Shown here: positions 1 to 64,000 of the stretch, one piece after another
Layout of the letters: every line of letters starts with the position of its first letter
Numbering within the stretch: position 1 is the first letter of the stretch
Origin: Takakia lepidozioides
Lineage: Eukaryota > Plantae > Bryophyta
DNA length: 64,000 bases
Assembly: GCA_030704615.1 (NCBI GenBank)
Contig: CM060733.1
Coordinates: 27,032,001 to 27,096,000, forward strand
Direction: 5' to 3'
Notes under the pieces: generated by a model
What the model saw: only the letters and a program-made list of their open reading frames with translations
Told to the model about the DNA's origin: nothing
Databases searched by the model: none
Position numbers and translations under genes: made by a program

Positions 1-581
1 AGCTCCTTTCGAGGCGCACACACAAGCTGTGACATGAACCAGCTCCAAACTGAGCAATTCAGCTCAATTCAATTAATCAACCACCTTCTTTGAATCAAAA
101 GCAAATCTCATTCGAGGTTGAATAGATGCATTCAAATTCTCAACAAACAAGAGAGTTTGGTTGAGAGCATGTATCAGGATGTTTTCATTGCAAGCACAAG
201 CCTCATGACCCCAGCTCATTTCCCAAGCCGGCTTGGTCTGGACCCAAGCCTGTTCTCCAAACCTGCCCACATAGTCGGGCACCTAACCTAATCGGTGGTT
301 CGGTAGAGGAGCTCGCCCGATCTCTCTCTGTTTCTCATTCTCAGTCTCGCAGGTCTCGCAGATCCGGATCGGCAAGGGACTGCAGTGGATCATCACGTCA
401 ACAGCGCTGATTAGTCTGCCTGCACACCATCCTCATGTCTTATCCTTTCTGCTCATCTCAGTCGCCTCACATCATAGTTGGCATTTCCTCTGTCATACTC
501 GCTGGAGCGACGTGGTCTGATCGCAATTGAAGAAAATCTTGTAAGGTGGTTTTGTATTCCATACAGGATCCATTCTAATCT

Positions 582-1322
582 GTGTCGTCTAGTGGTCTCG
601 GGGTTCCCAAGAGACATCCAGGGATTATTTTTAGGAAAACCCTAGTCACATTGGTTTGCGAGAGTTTTTTTTTTTTGAGAGAGAGGCGTTGGCGGAGGGG
701 CCAACCTTCCAGTAGTTCAAGCCCGGGCCATCCCCAGGAAATCGAGGCTGGTGTGGTTTCCAGAAGAAGTAGAAGTTGCAGAGGATGCCTCTATTACTCG
801 AGTTTTTTAAGGGATAATTCCCGGAATCCAATATGTGTTGGCCTCAGCCGCAGTGAGCCTCATGTGTACAGAATACCGGAGAAGGAGGCTACCAAGGATT
901 TTAAGTATGCGTGCATTGGCTATGGATTACACAAGGAAAGCGCGCCCTCAGCTAGTGATAGGCCTGTCGAAGGTACGGGTGAGCTGCCCCTCTGCGTTGG
1001 GATTGAATTTTTGGCAGACAGGAGGCCAACAACACAGGGTGCGCAAAATTCTACTCAAATCCCCTCTCAAAGTCCTGCACATACTACCACCACTGCTAGT
1101 GAATGTCCCCGCAGGAAGGATGCGGATGGACCCCCGGTGATGCCACGCCCACCCTCGTCCGTCGGAGGAGGAGGCGTTTCAAGTGACGAGTTTGCTACCA
1201 GATTCTTCAGGAGTGCGGGATTAGTGGCATCTGCAGTGGTTCACAATGTTAGCAGGGTAGCTGGCGTAGTTAGAACTACGATAGATGATATTTTCTATCC
1301 TGATCGTGGGCGCCCTAAGTAG
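582..1322 (+). CDS. Conserved plant protein of unknown function (Cys-rich blocks, C-terminal basic tail); true start unresolved
   Basis: The open frame has blocks SCRGCLYYSS, NPICVG, DFKYACIGY, LPLCVGIEFL and C-terminal RFFRSAGLVASAV...DDIFYPDRGRPK, which I recall from a conserved land-plant family. The ORF call starts at GTG, with no in-frame ATG before the conserved blocks. Confidence 0.65.
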   Translation: MSSSGLGVPKRHPGIIFRKTLVTLVCESFFFLRERRWRRGQPSSSSSPGHPQEIEAGVVSRRSRSCRGCLYYSSFLRDNSRNPICVGLSRSEPHVYRIPEKEATKDFKYACIGYGLHKESAPSASDRPVEGTGELPLCVGIEFLADRRPTTQGAQNSTQIPSQSPAHTTTTASECPRRKDADGPPVMPRPPSSVGGGGVSSDEFATRFFRSAGLVASAVVHNVSRVAGVVRTTIDDIFYPDRGRPK

Positions 1323-3604
1323 AGGTGTGCCGAGTCTACACTGTCAAAATTTCCTACACTATTCAGGGCCTCACTTTGTAATGATGAAGAGCATCGTTGT
1401 GATGTCTAGATTTTGCAACCATGATCTTACACTTGTCATTAGGATATATTCATGTTGTTTGAGTTTTGGGCTGAGGTGTGGATGGAAGGGTGCGGCCGAG
1501 AAGTATTTCAAGCAGCACTGTAGGTCAATCCACATGATTCACGGCTGCTGTCTGTACTTGTGGAAGACTCTTGGTAATTCTGGACAAAGCTGAGGACACA
1601 GGCACTCCCACGAATCTCCAGATGAGGCAAATGTTCGTGCAAGTTATGCACTCCTTTTGTGGCTGAGTGATTCTTAACCTGGTGTACGAGACAAAGTATC
1701 CTTGCCCAGAAAACTGCTGGCTCTTGTACATCATGGCACAACTAACAACAGCTAGACACTCCCCGATGTGATACCCACACACGGTTCTGGAGTGCAGTCC
1801 CTATTTTTGTTTCGATATCTGGGTTGCTGAAGTCTGGTAACGGAGACATTATGGATTGTTATACAGTTGTCTGCTTTTATTTCCTGCAATCTGTCTGCTT
1901 GGAGCAGCGACTGCTTTTCAACATGATATTCTGGATGTGATTGGCTGGTTAAAACAGCTTTCCTGTATATAGCACGATCACAGGCAAGCACCGATGAGTG
2001 GCATCCAAGTAACGGACAATGTGTTCTAATTCTGAGGATATAGAGCTACTATCTTTCCTCTGCTTTGGCAACAAGAGCTGGTCTTCTACATAGTTTGAGC
2101 CAGGATTCGTCCTCCTCTCTTGATCAATTCCTTGAACTTGTTGAAGGGGATAGTCAGGCCTGCAGGTCTCCCCACCTCACCAAGGTCTATTCAAAGATGA
2201 AGCTGTCATGTCTGAGCCAAATTCGGGTTAGTGATCATTCAATTTCAAGAGCTTCAGAGCCTACCACATAAAGAGGCTTTATGTCACTTCCAAGTTGCTG
2301 GATGCATGACTCTCTTTTGTGGCTTCCATTTGCAGTTTTACTTATTTTTTACCAGGATTAGACGGATGCATTTCTAAATCACAACCTTGGGAAACGGATC
2401 AATCGTTCAGAGGCTAGTGGGTAGACATATACCTACTGCGAAGAAAGCTGTCATTTGTGAGGGATCAGTGCAAGTAGAGCTAGCAGGGATCCCATCTTGT
2501 AGTTGAGAATCGTCTACTTGTCCACACTACAAGGACTGCCAGAGTGTCTTAAACTAGAGAGTTTTGTAAATGTTTGTTTGTGGCTGTTTGGGGGCAAATT
2601 TGTGTTTCTGAGGAGGATGGGAGTACCAGAAGCCTTGCATTGCAAAAGCGCGTATGTTGGGCATATGTTGGAGCAAGGGTGATCCTCTCTTTTGGGGGAT
2701 CAAACAGCATCAGCAGCCACTGCAACTGGCCACGCTCTCTTCAACTCTATCAAGGGAATTGTGCCTGTACCTCCTCACTCTAGCTTTGTTTCATGCTAAT
2801 TGGTAGCTTCTGGCCAGCCAGTTGAAGCTGTGTGTATTTATTATAATCATGAGTTTGGCTTTTCATTTCCTGTTTGGAGTTCTTACTCTTTTGGATGTTT
2901 AGGGTTTGGTTTGGAGTCTGTTTCACTTTCTTTTGCAGGTGCAAACATGCACAGATGTTGACTATCCCTTAGGCTGCTCTTTTATAACCTGGAATTTTTT
3001 TTCAATAGTGTCCCCTAGCATCACAGTTGCTTGCTAAGCCTTTGAACTACTGTGTGTGCTCTATTTTTTGTTTTTCTTTAGTCTTACGTGTAATTTACTA
3101 CCTCAGAGGTATGGCAGGGCACTGTTGAGGCATTGCAACAAGCTGCTGATATTGAAAGGAAACAGAGTCAGTGCTAGACGATTAAGCTGTAGTGTGCGAG
3201 CAAGGACAAGGCTCTTGTGAATGCAGGAATAGTAGGAATGCAAAAATTGCCTTGTCTATTACTGCACTGGAGATGCAGTACACAAACAACATGCATTCCA
3301 CGCTTCTCATAAGCCATAAAAGCGGACAGTGCATACTGCTGCATCCACCCTACAGAATTGTTAACAGGTTGCAAGCCAGCTAATTTTTGCAAACATCCTT
3401 GTGAGACTAGAATTAATTAGATGAGATTGTTCTGCAAACTCCCATCCGATTCAGTTGCAGCGTTATGATAGTTCACGAGTGCTCTCATGATTCTACACTA
3501 CGTGCTATGTCTCTGCGTGCTACTGCATTTACAAGATGCGCTCGACATACCCCAGCTGCGAGATACACGCCTTTTTCTACGATATGGTAGTAAGTGATTA
3601 GTAA

Positions 3605-5354
3605 CTAAAGGCGAGCTGCAATTCCAATACGTACTGCCTCTATAAACTTCTCCATAGCTCTCGGAGGGAGTGCGATCGCCACTTCCAAATTTTTCTTCTC
3701 CCCCTCACTTCCACCTGGCAATAGGAAGTAAGCTATGTCAGGCGGCAGGCCTCGAGTGACAGGTCCACAGTAAAAGGGCTTTCCCCACCCAAAGTCGAGG
3801 TCATAGAACCCCAATCGGGACCAGTCGGTAATTGCAAATGATGAATAATTGACCGAAGCTGGCCTCCTCTTTACGTCCTCCATGTTATCAAGTGCGGATC
3901 TCAAGTATTTGTCTGTGAGTGCAGCAACCCCTTGTTGTATAAGGCTCACTGCATAAGACAGAGGCTTGGATAGGAGCTCACCAGCCGTGGTCATAGCGCA
4001 GGCTGGATAAGCTGAGTTACCCACATAGTCGGACGGAACGGGCGGAATAAACTTTGAACGCACATCAACTGCCACGAGGAATTTGGTTTCCTGGGATGGC
4101 TCCATTTCAAGTGCTTTCGTGCGCGCGCGCCAAACATGGGCTGCTAGAGTCTCAAAAGTGGAGCACTTGCTCACATAACCCCCAGGCTCTCCCAATATTT
4201 GTTGAATTAAGTCTGTGAGAGTTTCACGGGTGAAATGGAAAGTGTTGTTTACAAAAGCATCACCCAAGAGATCTTCTGCCAGATCCATCTCGCCAAATTC
4301 ATGGTGTGGGAAGTCAATCTGACGTGGAGATCGTGGGCGAAGCATTGTACGGTCTAAGGATGGAGCACTCAAAGGGGTACTGTCTCCACGCACTATAGCA
4401 GCCCAAGCATTTAGGAACTGCATGACTGAGATGCCGTCCATAAACGCATGGTTAAGGCCTACGCCGAGTGCGAACCCACCACACCTGAACCTTGTTGCCT
4501 GCTAGCACGGAGGGGGGATTGAACAAAACTTAGGTGTTTCTGATTCAACGTGAGGACTCAGACATGCAGTGTTGATTGTCCGACATACAATATTCTGACA
4601 TGATATGAATCTAAAATCTAGTTGGGTCGTCGTCTATTTACTGAGCAAATCACCAACTGGACCTCATTAAGAGTGCAGGCATTTGAGGAAAGATGCATTC
4701 ACATCCTAATGTAGTATCCGTTAATCAAAGTTTCCTCTGTTCTGGAAGGTTTTAAAACACTTACAGTGCGCAGGAAGTTTTAATCGGGCAATACATGCGA
4801 TGCATATATGGCAACCATGAAACAAAATTTTGACATCAGTTATGAGTTACCTGAAGAACCACCGCAGGGGTCACAAGTTGCTGATGCAATGCGTCCTGAT
4901 TCATTGCCTCTGGAACAAAGTAGACCAGTTGCATCAATCTCGGATCGGGCTTGCCAGACTCGGTATATTTTTCCAAGTCAGATATGGCGGCATCTGCCTC
5001 AGCTTCCACAAACAAGACCCCTTTGCCATTACAGTTCAGTTCGAGTTCCCCCTCCAAACTGATCTGAAGCCTTCCTGCTACAGGGTAATACGGGACAAGT
5101 ACCTTCGCAAGTGCCTCTCTCATCGCTTTTGCTACATTGTCATGGTTTTCTGCAGGATAGGCATGATACAAGAAATAAACGTTTACTGTGAAAAGCACGG
5201 GCTGATCCATGTTGGAAAGATACATCACATGATTTCTGGTAGGAACAGCTGGAACAACCACAGTTGGGTCTTTCAAGATCACTTGGAGCTTTGGCTCAGC
5301 TACGATGCCCATGCTTTCTTGCAGTTGTCTAAGTGTTTCGGAAGCTGAGAGCAT
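3605..5354 (-). CDS. BAHD acyl-CoA acyltransferase, 2 exons (5354-4851, 4498-3605)
   Basis: Exon 1 has LSNMDQ and YYPVAGRL. A GT-AG intron falls after VVLQ, the conserved BAHD Q-intron position. Exon 2 reads ATRFRCGGFALGVGLNHAFMDG (HXXXD) and has DFGWG near the C-terminus. The spliced frame is intact. Confidence 0.95.
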
Positions 5355-6477
5355 TCAAATAACCCCAAAACGGAAGTTACGAGGTGAGATACTTCGGACC
5401 ATTCCTCCTTCTCGACCCAGTTGCAGATCTTCGGACTGCAGCTTATAGCTGTACAACATTCTGTCTCTGCCTATCCTCGATATCGTTCTTGCTTGTGAGT
5501 GTTGGCCAGAAGCATACAAGCTACAACGCCCATGAAAACATGATGAACTGCTAAGCCGTGCTAGTCTTGATCCGCCGGCACCTCTTCTCTACCACATTAT
5601 ATAAACTTTGAGGTCGCCACATGAATTGCAACACCCCCACTCTGGATTGCGAGTGATAAAACAGTCTACTTACCGTCACTAAATATTCCCTCCATAACCC
5701 TCGTTTACAGCCCGTGTGGTGGCGGACCTGCTCCAATAAACTTCATGGGATTTGGAGGAAGCTTGGCACACATGAAAGAAAGGGGGTCAGAAAAATGGTG
5801 GACTGAGGGGCCACGCAGAGTTGACAATCAACATGGCTTCCCCTGATTGGCTACACCCTGAGTTCACTTGACCTGCCTGCACTTCAATTTGGACAGATAG
5901 ATTCTGTTTTTTCTAATGTCAAGAGCAGCGTTTCTTATTTTGGCGACCTCAAAAAACAGAAAAGAAAATTCCGTAGCAAATTCCATGTTTTTTCATGGAT
6001 GAAATCGCCAAATTTCTCAAAACAAAAAAATTATGGATGAATTTGCCAAATATGGATGATATGAATGGATGAAAGTATGGATGTGGATGATTATGTCCTA
6101 ATTTGAATGGATGAACAGAATATATGCCTAATTTTTGCAAAACTCTGTAGCCACTGGTGCTATTTTTCGAATTGTAAGAAAAAAACTCTGGTAAAGAGGC
6201 TTGTGGTAGTAGAAATGAGTTCTCCGGAAAAGGCATTTGTGCCATTTCGAGTTTTAGAATGGCCTACTTTGGAGACTACCTCTAATTTTGCAGCTCCATA
6301 ATAGTTTTAATAATTTGACCCCTTTGCAAACACTTAGGAAGGATTATTTTCACCAAAAGGTTGGATTCATTTGAATTTTGGCATGCCAATGCCCACCCTA
6401 TTGCATGTTTAGAAATTTTATGTTTGGCTCATAGGAAAAATCAAAGAACCCTTAATCGTGCTTGGTCAAGACAACCA

Positions 6478-6545
6478 AGCTGTAGCCCAGTGGTAATGGG
6501 CACATAGCACTTGGGAAGTGGTTGTGGGTTCGATCCACCAATTGG
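6478..6545 (+). mobile_element. tRNA-derived SINE head (pol III A/B boxes)
   Basis: A-box-like TAGCCCAGTGG and B-box GGTTCGATCC at tRNA-like spacing, but no full cloverleaf. Confidence 0.45.
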
Positions 6546-7033
6546 TGTCACAAAGGCGTCCACCTTCTTGTCGGATGCAGTAGCCCTTGGGCCCTCAGGA
6601 TATTTGTAATCTAATCTAAGATTAGCCTAAAGAGAGGCCTTGTCCCTACAAGGCATGGGCTTTGTCATTAATGCCAAGAGCCAGGCCCAGGCCACTTGTC
6701 ATTTCCTCCCCATGCCCCTTTGGCCAAACCCACCTCTTGTCATGCATGCGTGCCCTGCCATGCTCCATGCGAGGCCCCATGCCGCATGCTCCATGGTCAT
6801 GTTTGTTATCCATAGATGATTTTAGTGGGATGAGTCTAAAATGGATGAGGTTAGGGATAAGGTTAGGGGTGGGTTTAGGCTCGTTAGGGTCACAACTGTT
6901 TCACAACTGTTTTAACATTGCTTATCTTGGCTCTCGTTCTATGGATTAGTGGACGCGATTATAAGTAGATTAGATTAGTGAGGTGAGCTTGTGGATCACT
7001 AAACTTGATCTGGTGTAGGCCTTCAAGAGCTTC

Positions 7034-7232
7034 GAGGAAACCGCGGTCGAGGTTTCCATGACATATCACTTAAGTGATACAAAATATGTTTAGAGGAAAC
7101 CGTTGTCGAGGTTTCCCTAGCATATCATTTAGGTGATATAAGATATGTTTCGCAGTGGAGGTTTTCCTGGCATATCACTTTGGTGATATAAGATATGTCT
7201 AGAGGAAATTGCGATCAAGGTTTCCTTGACAT
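7034..7232. repeat. Tandem repeat, ~58-bp unit x ~3.5, each unit with two small palindromes
   Basis: Recurring GAGGAAACCG..GAGGTTTCC..CATATCAC..GTGATAT..ATATGT. Confidence 0.8.
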
Positions 7233-7247
7233 GATGGTATACCTTAA

Positions 7248-8469
7248 CCCTTAAGTGTCAAACCGACCGGTTTTGGGTTGGTTAGGTTTCCTTAACTAGC
7301 CATAACTTCCTCTAGTTAAGGCTGATTGGCCTTTTTTTTGGCTCAATCGACAGATAATCGGGTCCTCCTTCATATGGCATTGGCCAATGCCTGAAATGCC
7401 TGAAGTGGTAGGGATCTCGATCAATTGGAAGGGGGCCAACTCAGCTTTTGAGGCCATTTTGGCACCCCTAACCTGCCCAAGTTGCTGACATGGCAATTGC
7501 GGTCACGTTAGGATGAATGAATGATACCCCATAAAGGGATGGGCGGCACGCTTCCCCCAACCAATTGATTGCTCGGTGGGTATGGCGGCCTGCACAGGTC
7601 TGAGTATTCCCAGGCTTGCATCCTAACCTGAGATCGACGGAGGTGGCTGCTCCAGCCAACAGGATGGGCTCATAGCAGGGCAGACTGGAGGGAGTGCAGC
7701 CGCAATGGCGGCAAAGCTCGCGGCTCGAGAAAATCTAGGGTGGGCCAAACCCAGGCGGGGGTTTGATAGGGTTGCGGGTGGAGTGGCCCCCCATGAAAGC
7801 AGGGCTGGGTAGCCAGAGGAGCTCCCAAACCCCGCGCCCTTTTGGGCTACGGCTCCAAATATCCTAGGCGTGCAAGCTATACCAAAGGTGTGCCATTTGA
7901 AGTCTTGGGCATGGAACCTAAGGATGCGGTGCATTGGCTGATTGGCCACAAAGTTTTTCGGGGACTTCACATGGAAGCCCATGACATTTCAACCGGAGGG
8001 ATTAGGGATTGACCGGCTGAATTTTTTTGTATAATTTTAGGAAGAGAGATTTTGGCCTGCCCAAAGAAAATGGCATATTTTGATCCCCCAATTTGTCACT
8101 ACAAAGGAGCCCACTTGAGAATATTTCAGAAAAAGCTGAAATTGTATGAGAATGTGTGTTATCAGGTATGGAACAACATTCTTGAGACTCTGAAAAAATT
8201 AAAAATGCCCAAATACGAGCAAAAAACTGCTTTTTTTGGCACCTAGTTCTAAGTGGAAATTTTTTTTTGTCCCCACTCTACACTTTATAATCTTCAGATC
8301 TGGCAGTTGGATTTTGGTGAAACTTTTTGTGGTAGGAGGTGGGGTAGGTGGGAAGTAATTCCAACGGTCAGTTTTACAGGGACACAGATTCTCTAGATAA
8401 GAAAAAAATTTGTGGGCCAGGGTCATGTTTTTCCACGAGAGGGTGAAAATGAGTTTTGACACTTAATGG
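7248..8469. mobile_element. piggyBac-like MITE with TTAA target duplication
   Basis: TTAA|CCCTTAAGTGTCAAA ... TTTGACACTTAATGG|TTAA: a 15-bp TIR with one mismatch and TTAA on both sides. Confidence 0.6.
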
Positions 8470-11283
8470 TTAATATGTGTGGAGGAAGCGCATTAGAGGT
8501 TTCCTCAGTTTGCAAAGAACTCACTAAGCCCCAAACAAACAAAACCCTCAACCAGCCGCCGCCCTAAGAGATCCTAACATCATTCATCCTAAATTCATCC
8601 CTTAATTCATCCATGGATAACAAACATGCTATGGAGCATGGGGCCTCAGGGGGGAGGGCTCATAGAGCATGGTAGGGCGCATGCATGGTGAGGAGTGTGG
8701 TGAGCAAGGGGGCATGATGAGGAAAGGACATGTGGCCCATTAGTGGTTGACAGCATTAAATGCCACTAATGAGTGGCTTCCTGTAGGGACAAGCCTCTCT
8801 TTAGGCTAATCCTAGACTATATCCATAGGGCCCTTCGGGTCAAGAGACACCATAATTTACGCTTCCTTAATCTCATATTGGGGGGCTTATTCATCATTAC
8901 TTCTACTTCTATTAATTTATTATGTCATGGTTTGCATTTTTTTTTGGGCCCTGCCTGTGCAGAGCCCCCTAGGTATTAGTAAGTAGTTAGTTAGAGGTAT
9001 TAGTAAGTAGTTAGTTAGATAATATAAGGCAGGGGAGAGAGCAGCCCGGCTCTCTTTATATACCCTCAGAGAGCGGTGGGACCCTTCCAGAAGGCCCCAC
9101 ACCCTCAAGCAATGGGACCTTCAAGGAGGCTGTCCTAACACATGTCGCTCCTAGAAACCACCACGCCTGCTTACCCCAACCTAACCATGAACCATCCCCT
9201 ATTTAATAGGTCTTACCTTCCTGCCTTTCCCCCCTCCTTACATGACAGTTAGTTATTAATTAAACTCCTGCTCTAGCTTACTATAACTCCCGTCTTCATA
9301 ATTCCTGGACCACTTTCCAATCCCCCCACCTTTCAAACCTGCCCCCTTATTTACGCTTCCTTGGGGCATCATATATATATACATATGCTTGGTCGAACTT
9401 GTGATTGTATTGTTTGAAAAGTATTTGAAAACCCACCGAGAGTCACGAAAACACTATAATTTTCCAAATTCTCACAGTGGAAATTTGGGAAATTTATGGA
9501 GATGATGAAAGTACCAAACAGGTAGACACTAGACACCTCTATTTCTGGTCAATTACTTTCGATGAAAATTGGTCAGTTGACGGCCTGTGTTCTCGTTCAA
9601 GGATGCAAAGGCAGTTAAGGGTTAACCCTTAAGTGGTATATCGACCATTAAACTGTTTCGGGTCGCCTCATTTTCTCATCCAATCGTAACTTTGTTGGAT
9701 GAAGGCAGATGAAGCTGTCGTCTGAACGAAAAATGGACCCTGCAAAGACCGTACACGCTCCAATTGAAAGCACCAACAAAAAAAAAACAAAAACAAAAAC
9801 AAAAAAAATCCCCAAAAAATTGATTTCCCTGCCCTCAGGAATTTTCCAAAGCGTGGGGAGTCTGGATTTTGGAGTGGATGGGCGGGGTCCACGTAGGTTG
9901 ACTGGGCGAGGTGTAGGTAATACCCCACACGAGGAGGCTTATGCCAAGCGTGAAGAACGCACATGGAGCTGTTGTAATCCAGTAGCCAGCCTGGCGCGTA
10001 GATTATAGGATTCGATCACTGCAACAGCCTTGGACGGTGGATTCACGGATTTATTAAGCTCACCGTTTCCTTCCAGGGAAAAAGCTGCAGTCCTTAACGC
10101 ATTTATGACAAGCGCCTTTATGGAGGCGGGCCACGCCCAATCCGTGGGCTGCCCTTCCACACCAAATCCCAGAGGGCAGGATGTCTGACGACTATGTAGC
10201 GTTTTCTAATCAATTTTCACAAGCAGTGCGAGCGGCCACATGTGTGCTCTACTACATGTGCGCGATATAAGCAAGCTGGCACCTCTACAAAGCTCGCTAT
10301 GTGATACATGGCACGTTTCAATGGCTCTAAGATGGCAGTCCCTACTTACAGGTTTTTCCTGGCGACAACCTCGTGGATCATCCACCTGTTGAAGTTATGA
10401 TAAAAAAAAATTGAAGTTATGACAGTCCCTTTAGGAGCCCAAAGTAAAAGCTAATTTTTCCATGGCTCCTAGCTTATCTTAGGGTATGTTGGAATTCGAC
10501 AAAAAATAGAAATAAAAGATGAACTTATTACTGAGAACTCTCCACCCAACCATAGGACCACAACAAGCTGTCTGTCCACCCTCCCAACTCTCCTTATTTA
10601 TACTCAAAGTCTAATCTAGAAATAGCTGAGATAACTATAGCATAACTTCATGTTTTTACTTAAGTTATCTCCACCTGCTATTTTGGTACAATGACTTGAG
10701 TCACTAATAACTGAAGCTAACTTTAGCTAACTGAGGCTTATCTCTATTGTTAGCTGTGACTTGTCAGCACTGCTATTATGGAAGCCTGACCTGTCATCAC
10801 AGTAACTCTAGGTAATAGTAACTTGGTCAGGAGTTGATTTCCAGCAGGGTAGAAGTACAGGTTAGGTTATAGAGGTTATAGGGGCTGAGAGTTTTGAATG
10901 GCCTCGTGGGGCAGTGGGGGCCCGCCACCTCATTAACATAGACCCGCATGCGTCAAGGTCCTTAGAATTTGTATGGCTTAGGAAATTTATAACTACCTTC
11001 AGTAGTCTGTCACTATTGGTCACAACCTGCCTGAAGGTAGTTGTAAAAATATGCTAAACTACCTTCACAAATATAGTGATAAACTAAGGACTACCTCCAT
11101 GAAAGTAGTTGTAAAAACATGTTGAACTACCTTAGGGCAAATAGTGACAAATTACATGGATGCAGTAGCCATGATCAATACCAACCACCCTATTTAGGAT
11201 TGAGCCCACAACCTCCAAGAGAGCACTAACATCCTCGTAATACCAGTACATCCTTAACACTGGGTAAAATACAAGGATATACG

Positions 11284-12122
11284 GTACTGACCTAGCTTAT
11301 TAGGCAATAGTTAATTCAAAATCAAGTGCCTAATTAAATTTAGAACATTTTTGGAAAATATGCCTAAAACTTGGAAAAGTTTCCTGAGAAGTGCCTAATT
11401 GCTCAGAAATTGTGAAAGACACCAAAATGTCCAAATATGTGGAAAATTTGCCTAAAGGGTATTATTTAAAATCCAAAAAATAGCAAAAATACCTGAAATT
11501 TATAATTTCATGTCCACACAACTTCCAAAGGTCCTGCATTGATGCAACTACATCTTCATAAGTTTCATCACCTATCTCATGTGAATCTTCTCAATTTGAG
11601 AGAATGTTAAGGTCAGGAACATGATCATCCTCGATATGTATGTGCAAGACATCAGCTTATGCTCTCAATGACAAGAGAATTAGGGTTGTGCCAGATGTCT
11701 CGTATAGGCAAAAAAAAAACAATAAAACAGATAAAACAAAACAAAAAAAAACAGTTGGAAAGGCTTAGGGTTTAGTACTTACAGACTTCACTGCAGCCAT
11801 TCTTTTATCACATATCAAACAGTATGTTTTTTAAGAAGAAAATTAACTCAACAATAGTTTTTGAGGGAGGTCAAAAACAATTGTTGAGGTAATATCTATT
11901 TTCAAGACCATTATGTTTTTTTTTTAAACATTACCTCAACAATAGTTTTTGAGGGAGGTCAAAAATAATTGTTCATTATTATCTAGGGTCGACTTTAATA
12001 CATGCCTAATGTTTGGAAATTACCTAGCTGAGGTGCCTAAATAATAAAAACGAATCTGCCTAATAATGTTCTATTTTTATTAATTATTAGGCGCGGAAGT
12101 GCCTAATAAGCTAGGTCAGTAC
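11284..12122. mobile_element. MITE with 23-bp TIRs; a partial inverted second copy follows at ~12145-12482
   Basis: GTACTGACCTAGCTTATTAGGCA at the left and TGCCTAATAAGCTAGGTCAGTAC at the right. Region 11460-11660 is the reverse complement of ~12290-12482. Confidence 0.75.
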
Positions 12123-12484
12123 ATAGTAAGAAAATATATAATGTTTGATATGAGATAAAAGAATGGCTGCAGTGAAGGTTGTATGTATTAAACCCTAAAT
12201 TTTTCCAACCGTTTTTGTTTTTTTCTTATGTCTACTTTTATGGAAGTGTTGAGAGATAGAAGTGAAGAGATGCTTTCAGAGCATGAGCAAATGTCTTGCA
12301 AACGTGCATATCGAGGATGATAATGTTCCTGACCTTAACATTCTCTCAGATTCAGAAGCTTCACATAAGAGAGGTGATGAGGCTTACAAATGTAGTTGCA
12401 TCAATGTAGGGCCCTTTGGAAGTTGTGTGGACATGAAATTTTTAATTGTAGGCATTTTTCCATTTTTGGACTTTAAATAATACA

Positions 12485-13172
12485 TCTCTCAATTACAAGA
12501 AGAGCCCTTGTTGCTAATCAGATTCATTCAGTTGGATTATGGTATTATGCTTCTTCCTGGTGCCCAAGCTCTAAACAGATTCAGGAAATCAAGCGCCTGC
12601 TTAGGAACTTTGTCTAGGGAGCCGAGACCTCATCCCAAAACAAACGACCGCTTGTAGCCTAGGCTCAAATCTGTTTACCCAATAAAAAAAAAGGGGTTAG
12701 GGACTCAATCCAGAAACACAGATTGTAGCTCTTCTTGGCAAATGGATACCCAGGTTTCTAGGGCCGGAGGGGGGATGGTGGAAATTCTTGGTCTATGACC
12801 ACATTACAAAATCCTCCCCTCTCAAGACTACCCAATGGAGCCTTTCCCCACGTAACTCAAGGATTTAATCTTAAGACAGTGGGATCTGCTCTATGGTCTA
12901 ACATCTGGTCAGCCTGGGGGCGGCTAAGGAAACTGCTTGTAAAAGCCCAGCCAAGTACCTTCTATGAAATTAAGAGACAACACTTGTTTCTAAACGACAC
13001 TCCTCAGACCCCTTCTCAGAAAAACCAGGCAAAAAAGTGGTCCAAATGGGATTGCCTTGGCATCAGACAAATTCATAACATATGGTCAGGGATCGGTTTC
13101 ATATCTCTACAATCTATGGCTCAGGCTGTAGGCCTCGTAAGGGCCACAAAAGGCCACCAACAACTTGTTTAA
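12485..13172 (+). mobile_element. L1-like LINE ORF2 fragment (post-RT region), degenerate
   Basis: Broken frames read RALVANQI..LWYYAS, ICLPNKKRGLG, ALLGKWIPRF..WWK and WSNIWSAW, typical of the plant L1 ORF2 C-terminal region. Confidence 0.7.
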
Positions 13173-13177
13173 TCTGT

Positions 13178-14610
13178 GTCGCGGCCCTTTGCCTTGAGGG
13201 CAGGGGGTCGGGACACAAGAAGGGCTGCCCCTGTGGGGGGGGTAGTGGCAACAATAGATGCAGGGGCTGAAGCACCATTGAGTACCCAAAGCACTCAAGG
13301 AGGCGGAGGCGCTCACTAAGTGGAGCCCCACACACCGGGTTGCGGTGGGGATGGTTCCACGAGGGGTGGTGGTAGCTTAGTGGGTCTTAGTGGGGGTGGC
13401 ATAGGACTCACCATGGGGCGGAGACCTTGTGGTGGGACTCATCACGGTCCAATGGGGCCGTGGTGGGTGGGCCAAAACTCACCGGGAATCGAGGGTCTTC
13501 GTGGTGGCTAAGAAGTGCGCAAAACCCCGACAATTGAACATGACTCGGGCGACCACAGAGCTGTCGGAAGATTCCATCAGCCGCTTGGTAGAAACGGTGG
13601 TCGCCAAGACTTGCAAAGTAGGCACTTACTCTTGTGAGTTGTATCAGGAAACTGGCGCCTTGCGTAAAGGGAGTCAGTTATTGTTCGTGAGTGGGATAAT
13701 TTCCGGAACTAACGTGTCGTTGTTGGTGGACACAGGAGCGTCGCACTCCTTCATGCACCGGCAACGGCACAGAAGCTAGGGCTCCCGACAAGTGATGTGG
13801 GGGCCTCTATTGAGGTGCGTTCTGCCAAAGGAGAACCACAATTGGCGACGAGGTTGGCGTTCGATGTTCCTCTTCAGCTGGGGAGTTGGGAGTGACGTGA
13901 GAACTTCACCATTTGCGAGATCGATGGAGTGGATCTCATTTTGGGGATGACATTTTTGAGCAAACCAAGAGCGGTCATAGATGGTAGATGGTAGTCACGC
14001 TACTGTGTGGGAATGGTGGCGAAGTTTTACGAGTTTCGGAAACGCCCAACCCAGTGGGAGGCGAATAAACCTACTGTCAGCAAAGGAGTGGGCCGTGGAG
14101 GAGCCACACGAGCCCCAGTTTTTGCTTTACGTAAGACAAGTAGAGGGAGAAGGCGATAGGGAGCCAAGCCCAGATTGGATCAAGGGGATCTTGGAGAAAT
14201 ACCAGGATGTGATGCCGGAGGATTTACCAAGTGTCTTGCCACCACGAAGAGGAATTGACCACAAGATTGAGGTGATACCGGGATCGGAGCTGCCTGCCAA
14301 GGCGCCCTACCAGTTGAGCCACAAAGAGTTGGTCGAGTTGAAGGCTCAGCTCAAGGATATAATGTCAAAGGGTACATTCGGCCGAGTAAGTCACCTTACG
14401 GAGCCCCGGTGTTATTCGCAGACAAGAAGGATGGGACGATGCGGATGTGTGTCGATTACATGGCTCTGAATAAGGTGATTCTAAAAAACCGGTACCCTTT
14501 GCCAAGGATCGACAACCTCTTCGATCGGTTGGCAAAAGCAAAGTATTTCAGCCGAATCGATTTGCGTTCGGGTTACCATCAAATCCGAGTGGCGGAAGGA
14601 GATGAGGAGA
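13178..14610 (+). mobile_element. Ty3/gypsy fragment: partial LTR fused to gag end, protease and RT N-terminus (same family as 57032-60425)
   Basis: LTR start TGTCGC, protease LVDTGASHSF and RT-region motifs [35 protein letters not shown] and [11 protein letters not shown], with frameshifts. Confidence 0.92.
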
Positions 14611-14611
14611 A

Positions 14612-14955
14612 TTACAATCTCAAACAGTGACACGAGTGAGTTCCATTTCCAGAAATATGACCAAAGAAGACTACTCCCTTTCTCTTACACTCAATACATC
14701 CAGTTCTTATCCAATAGGCCTGTGAATCAATCTTATAATGTTGTGATTTCACAAGCTGTGCTTATTCTATACATTTCCAGCAATGCTGATTTAGCTGGGA
14801 AGGAGTGTAGCATTCTGATTAACACTCTTGGGAGGAATGGTTTCAAGACCAGAAAACTTGCTCGTATCTTGACAAGGTTCCTTGAACGTGGTTCATTCCT
14901 TGGCCTGTTCTTCCTTGCACAAGAGCTTATTGAGAAACTGAAAGGTATTTCCTAA
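14612..14955 (+). mobile_element. Penelope-like retroelement RT thumb/C-terminal fragment (Naiad/Chlamys-like)
   Basis: KYDQRRLLPFSYTQYIQFLSNRPVNQSYNVVISQ...LINTLGRNGF resembles the PLE motif YDKRxxFxFxxxxFxxxxSNxPxxxxYGVxISQ...LxxxGY. Confidence 0.55.
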
Positions 14956-17900
14956 ACTTATCCAGAGCTAAGTATGCCATTGAACTCTCCGTTCTTTTCT
15001 AGTGATACTATACTAGTTTTGCTATGCTACATTTTATGCCAACGTTTCATTCTTGATCCGAGGAAGTGAGGATGTAGGATTCTACTCCTTTGGATAATAT
15101 AATCTGAGAATAGAACTACATGGAAGAGGGAAAACTTTATGAGAAGAGGTCTGGTATGCACTCCCTTACGGGGTGAGTGCATACCACACTCACTCCATAA
15201 GGTTCTGCCATGCCAGGGGATTGGCTGGTGGGTCCCTCTCTCTCCCTCTCTCCCTCTCCCTCTATAACTCTTTGGATTTTATCTGGCCTTAACCTTTTGA
15301 GGTTATTTAGTTTTTCATCCCTATTTTTTTCATCCAAATCTGGATGATATTATTATAGGATGATGAAACTTAATGTACAGAAAGCTTGGTTTACCATCTA
15401 TTTCTTTCATCTAAACTGGATGAACTAAATGAATAATTGTTACCTATTTTAAAATCCAAGAGATAATGAAACTACCATCATAAATGAAGGCAGTTATTAA
15501 ACCTAAGCCTATACCATAACCCTAAAAAATACCTTTTTTATTGGATGTCATGCATTGACAAAGTGCTTCTCTTGATAAAATGTGATTTTTCATCCACCCT
15601 GGATGAGAAATCGAGAAGCTGTGCCCTAAGCAGGCCGACACATTTCACAGCACTGAACTCGTGCTTCAGTGAACCTTGATGATGCGCCGTGTAAACCTGC
15701 TCCCCTCATGGTACTCGTGATGGTTGACTCTTGGGATGCGCATTGGCGGTTAGGCAGATTCCTCTCTGGCAAACGATAAAGCGATGATCGCTTTGCTCAG
15801 AAACTCATGGTTATTTATTTTGCAGCGACGCTTTTACTCCTCGTTGGGAAGTACTCTATCCCTATTTATCTACAGATTACATGTTGCTCTCTTTTTGTAT
15901 GAGCTATTCTTTATCTGTGAACGCTTCTACTTTGATTGCGTTCTGTTGGAGATGATCTGTTGGACGCCATGGCGCAGGGCATACCACAAACACTCAAGGT
16001 TTTTTGAGTTTACCCTTGCTTGAATTGTGATGTGTACATGCCTTAGAATTCAACACTGACATGGATAGCAACTGTGAAGACCTGCCACTCACCTGCTGCA
16101 TCCTCACTAACACACATCGCTATGTGGTGGTTTTGGGACGGGCACAGGTGAGGGTCTTCACTTGTCTTGATTTCTTAAAGCTTGCAGTTCCTACTCTTGC
16201 AAATATGGGTGTTGCTGTTGCCTGCTGCTGAGCCTCTTGCTGCTTCAAAACTGCCAGCATATGGATGCTGACCTGCTTCAACCTGGCTCCAATGAGGAGC
16301 TACTTCTGCTCCTTACCTTTATTTTGGTCTCTTGCAACCATATCTACATGGCAGGAGGTAGGGCAGACATGAGACTTTATGGAATACAAATCTACCATTT
16401 CATTTATTGGTTCTTTTCCATGTCTCAATGCGGATATAAAGTAGCAGTTAGTACCTTGGCTGCACTGAAATTCGACTCTAGAATTAAACCTCTTGGTTTG
16501 TCCTTAGTAGACAACACACATTCTGCTAGGCCTCTATTTCACTTTGATTTCATAAGCTGAACTGCAAACAGGGTTTTTGAATCCTTTTCTACCCTGGCAG
16601 AGCTGTTTGTAAGGCCTTGGAATACTACTCCAGACTTGTAACTACTTAAAAAGACTTGGCCCTGGTTTTTGAATCCAGTTTTTGAATCCTGCTTATATCT
16701 TATGTCTTGTAAAACAGACATTGTGATTATCTATAGACTACCATGCATCACCTTGTTGGGTTCTTTTTAGACTACAAACTGTCTTCTAAAAAACCCCAAG
16801 TGATCTTTTGGGACAAAAACTGGTAAGCTCTATATGGTCTCTTAACCTACTCCCTATACTGTTCTTGCTTTGCATCTCTACTAGCATGCAATAGAAATAC
16901 CAGATCCAGATTTACCAGTATGGGTGGGCTGGAATATGCTTAAGACATATATGTCTTGCTATTTCAATTTCAATTTAAAGTACTATGTGCTTGACTCTAG
17001 AGACTTATGTCAGACCGGCAATTTAGTTATTGAAATGAGATTACAATCTGCATAGTATGGTGATGAATGTTTTATGTCAACCCATGGTACTTTCAGGATA
17101 TGAATGACCAGGAATCCCGCCCTCCCACTCTGTTTTTTCAGATACCCTGAAAAACAACGAGATATTCAAATGAGATGGTAAAAGGGGTTGTTAGATGGTG
17201 CCCTGTAAAGGGCTACATTGTCTTTCAATGACAATGACCTTAGTGGTCTTGTCCATGTCTTGACATGACATGTATATCTTCCCTCTCTTTTGTGTTGCTC
17301 ACAAAAAAAACAAACCACAAAGGGAAAGAGGGGGTAGCACTACAACAGAACGCGGTATATCTGACTGCTAGGCCGCGGTAGTCATGGTTTTCCTGACTTT
17401 GACCATGACTTCCCTGTATTTTTGGACCAAATGGGGCTTCACGTAGTTGTTGAAATGACTGCGTGACTACGTAGTCCTCTGGGTGACTACGTTGGTAAAC
17501 TTCGTCATGACTGCATGGCTCCGCACTAGCTGGAAGGTTGGTCAACGATGGTGGACCAGCGTGAGCTCACCACCAAATAGTTGTTGGAATGACTTCTAGT
17601 GCAAGCGTGGTAGCCAAAAGGTTAAAACAATTTAAAAAGTTGCTTATAGGGTTGCCCATTAGAGGGCTGGGACTTAACTTTTTTTCTTATTTCTCCTGCA
17701 CGGTTTCTTAGTATCGAGCTGTTGTGTCATGGAACACGATGATCGCAGGATAGGGTGTGGGATGGAGGCTTTGCATTGAGCTACTGATGCGGGGCGAAGC
17801 GCAACCTGCACCGCAACCGCAATGGGCTCTTAGCTCATGTTAGTACCGTGATGTGGTATTCTTCCTGATGTTTACAAGGTTCTTGGGAGAGTCAGCTTGG

Positions 17901-18297
17901 TCTTGGCAGTCCGTGTTTCAATCGACGTCTGCTCAGCTGCACCATGGTGGTTCTCACAGACCAATCCGACATTACCTGACGATAGACACAAGCAGCACAC
18001 ACAAAAGGTCCTCTTGGGTTCATGGTCAGTCAAATCCTCCATGGGTCATGACACATGGTCGAGGACAATGTGGTGAGGGCACCTTCTTCTTCGACCTATT
18101 TCAGCCTGTTTTGCCCTCTCATCAGACTCGGCACGGAGCAGAGCTGGCATGAGTTTGTAAAGATCCTTCACGATCATGGTGGGACAACCGCAATCACAAG
18201 GTGTGGTTTTTTCTTAATGTACTATGTGAAGAAGTTAGTCCATCCTGCAAATGTGGGTTTTTGGCTCCTGATATGAAATGACAGCAAAAAGGAGGGT

Positions 18298-18441
18298 TAT
18301 TTGCATCCTCAATGCATGTGCTGACCTGGGAGCCCTGTAAGTAGGCAAGAGGTTGATGCTGACATCATCAAAGCTGGGATTGCACTGGATGTAAATTTGG
18401 AGACTGGCCTTGCTGACATGAACGCAAAATGTGGAAGCATG
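18298..18441 (+). pseudogene. PLS-class PPR fragment
   Basis: Reads ICILNACADLGAL*VG, then a frameshift, then ADIIKAGIALDVNLETGLADMNAKCGSM. Confidence 0.7.
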
Positions 18442-18943
18442 CCTGGCAAACTCCGGTGATTGTAAGTTTTGGTTGTTGTTATGGTTGATGACCTGGTTCA
18501 GTATCTTTAAATAAATATACACGTGTACCATATTCTTGGTAGTTAGGGACTGGTGCTTGATTTCTGAATATCTATTGGAAGGTTAGGATTTCTGAGATAC
18601 ATCTATTGACTAAGTTTTCAAAGTTATATGCATTAAGTTACAATCTAGTTTGCCATGTACAAGCTCCCTGAGATTTACTATATTTCAGAGTCACTTGACC
18701 AGTCTGTGACCTAAAATCCCATCATTTAAAACTGCCTTGCTGTACATTTTTCACCAAAGGGGCTTGTGGATTCTCTCGCAATAAGTTTAAGCAAGAGGGT
18801 GAATGCAGACATCTGCAGCAGTAGCCAGATTGAGCATTGTATGGGAGCGAATCTGTAAACACAAGCAACCAGTTGTGGAGCCCCGTGAATCAGCCCTTTT
18901 CAACCAGGCCAATGTGGTAAGCTTACTCACTGGACCTTTTGTT

Positions 18944-19906
18944 CGAGATTTTTGAAGTTGGTAGATAGCGTATTATAGGCACAAACCTGCAAATGGATTT
19001 GAAGAGGGTGTCTCCCTTGTGAGAATACCTAGGACATTAAATTAGGATATGAATAATAATGTCTTCAGGTTGCCCACACCACGGGCATTGGCAATCCACT
19101 TTTCCTCTCTACTTCTGTTTGAACATTGTCCAAATGCAGCTTCCCGCTTGGTGTTTACATTCAGTTTACAACCGAGATTGACTTGAATGGGCCTAGGCTT
19201 TTGGCTTAGCCTTCAGATTTACAAAGTTGGTAAATAGGGGCACGTGAACAATTCCCTGAATGGATTCTCACGGGAATTTGCGATCCCCCTTCCTCTCTGA
19301 TTCTGTTTGCTACTGAAAGGTAGGCTTCCTGTCCTAAGTTTAAATTCAGTCTAGTGCCGGGAGTGTGAAAGGGGGCCGGGGTTGAGCCTTGGCTTAGCCT
19401 CGAGATTTCTGAAGCTGGTAGATAGGGTATAGGCACAAACCTACAAATGGATTTGAAGAGGGCATCTCCCTTGTGGGAATACCTAGGACAGAAAATCAGG
19501 AAATAAATAATAAATTTGTTTTCAAGTTGCCCACACCATGGGCATTGGCAATCCACTTTTCCTCTCTACTTCTGTTTGTTGTCCAAATGTAGGCTTCCTG
19601 CTGGAGTTTACATTCAGTTTACAGCCAACATTGACCTGAATGGGCCTATGGCTTAGCGTTCAGATTTACAAAGCTGGTAAATAGGGACACCATGAGTAAT
19701 TCCCTGAATGGATTCTCACGGGCATTTGCGATCCCCCTTCCTCTCTGATTCTGATTGCTGCTGAAAGGTAGGCTTAATCCTGCCCTAAGTTTAAATTAGT
19801 CTAGTGCCGAGAGTGTGAAAGGGGTTGAGCCTTGGCCCAGCCTCGAGATTTTTGAAGTTGGTAGATGGGGAATAGGCACAAACCTGCAAATAGATTTGAA
19901 GAGGGC
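18944..19906. repeat. Tandem duplication, ~450-bp unit x ~2.1, inside the CACTA element
   Basis: CGAGATTT(T/C)TGAAG(T/C)TGGTAGAT recurs at ~18944, 19402 and 19844, with colinear downstream sequence. Confidence 0.85.
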
Positions 19907-20429
19907 TCTGGACCGAAACTTCTCCGCAACCACTTTGATTGTTACACTAACATTTGGCAAGGACCCAAGAGCTCAAGTTATGAAATGAACGGATGGTGTT
20001 CTGCACTATGGCCTCCTTGCAGGTTTGCAAAAGTACTCGTTGGAAATCTGACTTGTGAAACTTGTAATTGGAAGCAGACATAAGATTAACATGCTTTTTG
20101 GATGGGTTGTAGAGGTATGTAGGGTTGCTGCTTTGCTTTGTCGGGTTTTCAGTTCTGGCATTCTGATTATGACTTCGAATTTCATGCTTGTCTCTACTCT
20201 GACAATGACAGAGAGTAGAGTCAAGTCAACTAAAGGCAGCAGCTGCAGCGGCACAGTTGATAAAATTAGGCACCTCAACCATGAGCACAGCTTCTAGAAG
20301 AGGATCAAAAGAGGGAGTCCACAATGCCTCTTCTGGCACTTCTGGGCACGTGAAGATGCTTTGCGGCAGGCAGACTGACAGAGGCTCTACAGACTTTAAA
20401 CCAATGAGGCATTTCAGCATATTCATGTA

Positions 20430-21010
20430 CGTATGTCTGTCCCTTGCTTAAGTGCATCAAGATGGAAGGTCTGGACGCTGGAAAGTAGGTGCACGCACAC
20501 ATTATCCAAAGTGGATGCACGCCAAATGTTTTTCTACTCAACACCCTTGTCTCCATGTTTGTCAAGTGCAGGAGCATCATGGATGCTCACCAAGTGTTCA
20601 ACATAATGTCTCAACGATCTTTGATCACGTGGAATATAATGTTGGCAGGAGTTACCAAGCATGGGTGTGGTATGAATGCTTTGGAGACCTATGAGCAAAT
20701 GTTGCGCGAAGGGGTGAAGCCCAACCACATCACATTTGTTTGTGTTTGCAATGCGTGTGCAAGCCCGGGAGCTCTCGAAAAGGGCAAAGAGGTTCCTGGT
20801 GACATCGTCAAATCTGGAATTGTACCCAATGTCATTATGAACAGTGCCCTGATGGACTGCATGTATGCCAAATGTGGGTGCATCGAGGATGCAAAGGGAG
20901 TGTTTGACAGTATGGCTGAATGAGATGTGGTGTCGTGGAGTGCGATGATTGCAGGATATGCACAGCACGGGCACGGGATGGAGGCTTTGGAGACCTATGA
21001 GCAATGATGC
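20430..21010 (+). pseudogene. PLS-class PPR gene fragment inside the CACTA element
   Basis: VHAHIIQSGCTPNVFLLNTLVSMFVKC, TWNIMLAG, GVKPNHITFVCVCNACAS and MYAKCGCIEDAKGVFDSM, with in-frame stops. Confidence 0.9.
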
Positions 21011-23199
21011 GGGGAGGGGTGATTCCCTGTGGATCAATAGCTATAAGAAACTTGCATGGGTAGATGGTCAACAAAAGGCAGCAGCTGTAGCACTATGTGG
21101 TTAAGGTATGGAGTCTAGGCAGCTTTTGTGTTTGGTAAAATCTATAAAATCTGTGAAGAAAGGGGAGGGTCTTTGTGTGAAGAGATGGTGAGAATGACTC
21201 TGCCTACTCAGTTTTTGCAACTTCATCCTCTTCACCATTTCCAAGTTGCATTTTGCTGACCTGTTTTTGCTCTCACTGTCACTCGTAGTCTTGGCATTTG
21301 AAATCCTTTGGTCACGACACTCCTGATGCATCATTTCTTTCAAGAGGACATCCCCTACTCTCATGATAGAAACTACATGGTGCTCTCTGACCTCCTTCAT
21401 TCCTTATAGTCATCAGTAAAGCTGCGTCTCCCCGGCACGAGGCCTTCACCCTTAGACAATCGCTAGAACATTAATTGTTATTTTTGGTTTCTGGATTTGT
21501 TCCTCTCTCATGTTTTTCTTCATTTTGTCCCATAAGCTCTATGAGCTTTCCATGGACGTTATAAAGCACCATTTCATTTCATTTCATTTCTCTTTGCTAT
21601 GCCTGGAATCTCTCTCCCAGTTAGTCTCTCTCACACATAATTGGCCTTGCAGTTTTGCCCTCATGTCTTGTACCCTCTTTCATGCATGATCTGTATTGTC
21701 TTCTTTTTGTTGTCTTTATATTTCCAGCAAAGGGTGTCATGCAGGTCTGGGTTTTTGGTCATTTCCATCTGGTTTGTAAGACCTTCCATGTTAAGAGCCG
21801 GTTTTTGCACCCTCTTTGAACCTTGACATCCAACCTGGTTATGTTCAAGTTGTACATCACTGCAAGATAGGTGTGGTTTTTTTGGGCAGTTCACACTAAC
21901 TATGCACTCTTCCCTCGTCCTAATTTCAGTGACGGTGCTGGTGTCCATGGGCTGGTCTTGGCAGGCCTGTAGTCTCTCACTATTCTCTTGACAGATAGAT
22001 TCATGAACTCATGTGTTTGTGGTTGTGGTGTACATGCAGTGGGCATGGAGTTACTGCACATTCGTGACCTGGGAACCGTCTTGACAATAATTTATAACAA
22101 GACTGATGTAAGGTTGTTTGTCATGGCTAGTGAGCCAAAGCAGGAAATTTAACGATTGTGAGGGCAATATGTATGTTATGTTCGCCCCCTTAGACTCTGT
22201 TTTGAGGAGCCAGATTTTGGGACATGAGTGCTATTTTGTAAATCTAACTGGCAATTGTTTAAGACAATCTCTTTTTACATCTGAAATCAGTCCCTTCAGT
22301 GCTTTTGTTATGTCCTTTGCACTTTGTCGCTTTGTTCTTTCCTGTGAATGATGGTGGGTTTGTGATTTTCCAAATAATATTTCTCAACAACTAATTTGAT
22401 GCCACGCGTCCAACCCAACAAACCACTCTACAGTAGGCACCATGACTACACAACACGCATCATACATTGACATGTGTCATATCATTGAGAAAACACCTGG
22501 CAATGAGCTCCTATAGGCATAGTCGTGGGAATGACTTTAAATACATTTAAAGTTCAAAATAAACTACTCATATGGTGCCACGTGTCCAGATATTAGCATG
22601 GTTGTAGTCAGGATAATGACTGCAGGACCTCCTCATGGATATGCCACGTGGCAGTTTCTGAAGACGCCATATGGTGCACATCCACAAAACCTCCTGGACT
22701 TATTAGAAAGAGACACGTGTACAGTTTGCAGCAGCACACTAAGTCATGTATGGTAGAAGTATATATGACTGCCACATGACAGTGAGATGTATCACTTGGT
22801 TCATCTGACTGCAGTCATCCATGACCGACCATACTGTGCTCATTGTATTGACTTGGTTTGCACGACTTAAAGTCATAGAAGTCATATGTACCGTTTATGA
22901 CTACGGGATAGTCATATATACAGTCATATATACCGCGATCTGTTGTAGTGTAGAAAAAAATAAAAAGAGAGAGAGAGAGAGTGGGAAGATATTCATGTCA
23001 TGTCAAGACATGGATAAGACCCTACTAGGGCCATTGTCAATTAAAGACATAAACAGCCCTAAACAGGGCACCATCTAACATTTCCATTCTTGTCATAGCC
23101 TCCCAATTGACAACACCCAATAATTCAAGATAAAACAGGGTGGGAGGGCGGGGGTTGTTCATGTAAGGGACAAGATAACAAGTTGTCGCAGTCATGCAA

Positions 23200-24275
23200 G
23201 AGACAAGGCACCATGGGTATGTACGAACCAGCCTGTAATTTTTTCAGATTCAAGACATGCATCCGAGCAAGGGTCTTGGAAAAGACAAAACGGATCATAA
23301 ATACCCTATGTCATGCATCAAGCAAATTATCTTGCGCATATGAATCAGCCTGCCATATTACAGATCCAAGATATGTCTTCAAACAAAAAATCTTGGGCAT
23401 GACAAAACAAGTTGCTGCTTCCTACCATATCAACCTTTTATTACACCAGGACATGCATCAAGCAAGGCGTCTTGGTTAAATGGACCAGCTTGCAATTTTT
23501 CAGATTCGAGACCCCACTTGGGCATGACAAGACAAATTGCAGCCTCATCCTATACCATTCGTAATTACCCCAAGACATGCATCATGCACGACATCTTGGG
23601 CGTGTAAGAACAGCCTGCCATTTTATCCATTCAAGGTATGTACACACAAGCACCATGAGCATCTGAGATCTGGCCCTCTTGGCCAATGAATCACTTACCA
23701 AACAAGGCATCATGGTTAAATGGACCAGCCTGCAATTTATCAGATCTGAGACATGCATCCTAGGCAGCCTGGCAAATTACAGGTTCAAGACATGTACATA
23801 CAAGCATCTTGAACACCCGAGATCCGGCCCTCTTGGCCAATGAATCATTAAATTATAGGTCATGGGCCTAGTGTCATGACAAGGCAAAAATCACTAGTTG
23901 CAGCATCTTACCTTATCAGCTTTTTATTACATAATGTCATGCATCAAGCAAAGCATAAGGACCAGCCTGCAATATTTCAGAATCAGGACATGCCTCCAAG
24001 CAATCCACTTGGGCTTGATAAAACAGATTCCATACCATTTGTAAATACCTCAACAAGGCATCAAGGGTATGTGAAATCAGCCTGTCATATTGCAGATTCA
24101 AGACTATGCGATTGTCCTCTGACGCATAACGCCTTTGAACCCTCTCCAGCAACCGTCCCCTACTGCATCGTGGAACGACTCACAAGCATCTTGAACATCC
24201 GAGATCCGACCTCTTTGGCCAATAAAAACCTCAGTTTGCAGGTCATGGGCCTGATGTCATGACAAGGCCAAGAAT
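23200..24275. repeat. Degenerate shuffled tandem repeat
   Basis: Recurring ACCAGCCTGCAATTTTTCAGATTCAAGACATG-like, TCTTGGGCATGACAA and GAGATCCGGCCCTCTTGGCCAATGAATCA modules. Confidence 0.65.
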
Positions 24276-24289
24276 ACATGTAGAATAAT

Positions 24290-26468
24290 AAGAATTTCTA
24301 ACTCAGTGATACTTTAAAGCTTTTTAATGTCTTTTTCCATCGATATATTCTGCAATACCTTCGATATTGATGCGATAGAGCAGAGTTCTTCGATATCTTG
24401 TATGCAGCCAATAGTCTATCCTGGACTGGTGATAGAAGAAATGGATGAATGATTGTAAAGGATGGATAGAAGAGGTTGAGCGGTTATTGCAGTTGTTGAA
24501 GCACTCTGCTATATATTGCATTTATGTGAAGCAGACATTGTCAGTTAAGCCAGAGAGCCGTGACCTGAGTAGGGTGAGGGAGTTAGACTATGGAGTTATT
24601 CCTCAAGGGTAGATTAAGTACTGCGTTCTTGCAATGTTGTGTTTTATGAATTAATAGAAGAGAAGAAGGAGAAAAATGAAGTTCAATTCACTTTGTGTTT
24701 GTGTGAAGAATGGAGTGATGGAATGAAAATGTGATTATGTGTGTAAGAATTGAAGAACTATAATTATGTGAAATAGTGAAAATGTGCACAAATGGAGAAT
24801 ATAAGAATTCGGTGTGTGAATTAGTTCCTAGTCTACCAAGAGAAATATCGATACGGATATTTAAGAGTTTTTCTTGCATGAGGCAGAGTTAGTTTAATAG
24901 AAAGTGGGAATAAAGCCTGGAGAAAGGAGTTATCAAATTTATATAAACATCGCCAACTGGGACGTAAATGGATTAGTATGTGGTGTTGTCCGATAGATGG
25001 ACATCCAGAGTTCATGGAGGAGAAGATTAAGGAAATGAAGATAAAGAGTCTTCAATTGGATTAATGGGAGAAGTACAACAGTGAAGTAAAATCATTTGCA
25101 TGGCAGAGAGCAACGATGAGGGAAAATCCCTGGACCAACTGAGGAAACATGATTGGTGATAAAGAGTGATCGATAGTAATGTGTGGAAAAGAACGGATAG
25201 TGTGTCCTGTAGAATTAATTATTGAACTGCCTAATAGTTTGTCGTTAGATATTTTAAAAAGACTGCAATGTAGTGACAAAGGGATAATCAATTTATGGTT
25301 GGTGAATAAAGGATGGCGTCGAGAGCTATTGACCTTGTATCAAATAGATTACTGGAGATTAGTAGTAGATGAGCAATGGTATTTGATCTCATACAATGGG
25401 ATAGAGTTGATAGAGAATGGAGGAAATATCATTGAAACTAGTAGGGTCTTAGTTGCTATAGATTGAGATAAGTAATGGTAGAACGTCCTCAGTGGGGAGA
25501 ATGAAGAGAAATAAAGTAGCAGGGCATCATTATGTTACAGTCGTATAGTGCTTTCCCCAGCGAACGAACTCTAGACTGATTGATCTTTTTCGTTAGGGTT
25601 GATTATAGTTTTATTCTACTTTTTGGCGTCGCTGCCGGAGAAAGATGATGCGGTTTGCTATAATGATGCTTTACTAAAATTTCAAGACAATTACTTTTTG
25701 TTGAAGGAGTACGAGATGACAGGGGAATCATTCGTAATAGTAAGGTTCCCCCACCTGGTTTAAAAAACTGTCTTTATTGTAGTTTACGTAATCAGCAAAA
25801 GAAGGCAGAGATCCCTGACTGTTTTTGGAGTAAGAGGAAGGCGCGGAAGACGATTGAACCTCCGCGTCCTGAGTCAACAAAACGCGGAGATGCTAGCTCT
25901 AGCGATAGCTCAGGAGGAGCAGATTCAACTGTCACCTGAACAAGAGAGGACGTCAAGAACACTCGAATTGACTGTTGCAAGAAATCGAGGAGATCGCCTT
26001 GTTTTCTCAATTAAGAAGAAGGGGTTATGGGATATGAAAGAATCTCCCATAACCGCGGAACATAAGGCTAAAGTCAGAGCCGATCGATTGGCAGTACGGA
26101 TAGCACGACCAGCATTATTAGCCGCACAGGCAGCTGCATCGGCGCCACCTATCGTGCCCCCTATTGCAATCCTCGCACCACCTGTTGTACCACCTATCGT
26201 ACTAGCACCAATGGCGGTAGTACCGATTGCGGCCGCTCTCCAATCAATCCCAGTGGTGGTGAATGTGGGAGGGCCTAACGATTGAACTGTCAATGTATCA
26301 CCCATGCCACAGTTTACGGGGCTTCAAGGGTCAGATCCCGACCGCCATTTGGCCCAATTTATGACAGCTTGTATTGCTAATAATGCCAGGACGGAATTCT
26401 GTTGTTTGACAATGTTCCCTGCCACTTTGCGTGAGTTAGCATTCCAATGGTATGATCGGCAACAGCAT
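24290..26468 (+). mobile_element. Athila/Tat-like Ty3/gypsy 5' part: putative LTR, PBS and gag start, truncated by a CACTA end
   Basis: PBS-like TTTTTGGCGTCGCTGCCGGAGA at ~25620-25641. The gag-like MPQFTGLQGSDPDRHLAQFMTAC...FPATLRELAFQWY lies at 26304-26468. The LTR left boundary is approximate. Confidence 0.7.
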
Positions 26469-26900
26469 CACTACTACGTTTAGGGGAGATTAGCGACGCC
26501 GGGACCCCGGGCGCAACGACCCTCCTGCGACTGCAGAGCCGCGCAGGCGCCCGGCCTGGAACTTGCGACGTCAGCCCGTTGCCGCCGCCGCGCCGCTCCG
26601 GTGACGCTTCGCCTGCTTGCGATTCCGCCACATCGCTACTGTTGGGGCATGATCCGCCAACGAGTTGGGGGTTGCGACGCCCGGGCGTCGCACGTACCCT
26701 CTACGACGCTCCCGCAAGGCTACGACTGCCAGGAATCGCAACAACACCCCCTCACACTTAGGCACGTGGGGAGGGCCGAGTCAACTTGCGCTGGGTTTTG
26801 CGACGTCCAGACGTCACCGAAATGCCACAATGGCGAGGTTGCGATTCCTTGCAATCGCAGGCCTGCTGGGGCGTCGCAAGTGCCCTCTTGCCTAGGGGTC
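26469..26900 (+). mobile_element. Orphan CACTA terminus with GC-rich subterminal repeats
   Basis: CACTACTACG begins exactly where gag similarity stops, followed by many GCGAC/GTCGC repeats in both orientations. No partner end was found. Confidence 0.6.
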
Positions 26901-27080
26901 TAGGATTGGGGATTGCTGCTACATAATAATTGTTTTTTGGTTGTGTTTTGTTCTGTGAATTCGACCCTTGCACCACTACATCCGTACAAAATATTGGACC
27001 AAAAACAAATAAAAAATAAAAAAGTGTTTTCTTCGTTCACTATTGCAGAACTCTCTATGAATAGTGCATGAAGTTGAAGA

Positions 27081-29740
27081 CAACTCAACTTTGGAGTGCA
27101 AATGAGGGAAGAAAATACGGTTTTGGGGCCAAATGGTTTTTATTCATTCTCAAATTTTCACACGCACATTGCATATGCTGTCATTAAGCATATGGTTTAA
27201 GAATGGAATAAAAATAAAATCATTTGCAAACGAAATGCAGTTTTTCGTCTCTAAAACACGTAGATGTGTTCAATACTTGAATGACCCATTGAATGAACTT
27301 GGTTCAAGCTCATATTTGGTCCACACGTGCTTAAGTATGTCCAAATCACATATGCAAAGTCTCAAAAGATAAGCAACATTAAGAAATATGCTCATCAACA
27401 ATGCATGAACTTGAAGAGAACTCAACCTTGGAGTGCAAATGAGGGAAGAAAATATGGTTTTGGGTGCAGATGATGTCTGTTCATTGCCAAATTTTGCATG
27501 CACATTGCACATGTTCTCATTAAGCATATGGTTTTAGAATGGAATAAATTTATTTCCTCAACAGACTCTGGAATGTAAAGACGCTGCAAGCTTTCCCCGT
27601 GATACAACAAAGACGAAAATGGATTTGGAAAACTAAGAAGTTTTGGCACTGAGTTGTTTTCTGAATTGACAGAGACATTGGTTGGAGATGGAATGCATGG
27701 AGAATGCTTGCATTGTTTTTTTGCACTGTCTCCATAGAAGGCCAACGATCGTTGAAGCTTTTAGTTGCGTAATAATTTATGAAGATGTACAACAAGTAGA
27801 AGCAGAGACTGATATTATCACCCAGATGAGGAATTGAAGCAGATCATTCTTGTTGGAGATCCCTAGGTGTATAAAGCTTTGGCCTTATTTCAAAATCAAC
27901 ATCAAATCAAACTTCAAATCAACAAATCATCAAATCAAATCATGAATACAATACAAGTGCACGTCGTTGCACTCCAATTACACGTCGTTGCCTTTGTGGG
28001 AGTTGTTTGACATAATCACCTAAGCCGTAGCAGACAACCACTGTCAGGAGACAACATTGACATCTAGATACATCACTGGAATGGTTGGAGATGGAATGCA
28101 TGGAGAATGCTTGCATTATTTTTTTGCACTGTCTCCATAGAAGGCCAACGATCGTTGAAGCTTTTAATTGCGTAATAATTGATGAAGATACACAACAAGT
28201 AGAAGCAGAGACTGATATTATCACCCAGATGAAGGAATTGAAGCAAATCGTTCTTGTTAGAGATCACTCGGTGTATAAAGCTCTGGCCTTATTTCAAAAA
28301 CAACATCAAATCAAACTTCAAATCAACAAATCATCAAATCAAATCATGAATAGAATACAATTGCACATCATTGCACTCCAGTTGCACGTCGTTGCCTTTG
28401 TGGGAGTTGTTTGACATAATCACCTAAGTCGTAGCTGACAGACATCCATTGTCAAGAGACAACGTTGACATCTAGATACATCAGATAACTTGTAGAGAAC
28501 CTCGGATTATGTGCATGCTAAACTTCTTTGGTGGCATCCTCAATTCCTTGACGAATTCGAAAGATTTTATCATAGAACGACGCAATTGCAATCGGCCCCA
28601 AATACTCTTCGTCACAGAAAAACGCGCGCACATACTCAGGTAGGATGGTAGAGAGAAGCACAACCTCGGATGATTTCGCTTTGTATATCGGATGAGATCC
28701 CATTAACATTTCCACCTCCATGTGATTTACATAGCGTAGAGTCTTGGGACCAATTTGCATCACTCGCTCTAGTTGCACGTCGTTGCATTTGTGGGAGTTG
28801 TTTCACATAATCACCCCCTAATCACCTAAGTTGTAGCAGACATCCAATGTCAGGAGACAACGTTGACATGTAGATACATCAGATAACTTATAGGGAACCT
28901 TGGACTAGGCGCATACTAAACTTCTTTGGTGGCATCCTCGATTCCTTGACGAATTCGAAAGGTGGACAATCTCATCGAAAAAATCCAAGAGCTTGAGAAA
29001 GCACCTCGGAATCTAAAGAAGGAGAGAGACAGACAACTGGGTTCTCCCTCCCCTTGAATGCCATCACAAAAAACTCGCGCACATGCTCAGGTAGGATGGT
29101 AGAGATAAGCACAACATCGGATGATTTCGCTTTGTAAAAAGCTTTGGCTTTATTTCAAGATCGTGGTTATTGGTTTTCAAGATCGTTGTCTCCACTCTCC
29201 GGAGACAACGTTCACATCTAGATACATTAGATAACTTCTAGAGAACGTCGGATTAGGCGCATACTAAACTTCTTTGGTGGCATCCTCGATTCTTTGACGA
29301 ATTCGAATGGTTTTTTCACAGAACGACGCAATTGCAATCGATGCAATACTCTTCGTCACAAAAAAATGCGCGCACATGCTAAGGTAGGATGGTAGAGAGA
29401 AGCACAACATCGAATGATTTTGCTTTGTATAAAACTTCTAGAGAACCTCGGATTAGGTGCATACTAAACTTCTTTGGTGGCATCCTCGATTCCTTGACGA
29501 ATTCGAAAGGACAACAATATCATCGAAAAAAATCCAAGAGCTTGAGAAAGCAGCTCGGAATCTAAAGGAGGAGAGAGACATACAAGTGGGTTCTCCCTCC
29601 CCTCGAATGCCAACACCAAAAACTCGCGCACATGCTCAAGTAGGATGGTAGAGATAAGCACAACATTGGATGATTTCGCTTTGTGTAAAGCTTTGCCCTT
29701 ATTTCAATATCGTTGTTATTAGTTTTCAAGTTTGTTGTCT
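27081..29740. repeat. Modular tandem duplications, including SF1 helicase fragments and an A-B-A-B array
   Basis: 27081 and 27420 are duplicated, as are 27679 and 28083. The shared block CATACTAAACTTCTTTGGTGGCATCCTCGATTCCTTGACGAATTCGAA (with minor variants) occurs at ~28515, 28912, 29260 and 29460, followed alternately by two different modules. Confidence 0.85.
27740..28270 (+). pseudogene. Two tandem fragments of an SF1 (UPF1/SEN1-like) helicase motif II-III region
   Basis: FNCVIIDEDTQQVEAETDIITQMKELKQIVLVRDH, compared with the consensus VIIDEAxQxxExE...xxVLVGDH. The first copy has LVGDP. Confidence 0.6.
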
Positions 29741-29744
29741 CCAC

Positions 29745-30050
29745 TGTCTGACTTCACCCCTTCCCCCATCAATTGATCATAGGTTTCCAAAGCCACCAAC
29801 CCATGTCTCTGTTGTGCATACCCTGCAAGCATAGCGTGCCACGACACCACATCTTGTTCAGCCATAGTGTTGAAAACTACCTTCGCATCCTTGGCATGAA
29901 TCCACTTTGGATAATGTGAGTATGCACCTGCTTTCCAGCTTCCAGACCTTTCAGCTTGACAAACGTATCTGAAATGCCTTCCACATTTGGCATACATGTC
30001 CACGAGGGTATTGTTCACAATGACATCTAATACAATTCCAGCTTTTGTAC
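29745..30050 (-). pseudogene. Scrambled PLS-class PPR fragments
   Basis: KAGIVLDVIVNNTLVDMYAKCG and DAKVVFNTMAEQDVVSWHAMLAGYAQQRHG. Confidence 0.85.
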
Positions 30051-30199
30051 CCATTCTGCTAAAGAAGTTTTACTTGAAGTTTATCTCATGCTTATGAGAC
30101 GTTCAAACACATGAGTAAACGAGCTATATGATAAAACCTATCGAGACAGTTCAACGGCAGTGACAACATACAGATGCACAAAGTGCTTCCGCACACTAG

Positions 30200-30999
30200 G
30201 AGAAAAACATGGAATAACCACTCTATTAACCACTCATTGTGAGTGGTAAAAGACACTAAACCATTCTGGCCCCAGAGTGAGGAAGAACAGTGGATTAGGA
30301 CAAGTGAGTGGTAAAAGACATTACGTGGCACTAGTGATTAAGGACAGTGGTTCGAACCACTCACGTCCGGGTCCACCTGTTAGCTGACGTGTCACAGTGG
30401 TAAACTGACGTGTTATATTGGTAAAGTAATCACTTCCGTTTTGTAGTGGACACATGTAAGCCGGTGGTCCGTGGATGATATTGGAGATTATGTTCACACG
30501 TGGCGACACTCTCAACATGGACACATGTCGTGTGTCAGTGCTATGAAATGGATGGAGTGAAAAATTCAATGACTTCCGAAACCACTCGTTGAGTGATCAC
30601 GAAATGACTCATATAGTGATTATATGAAAACCGAGAATATACAATATCATTCATAGCGTGGTTATGTGAGTGGATGACGTCTCTCAGCAGATCATTGGAA
30701 TGATTACCCACGGAGTGGTATGTAAGCTGTTTGAGTCATCCATGGTGTCTCTCTGAGTGGGAACTATGGATTGGAGTGATTACTAACAGAGTGGTGTGTA
30801 AGTGATTAGGAATACCACTGGAGGAATTCATACCACTAATACAGTAATATATAGGTGATTACTTATACCACTATATGAATGGTAATGTGGGCAATTGTGT
30901 GCATTTGGCTACTCCCATAGTTTTGAATTATACCACCATTACAGTGATGTGCAAGTGATTAGGAACATGACTAGAGGAACACATACCACTAGTGTAGTG
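30200..30999. mobile_element. Orphan CACTA right terminus with ACCACT/AGTGG subterminal repeats
   Basis: Ends in ...ACCACTAGTGTAGTG (reverse complement of CACTAC) and is preceded by dense short repeats. Confidence 0.55.
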
Positions 31000-31206
31000 A
31001 AAGAAGTACCATTGGGGATTCAAGCTCCACAAAATAGAATAGAATCCCAGAGAGTAAGTGCTGGAACACTGTCAACAAAATCCAGCCATGATAAAAGTCT
31101 GAGCCTAACTTCTACACGGCGTCTCCGCATGCATGCTAGGAACACTGAACTACTTTGTTGCCTTCTTCTCACTGCTAGCAATGTCTACGCCCAGGCGAAT
31201 GAAATT

Positions 31207-32670
31207 CTAAGCCCTCTTCATGTTCTTCTCTGGCCAAAGACAATTCAGACCGACGACATCCTCCAACATTGTTTGCGGTGAGACCTCTTCCTCGTTAGGG
31301 TGAGGCAAGACACAATTGGCAATATAGATATCATTCACCTCAACCCGCCACAATCCTTCAGGTATAACACGACAGTGATATGTGTCTTTGTCAAGCACAC
31401 CAGTGACAATTCCACTAGCAGCCCTGTGTCGTGGTAAATGAAGATCATACAGGCTGATTTTGTCCTTCAACTTAAACTGCACACAACACCCACCATAAAA
31501 CCCACATTAATCAACCCATGAAGACTTACATGTTGGTGCACTGTCGGTGGCAATATCAAGAGTGGCTTTCTCAGCCTGCAAACATCACGCCCAACACCCC
31601 TTAGCAGTTACATTTAGCAATGCATCTACTAATAGTTTGAAGTACCCAACATGTAAATGGCCACATTGTATAGAACTGATAGCCAACAGGTGCATGCATG
31701 CTTACCTCTAGTATGGAAACTCCTGCATGGAGAGGTGCCTCCTGAAGGCCCACCTGACTCTTACTCCCGCTAGAACTTGGTATTATGTCACCATTTGCAT
31801 CAGTGAAGGACTGTGTGCCTTTGGCAGTAGTGGCTCTGGTTACACGTTCTCCTTTTCGCATGTACTTCTTCTCAACTCCCTTCACGATGGCTGGGGCAGG
31901 GTCCTTTGCTTTAGTCCCCTTCTACATGCCAACAAAACAACAAGGTATAGTACACGAGTACGTCTTACCATACCTGATGCACACAATTCATGGCACACAC
32001 CAATAAATAGATCATTCATGAAATGTTTTCAGAGTAAAAAACAGAAAGCCCAAGGACAAGAACCAAGATAAAGTCTTTGAGGGCGTACCTCTTTCTGTGG
32101 GGAAGTTGGCTTTACATGTTGATCTACCAACCCCCTACTGTCACCCTTACCAGCACTATCGGTGGAGCAGACGTCATCACCAGCAGCCAATATTGCTGTC
32201 CCGCCAGCTCCACCTCCCTTCTTACGTGGCAATTTATCAGGAATTCCCCTGCGCCCCAATTTTACTTGGGTCACCACAAGGTCCTCAATGGCAGACGACT
32301 TTGGCTTTTCCCCCACCTCAAGAGGTTCTCCCTGCACCCAAACAAAACATACCAGAGCAGTAAACTTCAAAGTCAACTAACACTGAATGGATGACAACCA
32401 CAAAAATAAGTTGGGATGAAGGTGCACAAACCACCTTCTCCGTAGCAGTCTTGCCTCCCAAGCCTGCGTCGGAATCGCAAGGTTCAATAACAGTACATAT
32501 TGGGATAGTAGTTGGAGGAGGGGCGGTTGCTGACATTCCCAACATCATTGCCATCAATGCATCCAGTTTTTTGCTATTGTCCATAGAAGCCTTAGCAACT
32601 TCTGCTTTTATAGTGGCCAATTCGCCCTCAATCGTCGGGATCTGAACGTCTGCCAAAGCAAGCATACTGC
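31207..32670 (-). mobile_element. CACTA TnpA-like accessory gene, spliced and partial
   Basis: The last exon AASGIVTG..YHCRVIPEGLWRVEV..LPHPNEE..LEDVVGLNCLWP matches the En/Spm TnpA-like C-terminal pattern. The upstream exons encode coiled-coil and low-complexity sequence. Confidence 0.6.
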
Positions 32671-32759
32671 CCTCAAGGGATGACAGTCAAGACTGCATCG
32701 CACTGCCCCCTCCCTATAGAGCCAAAGAAAGAGACATAATCAGCCCGCATGGCCTGGCT

Positions 32760-34130
32760 ACTGCTCCTGTGCATACCCTGCAAGCATCGCGTTCCACGAC
32801 ACCACATTTCATTCAACGATATTGTTGAACACTGCCTTCGCATCCTCAATGCTCCCACATTTGGCATACATGTCCACGAGGGCATTGTTCAGAATAACAT
32901 CGGGTACAATTCTAACTTTGACGATGTCATCATGGACCTCTTTCCCGTTTTCCAGGGCTCCCAAGCTTGCACACGCATTGCATACACAAACTAAGGTGAT
33001 GTGTTTGGGCTTCACCCCTTTGCAGAGTACACATAAGTTCCTTGCTTTGCATCCTCAATGTACCCACATTTGGCATACATGTCCACCAGGGCAGAGTTCA
33101 GAATGACATCTGGTACAATCCCAGCTTTGACATTGTCACCATGGATCTCTTTACCCTTTTCTAGGGCTGTCAGGCTTGCACAAGCATTGCAATCACAAAC
33201 AAACGTGATGTGGTTGGGCGTGGGATGGAGGCTTTGGAGACCTATGAGCAAATGATGGGGGAAGGGGTGAAGCCCGACCACATCACGTCTGTGTGTTTGC
33301 AAGCCTGGCAGCCTGGAAATGAGCGAAGGGGGTGCATGGTTGCATTGCAAAAGCAGGAGTTGGTGAGAAGAATGATGAAGGTCAGAGGGGTTAGAAAAGA
33401 GCCAGGTCGTTGCTGCATTGAGATCAAGGTGCACACCTTTGCTGTAGATGACAGGTTGCATCCCATAATTAAGGAAATCCATGCTGAGATGAGAAGATTG
33501 TCTGGGCAGATGAAGTGCCTTCAAAACATTTCACCCTGTTTTTCCCTCTTATCAAAATCGTGCTTAAATTTTCATGTTGATTTCTGTAAGTTACTGGTTG
33601 AGTGAACCTTTGATAGTTTGCAATGCGTGTGCAAAGTTGGCAGCTTTGGAGAAGGACAAAGAGGTCGATGGCGACATTGTCAGAGCTGCAATTGTACCAC
33701 ATGTCATTCTGAACAACACCCTCGTGGTCATGTATGAAGAGAACAGTATGGCTGAACGAGATGTGGTGTCGTGGAACTCGATGCTTGCAGGGTATGCATA
33801 GCATGGGCATTGGATGGAGGCTTTGGCACCAGATGTTGTGCTTGGCACACTATGTAAACCCAGTAAGACCAGGGAGTAATTGAGCAGCTCAGTCTCAACC
33901 CTTTCCTAGTGCCAACAAACTCTGATGTGGATTCACGCCAAGAAAGGTCTGGAAGCTGGAAAGCAGGTCCATGGTGACAATGTCAAAGCTGGGATTGTAC
34001 TAGATGTCATTCTGAACTCTGCCCTGGTGGACATGTATGCTCAATATGGGTGCATTGAGGATGCAAAGCAAGGAACTTATGTGTACTCTGTTTATGTACT
34101 GGGTGTGGCAGGGAGGCTTTGGAGATTGTG
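32760..34130. pseudogene. Cluster of PLS/E-class PPR fragments in both orientations
   Basis: Minus-strand NACASLGALENGKEVH..MYAKCGSIEDA. Plus-strand E/E+ block RRMMKVRGVRKEPGRCCIEIKVHTFAVDDRLHP. Further plus-strand repeats at 33617-34130. Confidence 0.9.
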
Positions 34131-34802
34131 AATGGGTAATGCCTGGTAGGTGAACCTCATGTGTATTCTGATGTCTGTGCCAGTCTTTGAGCACTGAAAA
34201 AGTGGAGATGGATCTGTATGTATTTGTAAGCCTATACGTTCTGATGTGAGGTTCTCTGGTTTTATGACAGGAACAAAACTATTGTGAGCAGGAAGTGAAG
34301 GGCCATCTCCTATTGGAATTCCTCAATCAGCATAGCTGGGCCTGAATCAAACATCAATGGACTACGCCTTTCGTCTTCACTGGGTGTTGCTGCTAAAAAA
34401 ATAACCGATTGTGAGAGGGTCCCTAATCGAATGATGCTTCCAGGTACATATTCTATTATGCATTTACGGCAAGAGAAAATATCTTTGTTGTACAGTCAGA
34501 TTTCATTGATTCTGGTCCCTTAGGTCAACACCTAATCCTTGCATAGTAGGTCCCTAGATTACTGGCCAAGAAGTGGGCAATAAGTTTTTCTGTGCTGGGG
34601 ACTAGTGAATTTAGATGTGATCCAAGCCTAGAATTACCACCTGTGTTGTGACGTCTATCTCTTTCACTAATGGGCTATTTGGAAGTAGTAGCTAGGACTC
34701 AAAAGCATAGCATTTGCCTCCTACCATAGCCATGGTTGTCCACTGCCTCTTGAAAGCTCTTCTGGCTGCATCATGCTCTACTTCTACCGACATGTCTGCT
34801 AT

Positions 34803-34806
<4 letters not shown>

Positions 34807-34840
<34 letters not shown>
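34807..34840 (+). repeat. (CT)n microsatellite
   Basis: Perfect CT run. Confidence 0.95.
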
Positions 34841-34843
<3 letters not shown>

Positions 34844-34861
34844 CCATACATACAAACAACC

Positions 34862-35592
34862 ATGTCAACGTCGGAAATAGCCGACACAATAGACACTGTA
34901 ACAGACCAAGAAATAACCCACCAAGACATGACAAACGTGATATACGACAGTTTCACGTCCAATGACCATCATGCCCTAAAGGTGGGGAACACATGGAAAC
35001 GCCTGCCCTATAGTACAAACTTCCACAGCGCCTTGTGGAACGTCCCTTCGGACCGTGAAGAAATAGCAATCTTCGTAGGTATTGCAAAATTCCCCTACCT
35101 TGGCAAAACCGGGAATTGCAGATTCGTGACTTTCGCCGAAAAACTAAAAGACGCAAAATTCACAATATTGATAGAAGACAACCATTTCCTGTTCGACTAT
35201 GCAAATACAATAACGGAATGGTTCGATCATTGGAGGAGGCGAGGACATGAGGTGGATGGGTGGAAACAACATGAGCTTCATAAAAAAGCTCCTAAAAGCT
35301 AACGCAAACAACTCTGGCTCGACGTCCGGTAACAACACAAACGTCAAAAAATAACAACGACGATATGTACAATACAATAGAAGTCCTTAACGAAAATGGC
35401 CAAAAAATGGATGTAGAATCCGTACGTTCAGGGGATCTCGTTGCAGTCAAGTGTAACATCCAATATTGGATGAATTTTCGTCACAAGAAACATGGGCTTT
35501 CATTCCAACTAAAAGGGGTCAAACTGTTGGCCAAAGCATAAGAGGAGACAGAGTCGAACGACGACAACTCGAGCAAAGGCGTAGCTTGGTAG
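34862..35592 (+). pseudogene. Frameshifted ORF resembling a T7 gp2.5/Enc34-type ssDNA-binding protein
   Basis: N-part IAKFPYLGKTGN..DAKFTILI. After two frameshifts it reads IEVLNENGQKMDVESVRSGDLVAVKCNIQYWMNFRHKKHGLSFQLKGVKLLAKA*, then an acidic tail EETESNDDNSSKGVAW*. Confidence 0.45.
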
Positions 35593-35961
35593 AGCTTAAA
35601 TTAGACACATCTAAACCTTCCATGTAAGGGCCACCATATTTTATAAAGACCGTCCTCCTTCTCCTCTTCAAAAAGTCTACATTTTGTCCCAATGCATGCT
35701 CACAACGGATAATAAAAAAAAAAAACGATTTATCATAGTCCAAATCTACTTGTTGTACCAAGACGACCAATGGAAAACCCCTCCAACTCCCTCCTCCCCC
35801 CACCAATCGGATCCGTACTCTCTCTCATGATCCTCGAGTATGGCCCATCCGTCCGGACGTCCTTCTCAGAAGTCGTCGCTAGTAGTGCGGAGCAACGCGA
35901 AACCCTAGTGCTCATATTTCTCCACTTAGAAAATGTGGCACAGCGGCTGGTACGTGCACAG

Positions 35962-36070
35962 TGTGTAGCCCCGGTGGTTCGGGGTTCGAACCCGTTGCCC
36001 AGTCCTGTGTGTGATTGTTGTGTCGCCCTGGTGGTTTGGGGTTCAAACCCGCTGCCCAGTCCTGTGTGTG
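35962..36070 (+). repeat. Two-copy ~57-bp tandem repeat containing a B-box-like GGTTCGAACCC
   Basis: TGTGT..CCC.GGTGGTT.GGGGTTC.AACCCG.TGCCCAGTCCTGTGTGTG occurs twice. Confidence 0.75.
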
Positions 36071-37739
36071 GATTTTTCGTGACCAGTCTGGGGGTGACGT
36101 TTCCCTCCTGTGTGCCCGAACCTGTGATGCCATTCTCAATGCGAAATGTATGCCGTGCATGCGTCTGCCTCTCATTGTTCTCTTTCTGACTCGAGACCTT
36201 CTTCGGCATCTACCTAATAGCTCATCAGCAGATTATACCAGTCTGAAGCCTTGAATTCTTATCACATGACTATTACCTGCCCTTGCATTCTCTCGACTTA
36301 TATATCTGTACATTCCCCGGTTTTATCTCTGTTTCCAAATCTTCCCTCGACTCTCACACCATTCATACGCCGATAAGAAAGTAACTAGAAAGCAAGCAAG
36401 CCATTCCACTTCAATCGACTCATTGAAACTGCAGGGACACTCAAGAACTCCAGCTAGTTGCAATTTCTGAAATCAAGTGACCATGTTCATGCCACTATTC
36501 TTGATTGCAACGCTCACCTCACGAGATTGAATGTGCACTGACAAACAGGTATTGTTCATGTAGTTTCATTTCTTGTGTGTATGAAGAGAAAAGTAAGATG
36601 CCATTGAAAGAGTTTGAGATGGTCGTAATGCAAGCGTTCAATACGCTAACTTCTGACTTCACTTTGAAGATAATGATGTAAATGAACCTAGTCCTGAACT
36701 GAGGCAAAGTCATCTTACTAGCTGTACAGTGTAGATAAGAACTGTGAACCTAAGTACTGGTTGTGCATATGCTCTAACCCAAAGGAGCTACTTGGAAGCT
36801 ACTCAGAAGCATGTGTGTTTCTTCTGTCATTGTGTTTCTTTTCCCTACCCTCCTGTTGTGGCTGTTTTAAATGTCAAGCATCCTGTAAATTTACAATGAG
36901 AGGGAGGTGGATATAGGTTCCATACAGATAAGCTTCCATGCAGATGTCAGTTTTAAGGGGCTGGCATACTTCTTTTGTCACAGGTTGGTCAGATGATGGT
37001 ATTTACTGGTCTGACGTTATCACTTCAGTACTGAAGTAGCATCTTGTTTGGATAGCTAGACTCTCTAGTTTCATGTCCTGTGGGGTTACCAGAAGGCCCT
37101 GAGAGCATTTTTCATGCTTACCTGATTTCATCTCAATAATAGGTTCTATTGGGATAAGTTGTTGTTACATTCAAAGTGTATGTCCTGTAAGCAAATTGAA
37201 GCTGATACTATTGGCTGTGGCTCTGTGAATGTCTGTGGGCATGACCTGTCTAAACGCATCAGCTATCCCATTCCTTAACATGTAATGTCTCATTTAATCG
37301 TATGCTTTGTTTTAATTTTGCTGCACACTAGAGTGGCAGAGGAGTTTAATCTGGAACAGTGGGGCTATGGTTCCACACTCCTGGCTGCAGTATTCACCTT
37401 TATTCTTAGGGATGACTTTGAATTGTGGAAGTACCTTGAGATGCTGCATGTGAGAAATAAATCTCTTTGTTGCCATGAGGCCTAGCTTTACTTGTTGTGA
37501 AGCAGCCACATCAGTTAGTCAACATGGTACAGTTTTTAGCATTCACAGAGAGAGAGAGAGTTGCAAGAGTGCTTATGCCTCAATGAGTGAAATGTTTTAC
37601 TTCATGGTTCTTCTTAAAGCAATGGGTTCACTGATGTTTAGAGTTGGTAACCGAGATAGAATGGAAGAAGGTAATCTCATTTGCAAGTCAGATCTGCTTG
37701 TAGGAAAGGATACTGATATGGATGGTGGATGTTTTCGTT

Positions 37740-38548
37740 ACAAGTTTTTGACTAAGTTGCTCACACAAGATCTTCCTCTACTATTTGTTCGCCCGAACAA
37801 GACAATGGTCAATTTTTTGAAAGGGAAAGTTGTAGGTCCTGTCTACAAGGATTTCAAAGACGGGTTGTTTTTAAGAGGATTTGCTGGAGAGCTCTCAATA
37901 ACTCTCATAGAGGCACGCAATCTACCATATTTTCCCATTGGAACTACTTTTTACCTTGGCTTTTGTGGCAATTCATTCAGACAAGGCACCATGTCTGTGT
38001 CTCTCTCTCTGAGTCTACTGTACTGCTCAACGCACATCCCATCAACCGATGGACACTCTCAGAGTTCAGACAATATGTATGAGACAAGTAAGAGTTTACT
38101 GTGCAGTAATCTAAGAGCATATTCAAGCTCTAAGCAGAAGCTTTGTTGCAGAGTAGGTTAGCCCCACTCCATTCACCACATAGGAAGAGATTACCATGGA
38201 ACAACCATCTCTAGTTTTCAGTATACGCATTTCAATCACACAACTTTCTAGAATGTGATGCAGACATAGAGCAATAGTTTCACCAATCTTGGGAAGACTT
38301 AAAACTACCTGCTATTGCCTTCCCTCAAGCAGTTCTTGCTCCTGAAAGCTCCACAGATTGTGGTGACTGGTTGGCACTCTTGTAGATAAGTTTTGGAGAT
38401 GCATGAAATTTGGTGATTTTGTGAGATACAAGGAGTTGGTTGATGTGGATTTTTGGAGTGTGCAGGCAAGACAGAGCAAGTTCTTCATAGTAAGAAGAAC
38501 AGTAAAATGTCCATAATCGGTCCCCCAGGCTCTCCAGTCTGGAATCAG
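37740..38548 (+). pseudogene. Fragment of an SMP/C2-domain synaptotagmin-like (NTMC2T5-type) gene, two exon remnants
   Basis: KFLTKLLTQDLPLLFVRP..KGKVVGPV..FAGELSITLIEARNL (37740-37945) and GKT/EQVLHSKKNSKMSIIGPPGSPVWNQ (38465-38548). The rest of the gene is absent. Confidence 0.7.
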
Positions 38549-38668
38549 GTGACATGTGACATCCAAGGTGAGTTGTGACTGCCTGTACTTATCTTTTACG
38601 TAGCACATTAGCTGCCCTGTAGCGGATCTTTTGCCTCCCTATCTCTCTCTCTCTAACTCTTTATATTG

Positions 38669-38669
<1 letters not shown>

Positions 38670-38699
<30 letters not shown>
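38670..38699 (+). repeat. (GA)n microsatellite
   Basis: Perfect GA run. Confidence 0.95.
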
Positions 38700-38702
<3 letters not shown>

Positions 38703-39982
38703 ATGATTTAGGAGTCTGGCATGCAAGCCTCCCAAAAGCTGAATTTTTTTATTGATGGGCAGGTACTGGGAGGCAATTGGCGGAATGTGATGCGGCCAGG
38801 AGCACTGGCACGTGCATCCATTCCAGGTCGGTGAAGACTACCATAGCCGCCTATGAAGTTTGCCACATTGGTGGTTTGACAGATGGTTCAGTGATGGTTC
38901 AACAGCTAGAGGGACCAAGTATGCAAATGGGAAGGAAGCAAATTGATAAAGGACCTATAATAGCTATTTGGCTGTCACCATTGCGGCAATCGCCGCGGAG
39001 AGAGGTGTGATCTGTCACACGTAGCCTCTCCTTCCTATGCGATGGAGGTGTAGGTTTCGAGGTTGGGGTGGTAGGGGCAAGTTCATTTAATCAGATTACA
39101 GGTCCACTGATCCTGGTTGATTGATTTGCATGCCAGGATTGCAGATCACATTCCCCCGAACATAATCATAGCCAGGTAGGCAAATTTAAGAAATGTCACT
39201 AGGCTGCTGCGCCATGTGGGACGCCTGCTCATCAGAAAAGAAGCAGGCATGCAACGACTCTTTCCCCAGTGCGTTTCCTGTATGAAGCGCCAGAGTGCTG
39301 CACTTCACGATGGCAAGCATGCTTTGGTGTTCCACTTCTGACAAGGTTTTCCGGAGGTGGGCTCAATTCTGTAACTCTTCTGACCTTCTGTCAGTGGATT
39401 ATATTGCAGGCAGTCCAACTCACATCAGAGTTTCAGAATATGGTTGTGCTGTGAGCCTTGAGTTGTGAATCCCCATGTGACTGGTGGTTAGGGTTCCAAG
39501 TGTGTTGAGGGGGCAAGTGTGGGTGGGATGGCAGCCACCTTACTGGACAGGTTTATGTATAGGAGCATTGCAGCTGGAGGAGCATAATATGGCCCAAAAA
39601 TCATAAAGACTGCAGCCCCGCAAGGACAAGACACACTTAAAATCCCTAGTAGATTGGTAGATCATGCAATGAGGTTGATTATTTCTCTTGCTACCTTCAC
39701 ACGACTTAACGGCGGAATGTGGACCATTTGTACCTGAATGTGGATACTCCTCGGATTCTGATAGTATCTGAAGTTGTGCTTCAAAACTTCGAACTTTCCT
39801 CATCAGCAGAGCGTTATATTTCAGATCCAGAGCATCCTTCTACATGCAGACGAGTTAATATCCAGAGTAACCTTAAAGCAATATTTAATGTTTTGGACAA
39901 AGTGAAGTTCAAGACCTACTTTCTTTTGGGTTGATTCAACCTTTTGAGAAATGTGACTAAGCTGTTTGCAAAGAAACATTAA

Positions 39983-40317
39983 CCCCTAAGCGACCCAACT
40001 TGGGTCGGTTGGGTTTAGAAAACAGGTTTAGAAAACAGGCTGGTTATCCCTGAGGTTAAGCCTGATGTGGGCCCACATAGGCTCATGCGATTGGAAATCA
40101 AGGCAGGTATGACGTGGCATTTCCCAATTGGTCATATGACCTGACAATTGTCACGTGGAGAGCGCGGAGTCCACACTAGACCCGCGGAGTCCACACTACA
40201 CCCTAAACCCTGCACGTGTTTTACAGGGCCTTAGTAAATCTCAAGATATAAATGTTTTAGAGGGCCAGGGTCCAGTTTTTGAGGTCTTGGCAAAAATTGG
40301 CCCTTGTCCTTTAGGGG
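39983..40317. mobile_element. piggyBac-like MITE (~335 bp) with TTAA duplication
   Basis: TTAA|CCCCTAA ... TTAGGGG|TTAA. Confidence 0.55.
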
Positions 40318-40746
40318 TTAAAGAGTTTACAATATATAAAAGTGTCATCATTTATTTTATCCTACATGCGAAAGCTCCAAGTGGAGAGTTTCACAGTTTC
40401 TCCTCCCAAAAACCCAATGATGGAGAACCTCCCCAGATCTCTCGCCCAGTTCCAAAACCTCCAGGCGGAGATGTTCTGAATTTCTCCAAAATCTAGGGTG
40501 GAGAGTTTCTCTACTTCTCCAAATTCATGGATAGAGAACCTCCCATATCTCTCCACCTCGGGATATTGAAGAATAATCCACATTCTCCACCTGGAGATGG
40601 AAGAATTTCAGATTCTCTCAGTGTAAATCTCCTGGAGATTTATGTGGATTTCTGTTCACAATCTCCGGGTGGAGAAACTTCAAAACCTCCTTGTTAGTCT
40701 TCCCTCCAAGTTGAGAACATTGAAGAAAGCTACTCTGTCGTGTTCT

Positions 40747-43700
40747 TCAAGTTTGTAATCTCTTTGCAATTTTCAAGAGCAACCCCTTTTTCACGTGGTC
40801 GACGGTAAGTTCCTCATTGGGGTCAACAAGTGACCATTGTAAGCGTCTAACCAGTTGATCCAGAAACACCAACATCTCCAGCCTCGCAAACTCAGCGCCA
40901 GGGCAGCTGTGTAGACCTCCTCCAAATGGTACAAACGTGTACTGAGGAGGTCCAATACCTTGGAATCGAGATGGGTCGAATTTGTGTGGTTCAGGAAAGT
41001 ACTCTGGGACCATGTTGGAGCGGAATGATGAATTCATCACCTGTGATATCACATAGGACACAACATACTGGAAGTAAGATCTAGACCTAGCTTCAGAAAT
41101 CAAGTTTTCTTCAATGGAGAACTGTAAATCTATGAGTTTTTTAGGCCTAGTTCTCAGAAAGTGTGAGCTGATCATGCGAGATACAGTGATATCCGACAAT
41201 GCTGATTGCTTTGGACGAGTTATTGACCACTTGAACATGATGAGTTTAGGTGGTTTTGATCGATGAAGCCCAATGCTTGGATTAGTGCCCAATATTGAAT
41301 AAGGACAAAGAGAGAATTAGATGAGCTACTGGGTGGATCTTAGCAGGATGTACCTTCCACCCCTTGGGAATTGTAAAGCCTTCGAATTCAAAATCGGTAA
41401 TAGCCTCCCGAAAGGCTAATGGCACCACTGGTACTATGCGCATACTTTCTTGGATTACGCGCCATGTGTACTCCATGTGCTTCGTATTCGTCCAGTTCAT
41501 TCCTACTCCAGGTTCCCTCTCTGCAGCAATCTGTCTTAGCTCTGCAAACTTGTACAAAAAAATCAGCAAGCACTTCTATTGGAAGAAGAAGAAGACGAAG
41601 GTAAGTGAACTCCTGCTGAAATAAGCGGAAGCCGAGTGCAATGCGAAGAGATAATTTAATAGCTAGAATAAGAAGTTGTTTCACTTATTTTTTGTTATAT
41701 TATGATAATTTGCTGGTATACTAAAGACATCATATTGGGTTTACACATGTCTAGTGTAAACCTTCATGATTATGTATTAAGATTAAGCTTGGCTGGTAAG
41801 CACTTTCGAAGCGTCTTCTATGGTTTGGAGGTGAGCAAGTATACTTTATTATCATCTTTCTAGTCTGCTGGTCAATTTGCTTGTAGTGAATTATTGAAAC
41901 AACTTCATCTTTGAGGTGTGTACAATCTACCACTTGATGGCCGGGCACGTTGGCATCAACCTCACACGCTATGCACATATTTCATGGGAAGCACCCTCAC
42001 CCATGCCAATTCTCATATCAATGATGTCATAGGAAACGTACTACAATGTGGCATGAGATGAAGGCTACCTTTCAGAATCTCGTTCACGCAGGTCGGATTT
42101 TCAGCCAAGAGGCGCACCGTCGTGGAAAGGGCGGAGGCCGTGGTTTCGTGACCAGCAAACAGGAGAACAACAATGTTGTCTTGGATGGCTGCCTCGGAGA
42201 GGAACTGTTCATTCTCGTCCGGCGTCGTCAGGAGCACCGACAGAAGGTCTTGACGCGGCGATGCGCGTTTGTCTTTGAGTTCCTGCCACGGTCCAGATCT
42301 TGCATGGTCATAACAATGCTTGACCAATCCCTGATCTGTTGAAAAGAAAGAAAGACGGCAACTGTCTTCGAGGAGGTGTAAATGCATCTGCCTCATAAAA
42401 AACGGTCATTCAGCTACGAGCTTGAATTGCAGTATGTAGCAAGTGTAATAGCACCTAGTAAATTAGATGGTAGATCCCGCTTTTAGTTGTACAAGAGGTT
42501 CTCTTGTTACCTGGCGCCTTCTTGTCATGATGGCAACGAGGCAGCTCTGGATGGTCTGACGTGCCCGTTTAGCTTTCCAGAAAGTAGTGCCCGGGATATC
42601 GAAGGGAAGGCTCATGAGGCCTTCCACCATAGCGTTGAATGCATCGAAAAGTCTGTCGAGTTCAGGGCCCTCCTTTAAGCTCAAGAACAGGTCGCATGAC
42701 AAAACAAATGCAAATAGTTTGAGGCACGTAGATCCTGTCACTTGGTCTTGATTCTCCCAGTGCTTGGATATGTGGGCCGCTGCCAATACCTCCATTCTTG
42801 GCACAAGACTCTGGAGCGATTCAGGACTGAAGAAAGTCATGACGATTCGGCGGATGCGTCTGTGCAATCTCCCCATAGTGGAGATTAGTTCAAAGCAGCA
42901 GCATTGTGCAGTCACTTGGGCGAACTTTTAGGAATTCTTATCGTGCGTCAAATTGTCTCACAATAGCAAGGTCGAGCACGTGCACATTGTTTGGATGGCA
43001 AGCTTATTGTGTATGAAGTTGCTGCATGCCAATCTACAAATTGTATTTTTGAATCTTAAGTAGAGCAGTGATCATCATACCACATGCCATGGTCATGTAC
43101 ACAGACATGCTGCAAATACTGCTTTAGACCTTTCTGGAAACTTGGTGAAGTTCTACGGTTGAACATTTGTTTGAAATAGGTACCAGTTCAAAGGAAGTCT
43201 GTAAGCAAATCGGTCACTTGTTTTGGCAAGTTTCTTCATTGACAAGTTTGTCCATTTCAGAAGACAATCATTCTTAAGGGGTATTATTTACCTGTGAGAG
43301 TTGGGGGTCGCGTTGAAAAAATTGGCTTCCCTTCCGAGAAGATTGACAATTGCGTCGGGCCAGCAATCTCGAACCAGTTTGTTCTCATTGGTAAACACGA
43401 ACTTGTTTCCAGCAGGCGCGGGCAAGCATACAGTCTGTGTTAGCAACAACGATGTTTTTAACACCCTTCCATATTTCTCCTCCCGAGTCTGCGACCAGAT
43501 CAAATTATGAGATCATTTGGCAGACAGCTCTGAAATCGACTAGATCTTGCGACTCAGAAATTGACCTATTGTGTCAACACTGTATTTCACTTATGCTACG
43601 TGGATGATCGATAATTGGATTAACAAATGCCACGGACTCAAACTAAATATAATAGCTCAGCTGCTCGTGGCAAGTTTTCCTTCCACATTTGTTATTAATC

Positions 43701-44270
43701 GCAACAGCACGCTGAGGCGGTATCCCACAACTGATGTCGACATGCAAGAGAACGGAAGTGTGTGATTCAATTACTCCAGAATCGCTTCGTCTGTTCAACA
43801 CTCCACCCAACTCTATGGGAATCATACTCACTACGTGTTCCAGCACCGGAATAGTTACCCGTCTCACCGCCGGGTGTCTTCATGTTCCCTTCATGACGTA
43901 CAAGGTTTCCAATAACATTGCTCAGGTGCATACAACAAGACCTCTTTCATTCGAGTACACGTATGTCTAGTCGAAGCATCTAAAATAGCGTCCTTGGCAT
44001 TACCTGAAAGAAATCTCCGAGTCTGTTGATGCGCATCGCTGAGAAGAAGCTAACTGTCTCCCCAATAACTGGAAGCCCAAATCGACCCGGTGGAAGTGGG
44101 GGCCGGCCTCTGAGCCGATTCTTCTCCGATTGCAAGGGAATAATCCGGAAAACCAGCCACAACACCAGAGTGCCAAACAGCAGTGCAAAGAGTGAACCCA
44201 AAGTGTCCCCATTTCTGATCATTCCCGTATACACTTGCCACAGTCTGTCGATCTCAACCACTTTTGTCAT
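40747..44270 (-). CDS. Cytochrome P450, CYP85 clan (CYP716/CYP725-like), 6 exons: 44270-44004, 43488-43292, 42859-42511, 42282-42069, 41541-41354, 41040-40747; ~502 aa
   Basis: N-terminal TM anchor, LPPGRFGLPVIGET, I-helix AGHETT, K-helix ESMR, FDPSRF and heme motif FGGGLHSCPG. All five introns are GT-AG with consistent phases. The spliced length is 1509 nt and open. Confidence 0.95.
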
Positions 44271-45109
44271 ACCTACCCACGGAGCCCTCCAGTCTAGAAT
44301 CTAGACTCAACACTTCAGGCCCCGGCAGCTTTGGGTCTCAGTCTCTTCGCTTGAACTCGTAATATTACCGTCTACCCGAAAAGGAGCGCCAAATCACCAG
44401 CCGGCTTGCTTGCATGCTCATTTTAGGAGCCCAGAATGCGGGCTTTGCACATTTTGCAGATGCGAGGAACTCGTGCCTGGGTCTGGCGTTGCCTTTACAT
44501 GTTCCGTGCAGGGGCGGCTGAGCCTACTGTCTCTCATGTTTGTGAAGATGTTCCATCCACTCTATTTCTTACGTCATGCATGCATCTGTGAACATACCCT
44601 ACCTACTAGCCGGTGCCCATGTGGCAGTTCTGCGCTTCAACTGACATTGGCTTCAGAAATACAGTGGATGAAAACATCTTCACTTGAGGAGCCATCCAAA
44701 CCTGACCTCACTCTTGTAACCTCACTCCGCAAAGTCGCCTGTAATAAGTATGTTTAGGGAAAAGTACTGTTCCTTCCCAGTAAGTTACCCAACGAGTTTT
44801 TAATTGTACCCAGCGCCCCCCCCCACATGGCGAAATTGAGCTGTTACCATCAATAATGCTGGGAGGGACTAACTTAATAAGGATCACTTGAGATGGTTTC
44901 CAATAATTCTGTCAGATACCATCGCTGTCTGGCACCATCACTCAATTATGTACCAGCTCATAATAGTCCACTTTATGGCTCACTCTCCCTAATGGTTTAT
45001 CCTCCAAATTTATTTTTTTAGAGGGCCCTAGGACCTCCCATAGGAATTCACCAGGGCACCTTGGGCTTCAAGGTGTGAGACCTGCACCATCTGTCTGTCC
45101 CCAACCATT

Positions 45110-45850
45110 TCGCTTCGCCAACCTTGAGATTCATCCGTAAGCTAGAAGAGTCCAGAAAGTGGCTAAAAAATTAGCTTCCTCATTTGCTCAAGATAGGAAC
45201 AGCAGAGAGAAGACATGACCTCTCAAATGTCTTGCTCAATGCCAAAAGGTTATTGAATTGAATATGCTGGGCCCTCAAACCATGGCTTCTTTTGCTCTGG
45301 CAAAACGCAACTTGACAGAATTGGTTAAGGCCAGGGAGGATGTATTATCTGCGTAGAAAGGCTGGAATAAACTGGTCGTTGAAAGGGGACAAGATGACCC
45401 GATACTTCTTCCTTAAAGCTAAGCAAAGGCGTGCAGCAACCACGATTAGTGCTCTCACTAATCATTAGGGAGTCATGCTCACTGATCCCAAGGAAATGAC
45501 ATCATTTGCTGCTTCTTATTTCTCCACCCTTTTCAACAAATGTGCTTAGATGACCCGCTGCAAACCTCTTCTAAGAATTCGATTCTTGCCAGTTTCCCCT
45601 CCATCATTACTCGTGATGATCTCCTCAGCCTTTCTGCTCATTTCTCTGCCATGGAGCTGGAGGACGCTCTGAATAAGCTTAGTTCTTTTAAGTCACCGGG
45701 TCTGGATGGCCTTCCGGTGGAGTTCTACAAAGCGATTTGGATGGAAATGAGTGATGATTTTATAGCTATGACAAACATCCTGAAAAAATAAATTATGCCT
45801 TCCCAACTTTCCCAGGGTGTCATAACCCTTATCTTCAAAAAAGGTACAGT
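45110..45850 (+). mobile_element. L1-like LINE ORF2 fragment between the P450 and MTPSL genes
   Basis: KGDKMTRYFF, LTDPKEM..YFSTLF, KSPGLDGLPVEFYK and GVITLIFKKG, with stops and frameshifts. Confidence 0.85.
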
Positions 45851-46252
45851 CTAACCTCTTTAATATGACTCTCCATAATGTGACAACAAATTTTGTGTTC
45901 ACCAAACTTTGTAAGCAAACTTAGCTCAGATCTCCCCCTATTATATGACTATGACTCTCTTTATTATGACACTCCAACACTTACTTTGTCATATTAAGGA
46001 GGTTTATACTATTTTAATGATGGTGGGACCCACCAACCTTTGGGCCGGGGAACATTGGGAACATACATAAGGAAATGGGAACAATTTTTTTTGGGTGTTC
46101 TCTTATCCCTTTACCGTTTTGGGCTGAAAAGCTGGGTGCAAAAAGCAAGGTATATAAAACACTTCTGTTCTGCTTTCTTGATAGATTATCATCATTTAGG
46201 CTCAGGCATCCTGTACCCTCCTTAGTGGCGCTCTATGAATGGTGAGGCCGGA

Positions 46253-46430
46253 CACGTGGCAGTCATCCCACATGGGCTTCTGGAGCCTATTTAGGGGCGC
46301 GCTGCTGGAAGGAGGAAGCGCGTGAAAAGCATGGAAGTGTACCAGTGGGCCCTCTGTTGGGCCCGACAGGGTAGCGAAGAGATATATAGGTAATGCTCTG
46401 CGAGACAAGCTCAACTGTGTTGGGCCTTCA
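46253..46430 (+). promoter_or_regulatory. Putative MTPSL core promoter (G-box, TGGGCC site-II motifs, TATA)
   Basis: CACGTG at 46253, TGGGCC at ~46346, 46358 and 46421, TATATA at ~46383. Confidence 0.35.
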
Positions 46431-46766
46431 CATACCTAACTAAGTCTCAATGCAGGAAATATAGAACCTCAGTAGTTGTCGTGATCAAGGGCGATCAGAG
46501 GAGAAATACCTACAGATCCGCTTTCCGGCTCTAATCGAGAGCTCCGCGGATGGGAATTGTGAAGGTACTCAGCCGATAGTCAGGTTTTGGGCAGCTGACG
46601 AGGTCACGAGACCGCAGCTGAACGCGGAGGGAGTTGGAGTTGCAACGTTGCTTATACTGTGATATTTGTCATCACGTTAAGGCTGCCACCCTCTTCATAA
46701 CTCGGCTGCCCGCGCGCTTTCTAGTGGGCCACTAGCTCTAGTACTAGCTGCCGGGAGGACTGCAGA

Positions 46767-47870
46767 ATGGTTCCCCAGCTTCAGAGCTCGTCTGAACACC
46801 TATCCCCTGTCAAGAATCCCACGAACGATGAGATGGAGCTTCCGCCTCTCGTCCCTTCCATGGTCATCAGAGGCCTCCCACCTCGGCAACAGAGCATGTT
46901 TGTAACTGAAGCCAAGGAACGCCTGATGAAAATTGCGGAGCACTGGCAGATCAACTCGTTTGAATCCTATTGTCGTCTGTCCATCTCGTGTGTCAGCTTT
47001 TTGTACAGCGGAGCCGTCAGTTGTGATCGTTTGGTAGCCATCTCTACTGCATACACCGTCATGTTCATCCTGGATGATCTTTTGTTTGATTCCCCAAACG
47101 ACTTGCTCCTCGAGGAGTATGGCATCGATCGCGGCATCCGTGAGAGCCCTCACAAAATCGGAGAGTTCCTCAACAACTTGAACCTCCTCTTCCGGCAACA
47201 AGAGCCTCCGCGCGATCCCACCCCGATCGAGGGGATGATGTGGGACTTGGGTCAGGACATGAGACGCTTGTCCAACCCGGAATGGTTCAATACATTTACA
47301 GACGCTGTTATCGGGCACCACAGAGTGGGCGTTGCCAGCCTTGCAGACGCTGCAGGCAACCGCTTATATTTGCAAGACTTGGAATCTTTCACCCAAATAC
47401 GCGCCTGGAACTTTGGAAGCTTGTTTGTTGTAAATTTCGTGGAGTTTGGCAAGAACGCCTTTCTTCCAGACGAGGTGCGCGCGCAACCCGTCATCCAACA
47501 GCTGACCAACGCCGCCGGCATTCAGGCCGCTTTCGCCAACGACATTTTCTCCTACCCCAAGGAGGTGGCGCAGGAAGACAATCCGCTCAATTTAATCATG
47601 GTGTTGATGCAATCTGAAGGCACAACGCTACCGCAAGCTGCGTGGAGAGCCGTGGATTTGGCAAACTCGTACGCTCGCGTCGTCCTGGAGCTGGAGACGC
47701 AGTTGGCCGTGTGTGAGGCGGAACCTTGGGCCCATGTTGTGCGCCGCTATGTGGAAGGTTTGAAGGAGCTCATGTCTGGCAACATTCACTGGAGCAGCCT
47801 GCACAAGCGCTACCGGCATCCCGACTCAGTTTTCCCAGAGCTCAGAGCCATCACCAATGTCCAACCATGA
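46767..47870 (+). CDS. Microbial terpene synthase-like protein (MTPSL; class I, alpha-domain only), 367 aa, intronless CDS
   Basis: DDLLFD (DDxxxD), pyrophosphate-sensor Arg in QIRAWNFG, NDIFSYPKE (NSE/DTE triad) and WSSLHKRY (WxxxxxRY). It has no plant-type N-terminal beta domain. Confidence 0.95.
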   Translation: MVPQLQSSSEHLSPVKNPTNDEMELPPLVPSMVIRGLPPRQQSMFVTEAKERLMKIAEHWQINSFESYCRLSISCVSFLYSGAVSCDRLVAISTAYTVMFILDDLLFDSPNDLLLEEYGIDRGIRESPHKIGEFLNNLNLLFRQQEPPRDPTPIEGMMWDLGQDMRRLSNPEWFNTFTDAVIGHHRVGVASLADAAGNRLYLQDLESFTQIRAWNFGSLFVVNFVEFGKNAFLPDEVRAQPVIQQLTNAAGIQAAFANDIFSYPKEVAQEDNPLNLIMVLMQSEGTTLPQAAWRAVDLANSYARVVLELETQLAVCEAEPWAHVVRRYVEGLKELMSGNIHWSSLHKRYRHPDSVFPELRAITNVQP

Positions 47871-50800
47871 GTCCCAACACTTCCAATGTCGAACATGTCG
47901 GCATGTTATAAAATATGTTCCTCATATATACATGTCCGCAAGCTTGATCTGCATACCTACGAGGACTTTCAAGATATATTTTCATGTCGTCTGAATTGCA
48001 AAACCTGTGTTGGGCCTTCACTGAAATATTGCACTTTCTTAGCCAATATAGTCATCTTTTGCTTATAACATCAGCTGCCGTTTATTGCACAGTACAATTG
48101 GTTTTGGTTCATGAGCAATTAATCTTCATTATTCTAGATCAGATCCACTAACTTCCCATGCAAGCTGCTTCAGAAAGGGGTTTGCCCTTTGATCACCTTC
48201 GTCATACTGGGACCTTTGCAGTCATCACTTGCTTACTTCAGCTGCCATGGTAGTGAAATGTCATCGTGAGTGATTGACTACTATTGACTAGTCTTCAGTT
48301 TATAGATCTTTCTGTTGATCTGCAGCTTCCTCGCTCTAGAGCATGTATTGCATGTCAAATGGATTCACCCCTTCGAGACCCCTTCATTATAAGTTACACT
48401 GCTTCCACCAGGTCATGGACCTCAGACGCGCTGCTCCTGATCTCCAAGTTGTGCAAAATATGAAGAGTACTGAAGGGTACTGACAGATGTGTCGGCATTG
48501 CAGCATACAAAGCCACGCACTTCAGTTGAAGTTCTGAAGACTACAAACAAATCAAATCTAAAAATCATGCAGCATTGTATGTACGGATTTCATATCGTTA
48601 TAGAAATATAATGTAAACAAACAATGCTACAAGTAACAACAACTTTCATGTTTTTCAAGCTTTTCGTTCGTTGCCATAGCTTTCTCGCTTTTTGGCCGAT
48701 GAAGGTCGGAAAGTGGTGTTCGAAAGCCTCAATCTGGGCCTCAATCAAGATCTCTGCAGCTCTTCAAAGGGACCTGCATCCAGAAAGTTATCAAGATAAC
48801 GAGTGCCACTTCCCTCGCTTATCACCTGTCGACACTACCATGAGAGGTGCGGTGCAGCTGGTCTCTTGCGAAAAGACATGTGGGAGAGTGCAAAATATTT
48901 AGGCCACGCTTTGACTCTTGATGGGCCTGTAATTAGAGATTCCATAATTGGTTCCTTTATACCGACTTTTTCCTTGCTATAGGCACCAGTTGAGGGAATC
49001 TACATCCAACACAAGAAATCTTTAGCCCTTGCAAGCAAGGTACATCTTAGCATATAAATCTTCATCCGTATGATTATAATATGTATACCTCCGGATATAC
49101 GTCCTGGTTCGGGCTTGGTTCTGGCCTTGGTCTGGGTGGTCATCTTCTTCATCGCGGTGGCAGGAGTTTTAGTATTCGTGATATTTCTGGGGAGCCTTAC
49201 AGGCTGGGATCCCCAGCAGCGGTTCCGGTGCTGCGTAATCCATTTCAGCCGCAGGATCAAGTTACCACATGATCTACTTACCATCCACGCCGTGCAATTC
49301 TGAGGAATGATCTACCATCAATTAAATTCCATCTTTAACGAATTTTGTCGACCTAGACATCTGATCTGGCTCAAACTGGAAGCTATAAAAATGATTCTGA
49401 ACCTGCAGACTCTCCAACTGATGGGGATAATATCTGGTCTTGCAGTTTGTCTTCCTATGACAGTGTCTTGGTGATCCCTACGGATTCCCCTTTCTTTTTG
49501 TGCCCTCTCATTCATTAAGAGAAACTATGACCGAATTTTGTTCAAGACTTGGTATGCTTCTTCATAGACTTTGAAACCAACTCCTATGATCATATGACCA
49601 TATTATGGTCATAGTTATTGCTAAAACGGAAAATTCGACATCATGTAGGAATCAGTGGCATATGCCCCTCACGCGATAAGATAAAAAACTTTGAAAACCC
49701 ATCAACTCTCTCTCTTCGGAGAGAGTTCGAGTCCCAGATAATAACCGCATCATGCCGTATAATAAACCCTGTAAACCTAATCCATTTTAGGTGTGGTTTC
49801 CTTAGTCTCACATTCCTCAGTCTTTCAATTCCTACGGGCTCAAATAGCCCTTCGTAGTTCAGGTCTATTTGAGTTTTCTTTTCTTCTTCTCTGCACACCG
49901 TTTGTCTCCAACTAATTCTTGGCCCAATTGCAAAAGCTCCTATACTTTAGGCAGATTATCACATAGTGCCAAGTAGAGCCTATAGTGGCTCTTGCCACAT
50001 TCCTGTCACACGCTTAGTGCTCACAATACCTTTCTTCATTCCACTCATGTATAATTACACGATAGCAACTCACGCCAAACATCGGCTCGAGTCCCAGCAA
50101 TCTAAAACTCCCTGGACAGATGCAGTATGAATTCAAAACGATGGCACATGATACTGGAACATATCCAGTCCTCCCAGCCTCCACACCATGCACGATTCTC
50201 CCCCATTCCAGCTCTGTTCTTCAATCTCACGGCACTTTCTCGATGCCTTTTTCTCTATCCCTGTTCACAGCTCATATCTACGACTTTTCACGCCAGGGAG
50301 AGAGAGAGAAGAGAGAAATCCCTAATCTTTTCTATATCACATCCTATTCACATGTAGCCATGATCACATAGAGCCTGTCACCTCCTGCTTCATCACATGA
50401 CAACCCCATTCTTCTCGCCAGACAGTTGTTGAACCGAGATGAACGCTTCAACGCCCCGCCAAAACTGTCACAGGTTCGAATTCACAGGGACGTTATACTT
50501 AGTATTCTGCTTTAAATCCCTATCACTCTCTACATGTTCTCTCCCTAACCGATGACTGACTGTTCTGATTGCTGGTCAGGTGTGTATTGTACTTTGCAGA
50601 TGTCGCATTTCTAGAGTCTCCCAATTAATCTTTTATATCCATGACATTCTTGAGAAAGTAACTGAAGTATACTGGATTATGAAGCGCAATGAGTGAAAAT
50701 CGTCATGTTGAGTGTACAAGGGGATTGAGCAGCAGCGACATCTAACAATGGGAAACAAATCCAGTATGGTAATAAAAAGGATGAATCTGGAAGCCATGTC

Positions 50801-50889
50801 AATCTTCGCAAACCTGACTTATTCATGTCGGCCTGTCACAGCTTTTTGGTGGTTCTGTGAAGAATTTGTCATCGGGGCATGATATTCCT

Positions 50890-51073
50890 TCTGAAGAGGA
50901 GATATTAGTGTGCTGCTGGTTGCTCGCTGGTTGGGGACCCTGGAACCAGCAAGTCGCAGTTGCTCCAATAGGTGCAAAAAATAGCGGCCCGTGGTATCTA
51001 CACGAGTGGGCGGGGAAGCTCAGCTGTTAGGTTGACAGCATATGTGACGAGGACCCAGAAACTTGAGAGACTG
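50890..51073 (+). pseudogene. MCM4: MCM4 AAA+ exon fragment
   Basis: [47 protein letters not shown]..DPET, with a stop and indels, followed by a GT donor. Confidence 0.8.
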
Positions 51074-53900
51074 TAAAGTCACAAGTACCCCTATAGGCTT
51101 TCCTGTATTTTCTTTTTCTCCACATGCTGTGAAGCAGGTTGGTACCAAGTGGTGGTCGGATGATATAGAGTAATCCGGATATCAATCCGGATACCAGTAG
51201 ATCCGGATCCTACAGCTATTTGATATCCGACCAAGGGTCTGGCCGCACAGGGGGTTGGGAGCCGGAGTCGGCCAGCTAACCCCCACTTCCCGCTTAACGG
51301 GGGCCGCAGAGAGAATCTCCGTCGCGTAAAATACGGATCCTGTCGGGGGCATGTCGCGGATAATTTTATCGGAAATTTCGTTAGAATCGGGGGTTACCAA
51401 CTGTACAGTTGGAGGTCCGTTTGCGGGAAATATCAAACTATCTGGATGAAAGTCGAACGCTCCGAGTTCTTCTATCATCGTGGGAACTTGGCACAGGGAA
51501 CGTTGGGGCGGAGAGGAAGGCACATCGGCTTAGTGCTGACGCTTCGCAAGACTGCGAGCATCCGGATATGGGAGCTGGAGCTTGCAACAATGGAGTGGAT
51601 AGAGGTTCACAAACTTCCTAGTGCGTCGAATTTTTGGAGCCTTTGTCACCTTTCACGCTGTGTGTCTGTTTGCGCCTTAGTGATCTGGTTTGTCTAATGA
51701 TCAACTGCTGTTGCTGCTGCTGCTGTATCGAGCAGTTGCCACAAATTGGCATGCTATACATGAGAGACAGAATGTACTCATAAAACGTTTGCTGTGGGTT
51801 GTGGCCATAGCCCCGCGTCCAGTTTGGACCGAACAAGGGGGAACATACAGTACATACCTTTGTGAGGGGCTTGCTCCAGCAGTGGGACGTACCTGAAATG
51901 TAGAGAGAGAGATGGAGGGAGAGCTCATTCAATTCTGGTGCATGCACTAAATGGAAAAACCCAGGGACTTCCAAGAATAGTGAATGTGGATTTTTGTGGT
52001 TTCAACTAACTTTTTCTCTATTGAAGGATGTTCTGAGCTTCAGGAATATAGTCGGGGTTGCGAAAATATGTCTTACTCATTTTCCAAGTGCATGACTTCA
52101 ACTGATGAAATGTAGGCTGTGCATACTGCGTGGGAAAATATAGGTCTTAAGATCTTGGAAGTGGGCTCCTTCACTTGTGAGGCTTTTGTCCTTTGATGAT
52201 CAGTATGCAGAGCTGTCAGCTGGGTTTCTTCTGTAAGTAGACACTATTGATCAGCTGGCCCAAACTCGTTGGGTAATTTCCTTGTGCATGTCAAAAGTAC
52301 ATTTTTGTAGTTGATCTGCATAAGGATCTAACACAGGCTTTACCTGTAAATTCTTCAGCATGAAGGGATGCTCTTCAAACCTCCAGCCTTGTAGAGAACA
52401 CGACGGGGTGATCTTGTTCAGAGGAATTCCAGTGTAAGTGGCCACCTCCTGTGAGAGGTGGCTCTTTGTGTGTGAAAATTGTTCTGGGCTGCATGACTCT
52501 CTTTTTGCAAGGCTTGTTTAAAATCTATAATCCTCTTGGCATTGTCTCATGTTGCTTCAACACTGCTGTGTATGTCCCAAGTGCCACCTGTCGTACCTTC
52601 CCCTGCGTACAGTGTTCTTGATCTTGGTTCCACATGCTAAGGGACCCCATTTCATAATTGAAAGCATGTGATTGGAATTTGCCATGTGTGCTTCACACAG
52701 AATTATTTCAATACTGTCCATTAGTGGGGTTAGGAATGCTCCTTGATGCAGTTGAGACCATTTTTTTGTTCAGTAGATATCAAAGAATGAATGAAGTGGT
52801 GCTTGAAGTTTTCTCATTTGCTTCATGACACGCCAAGACTTTCACCCGGAGTTCTTTGCTGGAGCACCCTGACGAGTAGTTCTTTAGTTCTTGTCTTGCG
52901 CTAGATATCTGGATGTGCGAAGTTCCTTTTGTACAAGTTACTTGGTAGCTTCTCTTTCTCAGGGTCTCATGCTATGGTAACAGGACCCGATTGGTGGGGA
53001 AATCTTTTCTCTATGCGGCTGTTTTCCTACTCTTCCTAGACCCTCGAATCTGTGACTTATATGATTATGTATTTGTTAGGAACAACTGGGTTCTTTGCGT
53101 TCTTGTCTCAAGTGCCAGTCTCTGTGTAGGTTCTGTTAGACAGTCTTATACCATACTTCCAAAGCAATCTATGTGTGAAGGAAAGCAAGGGAAGGGTAGG
53201 GAGAAAGTGCACATGTTTTGCCACACTTGATTTTGGATTTGCAGTTTTGGTATGATGTGTTACTTTGTTTCAGTCTGTTCTCACTCCAATGTGCATAAGT
53301 GCTTCTGCAATTTTCTAGAAATCATGTTTATGGATCCATCTCAGAAGATGGGGAATCAGTCAATACCTGGTTGTTTCTAGTTGGCTCCATCAGTCCCCTC
53401 TCTGTAATTTGGTTGGGAGATATTGCGTTCAGCTGTACTTTGAGGAGGGTAACATATGCCATTTGCGACCGTGTGGTGTTACCTACTTTGAGTAGCACGC
53501 TGTAACATGTTAGTCTTTGAACATTATGAGCTGGTGTGTGATTGAAAGTTGTCGATCTGTGTTGGGACTACTGATTTCCACTTGAGTTAATTCCTTTGTT
53601 CCCCTGCCAAGTGAAGTAACTCTCAAATAAGATTGGTTAGGGTAAAAATAGAGTATCTCTTACGTGTGTCTTTGTAACCCCGGAAACCTGGAAATTTTTG
53701 GTACACCAGGCACAATTGAAGGGAAAATAGAATTAGATCACGAAGGCTAAAAATGAACTGTGAAGCCCTGTGTAGATCCTCTCTCCCTTTGGTATATTTG
53801 GGAAGTTAATTCTATGAGCAAGGGATGTCAATGGTCGTTTCACAAGGTGGGCAACTAAACTAACATCTGCTGCCTGCATGTGCAGTTATATTGTTCAGCG

Positions 53901-54730
53901 ATGGAGGATGTGGAGGGCGTCAAAATGCCTACACCGAGTCCTAGCTTCCGGACTCCAGCGACATATTTGAGGAGACCCTTGCTCCTGACGTGGGTGCCTT
54001 TAGTCAACCAGCTGCCTCCAATGCAGGGACAGGAAGAGGAGGAGCTCCAGCTCGTGGTCATGGGAGGCGGGGGGGAGAGCTGGCCGAGCTGCACCGCAAG
54101 CAAAAGTCCGAGGACCGAATTGGACAGAAGCAGAAGCCCTCATTCTTATAAAGCAAAAACGGTTGGAGTACGAGGACCGCCACCACCCAAACACAGCCAC
54201 CAGCGAAAAATTCGTCTATGGCAAAGATGCCTGGAGGAGCATAATGGAGGGGTGTCATGGAGTTGCAGAATTCAGACCAAGGGATGTGGAGCAAATTAGC
54301 AACAAATGGGACACAGTGCAGAAGCAATTCAAAAAATTGAAAGATTACTTGAGCTCCAGCGGAGCTAGTCCGTGGTGGGGGCTGTCAAGGCGGAAAAGGT
54401 CGAAATTGCGAGGACCAGAAGACTCCTTCTTGAATTTTCTGAGGCCATGTACAATGCAATGGACCCGTGGTTTGGGAAGAGGACAATATTTTCTACAACA
54501 ATGCACACAGTTGTTGACACCGATCGGAGGGCTTCCAACACCCAACAACGATTTGGACGTGCAGACACCTCTTCTTTTGTAGGCACAGCCACCCCTGTTG
54601 GTACTGGTACACAACCATCCAGCACCCCTACTGTCTCGGAGACAACCACTAAGTCCTCGAGTGCACCGCAGCAGATACCTACAACCTCCACTCCTGGCGA
54701 TGGCACACCAGGTTCTAGTGGACGGAAATG
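53901..54730 (+). pseudogene. Trihelix Myb/SANT DNA-binding protein gene (possibly Harbinger-derived), frameshifted and truncated
   Basis: NWTEAEALILIKQKR..DAWRSIME..EQISNKWDTVQKQFKKLKDY..PWWGLS, then a frameshift, then FSEAMYNAMD. Confidence 0.7.
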
Positions 54731-56488
54731 AAGGTTCTGTAAAATGGGCCATTTCATTCCCACCAAGGAGACGGTAACGGCACAGGAGACCGGGCGACTT
54801 TACTTCGCCCACGTCTTCAAGCATCATGGACTCCTGAAGGATATTGTCTCGGACCGCGATCCAAAGTTTACAAGTAAATTTGGAGGGCACTCTGGAAGAA
54901 CATGGGGACGAGGCTCAAGATAAGCACCGCCTTCCGACCTACGACGGACGGCCAAACGGAAAGGGTGAATTCCGTGGTGAAGCAGATCTTGCGAAATTAC
55001 GTGGCGGCAGACCAATCGGACTGGGTGGAGCACTTGGACGAGGCAGAGTTCTATTATAATAACACAAAACACTCCGCAACGGGAGTTTCCCCTTTCGTAT
55101 TGGTCTATGGAAAAGCACCTCTGGTGCCGACAAGTTGGGCCGCCCAAGACGTTGAGGAACCGACAGCAGGAGCGGTGCTGGAAGAACGCGAGCGTTTGTT
55201 GAAGCTCACAAAGTACAACATTGCGAAAGCTAGGAAACGGTATGAACGGCAGACGAATCAGAAGAAGGGAAGTTAAGTTTGAGGCAAGCACGGAGGTCTA
55301 GTTGAACATCAAGAATTTCCGACTACCTCCGGAAGTGAGTCCGAAGTTTGTACCTCCATATGCGGGACCCTTCCAGAAGGTTATGAATGAGGATGTGTAT
55401 GAATTGGAGCTGCCGGCAAACAGCAAGGTGCATTCGGTATTCCACGTTTCCTTTTGAAGCCTTACTTCAAAAATGAAGCGCGTCCGAATCGGCATCAAGT
55501 GTTGCGTCCACCACATGTGATATTGGATCATGAAAATGAACCTGAGTACGAGGTGGAGGCAGTGTTTAAGTCGAGGAGGTTCAAGAATCGAGAAACAGAG
55601 TATCTTGTGAAATGGAAGGACTATCATCATGTGGAGGCATCTTGGGTGCGTGCCTCAGAAATGGGAAACGCATCCGGGGCGGTTGCAGTTTTCGAAGGGC
55701 GACCTCAAAAGCGGAAGAAGCGTTGATGGGGACATCAACCTTGGATCGTGGGGGAGGAAATGCATGCTTAGCCCGACTTAGCTAGCTCATGAATCCGATT
55801 GCAAAAACTTGTATTGTACAGATTTTGTTATAAATGAAATGGTTTCCAAATGTTGTGCGTCCTATTTTCTTTGGAATGGTGATGCATGGTATGGTTGGCT
55901 AATGGGTAGAATGCATGCTAGCTTACAAAAGTGGGAGAGGTAAATTGGATTAATCGTGTGTTTGCGTAGTGCCAAAATCGGGTGACTCCCATCCAAAGGG
56001 CAAAGAAACTTGCGCCCTCTTTGGGAGTTCACATGCTAGTGCGCAGCGTATGGACGTATTATAACTGCGCTACCGTGGGGGTTGCCTTGTAGTGCGGGCT
56101 AACGCGGAAGCTACGTGCTTCCGTTCACGTACTATAATCGTGTAGCCTCGAGACAAAGTCGTAGTGCGGCTTCGGCGTGTTCCCGTACCTCAGGCCAGCA
56201 TTCCAAGGTGGACCCAATTGTAGTGATTGGGGCGCACGGTTGGTTCAAGGTTATTTTCCTAGTAAAAAAAAGGGTTCAAGGTGAACCCTTGCTCAAGGTG
56301 ATGCCAAAAGCGGCATCATTAGTGGTCGCAAGCAATGTTGTTGCAGTAAGGTGATTCGATCCTTGGGAAGGATCGTTCCTTGGCCTTGAAGTGGGCCAAG
56401 AAGAGTGCACTGGGAGGAGTTTGAGAAGCTTCACCCTTGGCCGGGACTTGGAGGAAGTCGGCCGAATTAGCTAGTGGAGAGTAGAGTC
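54731..56488 (+). mobile_element. Chromovirus 3' part: integrase core/C-terminus, chromodomain, PPT and putative LTR
   Basis: KMGHFIPT, IVSDRDPKFTSKF, STAFRPTTDGQTERVN, VHSVFHVS and chromodomain YEVEAV..YLVKWKDY..ASW. PPT GTGGGGGAGGAAA is followed by TG at 55761. The LTR end is uncertain. Confidence 0.88.
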
Positions 56489-56628
56489 AAGTGGGGGTTT
56501 GGTTCGTTGTCATGGGACGCCATGGTATGGAAACAAACTCCTTGATGTGGGACGCCACAACTTGGATGTTCATTTCTACAAAATGGACAAGTCGATGAGG
56601 ACATCGACTCTTTTTTGATAGGGGTGTG

Positions 56629-57030
56629 TGTCGCGGCCCTTTTGTCTTGAGGGTAGGGGGTCGGGACACAGAGGGCTTACCCCTGTGATGGGGGCGGTGG
56701 CAGCAATAGGTACGGGGGGCTGAAGCACCTTTGAGTGCCCAAGGCACTCAAGGAGGCGGAGACGCTCACTAGGTGGAGCCCCGCACACCGGGTTGTGGTG
56801 GGGGGTGGCTCCACAAGGGGTGGTGGTAGCTTAGTGGGACTTAATGGAGGTGGCATAGGACTCACCATGGGGCGGAGACCTTGTGGTGGGAAGTCGTGGG
56901 GAGTCTTGGGACTCATCACGGTCCAATGGGGTCGTGGTGGGTGGGCCAAGACTCACCGCGACGAGGGTCTTCGTGGTGGTTCGCCATAGAATGGCAGGGT
57001 TGTTTGTGAAACCCCCGCAGATAGTCACAG
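56629..57030 (+). mobile_element. Truncated LTR (first ~400 bp) of the TGTCGC family, preceded by a PPT-like tract
   Basis: Reverse complement of ~60010-60425 and direct copy of 13178-13508. Confidence 0.85.
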
Positions 57031-57031
57031 T

Positions 57032-60000
57032 GATTGCATCGAATTTAGTATAGCAGTCATGAAATCCATCGAGACACTTTCCCAAGACCCCTCTGGAATC
57101 GGCAAGGGTTGTAACAGCCCCGCTTGCTTTTTATACTCGCTCCAGTTTTGTTGGCATGTGGTGCATATCTTGACATACTCCTCGGCCTCCTCCCTCAGTT
57201 TGGGCCAGAAATACTCTTTCTTCAAGAGTGTCGCGGTGTGCTTGGCTCCGCCGTGGTCCGCAAGCGGGCCATCATGGCATTCTCTCAAGAGACTATCTCT
57301 GATCCCTTCCTTCGGCACATAGAGACGCTTTTGCTTGTACTGGAGCAGTCCATTTTGCAAGTGAAACTGCGATTTAACCCCCATCCTTAAGTCCCGCATC
57401 ACGGACTTCGCCATCTTATCCTTCTGGTAAGCCTTCCGGATCTTTCTTTGGAGCGTCGTCTCGCCCCTGTACACCAACATGAGCTGCTGCTTTCTACTTA
57501 AGACATTGGCCACCACATTGTCCCGTCCCGGTTTGTACTGCATATCCACGTCAAACACCGCCAAAGTGTCTTGCCACCTAAGTTGTTTTGGGGACAACTT
57601 AGGCTACGTAGCAAAATACTTCACCGTGACATTGTCCGTGAAAATCTTCACCGGGTTGGAACCAATATAGTGGCGCCAAAGCTCAAGGCAATGCATCACC
57701 GCCTTTATCTCTGTCTCGTGTGTTGGCCACCGTCGCTCCACATCATTCAGTTTTTTACTTTCGTAAGTCGCAGGACGTCCATTTTGCATAAGTACACAAC
57801 AATCGCGAAGTCCGACGCATCTGTATGAATCTCAAACGGACGGTCGAACTCCGGGATTTTCAAGACTGGAGCTTCTGCCATCTGCTGCTTCAAGTCGACA
57901 AAAGCTTGGCCACAAAAGGTGTTCCATACCCATACCTTGGTTCTCCCTTACGCACGTTCTGCCTTACGTAAAGGGAAAACTGGGGCTCGTGTGGCTCCTT
58001 TACGGCCCACTCCCTTGCTGACAGAAGGTTTATTCGCCCTCCCACGGGTTTGGGCGTTTCCGACACATAAAACTTTGCCACCATTCCCACACGGCAGCGT
58101 GACTACTCTCTTGCGGCCATCTATGACCGCTCCGGATTTGCTCAAAAAGGTCATCCCAAAATGAGATCCACTCCATCGATCTCGCAAATGGTGAGGTTCT
58201 CACGTCCCTCCCAACTCCCCAGTTGAAGAGGAACAACAAACGCCAACCTCGTCGCCAATTGTGGTTCTCCTTTGGCAGAACGCACCTCAATAGAGGCCCC
58301 ACGTCACTTGTCGGGAGCCCCAGCTTTCGTACCGTTGCCGGTGTCATGAAGGAGTGCGATGCTCATGTGTCCACCAACAACGACACGTTATTTCCGGAAA
58401 TTATCCCATCCACGAACATTAACTGACTTCCTTTACGCAAGGCGTCAGTTTCCTGATACAACTCACAAGAGTAGTTGCCTACCTTGCAAATCTTGGCGAC
58501 CACCGCCTCCACCAAGCGGCTGATTGAATCTTCAGACAGCTCCGTGGCCGTCCGAGTCATGTTCAATTGTCGGGGTTTCGTGCACTTCTTGGCCATGTGC
58601 CCGGGCTCCCCGCAATTGAAGCACACTCCATCGAAGGTCACCTTCTGTCCGCCATAAGCCGCCGCACCTGCTTTTCCTTTCGGAGCACCGGATGCCGCCT
58701 TGACGTGTGAAGGCCCTCCCTTCGATTTCCACGTGCCATTGTCGTCATGTGGCATATCCCACTTCTTTTCCGGTCGGAAGGAGTCACCTTCCCGTCGGGC
58801 CTTCTTGTGGTTCAGCTCCGTACGGCCTTGTTTTTCGCCCCTAGGGACATCCGAGAAACATTCAGCCCTCTCAATTGCCTCGTTCAAAGTCTTAGGTGGC
58901 TTCTCCTCCAACTTCCGCCTGGCCCATGGGGCTAGTCCCGCTACAAAGTTGAAGACCATTTCTGGTTCTGCCATGTCCGCGACTTCGAGCAACAACACAT
59001 TGAAAGCCTGAACATATCCCCGAATGTCATTCGTTTGCTTCAAATTTCTCATCTTGTCCTGGGCGAGCCAGGACGCGTTGAGGGGCACAAACTGTCTCTT
59101 TATAAGTTCCTTGAACCCACTCCAGTTCAAGGTTTCCGGGTTTGGACCTCGGTCGTGAAGGCGTTTCTGCCACCATTGTTGAGCATAGCCCCTCAAATAG
59201 GTGGGAGCCACTTCCACCCGATCCTCGTCACTCAATTTGGCCGCCCGGAAATACTGCTCTAGCTCCATGAGCCAGGTGTTGAGTGCCTTCTGATTTCGGA
59301 CGCCCTCGAAGGTGTCGGGTTCCTTAGACTTCACCTTAAACTTTGCCTTAGTGGAAGTGGCATTAGTTGCCTTCAACACGTCTTTCAATGTCCCGCCAAA
59401 CTGCGCCAACAACCCTTTCCAAAAGGCTGCTGGCATGGGAGACATCTGTTGGTCTGTCGGAGCTCTCAGGGATTCCTCGGGCTCCGCCTCCTCAGATTCC
59501 TCCCGTTCTTGAGTGGCCTCGTTTTCAAAAGCATGCATCGCTTTCTCTAATGGCCGCTTTGGTGACATGTCGCTCCCATCGGGCTCACCAAGATCATCAT
59601 CTTTCGGGCCGTTCCGCTTTCGCTTTGGCTTGCCCGACCCCATGATGAGGCCGATCCCAAGGATGATCGCGTATTGAACTCTAAGCTATGATACCAGGTG
59701 TCGCGCACCTCACTTCGGTAAGCTCCCCTTCAAGTCATAGTTACTCGCTTTGATGCACGCGCCTAACTCCCAACCTGGCCGCCGGGCCAACTTGGAGCTT
59801 CGGCTACTCACCGGGACATAACGGTTCCCCTTTACTCTTCCAAAAGACCCTCCACCAATTTGGGCCTAGTGGAAATTCCCTTTGGTAGATAGCAGTCCGG
59901 AATAACTCCCCACTCCTTGGTCGCTTTCCGGCTCGCTCGTTTACTCACTAGTTTTTGGTCACCAACGGGCTTGCACCGTTCTCGGGGTTGCTACTTCCTA

Positions 60001-60425
60001 TATATACTTCTGTGACTATCCGCGGGGGTTTCACAAACAACCCTGCCATTTTATGGCGAACCACCACGAAGACCCTCGACTCCCGGTGATGAGTCGCGGT
60101 GAGTCTTGGCCCACCTACCACGGCCCCATTAGACCGTGATGAGTCCCAAGACTCCCCACAACTTCCCACCACAAGGTCTCCGCCCCATGATGAGTCCTAT
60201 GCCACCCCCACTAAGTCCCACTAAGCTACCACCACCCCTTGTGGAGCCACCCCCACCGCAACCCGGTGTGCGGGGCTCCACCTAGTGAGCGCCTCCGCCT
60301 CCTTGAGTTCTTTGGGCACTCAAGGGTGCTTCAGCCCCCCGTACCTATTGCTGCCACCGCCCCCATCACAGGGGTAGCCCCTCTGTGTCCCGACCCCCTG
60401 CCCTCAAGGCAAAAGGGCTGCGACA
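57032..60425 (-). mobile_element. Ty3/gypsy element: 5' LTR 60425-59699, PBS, gag (59643-58363), protease, RT deleted, RNase H, N-terminal integrase
   Basis: LTR with TGTCGC...GCGACA ends and a TATA at ~60000. PBS TGGTATCATAGC (iMet-like). Zinc knuckle CFNCGEPGHMAKKC, protease LVDT*A, RNase H FEIHTDASDF and integrase CHDGPLADHGG..CTTCQ..WESVSMDF. Confidence 0.93.
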
Positions 60426-60536
60426 AGTTTCTTGATATTCATCATAATAACGGCTGAGGTTTGGGTTGAATGATCAGTAATGGCTGTGAATTGTCTGTGG
60501 TGCAGAGATGGAGAGGAGACAGGCAGCTGAGGGGAA

Positions 60537-62950
60537 CTAGTGTGAGGGTAGTGCAATTTGAAAGGCAGGGAGGCTGGTATTGTTTTGTTCACTATTAAGA
60601 TAAGGCATAGCTAGAGAGGAAGGCAGCTCGATGCAAGGTATTTTCCTACGATTTGGTTTGGCAGCCAAGTCTTTGCAACACAACACCCAATATCTTTTGG
60701 GGTTCCTCTTATCCATGTAATAAATGAAACAGGGTTTGGGTGAAAAAAGAACTTGGCCCATTGAGTTAATAGCATCCTCTGCCAGTGTCTCTGCAGCTAT
60801 CCCCGCGTGCTCCATAGGTGTCGTCGTGGGCTCCCTAAGTGCCCCTTCCACAGGGTCAATTGCTTCAGAGAAGGGCTGGCTGACGAACACGTCATTTTTG
60901 CTGTGTGATCCAGATTTGTCCTGCATATTCATTGTTAGTACCCCTAATTCCGCAGAGACGTTGGAGGATGATGAAGAAGATGGATGTATCTGAGGCCCAT
61001 ACAGGTAGTCCCGGGTTCTTTGCAGGTCCCTCTGTGATTGTTCTCGTCGATGTCTGCTTCTACAATAGCCTCCATGATAGAGAAGGCATTAGCCAACGTA
61101 TCTCTATATCTGGGCTTGAGCCTGCTTACCCTTCTTGGCTCTGAAAGAATGCTCTTCTTGACCCAAATTGCTCCATTCGGGGGTGGTACCAAATAAATGT
61201 CCGCCTCTTCCATCAACGCCAAGATATGAACTGCTGGATTGCAACTGAGTCCTGGGAAGTTTTCGAGGAAGGAGTTCCAAAATACTCTGGTGGTGCCTGC
61301 TAGGTTGTACTATGGAAGGAAGGACAAAAGGAAATCTTGACAATTTGCAATGAAGTGTTGAACATCCTGGACCGTTATCCATAGAGAGGCAAAGTCTTCC
61401 CATGCAGCTTCTGTGACAAGTAGGGACATTGGGGGTCCCTTCCTGAACACCAGGGGAGAGATGCACGACGCTTTGGGGGTATCATCGGTGTTGACTTCAG
61501 AGGAGCATTGGAGAGAAAGGCCGGGAAATGATCTGATATCTCTTAGAATTTTTGCTAAGTGGCTAACAATCCCTATGAGAATTGTGGAACCTGATGGTGG
61601 GACGTTGGGGAGGATACTCGAGTCTGCCGGTGGCGGGGTTGGGGAGGGCAGTGCATCCCGTGCTGGAATCCATTTTCCTTTTGAGGTCCACGAAGCCTTT
61701 TTTGCTGCAGCTTCCACCCTCATTGGATCCGAATCCTGTCTTAGGTTTTTGTTGACCTGGACGGATGGGCTAATGGAGCTCACTCCCCCCCTCATGACAC
61801 CGTTTTGACCTTCTTACCTGCATGAGATCTGTCGGATCCCTGGAGATGGGTGGCCCCTTTGGCTGGCTTGGCTGACTTGGCTGATTCCTTCCAAAGAAAT
61901 TTGAGGCCATCCTCGGCGGTGTGATGCCCTGTTGTTGCTTAGGCGGGGGGGTTTGAGAATGGTTCCTGTTCCCATATCTCCTTTTCTTTTCTTCCTTGCA
62001 TTTTGCCTTGATGTGACCCAACCTTCCGTAGTTGAAGCAGGCCTGTGACGATGTCTCTTCTATGAGCCCGATGGTGTAGTAATTACCCAACTCGTCAATG
62101 GGGAGCCTCACATAAGGCGGGAGAGTAGCCGCATTTGGCATCATCAATACAAATTTTGCACTTCCTGAATCATTAAGTCTTGATGCAATGGTGGAGGATC
62201 TCCAAGCAGGGTCATTCCTGATGTTGTCTGGGCACATGAAGGGATCAAACACTCAGAGGCAACCCATATAGTAACCAAAAGTGATTAGCAATATTTGGGA
62301 GGTTGTAAAGGTATTGATCTGGTATGAATGGCACAGATACAATTATGGGCCCCCACAGCTTGCCATTATGGTTGCCCATATTGGATGACCATGGAAAGAT
62401 ATTGATGTTGAACCCAAATAGATGTGGATTAAAATTGAGTGCTTGGGCTGCTGCTGCCTGGGATTCAAAAGCAATCGAAAAGAAGCCCCTTCCCTTTGCG
62501 TGGCAAAAATGTTGTTTGAGCTCTCCTGGCCCTCCCAAGTGGCGAATCACCCAGTCTCGAACTGATTTTCTACTGATCTTTCTTCCAAAGTCTACAAGGA
62601 TTCCTCTTTCTTCCAGGAATTCCACCCTCTTCTGCATGTCAGGTACGTGCATGGAGATGAGATCCCATTCGCCATCCATGGCCTCATGTTCCTCCACATT
62701 TTCCCTGATGAGAAGGCCGTGATCGTCCTGGAGGGGAGTGGTGTCTGCCGCTGGACTGAGATCCGAGGACTGGCATTCATGAACCAGGTGTCATGAGATC
62801 TGAGAAGAGCACGTGGGGGATGGTGGTCTCCTGATGATGGATTGACGCGGTGGGATTGCCTACGCCTGGTGGGCCAGATTAAAGAAGCCCGTACCCGAGG
62901 TTGGCTGCGGGTGGCTGATCAGTGGAGTTCTGGATGGACCTTGACGAGGG
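60537..62950 (-). mobile_element. L1-like LINE ORF1 (DUF4283/RRM-like plus zinc knuckle), degenerate
   Basis: AKGRGFFSIAFES..ALNFNPHLFG..IFPW and QACFNYGRLGHIKAKC, with frameshifts. Confidence 0.65.
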
Positions 62951-64000
62951 CGTTTCCAAGAATTGGAAGAGCGATGCATTTGGGAGGCGTTGAAAGGGCC
63001 CATGCTAAGCTGAAAGGGAGAAGGTAGAAAGAAAAGAGTGAGCTTTAGCTAAGTCTGGCGTGCTTAGAAGAGTTTAGAGGTGGACAGAATAAAAGTGCGG
63101 GAGGGGCTTAGATTGAGTGTGATCGATAGGGAGAGCGGGAAAGGATGTCAGGAAGGCTAGATTCGTCAGCTGAGGGACCCGACCAGGTGGCAGTAACGAA
63201 ATTATATGCCATGAAGTTGACGGCAATTGCAGGCCTTTCAGAATCCCGATACAGATGAATTGTGCCGCTTACTTGCGTGGAAATTAAGAAGGAGAGGTGG
63301 GATGAAGAGGTGATGATGAGAGTTCTGAAAATGAAGGTGAATTGTGACCGATTTGTTACGGGAAAACATAATAAAGTGGAGTTTGAGGATGCTTATGCTT
63401 CCTAGTCCTGGAATCTGTTTGGGATGTTTGTAAGGGACTGGCTAGGTGGTTGAGGTAGAGTCTGGAAGGGACCTTGGGAGAGACGAAGAGAACGTTGGAG
63501 GCTCTTTCTCTCACCGCAAACGGCGGAGCTCCTACATCGCTCCCCCGATTTTATTCGGTTAACTTAGACTTGTGAGCTAGGTTCCCGGTTATGCATAGTA
63601 GAAATTTTTAAAAAATCTGCCGGATATAAATAAGTCCGGATATTCAGATTATAATATCCAGCAGGACTGAACTATATAGAGTCCGGGGGGAGGATGATAG
63701 CCAATCGCAAGCCCCCCCCATGGAAATGCGGCGCCCTAATCCGGATATATGAATTATAATAATATTTTTATTTTATTTTTATTTTGACCTGGCAGCTTAA
63801 TAACACTCGCCTATCGGTAAAATTAAGGTTTCGTCGTTTGGTCCTAATTATTAGGGCCTGATCAGCAGTGGCTCACTAAACTACAGGGTCCCCGAGCACC
63901 GTTGCCCAGGTGGTCATCTGAGCACGGGATTTTCTTCTGCTTCCCACTCTTTGGAAATTGATTCGCGATTACTTAGGGTCACAGCCCCAAGATGTGCTCC

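What the first reader, a model, noticed from the sequence alone, without database searches (positions are those of the whole stretch)
3605..47870. Candidate terpenoid biosynthetic gene cluster built on a microbial-type terpene synthase (MTPSL + CYP85-clan P450 + BAHD acyltransferase)
Seen: three intact enzyme genes in 44 kb, and everything I can identify between the BAHD and the P450 is TE or pseudogene debris, so they are consecutive intact genes. Established: terpene synthase, then P450 hydroxylation, then BAHD acylation is a standard route to acylated terpenoids; MTPSLs are microbial-type enzymes of non-seed plants. Inference: a cluster making an oxidised, acylated mono- or sesquiterpenoid, in which a microbial-origin scaffold enzyme is paired with native plant tailoring enzymes. 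I do not know of such a cluster being characterised, but I cannot verify novelty. The BAHD link (35 kb away) is weaker than the P450-MTPSL link.
Basis: partly seen in the sequence, partly recalled or inferred. Interest (0 to 1): 0.9.

Follow-up and report, generated by a model that had tools for sequence, protein, structure and literature searches.

The report
Candidate bryophyte terpene gene cluster
In a non-seed plant (probably a bryophyte), an intact microbe-type terpene synthase lies head to head with a terpenoid-type P450 oxidase, and an acyltransferase lies 35 kb away; they may form a small pathway, but nothing yet shows that they work together.

Summary
One is an intronless 367-aa microbial-type terpene synthase (MTPSL, 46767-47870 +). 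One is a six-exon CYP716-like (CYP85-clan) P450 (44270-40747 -). One is a two-exon BAHD acyltransferase (5354-3605 -). All catalytic motifs are present.

The P450 and the MTPSL are divergent, with 2,496 bp between their start codons. The 35 kb between the BAHD and the P450 holds only Ty3/gypsy pieces, PPR relics and repeats, as far as ORF scans can tell.

The cluster reading is plausible but unproven:
- No P450 or BAHD lies within 10 kb of MTPSL homologues in Ceratodon or on metagenome contigs.
- One MTPSL-P450 adjacency per genome is roughly what chance would give.

Unchecked notes from this scan suggest a rival. They report HAD-cyclase + CYP716-like P450 + BAHD trios elsewhere on the same chromosome piece, and a fossil HAD cyclase 762 nt beyond this window. 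The P450 and BAHD here may therefore be relics of that module. The scan also noted another MTPSL cluster candidate elsewhere in this genome.

My odds are about 0.35 for a working P450-MTPSL pair and about 0.15-0.2 for all three genes in one pathway. An MTPSL-based plant cluster (MpMTPSL2-MpCPT5) was described in 2026; I found no report of an MTPSL-P450 pair.

The parts
46767..47870 (+). Microbial-type terpene synthase (MTPSL): intronless, 367 aa, no transit peptide. Asp-rich motif DDLLFD (the DDxxxD form), NSE motif NDIFSYPKE, C-terminal KRYRH.
   Evidence: The Pfam match is PF19086, E 3.7e-25. The motifs are read and are conserved across 9 homologues. Solved relatives by sequence are all bacterial or fungal class I synthases. 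The AlphaFold model has pLDDT 84; the best structural matches are bacterial and fungal sesquiterpene synthases with target TM-scores of 0.85-0.89.
44271..46766 (.). Intergenic region of 2,496 bp between the divergent P450 and MTPSL start codons; a candidate shared (bidirectional) promoter.
   Evidence: The region has 46.7% GC. None of its ORFs of 70 aa or more matches a Pfam family, and it shares no repeat with the rest of the window. Promoter function is inferred, not shown.
40747..44270 (-). CYP716-like (CYP85-clan) cytochrome P450 with six exons: 44270-44004, 43488-43292, 42868-42511, 42282 (alternatively 42330)-42069, 41541-41354 and 41040-40747. It has an N-terminal membrane anchor and a PPLPPG hinge, the I-helix AGHETT, ExxR (ESMR), PSRF, and the haem loop FGGGLHSCPG.
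   Evidence: Pfam PF00067 matches the exons. Splice sites are read and the frame is checked. The best PDB matches are CYP120A1, taxadiene 5-alpha-hydroxylase and CYP90B1. The nearest named proteins are Selaginella CYP716K1/L1 and conifer CYP716B. The exon pieces tile these proteins end to end.
3605..5354 (-). BAHD acyltransferase with two exons (5354-4851 and 4498-3605), a 352-nt intron after the conserved Q, 465 aa, and the HAFMD (HxxxD) and DFGWG motifs.
   Evidence: Pfam PF02458 matches at E 9e-51 and 7e-28. The sequence is read. Homologues are 46% identical or less. In the tree it lies outside the HCT clade on a long branch.
5355..40746 (.). Spacer of 35 kb with no recognisable intact gene. 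It holds a Ty3/gypsy fragment at about 13.1-14.9 kb, PPR/E+ relics at about 20.5-21.0, 29.7-30.1 and 32.7-34.1 kb, and tandem repeats at 27.6-29.7 kb.
   Evidence: Pfam scans. Repeats.

Best explanation
The locus is a real neighbourhood of intact specialised-metabolism genes in a non-seed plant. Its most likely functional unit is the head-to-head P450-MTPSL pair.

Proposed mechanism:
1. The MTPSL has no transit peptide, so it would be cytosolic. It would ionise farnesyl diphosphate through its DDxxxD and NSE metal sites and cyclise it to a sesquiterpene.
2. The ER-anchored CYP716-like P450, transcribed from the shared 2.5-kb intergenic region, would hydroxylate that skeleton.
3. The cytosolic BAHD 35 kb away may then esterify the new hydroxyl group from an acyl-CoA.

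Shown here: gene integrity, family assignments, catalytic motifs, orientation and spacing.

Inferred: the subcellular locations, the substrate (FPP), co-regulation, and every enzyme-to-enzyme link.
For: - All three genes are intact and keep every catalytic motif.
- The P450 and MTPSL are divergent, 2,496 bp apart, and the spacer carries no TE that I could detect. The proven MpMTPSL2-MpCPT5 pair (1,556 bp; bioRxiv 10.64898/2026.07.16.738752) and the Dictyostelium DdTPS8-CYP521A1 pair (PMC6524965) have the same geometry.
- The nearest named relatives of the P450 are CYP716 members, and its best PDB matches include taxadiene 5-alpha-hydroxylase, so it belongs to a terpenoid-oxidising lineage.
- The closest solved structures to the MTPSL are sesquiterpene synthases. 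It lacks the 60-90-residue N-terminal extension of its Ceratodon homologues, which fits a cytosolic FPP pool on the same side of the membrane as an ER P450 and a BAHD.
- The BAHD is a fast-evolving gene without close relatives and is not the conserved HCT.
Against:
- No P450 or BAHD lies within 10 kb of MTPSL homologues at two Ceratodon loci or on several metagenome contigs, and no MTPSL lies beside the Riccia P450 relative. These relatives are only 30-50% identical, so this is weak evidence.
- Chance is not excluded. P450s make up about 1% of plant genes, and non-seed plants carry tens of MTPSLs (48 in Selaginella, PMC6779861). About one MTPSL-P450 adjacency per genome is therefore expected by chance; this is my rough estimate.
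- The BAHD is separated from the pair by 35 kb of debris, and its best-named relatives are feruloyl-transferase-like.
- Scan notes place a fossil HAD-type cyclase just beyond the window and HAD + P450 + BAHD trios elsewhere on the same piece. This suggests that the P450 and BAHD originally served another scaffold enzyme.
- An upstream MTPSL exon encoding a transit peptide is not excluded: a CAG acceptor-like site sits directly before the ATG.
Confidence: 0.35

Rival explanations
1. Relic of another module. The P450 and the BAHD are a TE-stretched duplicate of a 'HAD-type drimane cyclase + CYP716-like P450 + BAHD' module that recurs on this chromosome piece. Their own cyclase has decayed to the fossil just beyond the window's end. 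The MTPSL is a bystander that happens to lie between them. The P450 and BAHD either act in trans on drimanes made at other loci or are on their way to decay.
For: Scan notes, which are unchecked AI notes, report the following: a fossil HAD-terpene cyclase 762 nt beyond the window's end (s1-474445); HAD cyclase + CYP716-like/CYP85-clan P450 + BAHD trios at +8.09 and +8.12 Mb, one of them followed up as transcribed; and a HAD + P450 pair at -11.2 Mb. The gene order here, BAHD - P450 - (MTPSL) - fossil cyclase, puts all three module members within about 63 kb, and much of the distance is TE insertion. In my own analysis the window's P450 is CYP716-like, the class named in those notes.
Against: I could not read the other loci or the fossil, so paralogy is untested. 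The by-sequence look-up came back blank. The window itself holds no HAD or cyclase remnant. A P450 kept fully intact across six exons next to an intact MTPSL also fits recruitment to the MTPSL.
Confidence: 0.3
2. Chance co-location. Three unrelated specialised-metabolism genes lie in a gene-poor, TE-rich stretch, each serves a different pathway, and the head-to-head arrangement carries no regulatory meaning.
For: By my rough estimate about one MTPSL-P450 adjacency per genome is expected by chance, given tens of MTPSL copies and a P450 share of about 1% of genes. Linkage is not seen around relatives. The BAHD is 35 kb away and its best-named relatives are lipid or phenolic acyltransferases. A fourth, unrelated intact gene (DUF8204) flanks the BAHD.
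Against: All three consecutive intact genes right of the DUF8204 gene belong to classic terpenoid-pathway classes. The P450 is specifically of a terpenoid-oxidising lineage. The divergent spacing of 2.5 kb matches proven co-regulated pairs. The recurrence of P450 + BAHD beside terpene cyclases in this genome (unchecked) argues that these two families tailor terpenoids here.
Confidence: 0.3
3. One or more of the genes is a recently dead or silent copy despite its intact reading frame, so no pathway operates from this locus.
For: The surroundings are rich in pseudogene relics and TEs. The scan notes a frameshifted MTPSL and a fossil cyclase in the same genome. I have no transcript evidence.
Against: The three genes span 1.1-1.5 kb of coding sequence each with no internal stops, all splice sites are canonical and all catalytic motifs are kept.
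Confidence: 0.1

Closest known systems
MpMTPSL2-MpCPT5 mini-cluster of Marchantia polymorpha (bioRxiv 10.64898/2026.07.16.738752)
   Same: In both, a microbial-type terpene synthase lies head to head with a non-homologous pathway gene across a short intergenic region (1,556 bp there, 2,496 bp here) in a bryophyte.
   Different: The Marchantia partner is a cis-prenyltransferase that supplies the substrate (NPP), not a tailoring P450. That cluster is backed by knockouts, promoter reporters, co-expression and H3K27me3 data; this locus has none of these. The Marchantia paper reports no P450 or acyltransferase in its cluster.
DdTPS8-CYP521A1 cluster of Dictyostelium discoideum (PMC6524965)
   Same: A single-domain, microbial-type class I sesquiterpene synthase and a P450 are transcribed divergently, and the P450 acts on the synthase's product.
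   Different: That organism is an amoeba. Its P450 belongs to an unrelated family and cleaves the skeleton to a C12 product. Function is proven there and only inferred here.
Seed-plant terpenoid clusters of the TPS/OSC + CYP716-type P450 + BAHD kind
   Same: The same three enzyme classes occur in the same logical order: scaffold, oxidation, acylation. The tailoring enzymes are native plant genes.
   Different: The scaffold enzyme here is a single-alpha-domain MTPSL of microbial ancestry, not a plant beta-alpha or gamma-beta-alpha TPS or an oxidosqualene cyclase. The gene spacing is inflated by TEs.
Fungal drimane-ester cluster drt of Aspergillus calidoustus (PMC8596746), which parallels the HAD-cyclase + P450 + BAHD loci noted elsewhere in this genome
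   Same: The pathway logic is the same (cyclase, then P450 hydroxylations, then an acyltransferase making sesquiterpene esters), and it is relevant to the rival reading.
   Different: The fungal scaffold enzyme is a HAD-like class II cyclase, its acyltransferase is an alpha/beta hydrolase and not a BAHD, and the cluster includes a PKS. In this window the HAD cyclase is absent; a fossil copy is reported only beyond the window's end.

Membership tests
[quoted passage not shown] | The protein matches the microbial class I terpene synthase profile (PF19086) and not the plant TPS N- and C-terminal domains. | tested here: met
   PF19086 matches at E 3.7e-25, and no PF01397 or PF03936 match is listed.
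[quoted passage not shown] | A single alpha-domain of about 350 aa, closest in structure to bacterial or fungal synthases. | tested here: met
   The model is all-helical over 367 aa with pLDDT 84. The top 50 PDB fold matches and all listed sequence matches are bacterial or fungal class I terpene synthases, the best of them sesquiterpene synthases (target TM-scores 0.85-0.89 for T-muurolol synthase); no plant TPS appears.
[quoted passage not shown] | An Asp-rich motif (DDxxD or the DDxxxD variant) together with an NSE/DTE metal-binding motif. | tested here: met
   DDLLFD and NDIFSYPKE are present and conserved in the homologues. DDxxxD is described as the MTPSL variant form, and the two moss group II isoprene synthases PcISPS and LjISPS carry it (PMC13098426).
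[quoted passage not shown] | The gene is encoded in a plant nuclear genome and is not contaminant DNA. | tested here: met
   On the same contig it is flanked by an intron-containing plant P450 and BAHD, PPR relics, a DUF8204 land-plant gene and a Ty3/gypsy chromovirus.
[quoted passage not shown] | Terpene synthase activity on a prenyl diphosphate. | not testable with these tools
   This needs a recombinant enzyme assay with DMAPP, GPP, NPP and FPP.
CYP85 clan / CYP716 family P450 | P450 signature motifs: haem-binding FxxGxxxCxG, ExxR, the PERF-type motif, I-helix (A/G)GxxT and an N-terminal anchor. | tested here: met
   FGGGLHSCPG, ESMR, PSRF, AGHETT and a hydrophobic N-terminus followed by PPLPPG are all present.
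CYP85 clan / CYP716 family P450 | The nearest relatives are CYP85-clan members. | tested here: met
   The best PDB matches are CYP120A1, CYP725A4 (taxadiene 5-alpha-hydroxylase) and CYP90B1. The best named database relatives are CYP716K1/L1 of Selaginella and CYP716B of conifers.
CYP85 clan / CYP716 family P450 | At least 40% identity to family members, the nomenclature rule for membership of one P450 family. | tested here: inconclusive
   Identity to CYP716K1, exon by exon, is 35, 53, 32, 45, 39 and 50%, or about 42% over the aligned parts. This is borderline. The joined protein was not compared as a whole.
BAHD acyltransferase | A PF02458 fold with the HxxxD catalytic motif and the DFGWG motif. 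| tested here: met
   PF02458 matches both exons. HAFMD lies at the start of exon 2 and DFGWG is present.
HCT (shikimate hydroxycinnamoyl transferase, housekeeping BAHD) | The protein groups inside the conserved HCT clade that includes bryophyte and lycophyte orthologues. | tested here: not met
   In a tree of 52 proteins the HCT clade has SH-aLRT 100 and excludes the window's BAHD, which sits on a branch of length 1.0 beside the 'HHT-like' and BEBT-like groups (exon 2 only).
Plant biosynthetic gene cluster (operational definition) | Two or more non-homologous enzyme genes are physically adjacent. | tested here: met
   The MTPSL, P450 and BAHD are consecutive recognisable intact genes within 44 kb, and the P450 and MTPSL are 2.5 kb apart.
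Plant biosynthetic gene cluster (operational definition) | The member genes are co-expressed or share chromatin regulation. | not tested
Plant biosynthetic gene cluster (operational definition) | The encoded enzymes catalyse steps of one pathway. | not testable with these tools
   This needs stepwise reconstitution and metabolite analysis.
Plant biosynthetic gene cluster (operational definition) | Linkage is conserved in related species (supportive, not required). | tested here: not met
   No P450 or BAHD lies within 10 kb of MTPSL homologues (two Ceratodon loci and several metagenome contigs), and no MTPSL lies beside the Riccia P450 relative. No close relative of this genome was available, so the test is weak.

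The most novel reading that the evidence does not exclude
Scaffold swap inside a duplicated cluster. The P450 and BAHD arrived here as a copy of the genome's HAD-type drimane cyclase + CYP716-like P450 + BAHD module. The class II HAD cyclase of this copy then decayed to the fossil just beyond the window. The surviving tailoring enzymes were re-used on the product of a class I microbial-type terpene synthase, which now shares a bidirectional promoter with the P450. This would be a plant cluster caught exchanging one horizontally acquired scaffold enzyme for another.
Probability: 0.12. Interest if true: 0.85.

Novelty: new variant of a known kind. Interest (0 to 1): 0.5.

Why it matters
How bryophytes decorate the terpenes made by their microbe-derived synthases is largely unknown, and very few biosynthetic clusters have been shown outside seed plants. 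If this pair is confirmed, it would be the first plant case in which an MTPSL is clustered with a tailoring P450; the one published MTPSL cluster pairs the synthase with a substrate-supplying prenyltransferase. It would show a horizontally acquired scaffold enzyme wired to native plant tailoring enzymes. It would also give a compact three-gene set that can be tested directly in yeast or Nicotiana benthamiana. If the module-relic reading is right, the locus instead documents how clusters duplicate, get stretched by transposons and lose or exchange their scaffold gene.

Tried and rejected
- Synteny: the look-up of encoding contigs on MTPSL homologues P0007, P0009, P0010 and P0012 and on the Riccia P450 P0151 showed no partner genes. 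tblastn of the window's exon pieces against these loci confirmed this. A metagenome scan returned only short plant-like contigs and bacterial synthases.
- Source genome: the exact MTPSL protein is not on record in the public collection, so the genome and its close relatives could not be reached.
- Paralogy with the HAD-cyclase loci: the by-sequence look-up in the scan's notes was blank. Those windows cannot be read from here.
- Readings I rejected: the BAHD as an HCT orthologue; a hidden gene on the + strand at 33.5-40.7 kb, since a C2-like fragment at about 37.9 kb has no accompanying exons; and an intact ASY3 gene at 25.7 kb, since the only match is one fragment at 22 bits against a cut-off of 25.7.
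- Spliced models: the P450 and BAHD were searched exon by exon, by reference, only. The joined proteins were not sent to any search or folding tool. Joining was done only inside a script, to count frame, stops and GC.
- Jia et al. 2016 (PMC5087002) is not held in the library, so the MTPSL group assignment rests on PMC13098426.

Full report
**What is there**

The window is plant nuclear DNA with about 39-54% GC.

- A 367-aa open reading frame at 46767-47870 (+) matches the microbial class I terpene synthase family PF19086.
- Two frames at 3605-4441 and 4836-5354 (-) match the BAHD 'Transferase' family.
- Frames at 40747-41292 and 42013-42396 (-) match cytochrome P450.
- tblastn with all fetched homologues finds one copy of each gene and no further fragments.

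**Gene models**

The MTPSL is a single exon. It carries DDLLFD, NDIFSYPKE and a C-terminal KRYRH, and these are conserved in nine homologues.

The BAHD has two exons, 5354-4851 and 4498-3605, joined across a 352-nt GT-AG intron after the conserved Q. The HxxxD motif (HAFMD) sits at the start of exon 2 and DFGWG lies near the C-terminus.

The P450 has six exons: 44270-44004, 43488-43292, 42868-42511, 42282-42069 (alternative in-frame acceptor at 42330), 41541-41354 and 41040-40747.

- All five introns are GT-AG and the phases fit.
- Counting gives 505 codons with no internal stop.
- The exon pieces tile full-length CYP716-type proteins end to end, for example residues 3-469 of the 469-aa CYP716K1.
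- The membrane anchor, proline hinge, AGHETT, ESMR, PSRF and FGGGLHSCPG are all present.

The joined proteins were not sent to any search or fold tool.

**Family placement**

MTPSL:
- By sequence, its solved relatives are all bacterial or fungal class I synthases: 10-epi-cubebol, T-muurolol, selinadiene and presilphiperfolanol synthases.
- An AlphaFold model built from 10 sequences (pLDDT 84) is one all-helical domain. Its best PDB matches are again bacterial and fungal sesquiterpene synthases, with target TM-scores of 0.85-0.89.
- Its closest database proteins are 56% identical or less. The named ones come from the moss Ceratodon, at 47-48%.
- The DDxxxD form of the Asp-rich motif is described as the MTPSL variant, and the two moss group II isoprene synthases carry it (PMC13098426).
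- It lacks the 60-90-residue N-terminal extension of the Ceratodon proteins, so a cytosolic location and FPP as substrate are the likeliest inference. An upstream exon is not excluded, because a CAG sits directly before the ATG.

P450:
- Its best solved matches are CYP120A1, taxadiene 5-alpha-hydroxylase (CYP725A4) and CYP90B1.
- An exhaustive search with exon 3, followed by a name look-up, gives Selaginella CYP716K1/L1, conifer CYP716B, a Taxus P450 and a Riccia P450.
- Identity to CYP716K1 is about 42% over the aligned exons. It is therefore CYP716-like within the CYP85 clan, at the border of the 40% family rule.

BAHD:
- Its best hits are 46% identical or less. The named ones are automatically called omega-hydroxypalmitate O-feruloyl transferase (42-44%), and HCT-named proteins are at 34-38%.
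- In a 52-protein tree it is excluded from the HCT clade (SH-aLRT 100), a clade that does contain bryophyte and lycophyte orthologues.
- It sits alone on a branch of length 1.0 beside the 'HHT-like' and BEBT-like groups.
- It is thus not the housekeeping HCT, but its substrate cannot be read from the sequence.

**Surroundings**

Between the BAHD and the P450 lie 35 kb. I scanned 111 stop-to-stop frames of 75 aa or more.

- The only Pfam matches are PPR/E+ fragments, a reverse transcriptase, an aspartyl protease and one ASY3-like piece below threshold.
- Self-comparison shows that the stretch at 13.1-14.1 kb is 83-90% similar to the Ty3/gypsy element at 56.6-60.4 kb, and that the PPR relics are copies of one another.
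- Tandem repeats fill 27.6-29.7 kb.
- A C2-like fragment near 37.9 kb has no partner exons.

Right of the MTPSL lies a Ty3/gypsy chromovirus with gag, RNase H, integrase and chromodomain matches. Left of the BAHD is a fourth intact gene, a DUF8204 protein at 582-1322 (+), about 50% identical to moss, liverwort and Selaginella homologues alike.

**Is it a cluster?**

In favour:
- The head-to-head P450-MTPSL arrangement has a 2,496-bp spacer that shares no repeats with the rest of the window.
- The terpenoid-oxidising ancestry of the P450 fits a tailoring role.
- The inferred compartments are compatible.
- Two proven precedents share the geometry. One is MpMTPSL2-MpCPT5 in Marchantia, with a 1,556-bp bidirectional promoter. 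The other is DdTPS8-CYP521A1 in Dictyostelium.

Against:
- There is no expression evidence.
- No linkage appears around the only relatives whose neighbourhoods I could read. These are distant homologues, and the source genome and its close kin are not in the public collection.
- The chance expectation is high. P450s make up about 1% of plant genes and non-seed plants carry tens of MTPSLs (48 in Selaginella). By my rough estimate, about one MTPSL-P450 adjacency per genome arises by chance.
- The BAHD link rests only on the lack of intact genes in between.

**A rival from the scan's own notes**

These are unchecked AI notes. On the same chromosome piece they report HAD-type drimane cyclase + CYP716-like/CYP85-clan P450 + BAHD trios at +8.09 and +8.12 Mb, one of them followed up as three transcribed genes. 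They also report a HAD + P450 pair at -11.2 Mb and a fossil HAD-type cyclase only 762 nt beyond this window's end.

The order BAHD - P450 - MTPSL - fossil cyclase suggests that the P450 and BAHD may be a TE-stretched copy of that module whose cyclase has died. The MTPSL would then be either a bystander or a new partner. I could not read those loci, so this stays a lead. It lowers my confidence that the MTPSL is the P450's partner, and it raises my confidence that the P450 and BAHD tailor sesquiterpenoids.

Other notes record another MTPSL cluster candidate and a frameshifted MTPSL in this genome. Other agents guessed the organism to be a liverwort or the moss Takakia. My data (moss-type MTPSL relatives, PPR-E+ relics, and a DUF8204 protein equidistant from mosses and liverworts) fit a deep-branching bryophyte but do not settle the question.

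**Verdict**

- Odds: P450-MTPSL functional pair about 0.35; all three genes in one pathway about 0.15-0.2; relic of the HAD module about 0.3; chance co-location about 0.3. The first and third readings overlap in the 'scaffold swap' case, at about 0.12.
- Literature searches found an MTPSL-based plant cluster (2026 preprint) but no MTPSL-P450 or MTPSL-P450-BAHD cluster. If real, this is a new variant of a known kind.
- Interest is 0.5. It is a well-formed, directly testable candidate, and not yet a finding.

Noticed in passing
window 582-1322 (+): This is an intact single-exon gene for a DUF8204 (PF26631) protein. It is 46-58% identical to homologues in mosses, liverworts and Selaginella alike. 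It marks the left boundary of the enzyme neighbourhood. The local Pfam copy did not match it; the family assignment comes from precomputed annotations of the hits.
   Followed up: partly
window 20450-21050, 29700-30100, 32700-34100: PPR (PLS-type, one with an E+ motif) gene relics are scattered on both strands and are 79-95% identical to one another. They look like dispersed copies of one pseudogene fragment, perhaps TE-borne; the scan notes a Pack-CACTA element carrying PPR pieces about 24 kb beyond the window.
   Followed up: partly
window 27600-29750: A block of tandem or interleaved direct repeats has periods of about 200-400 and 549 nt and 63-97% identity. It matches no protein family.
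   Followed up: no
window ~54000-62800 (-) and 13100-14950 (+): A Ty3/gypsy chromovirus carries gag, zinc knuckle, RNase H, integrase and chromodomain. A second, fragmentary copy of the same family (83-90% identical) lies inside the BAHD-P450 spacer. Inverted 400-nt segments at 56629-57030 and 60010-60425 are 92% identical.
   Followed up: partly
window ~37850-37950 (+), within ORF 37454-38158: A short stretch resembles the start of a C2 domain (GELSITLIEARNLPY). No Pfam match and no neighbouring exons were found, so it is probably a gene fragment.
   Followed up: partly
just beyond the window's end (about 64.8-66.3 kb in window numbering; not readable here): Scan note s1-474445 reports a fossil microbial-type HAD-terpene cyclase (drimane-synthase-like) here. 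Together with the P450 and BAHD in this window, it may mark a decayed copy of a module seen intact elsewhere on the same chromosome piece.
   Followed up: no
L001 (Ceratodon purpureus CM026436.1) 10001-11556: The Ceratodon MTPSL homologue P0007 aligns in two pieces (10280-10810 and 11035-11526), so it has an intron. The window's gene and the second Ceratodon homologue (L003) align in a single piece. Both Ceratodon proteins carry a long N-terminal extension that is absent here.
   Followed up: no
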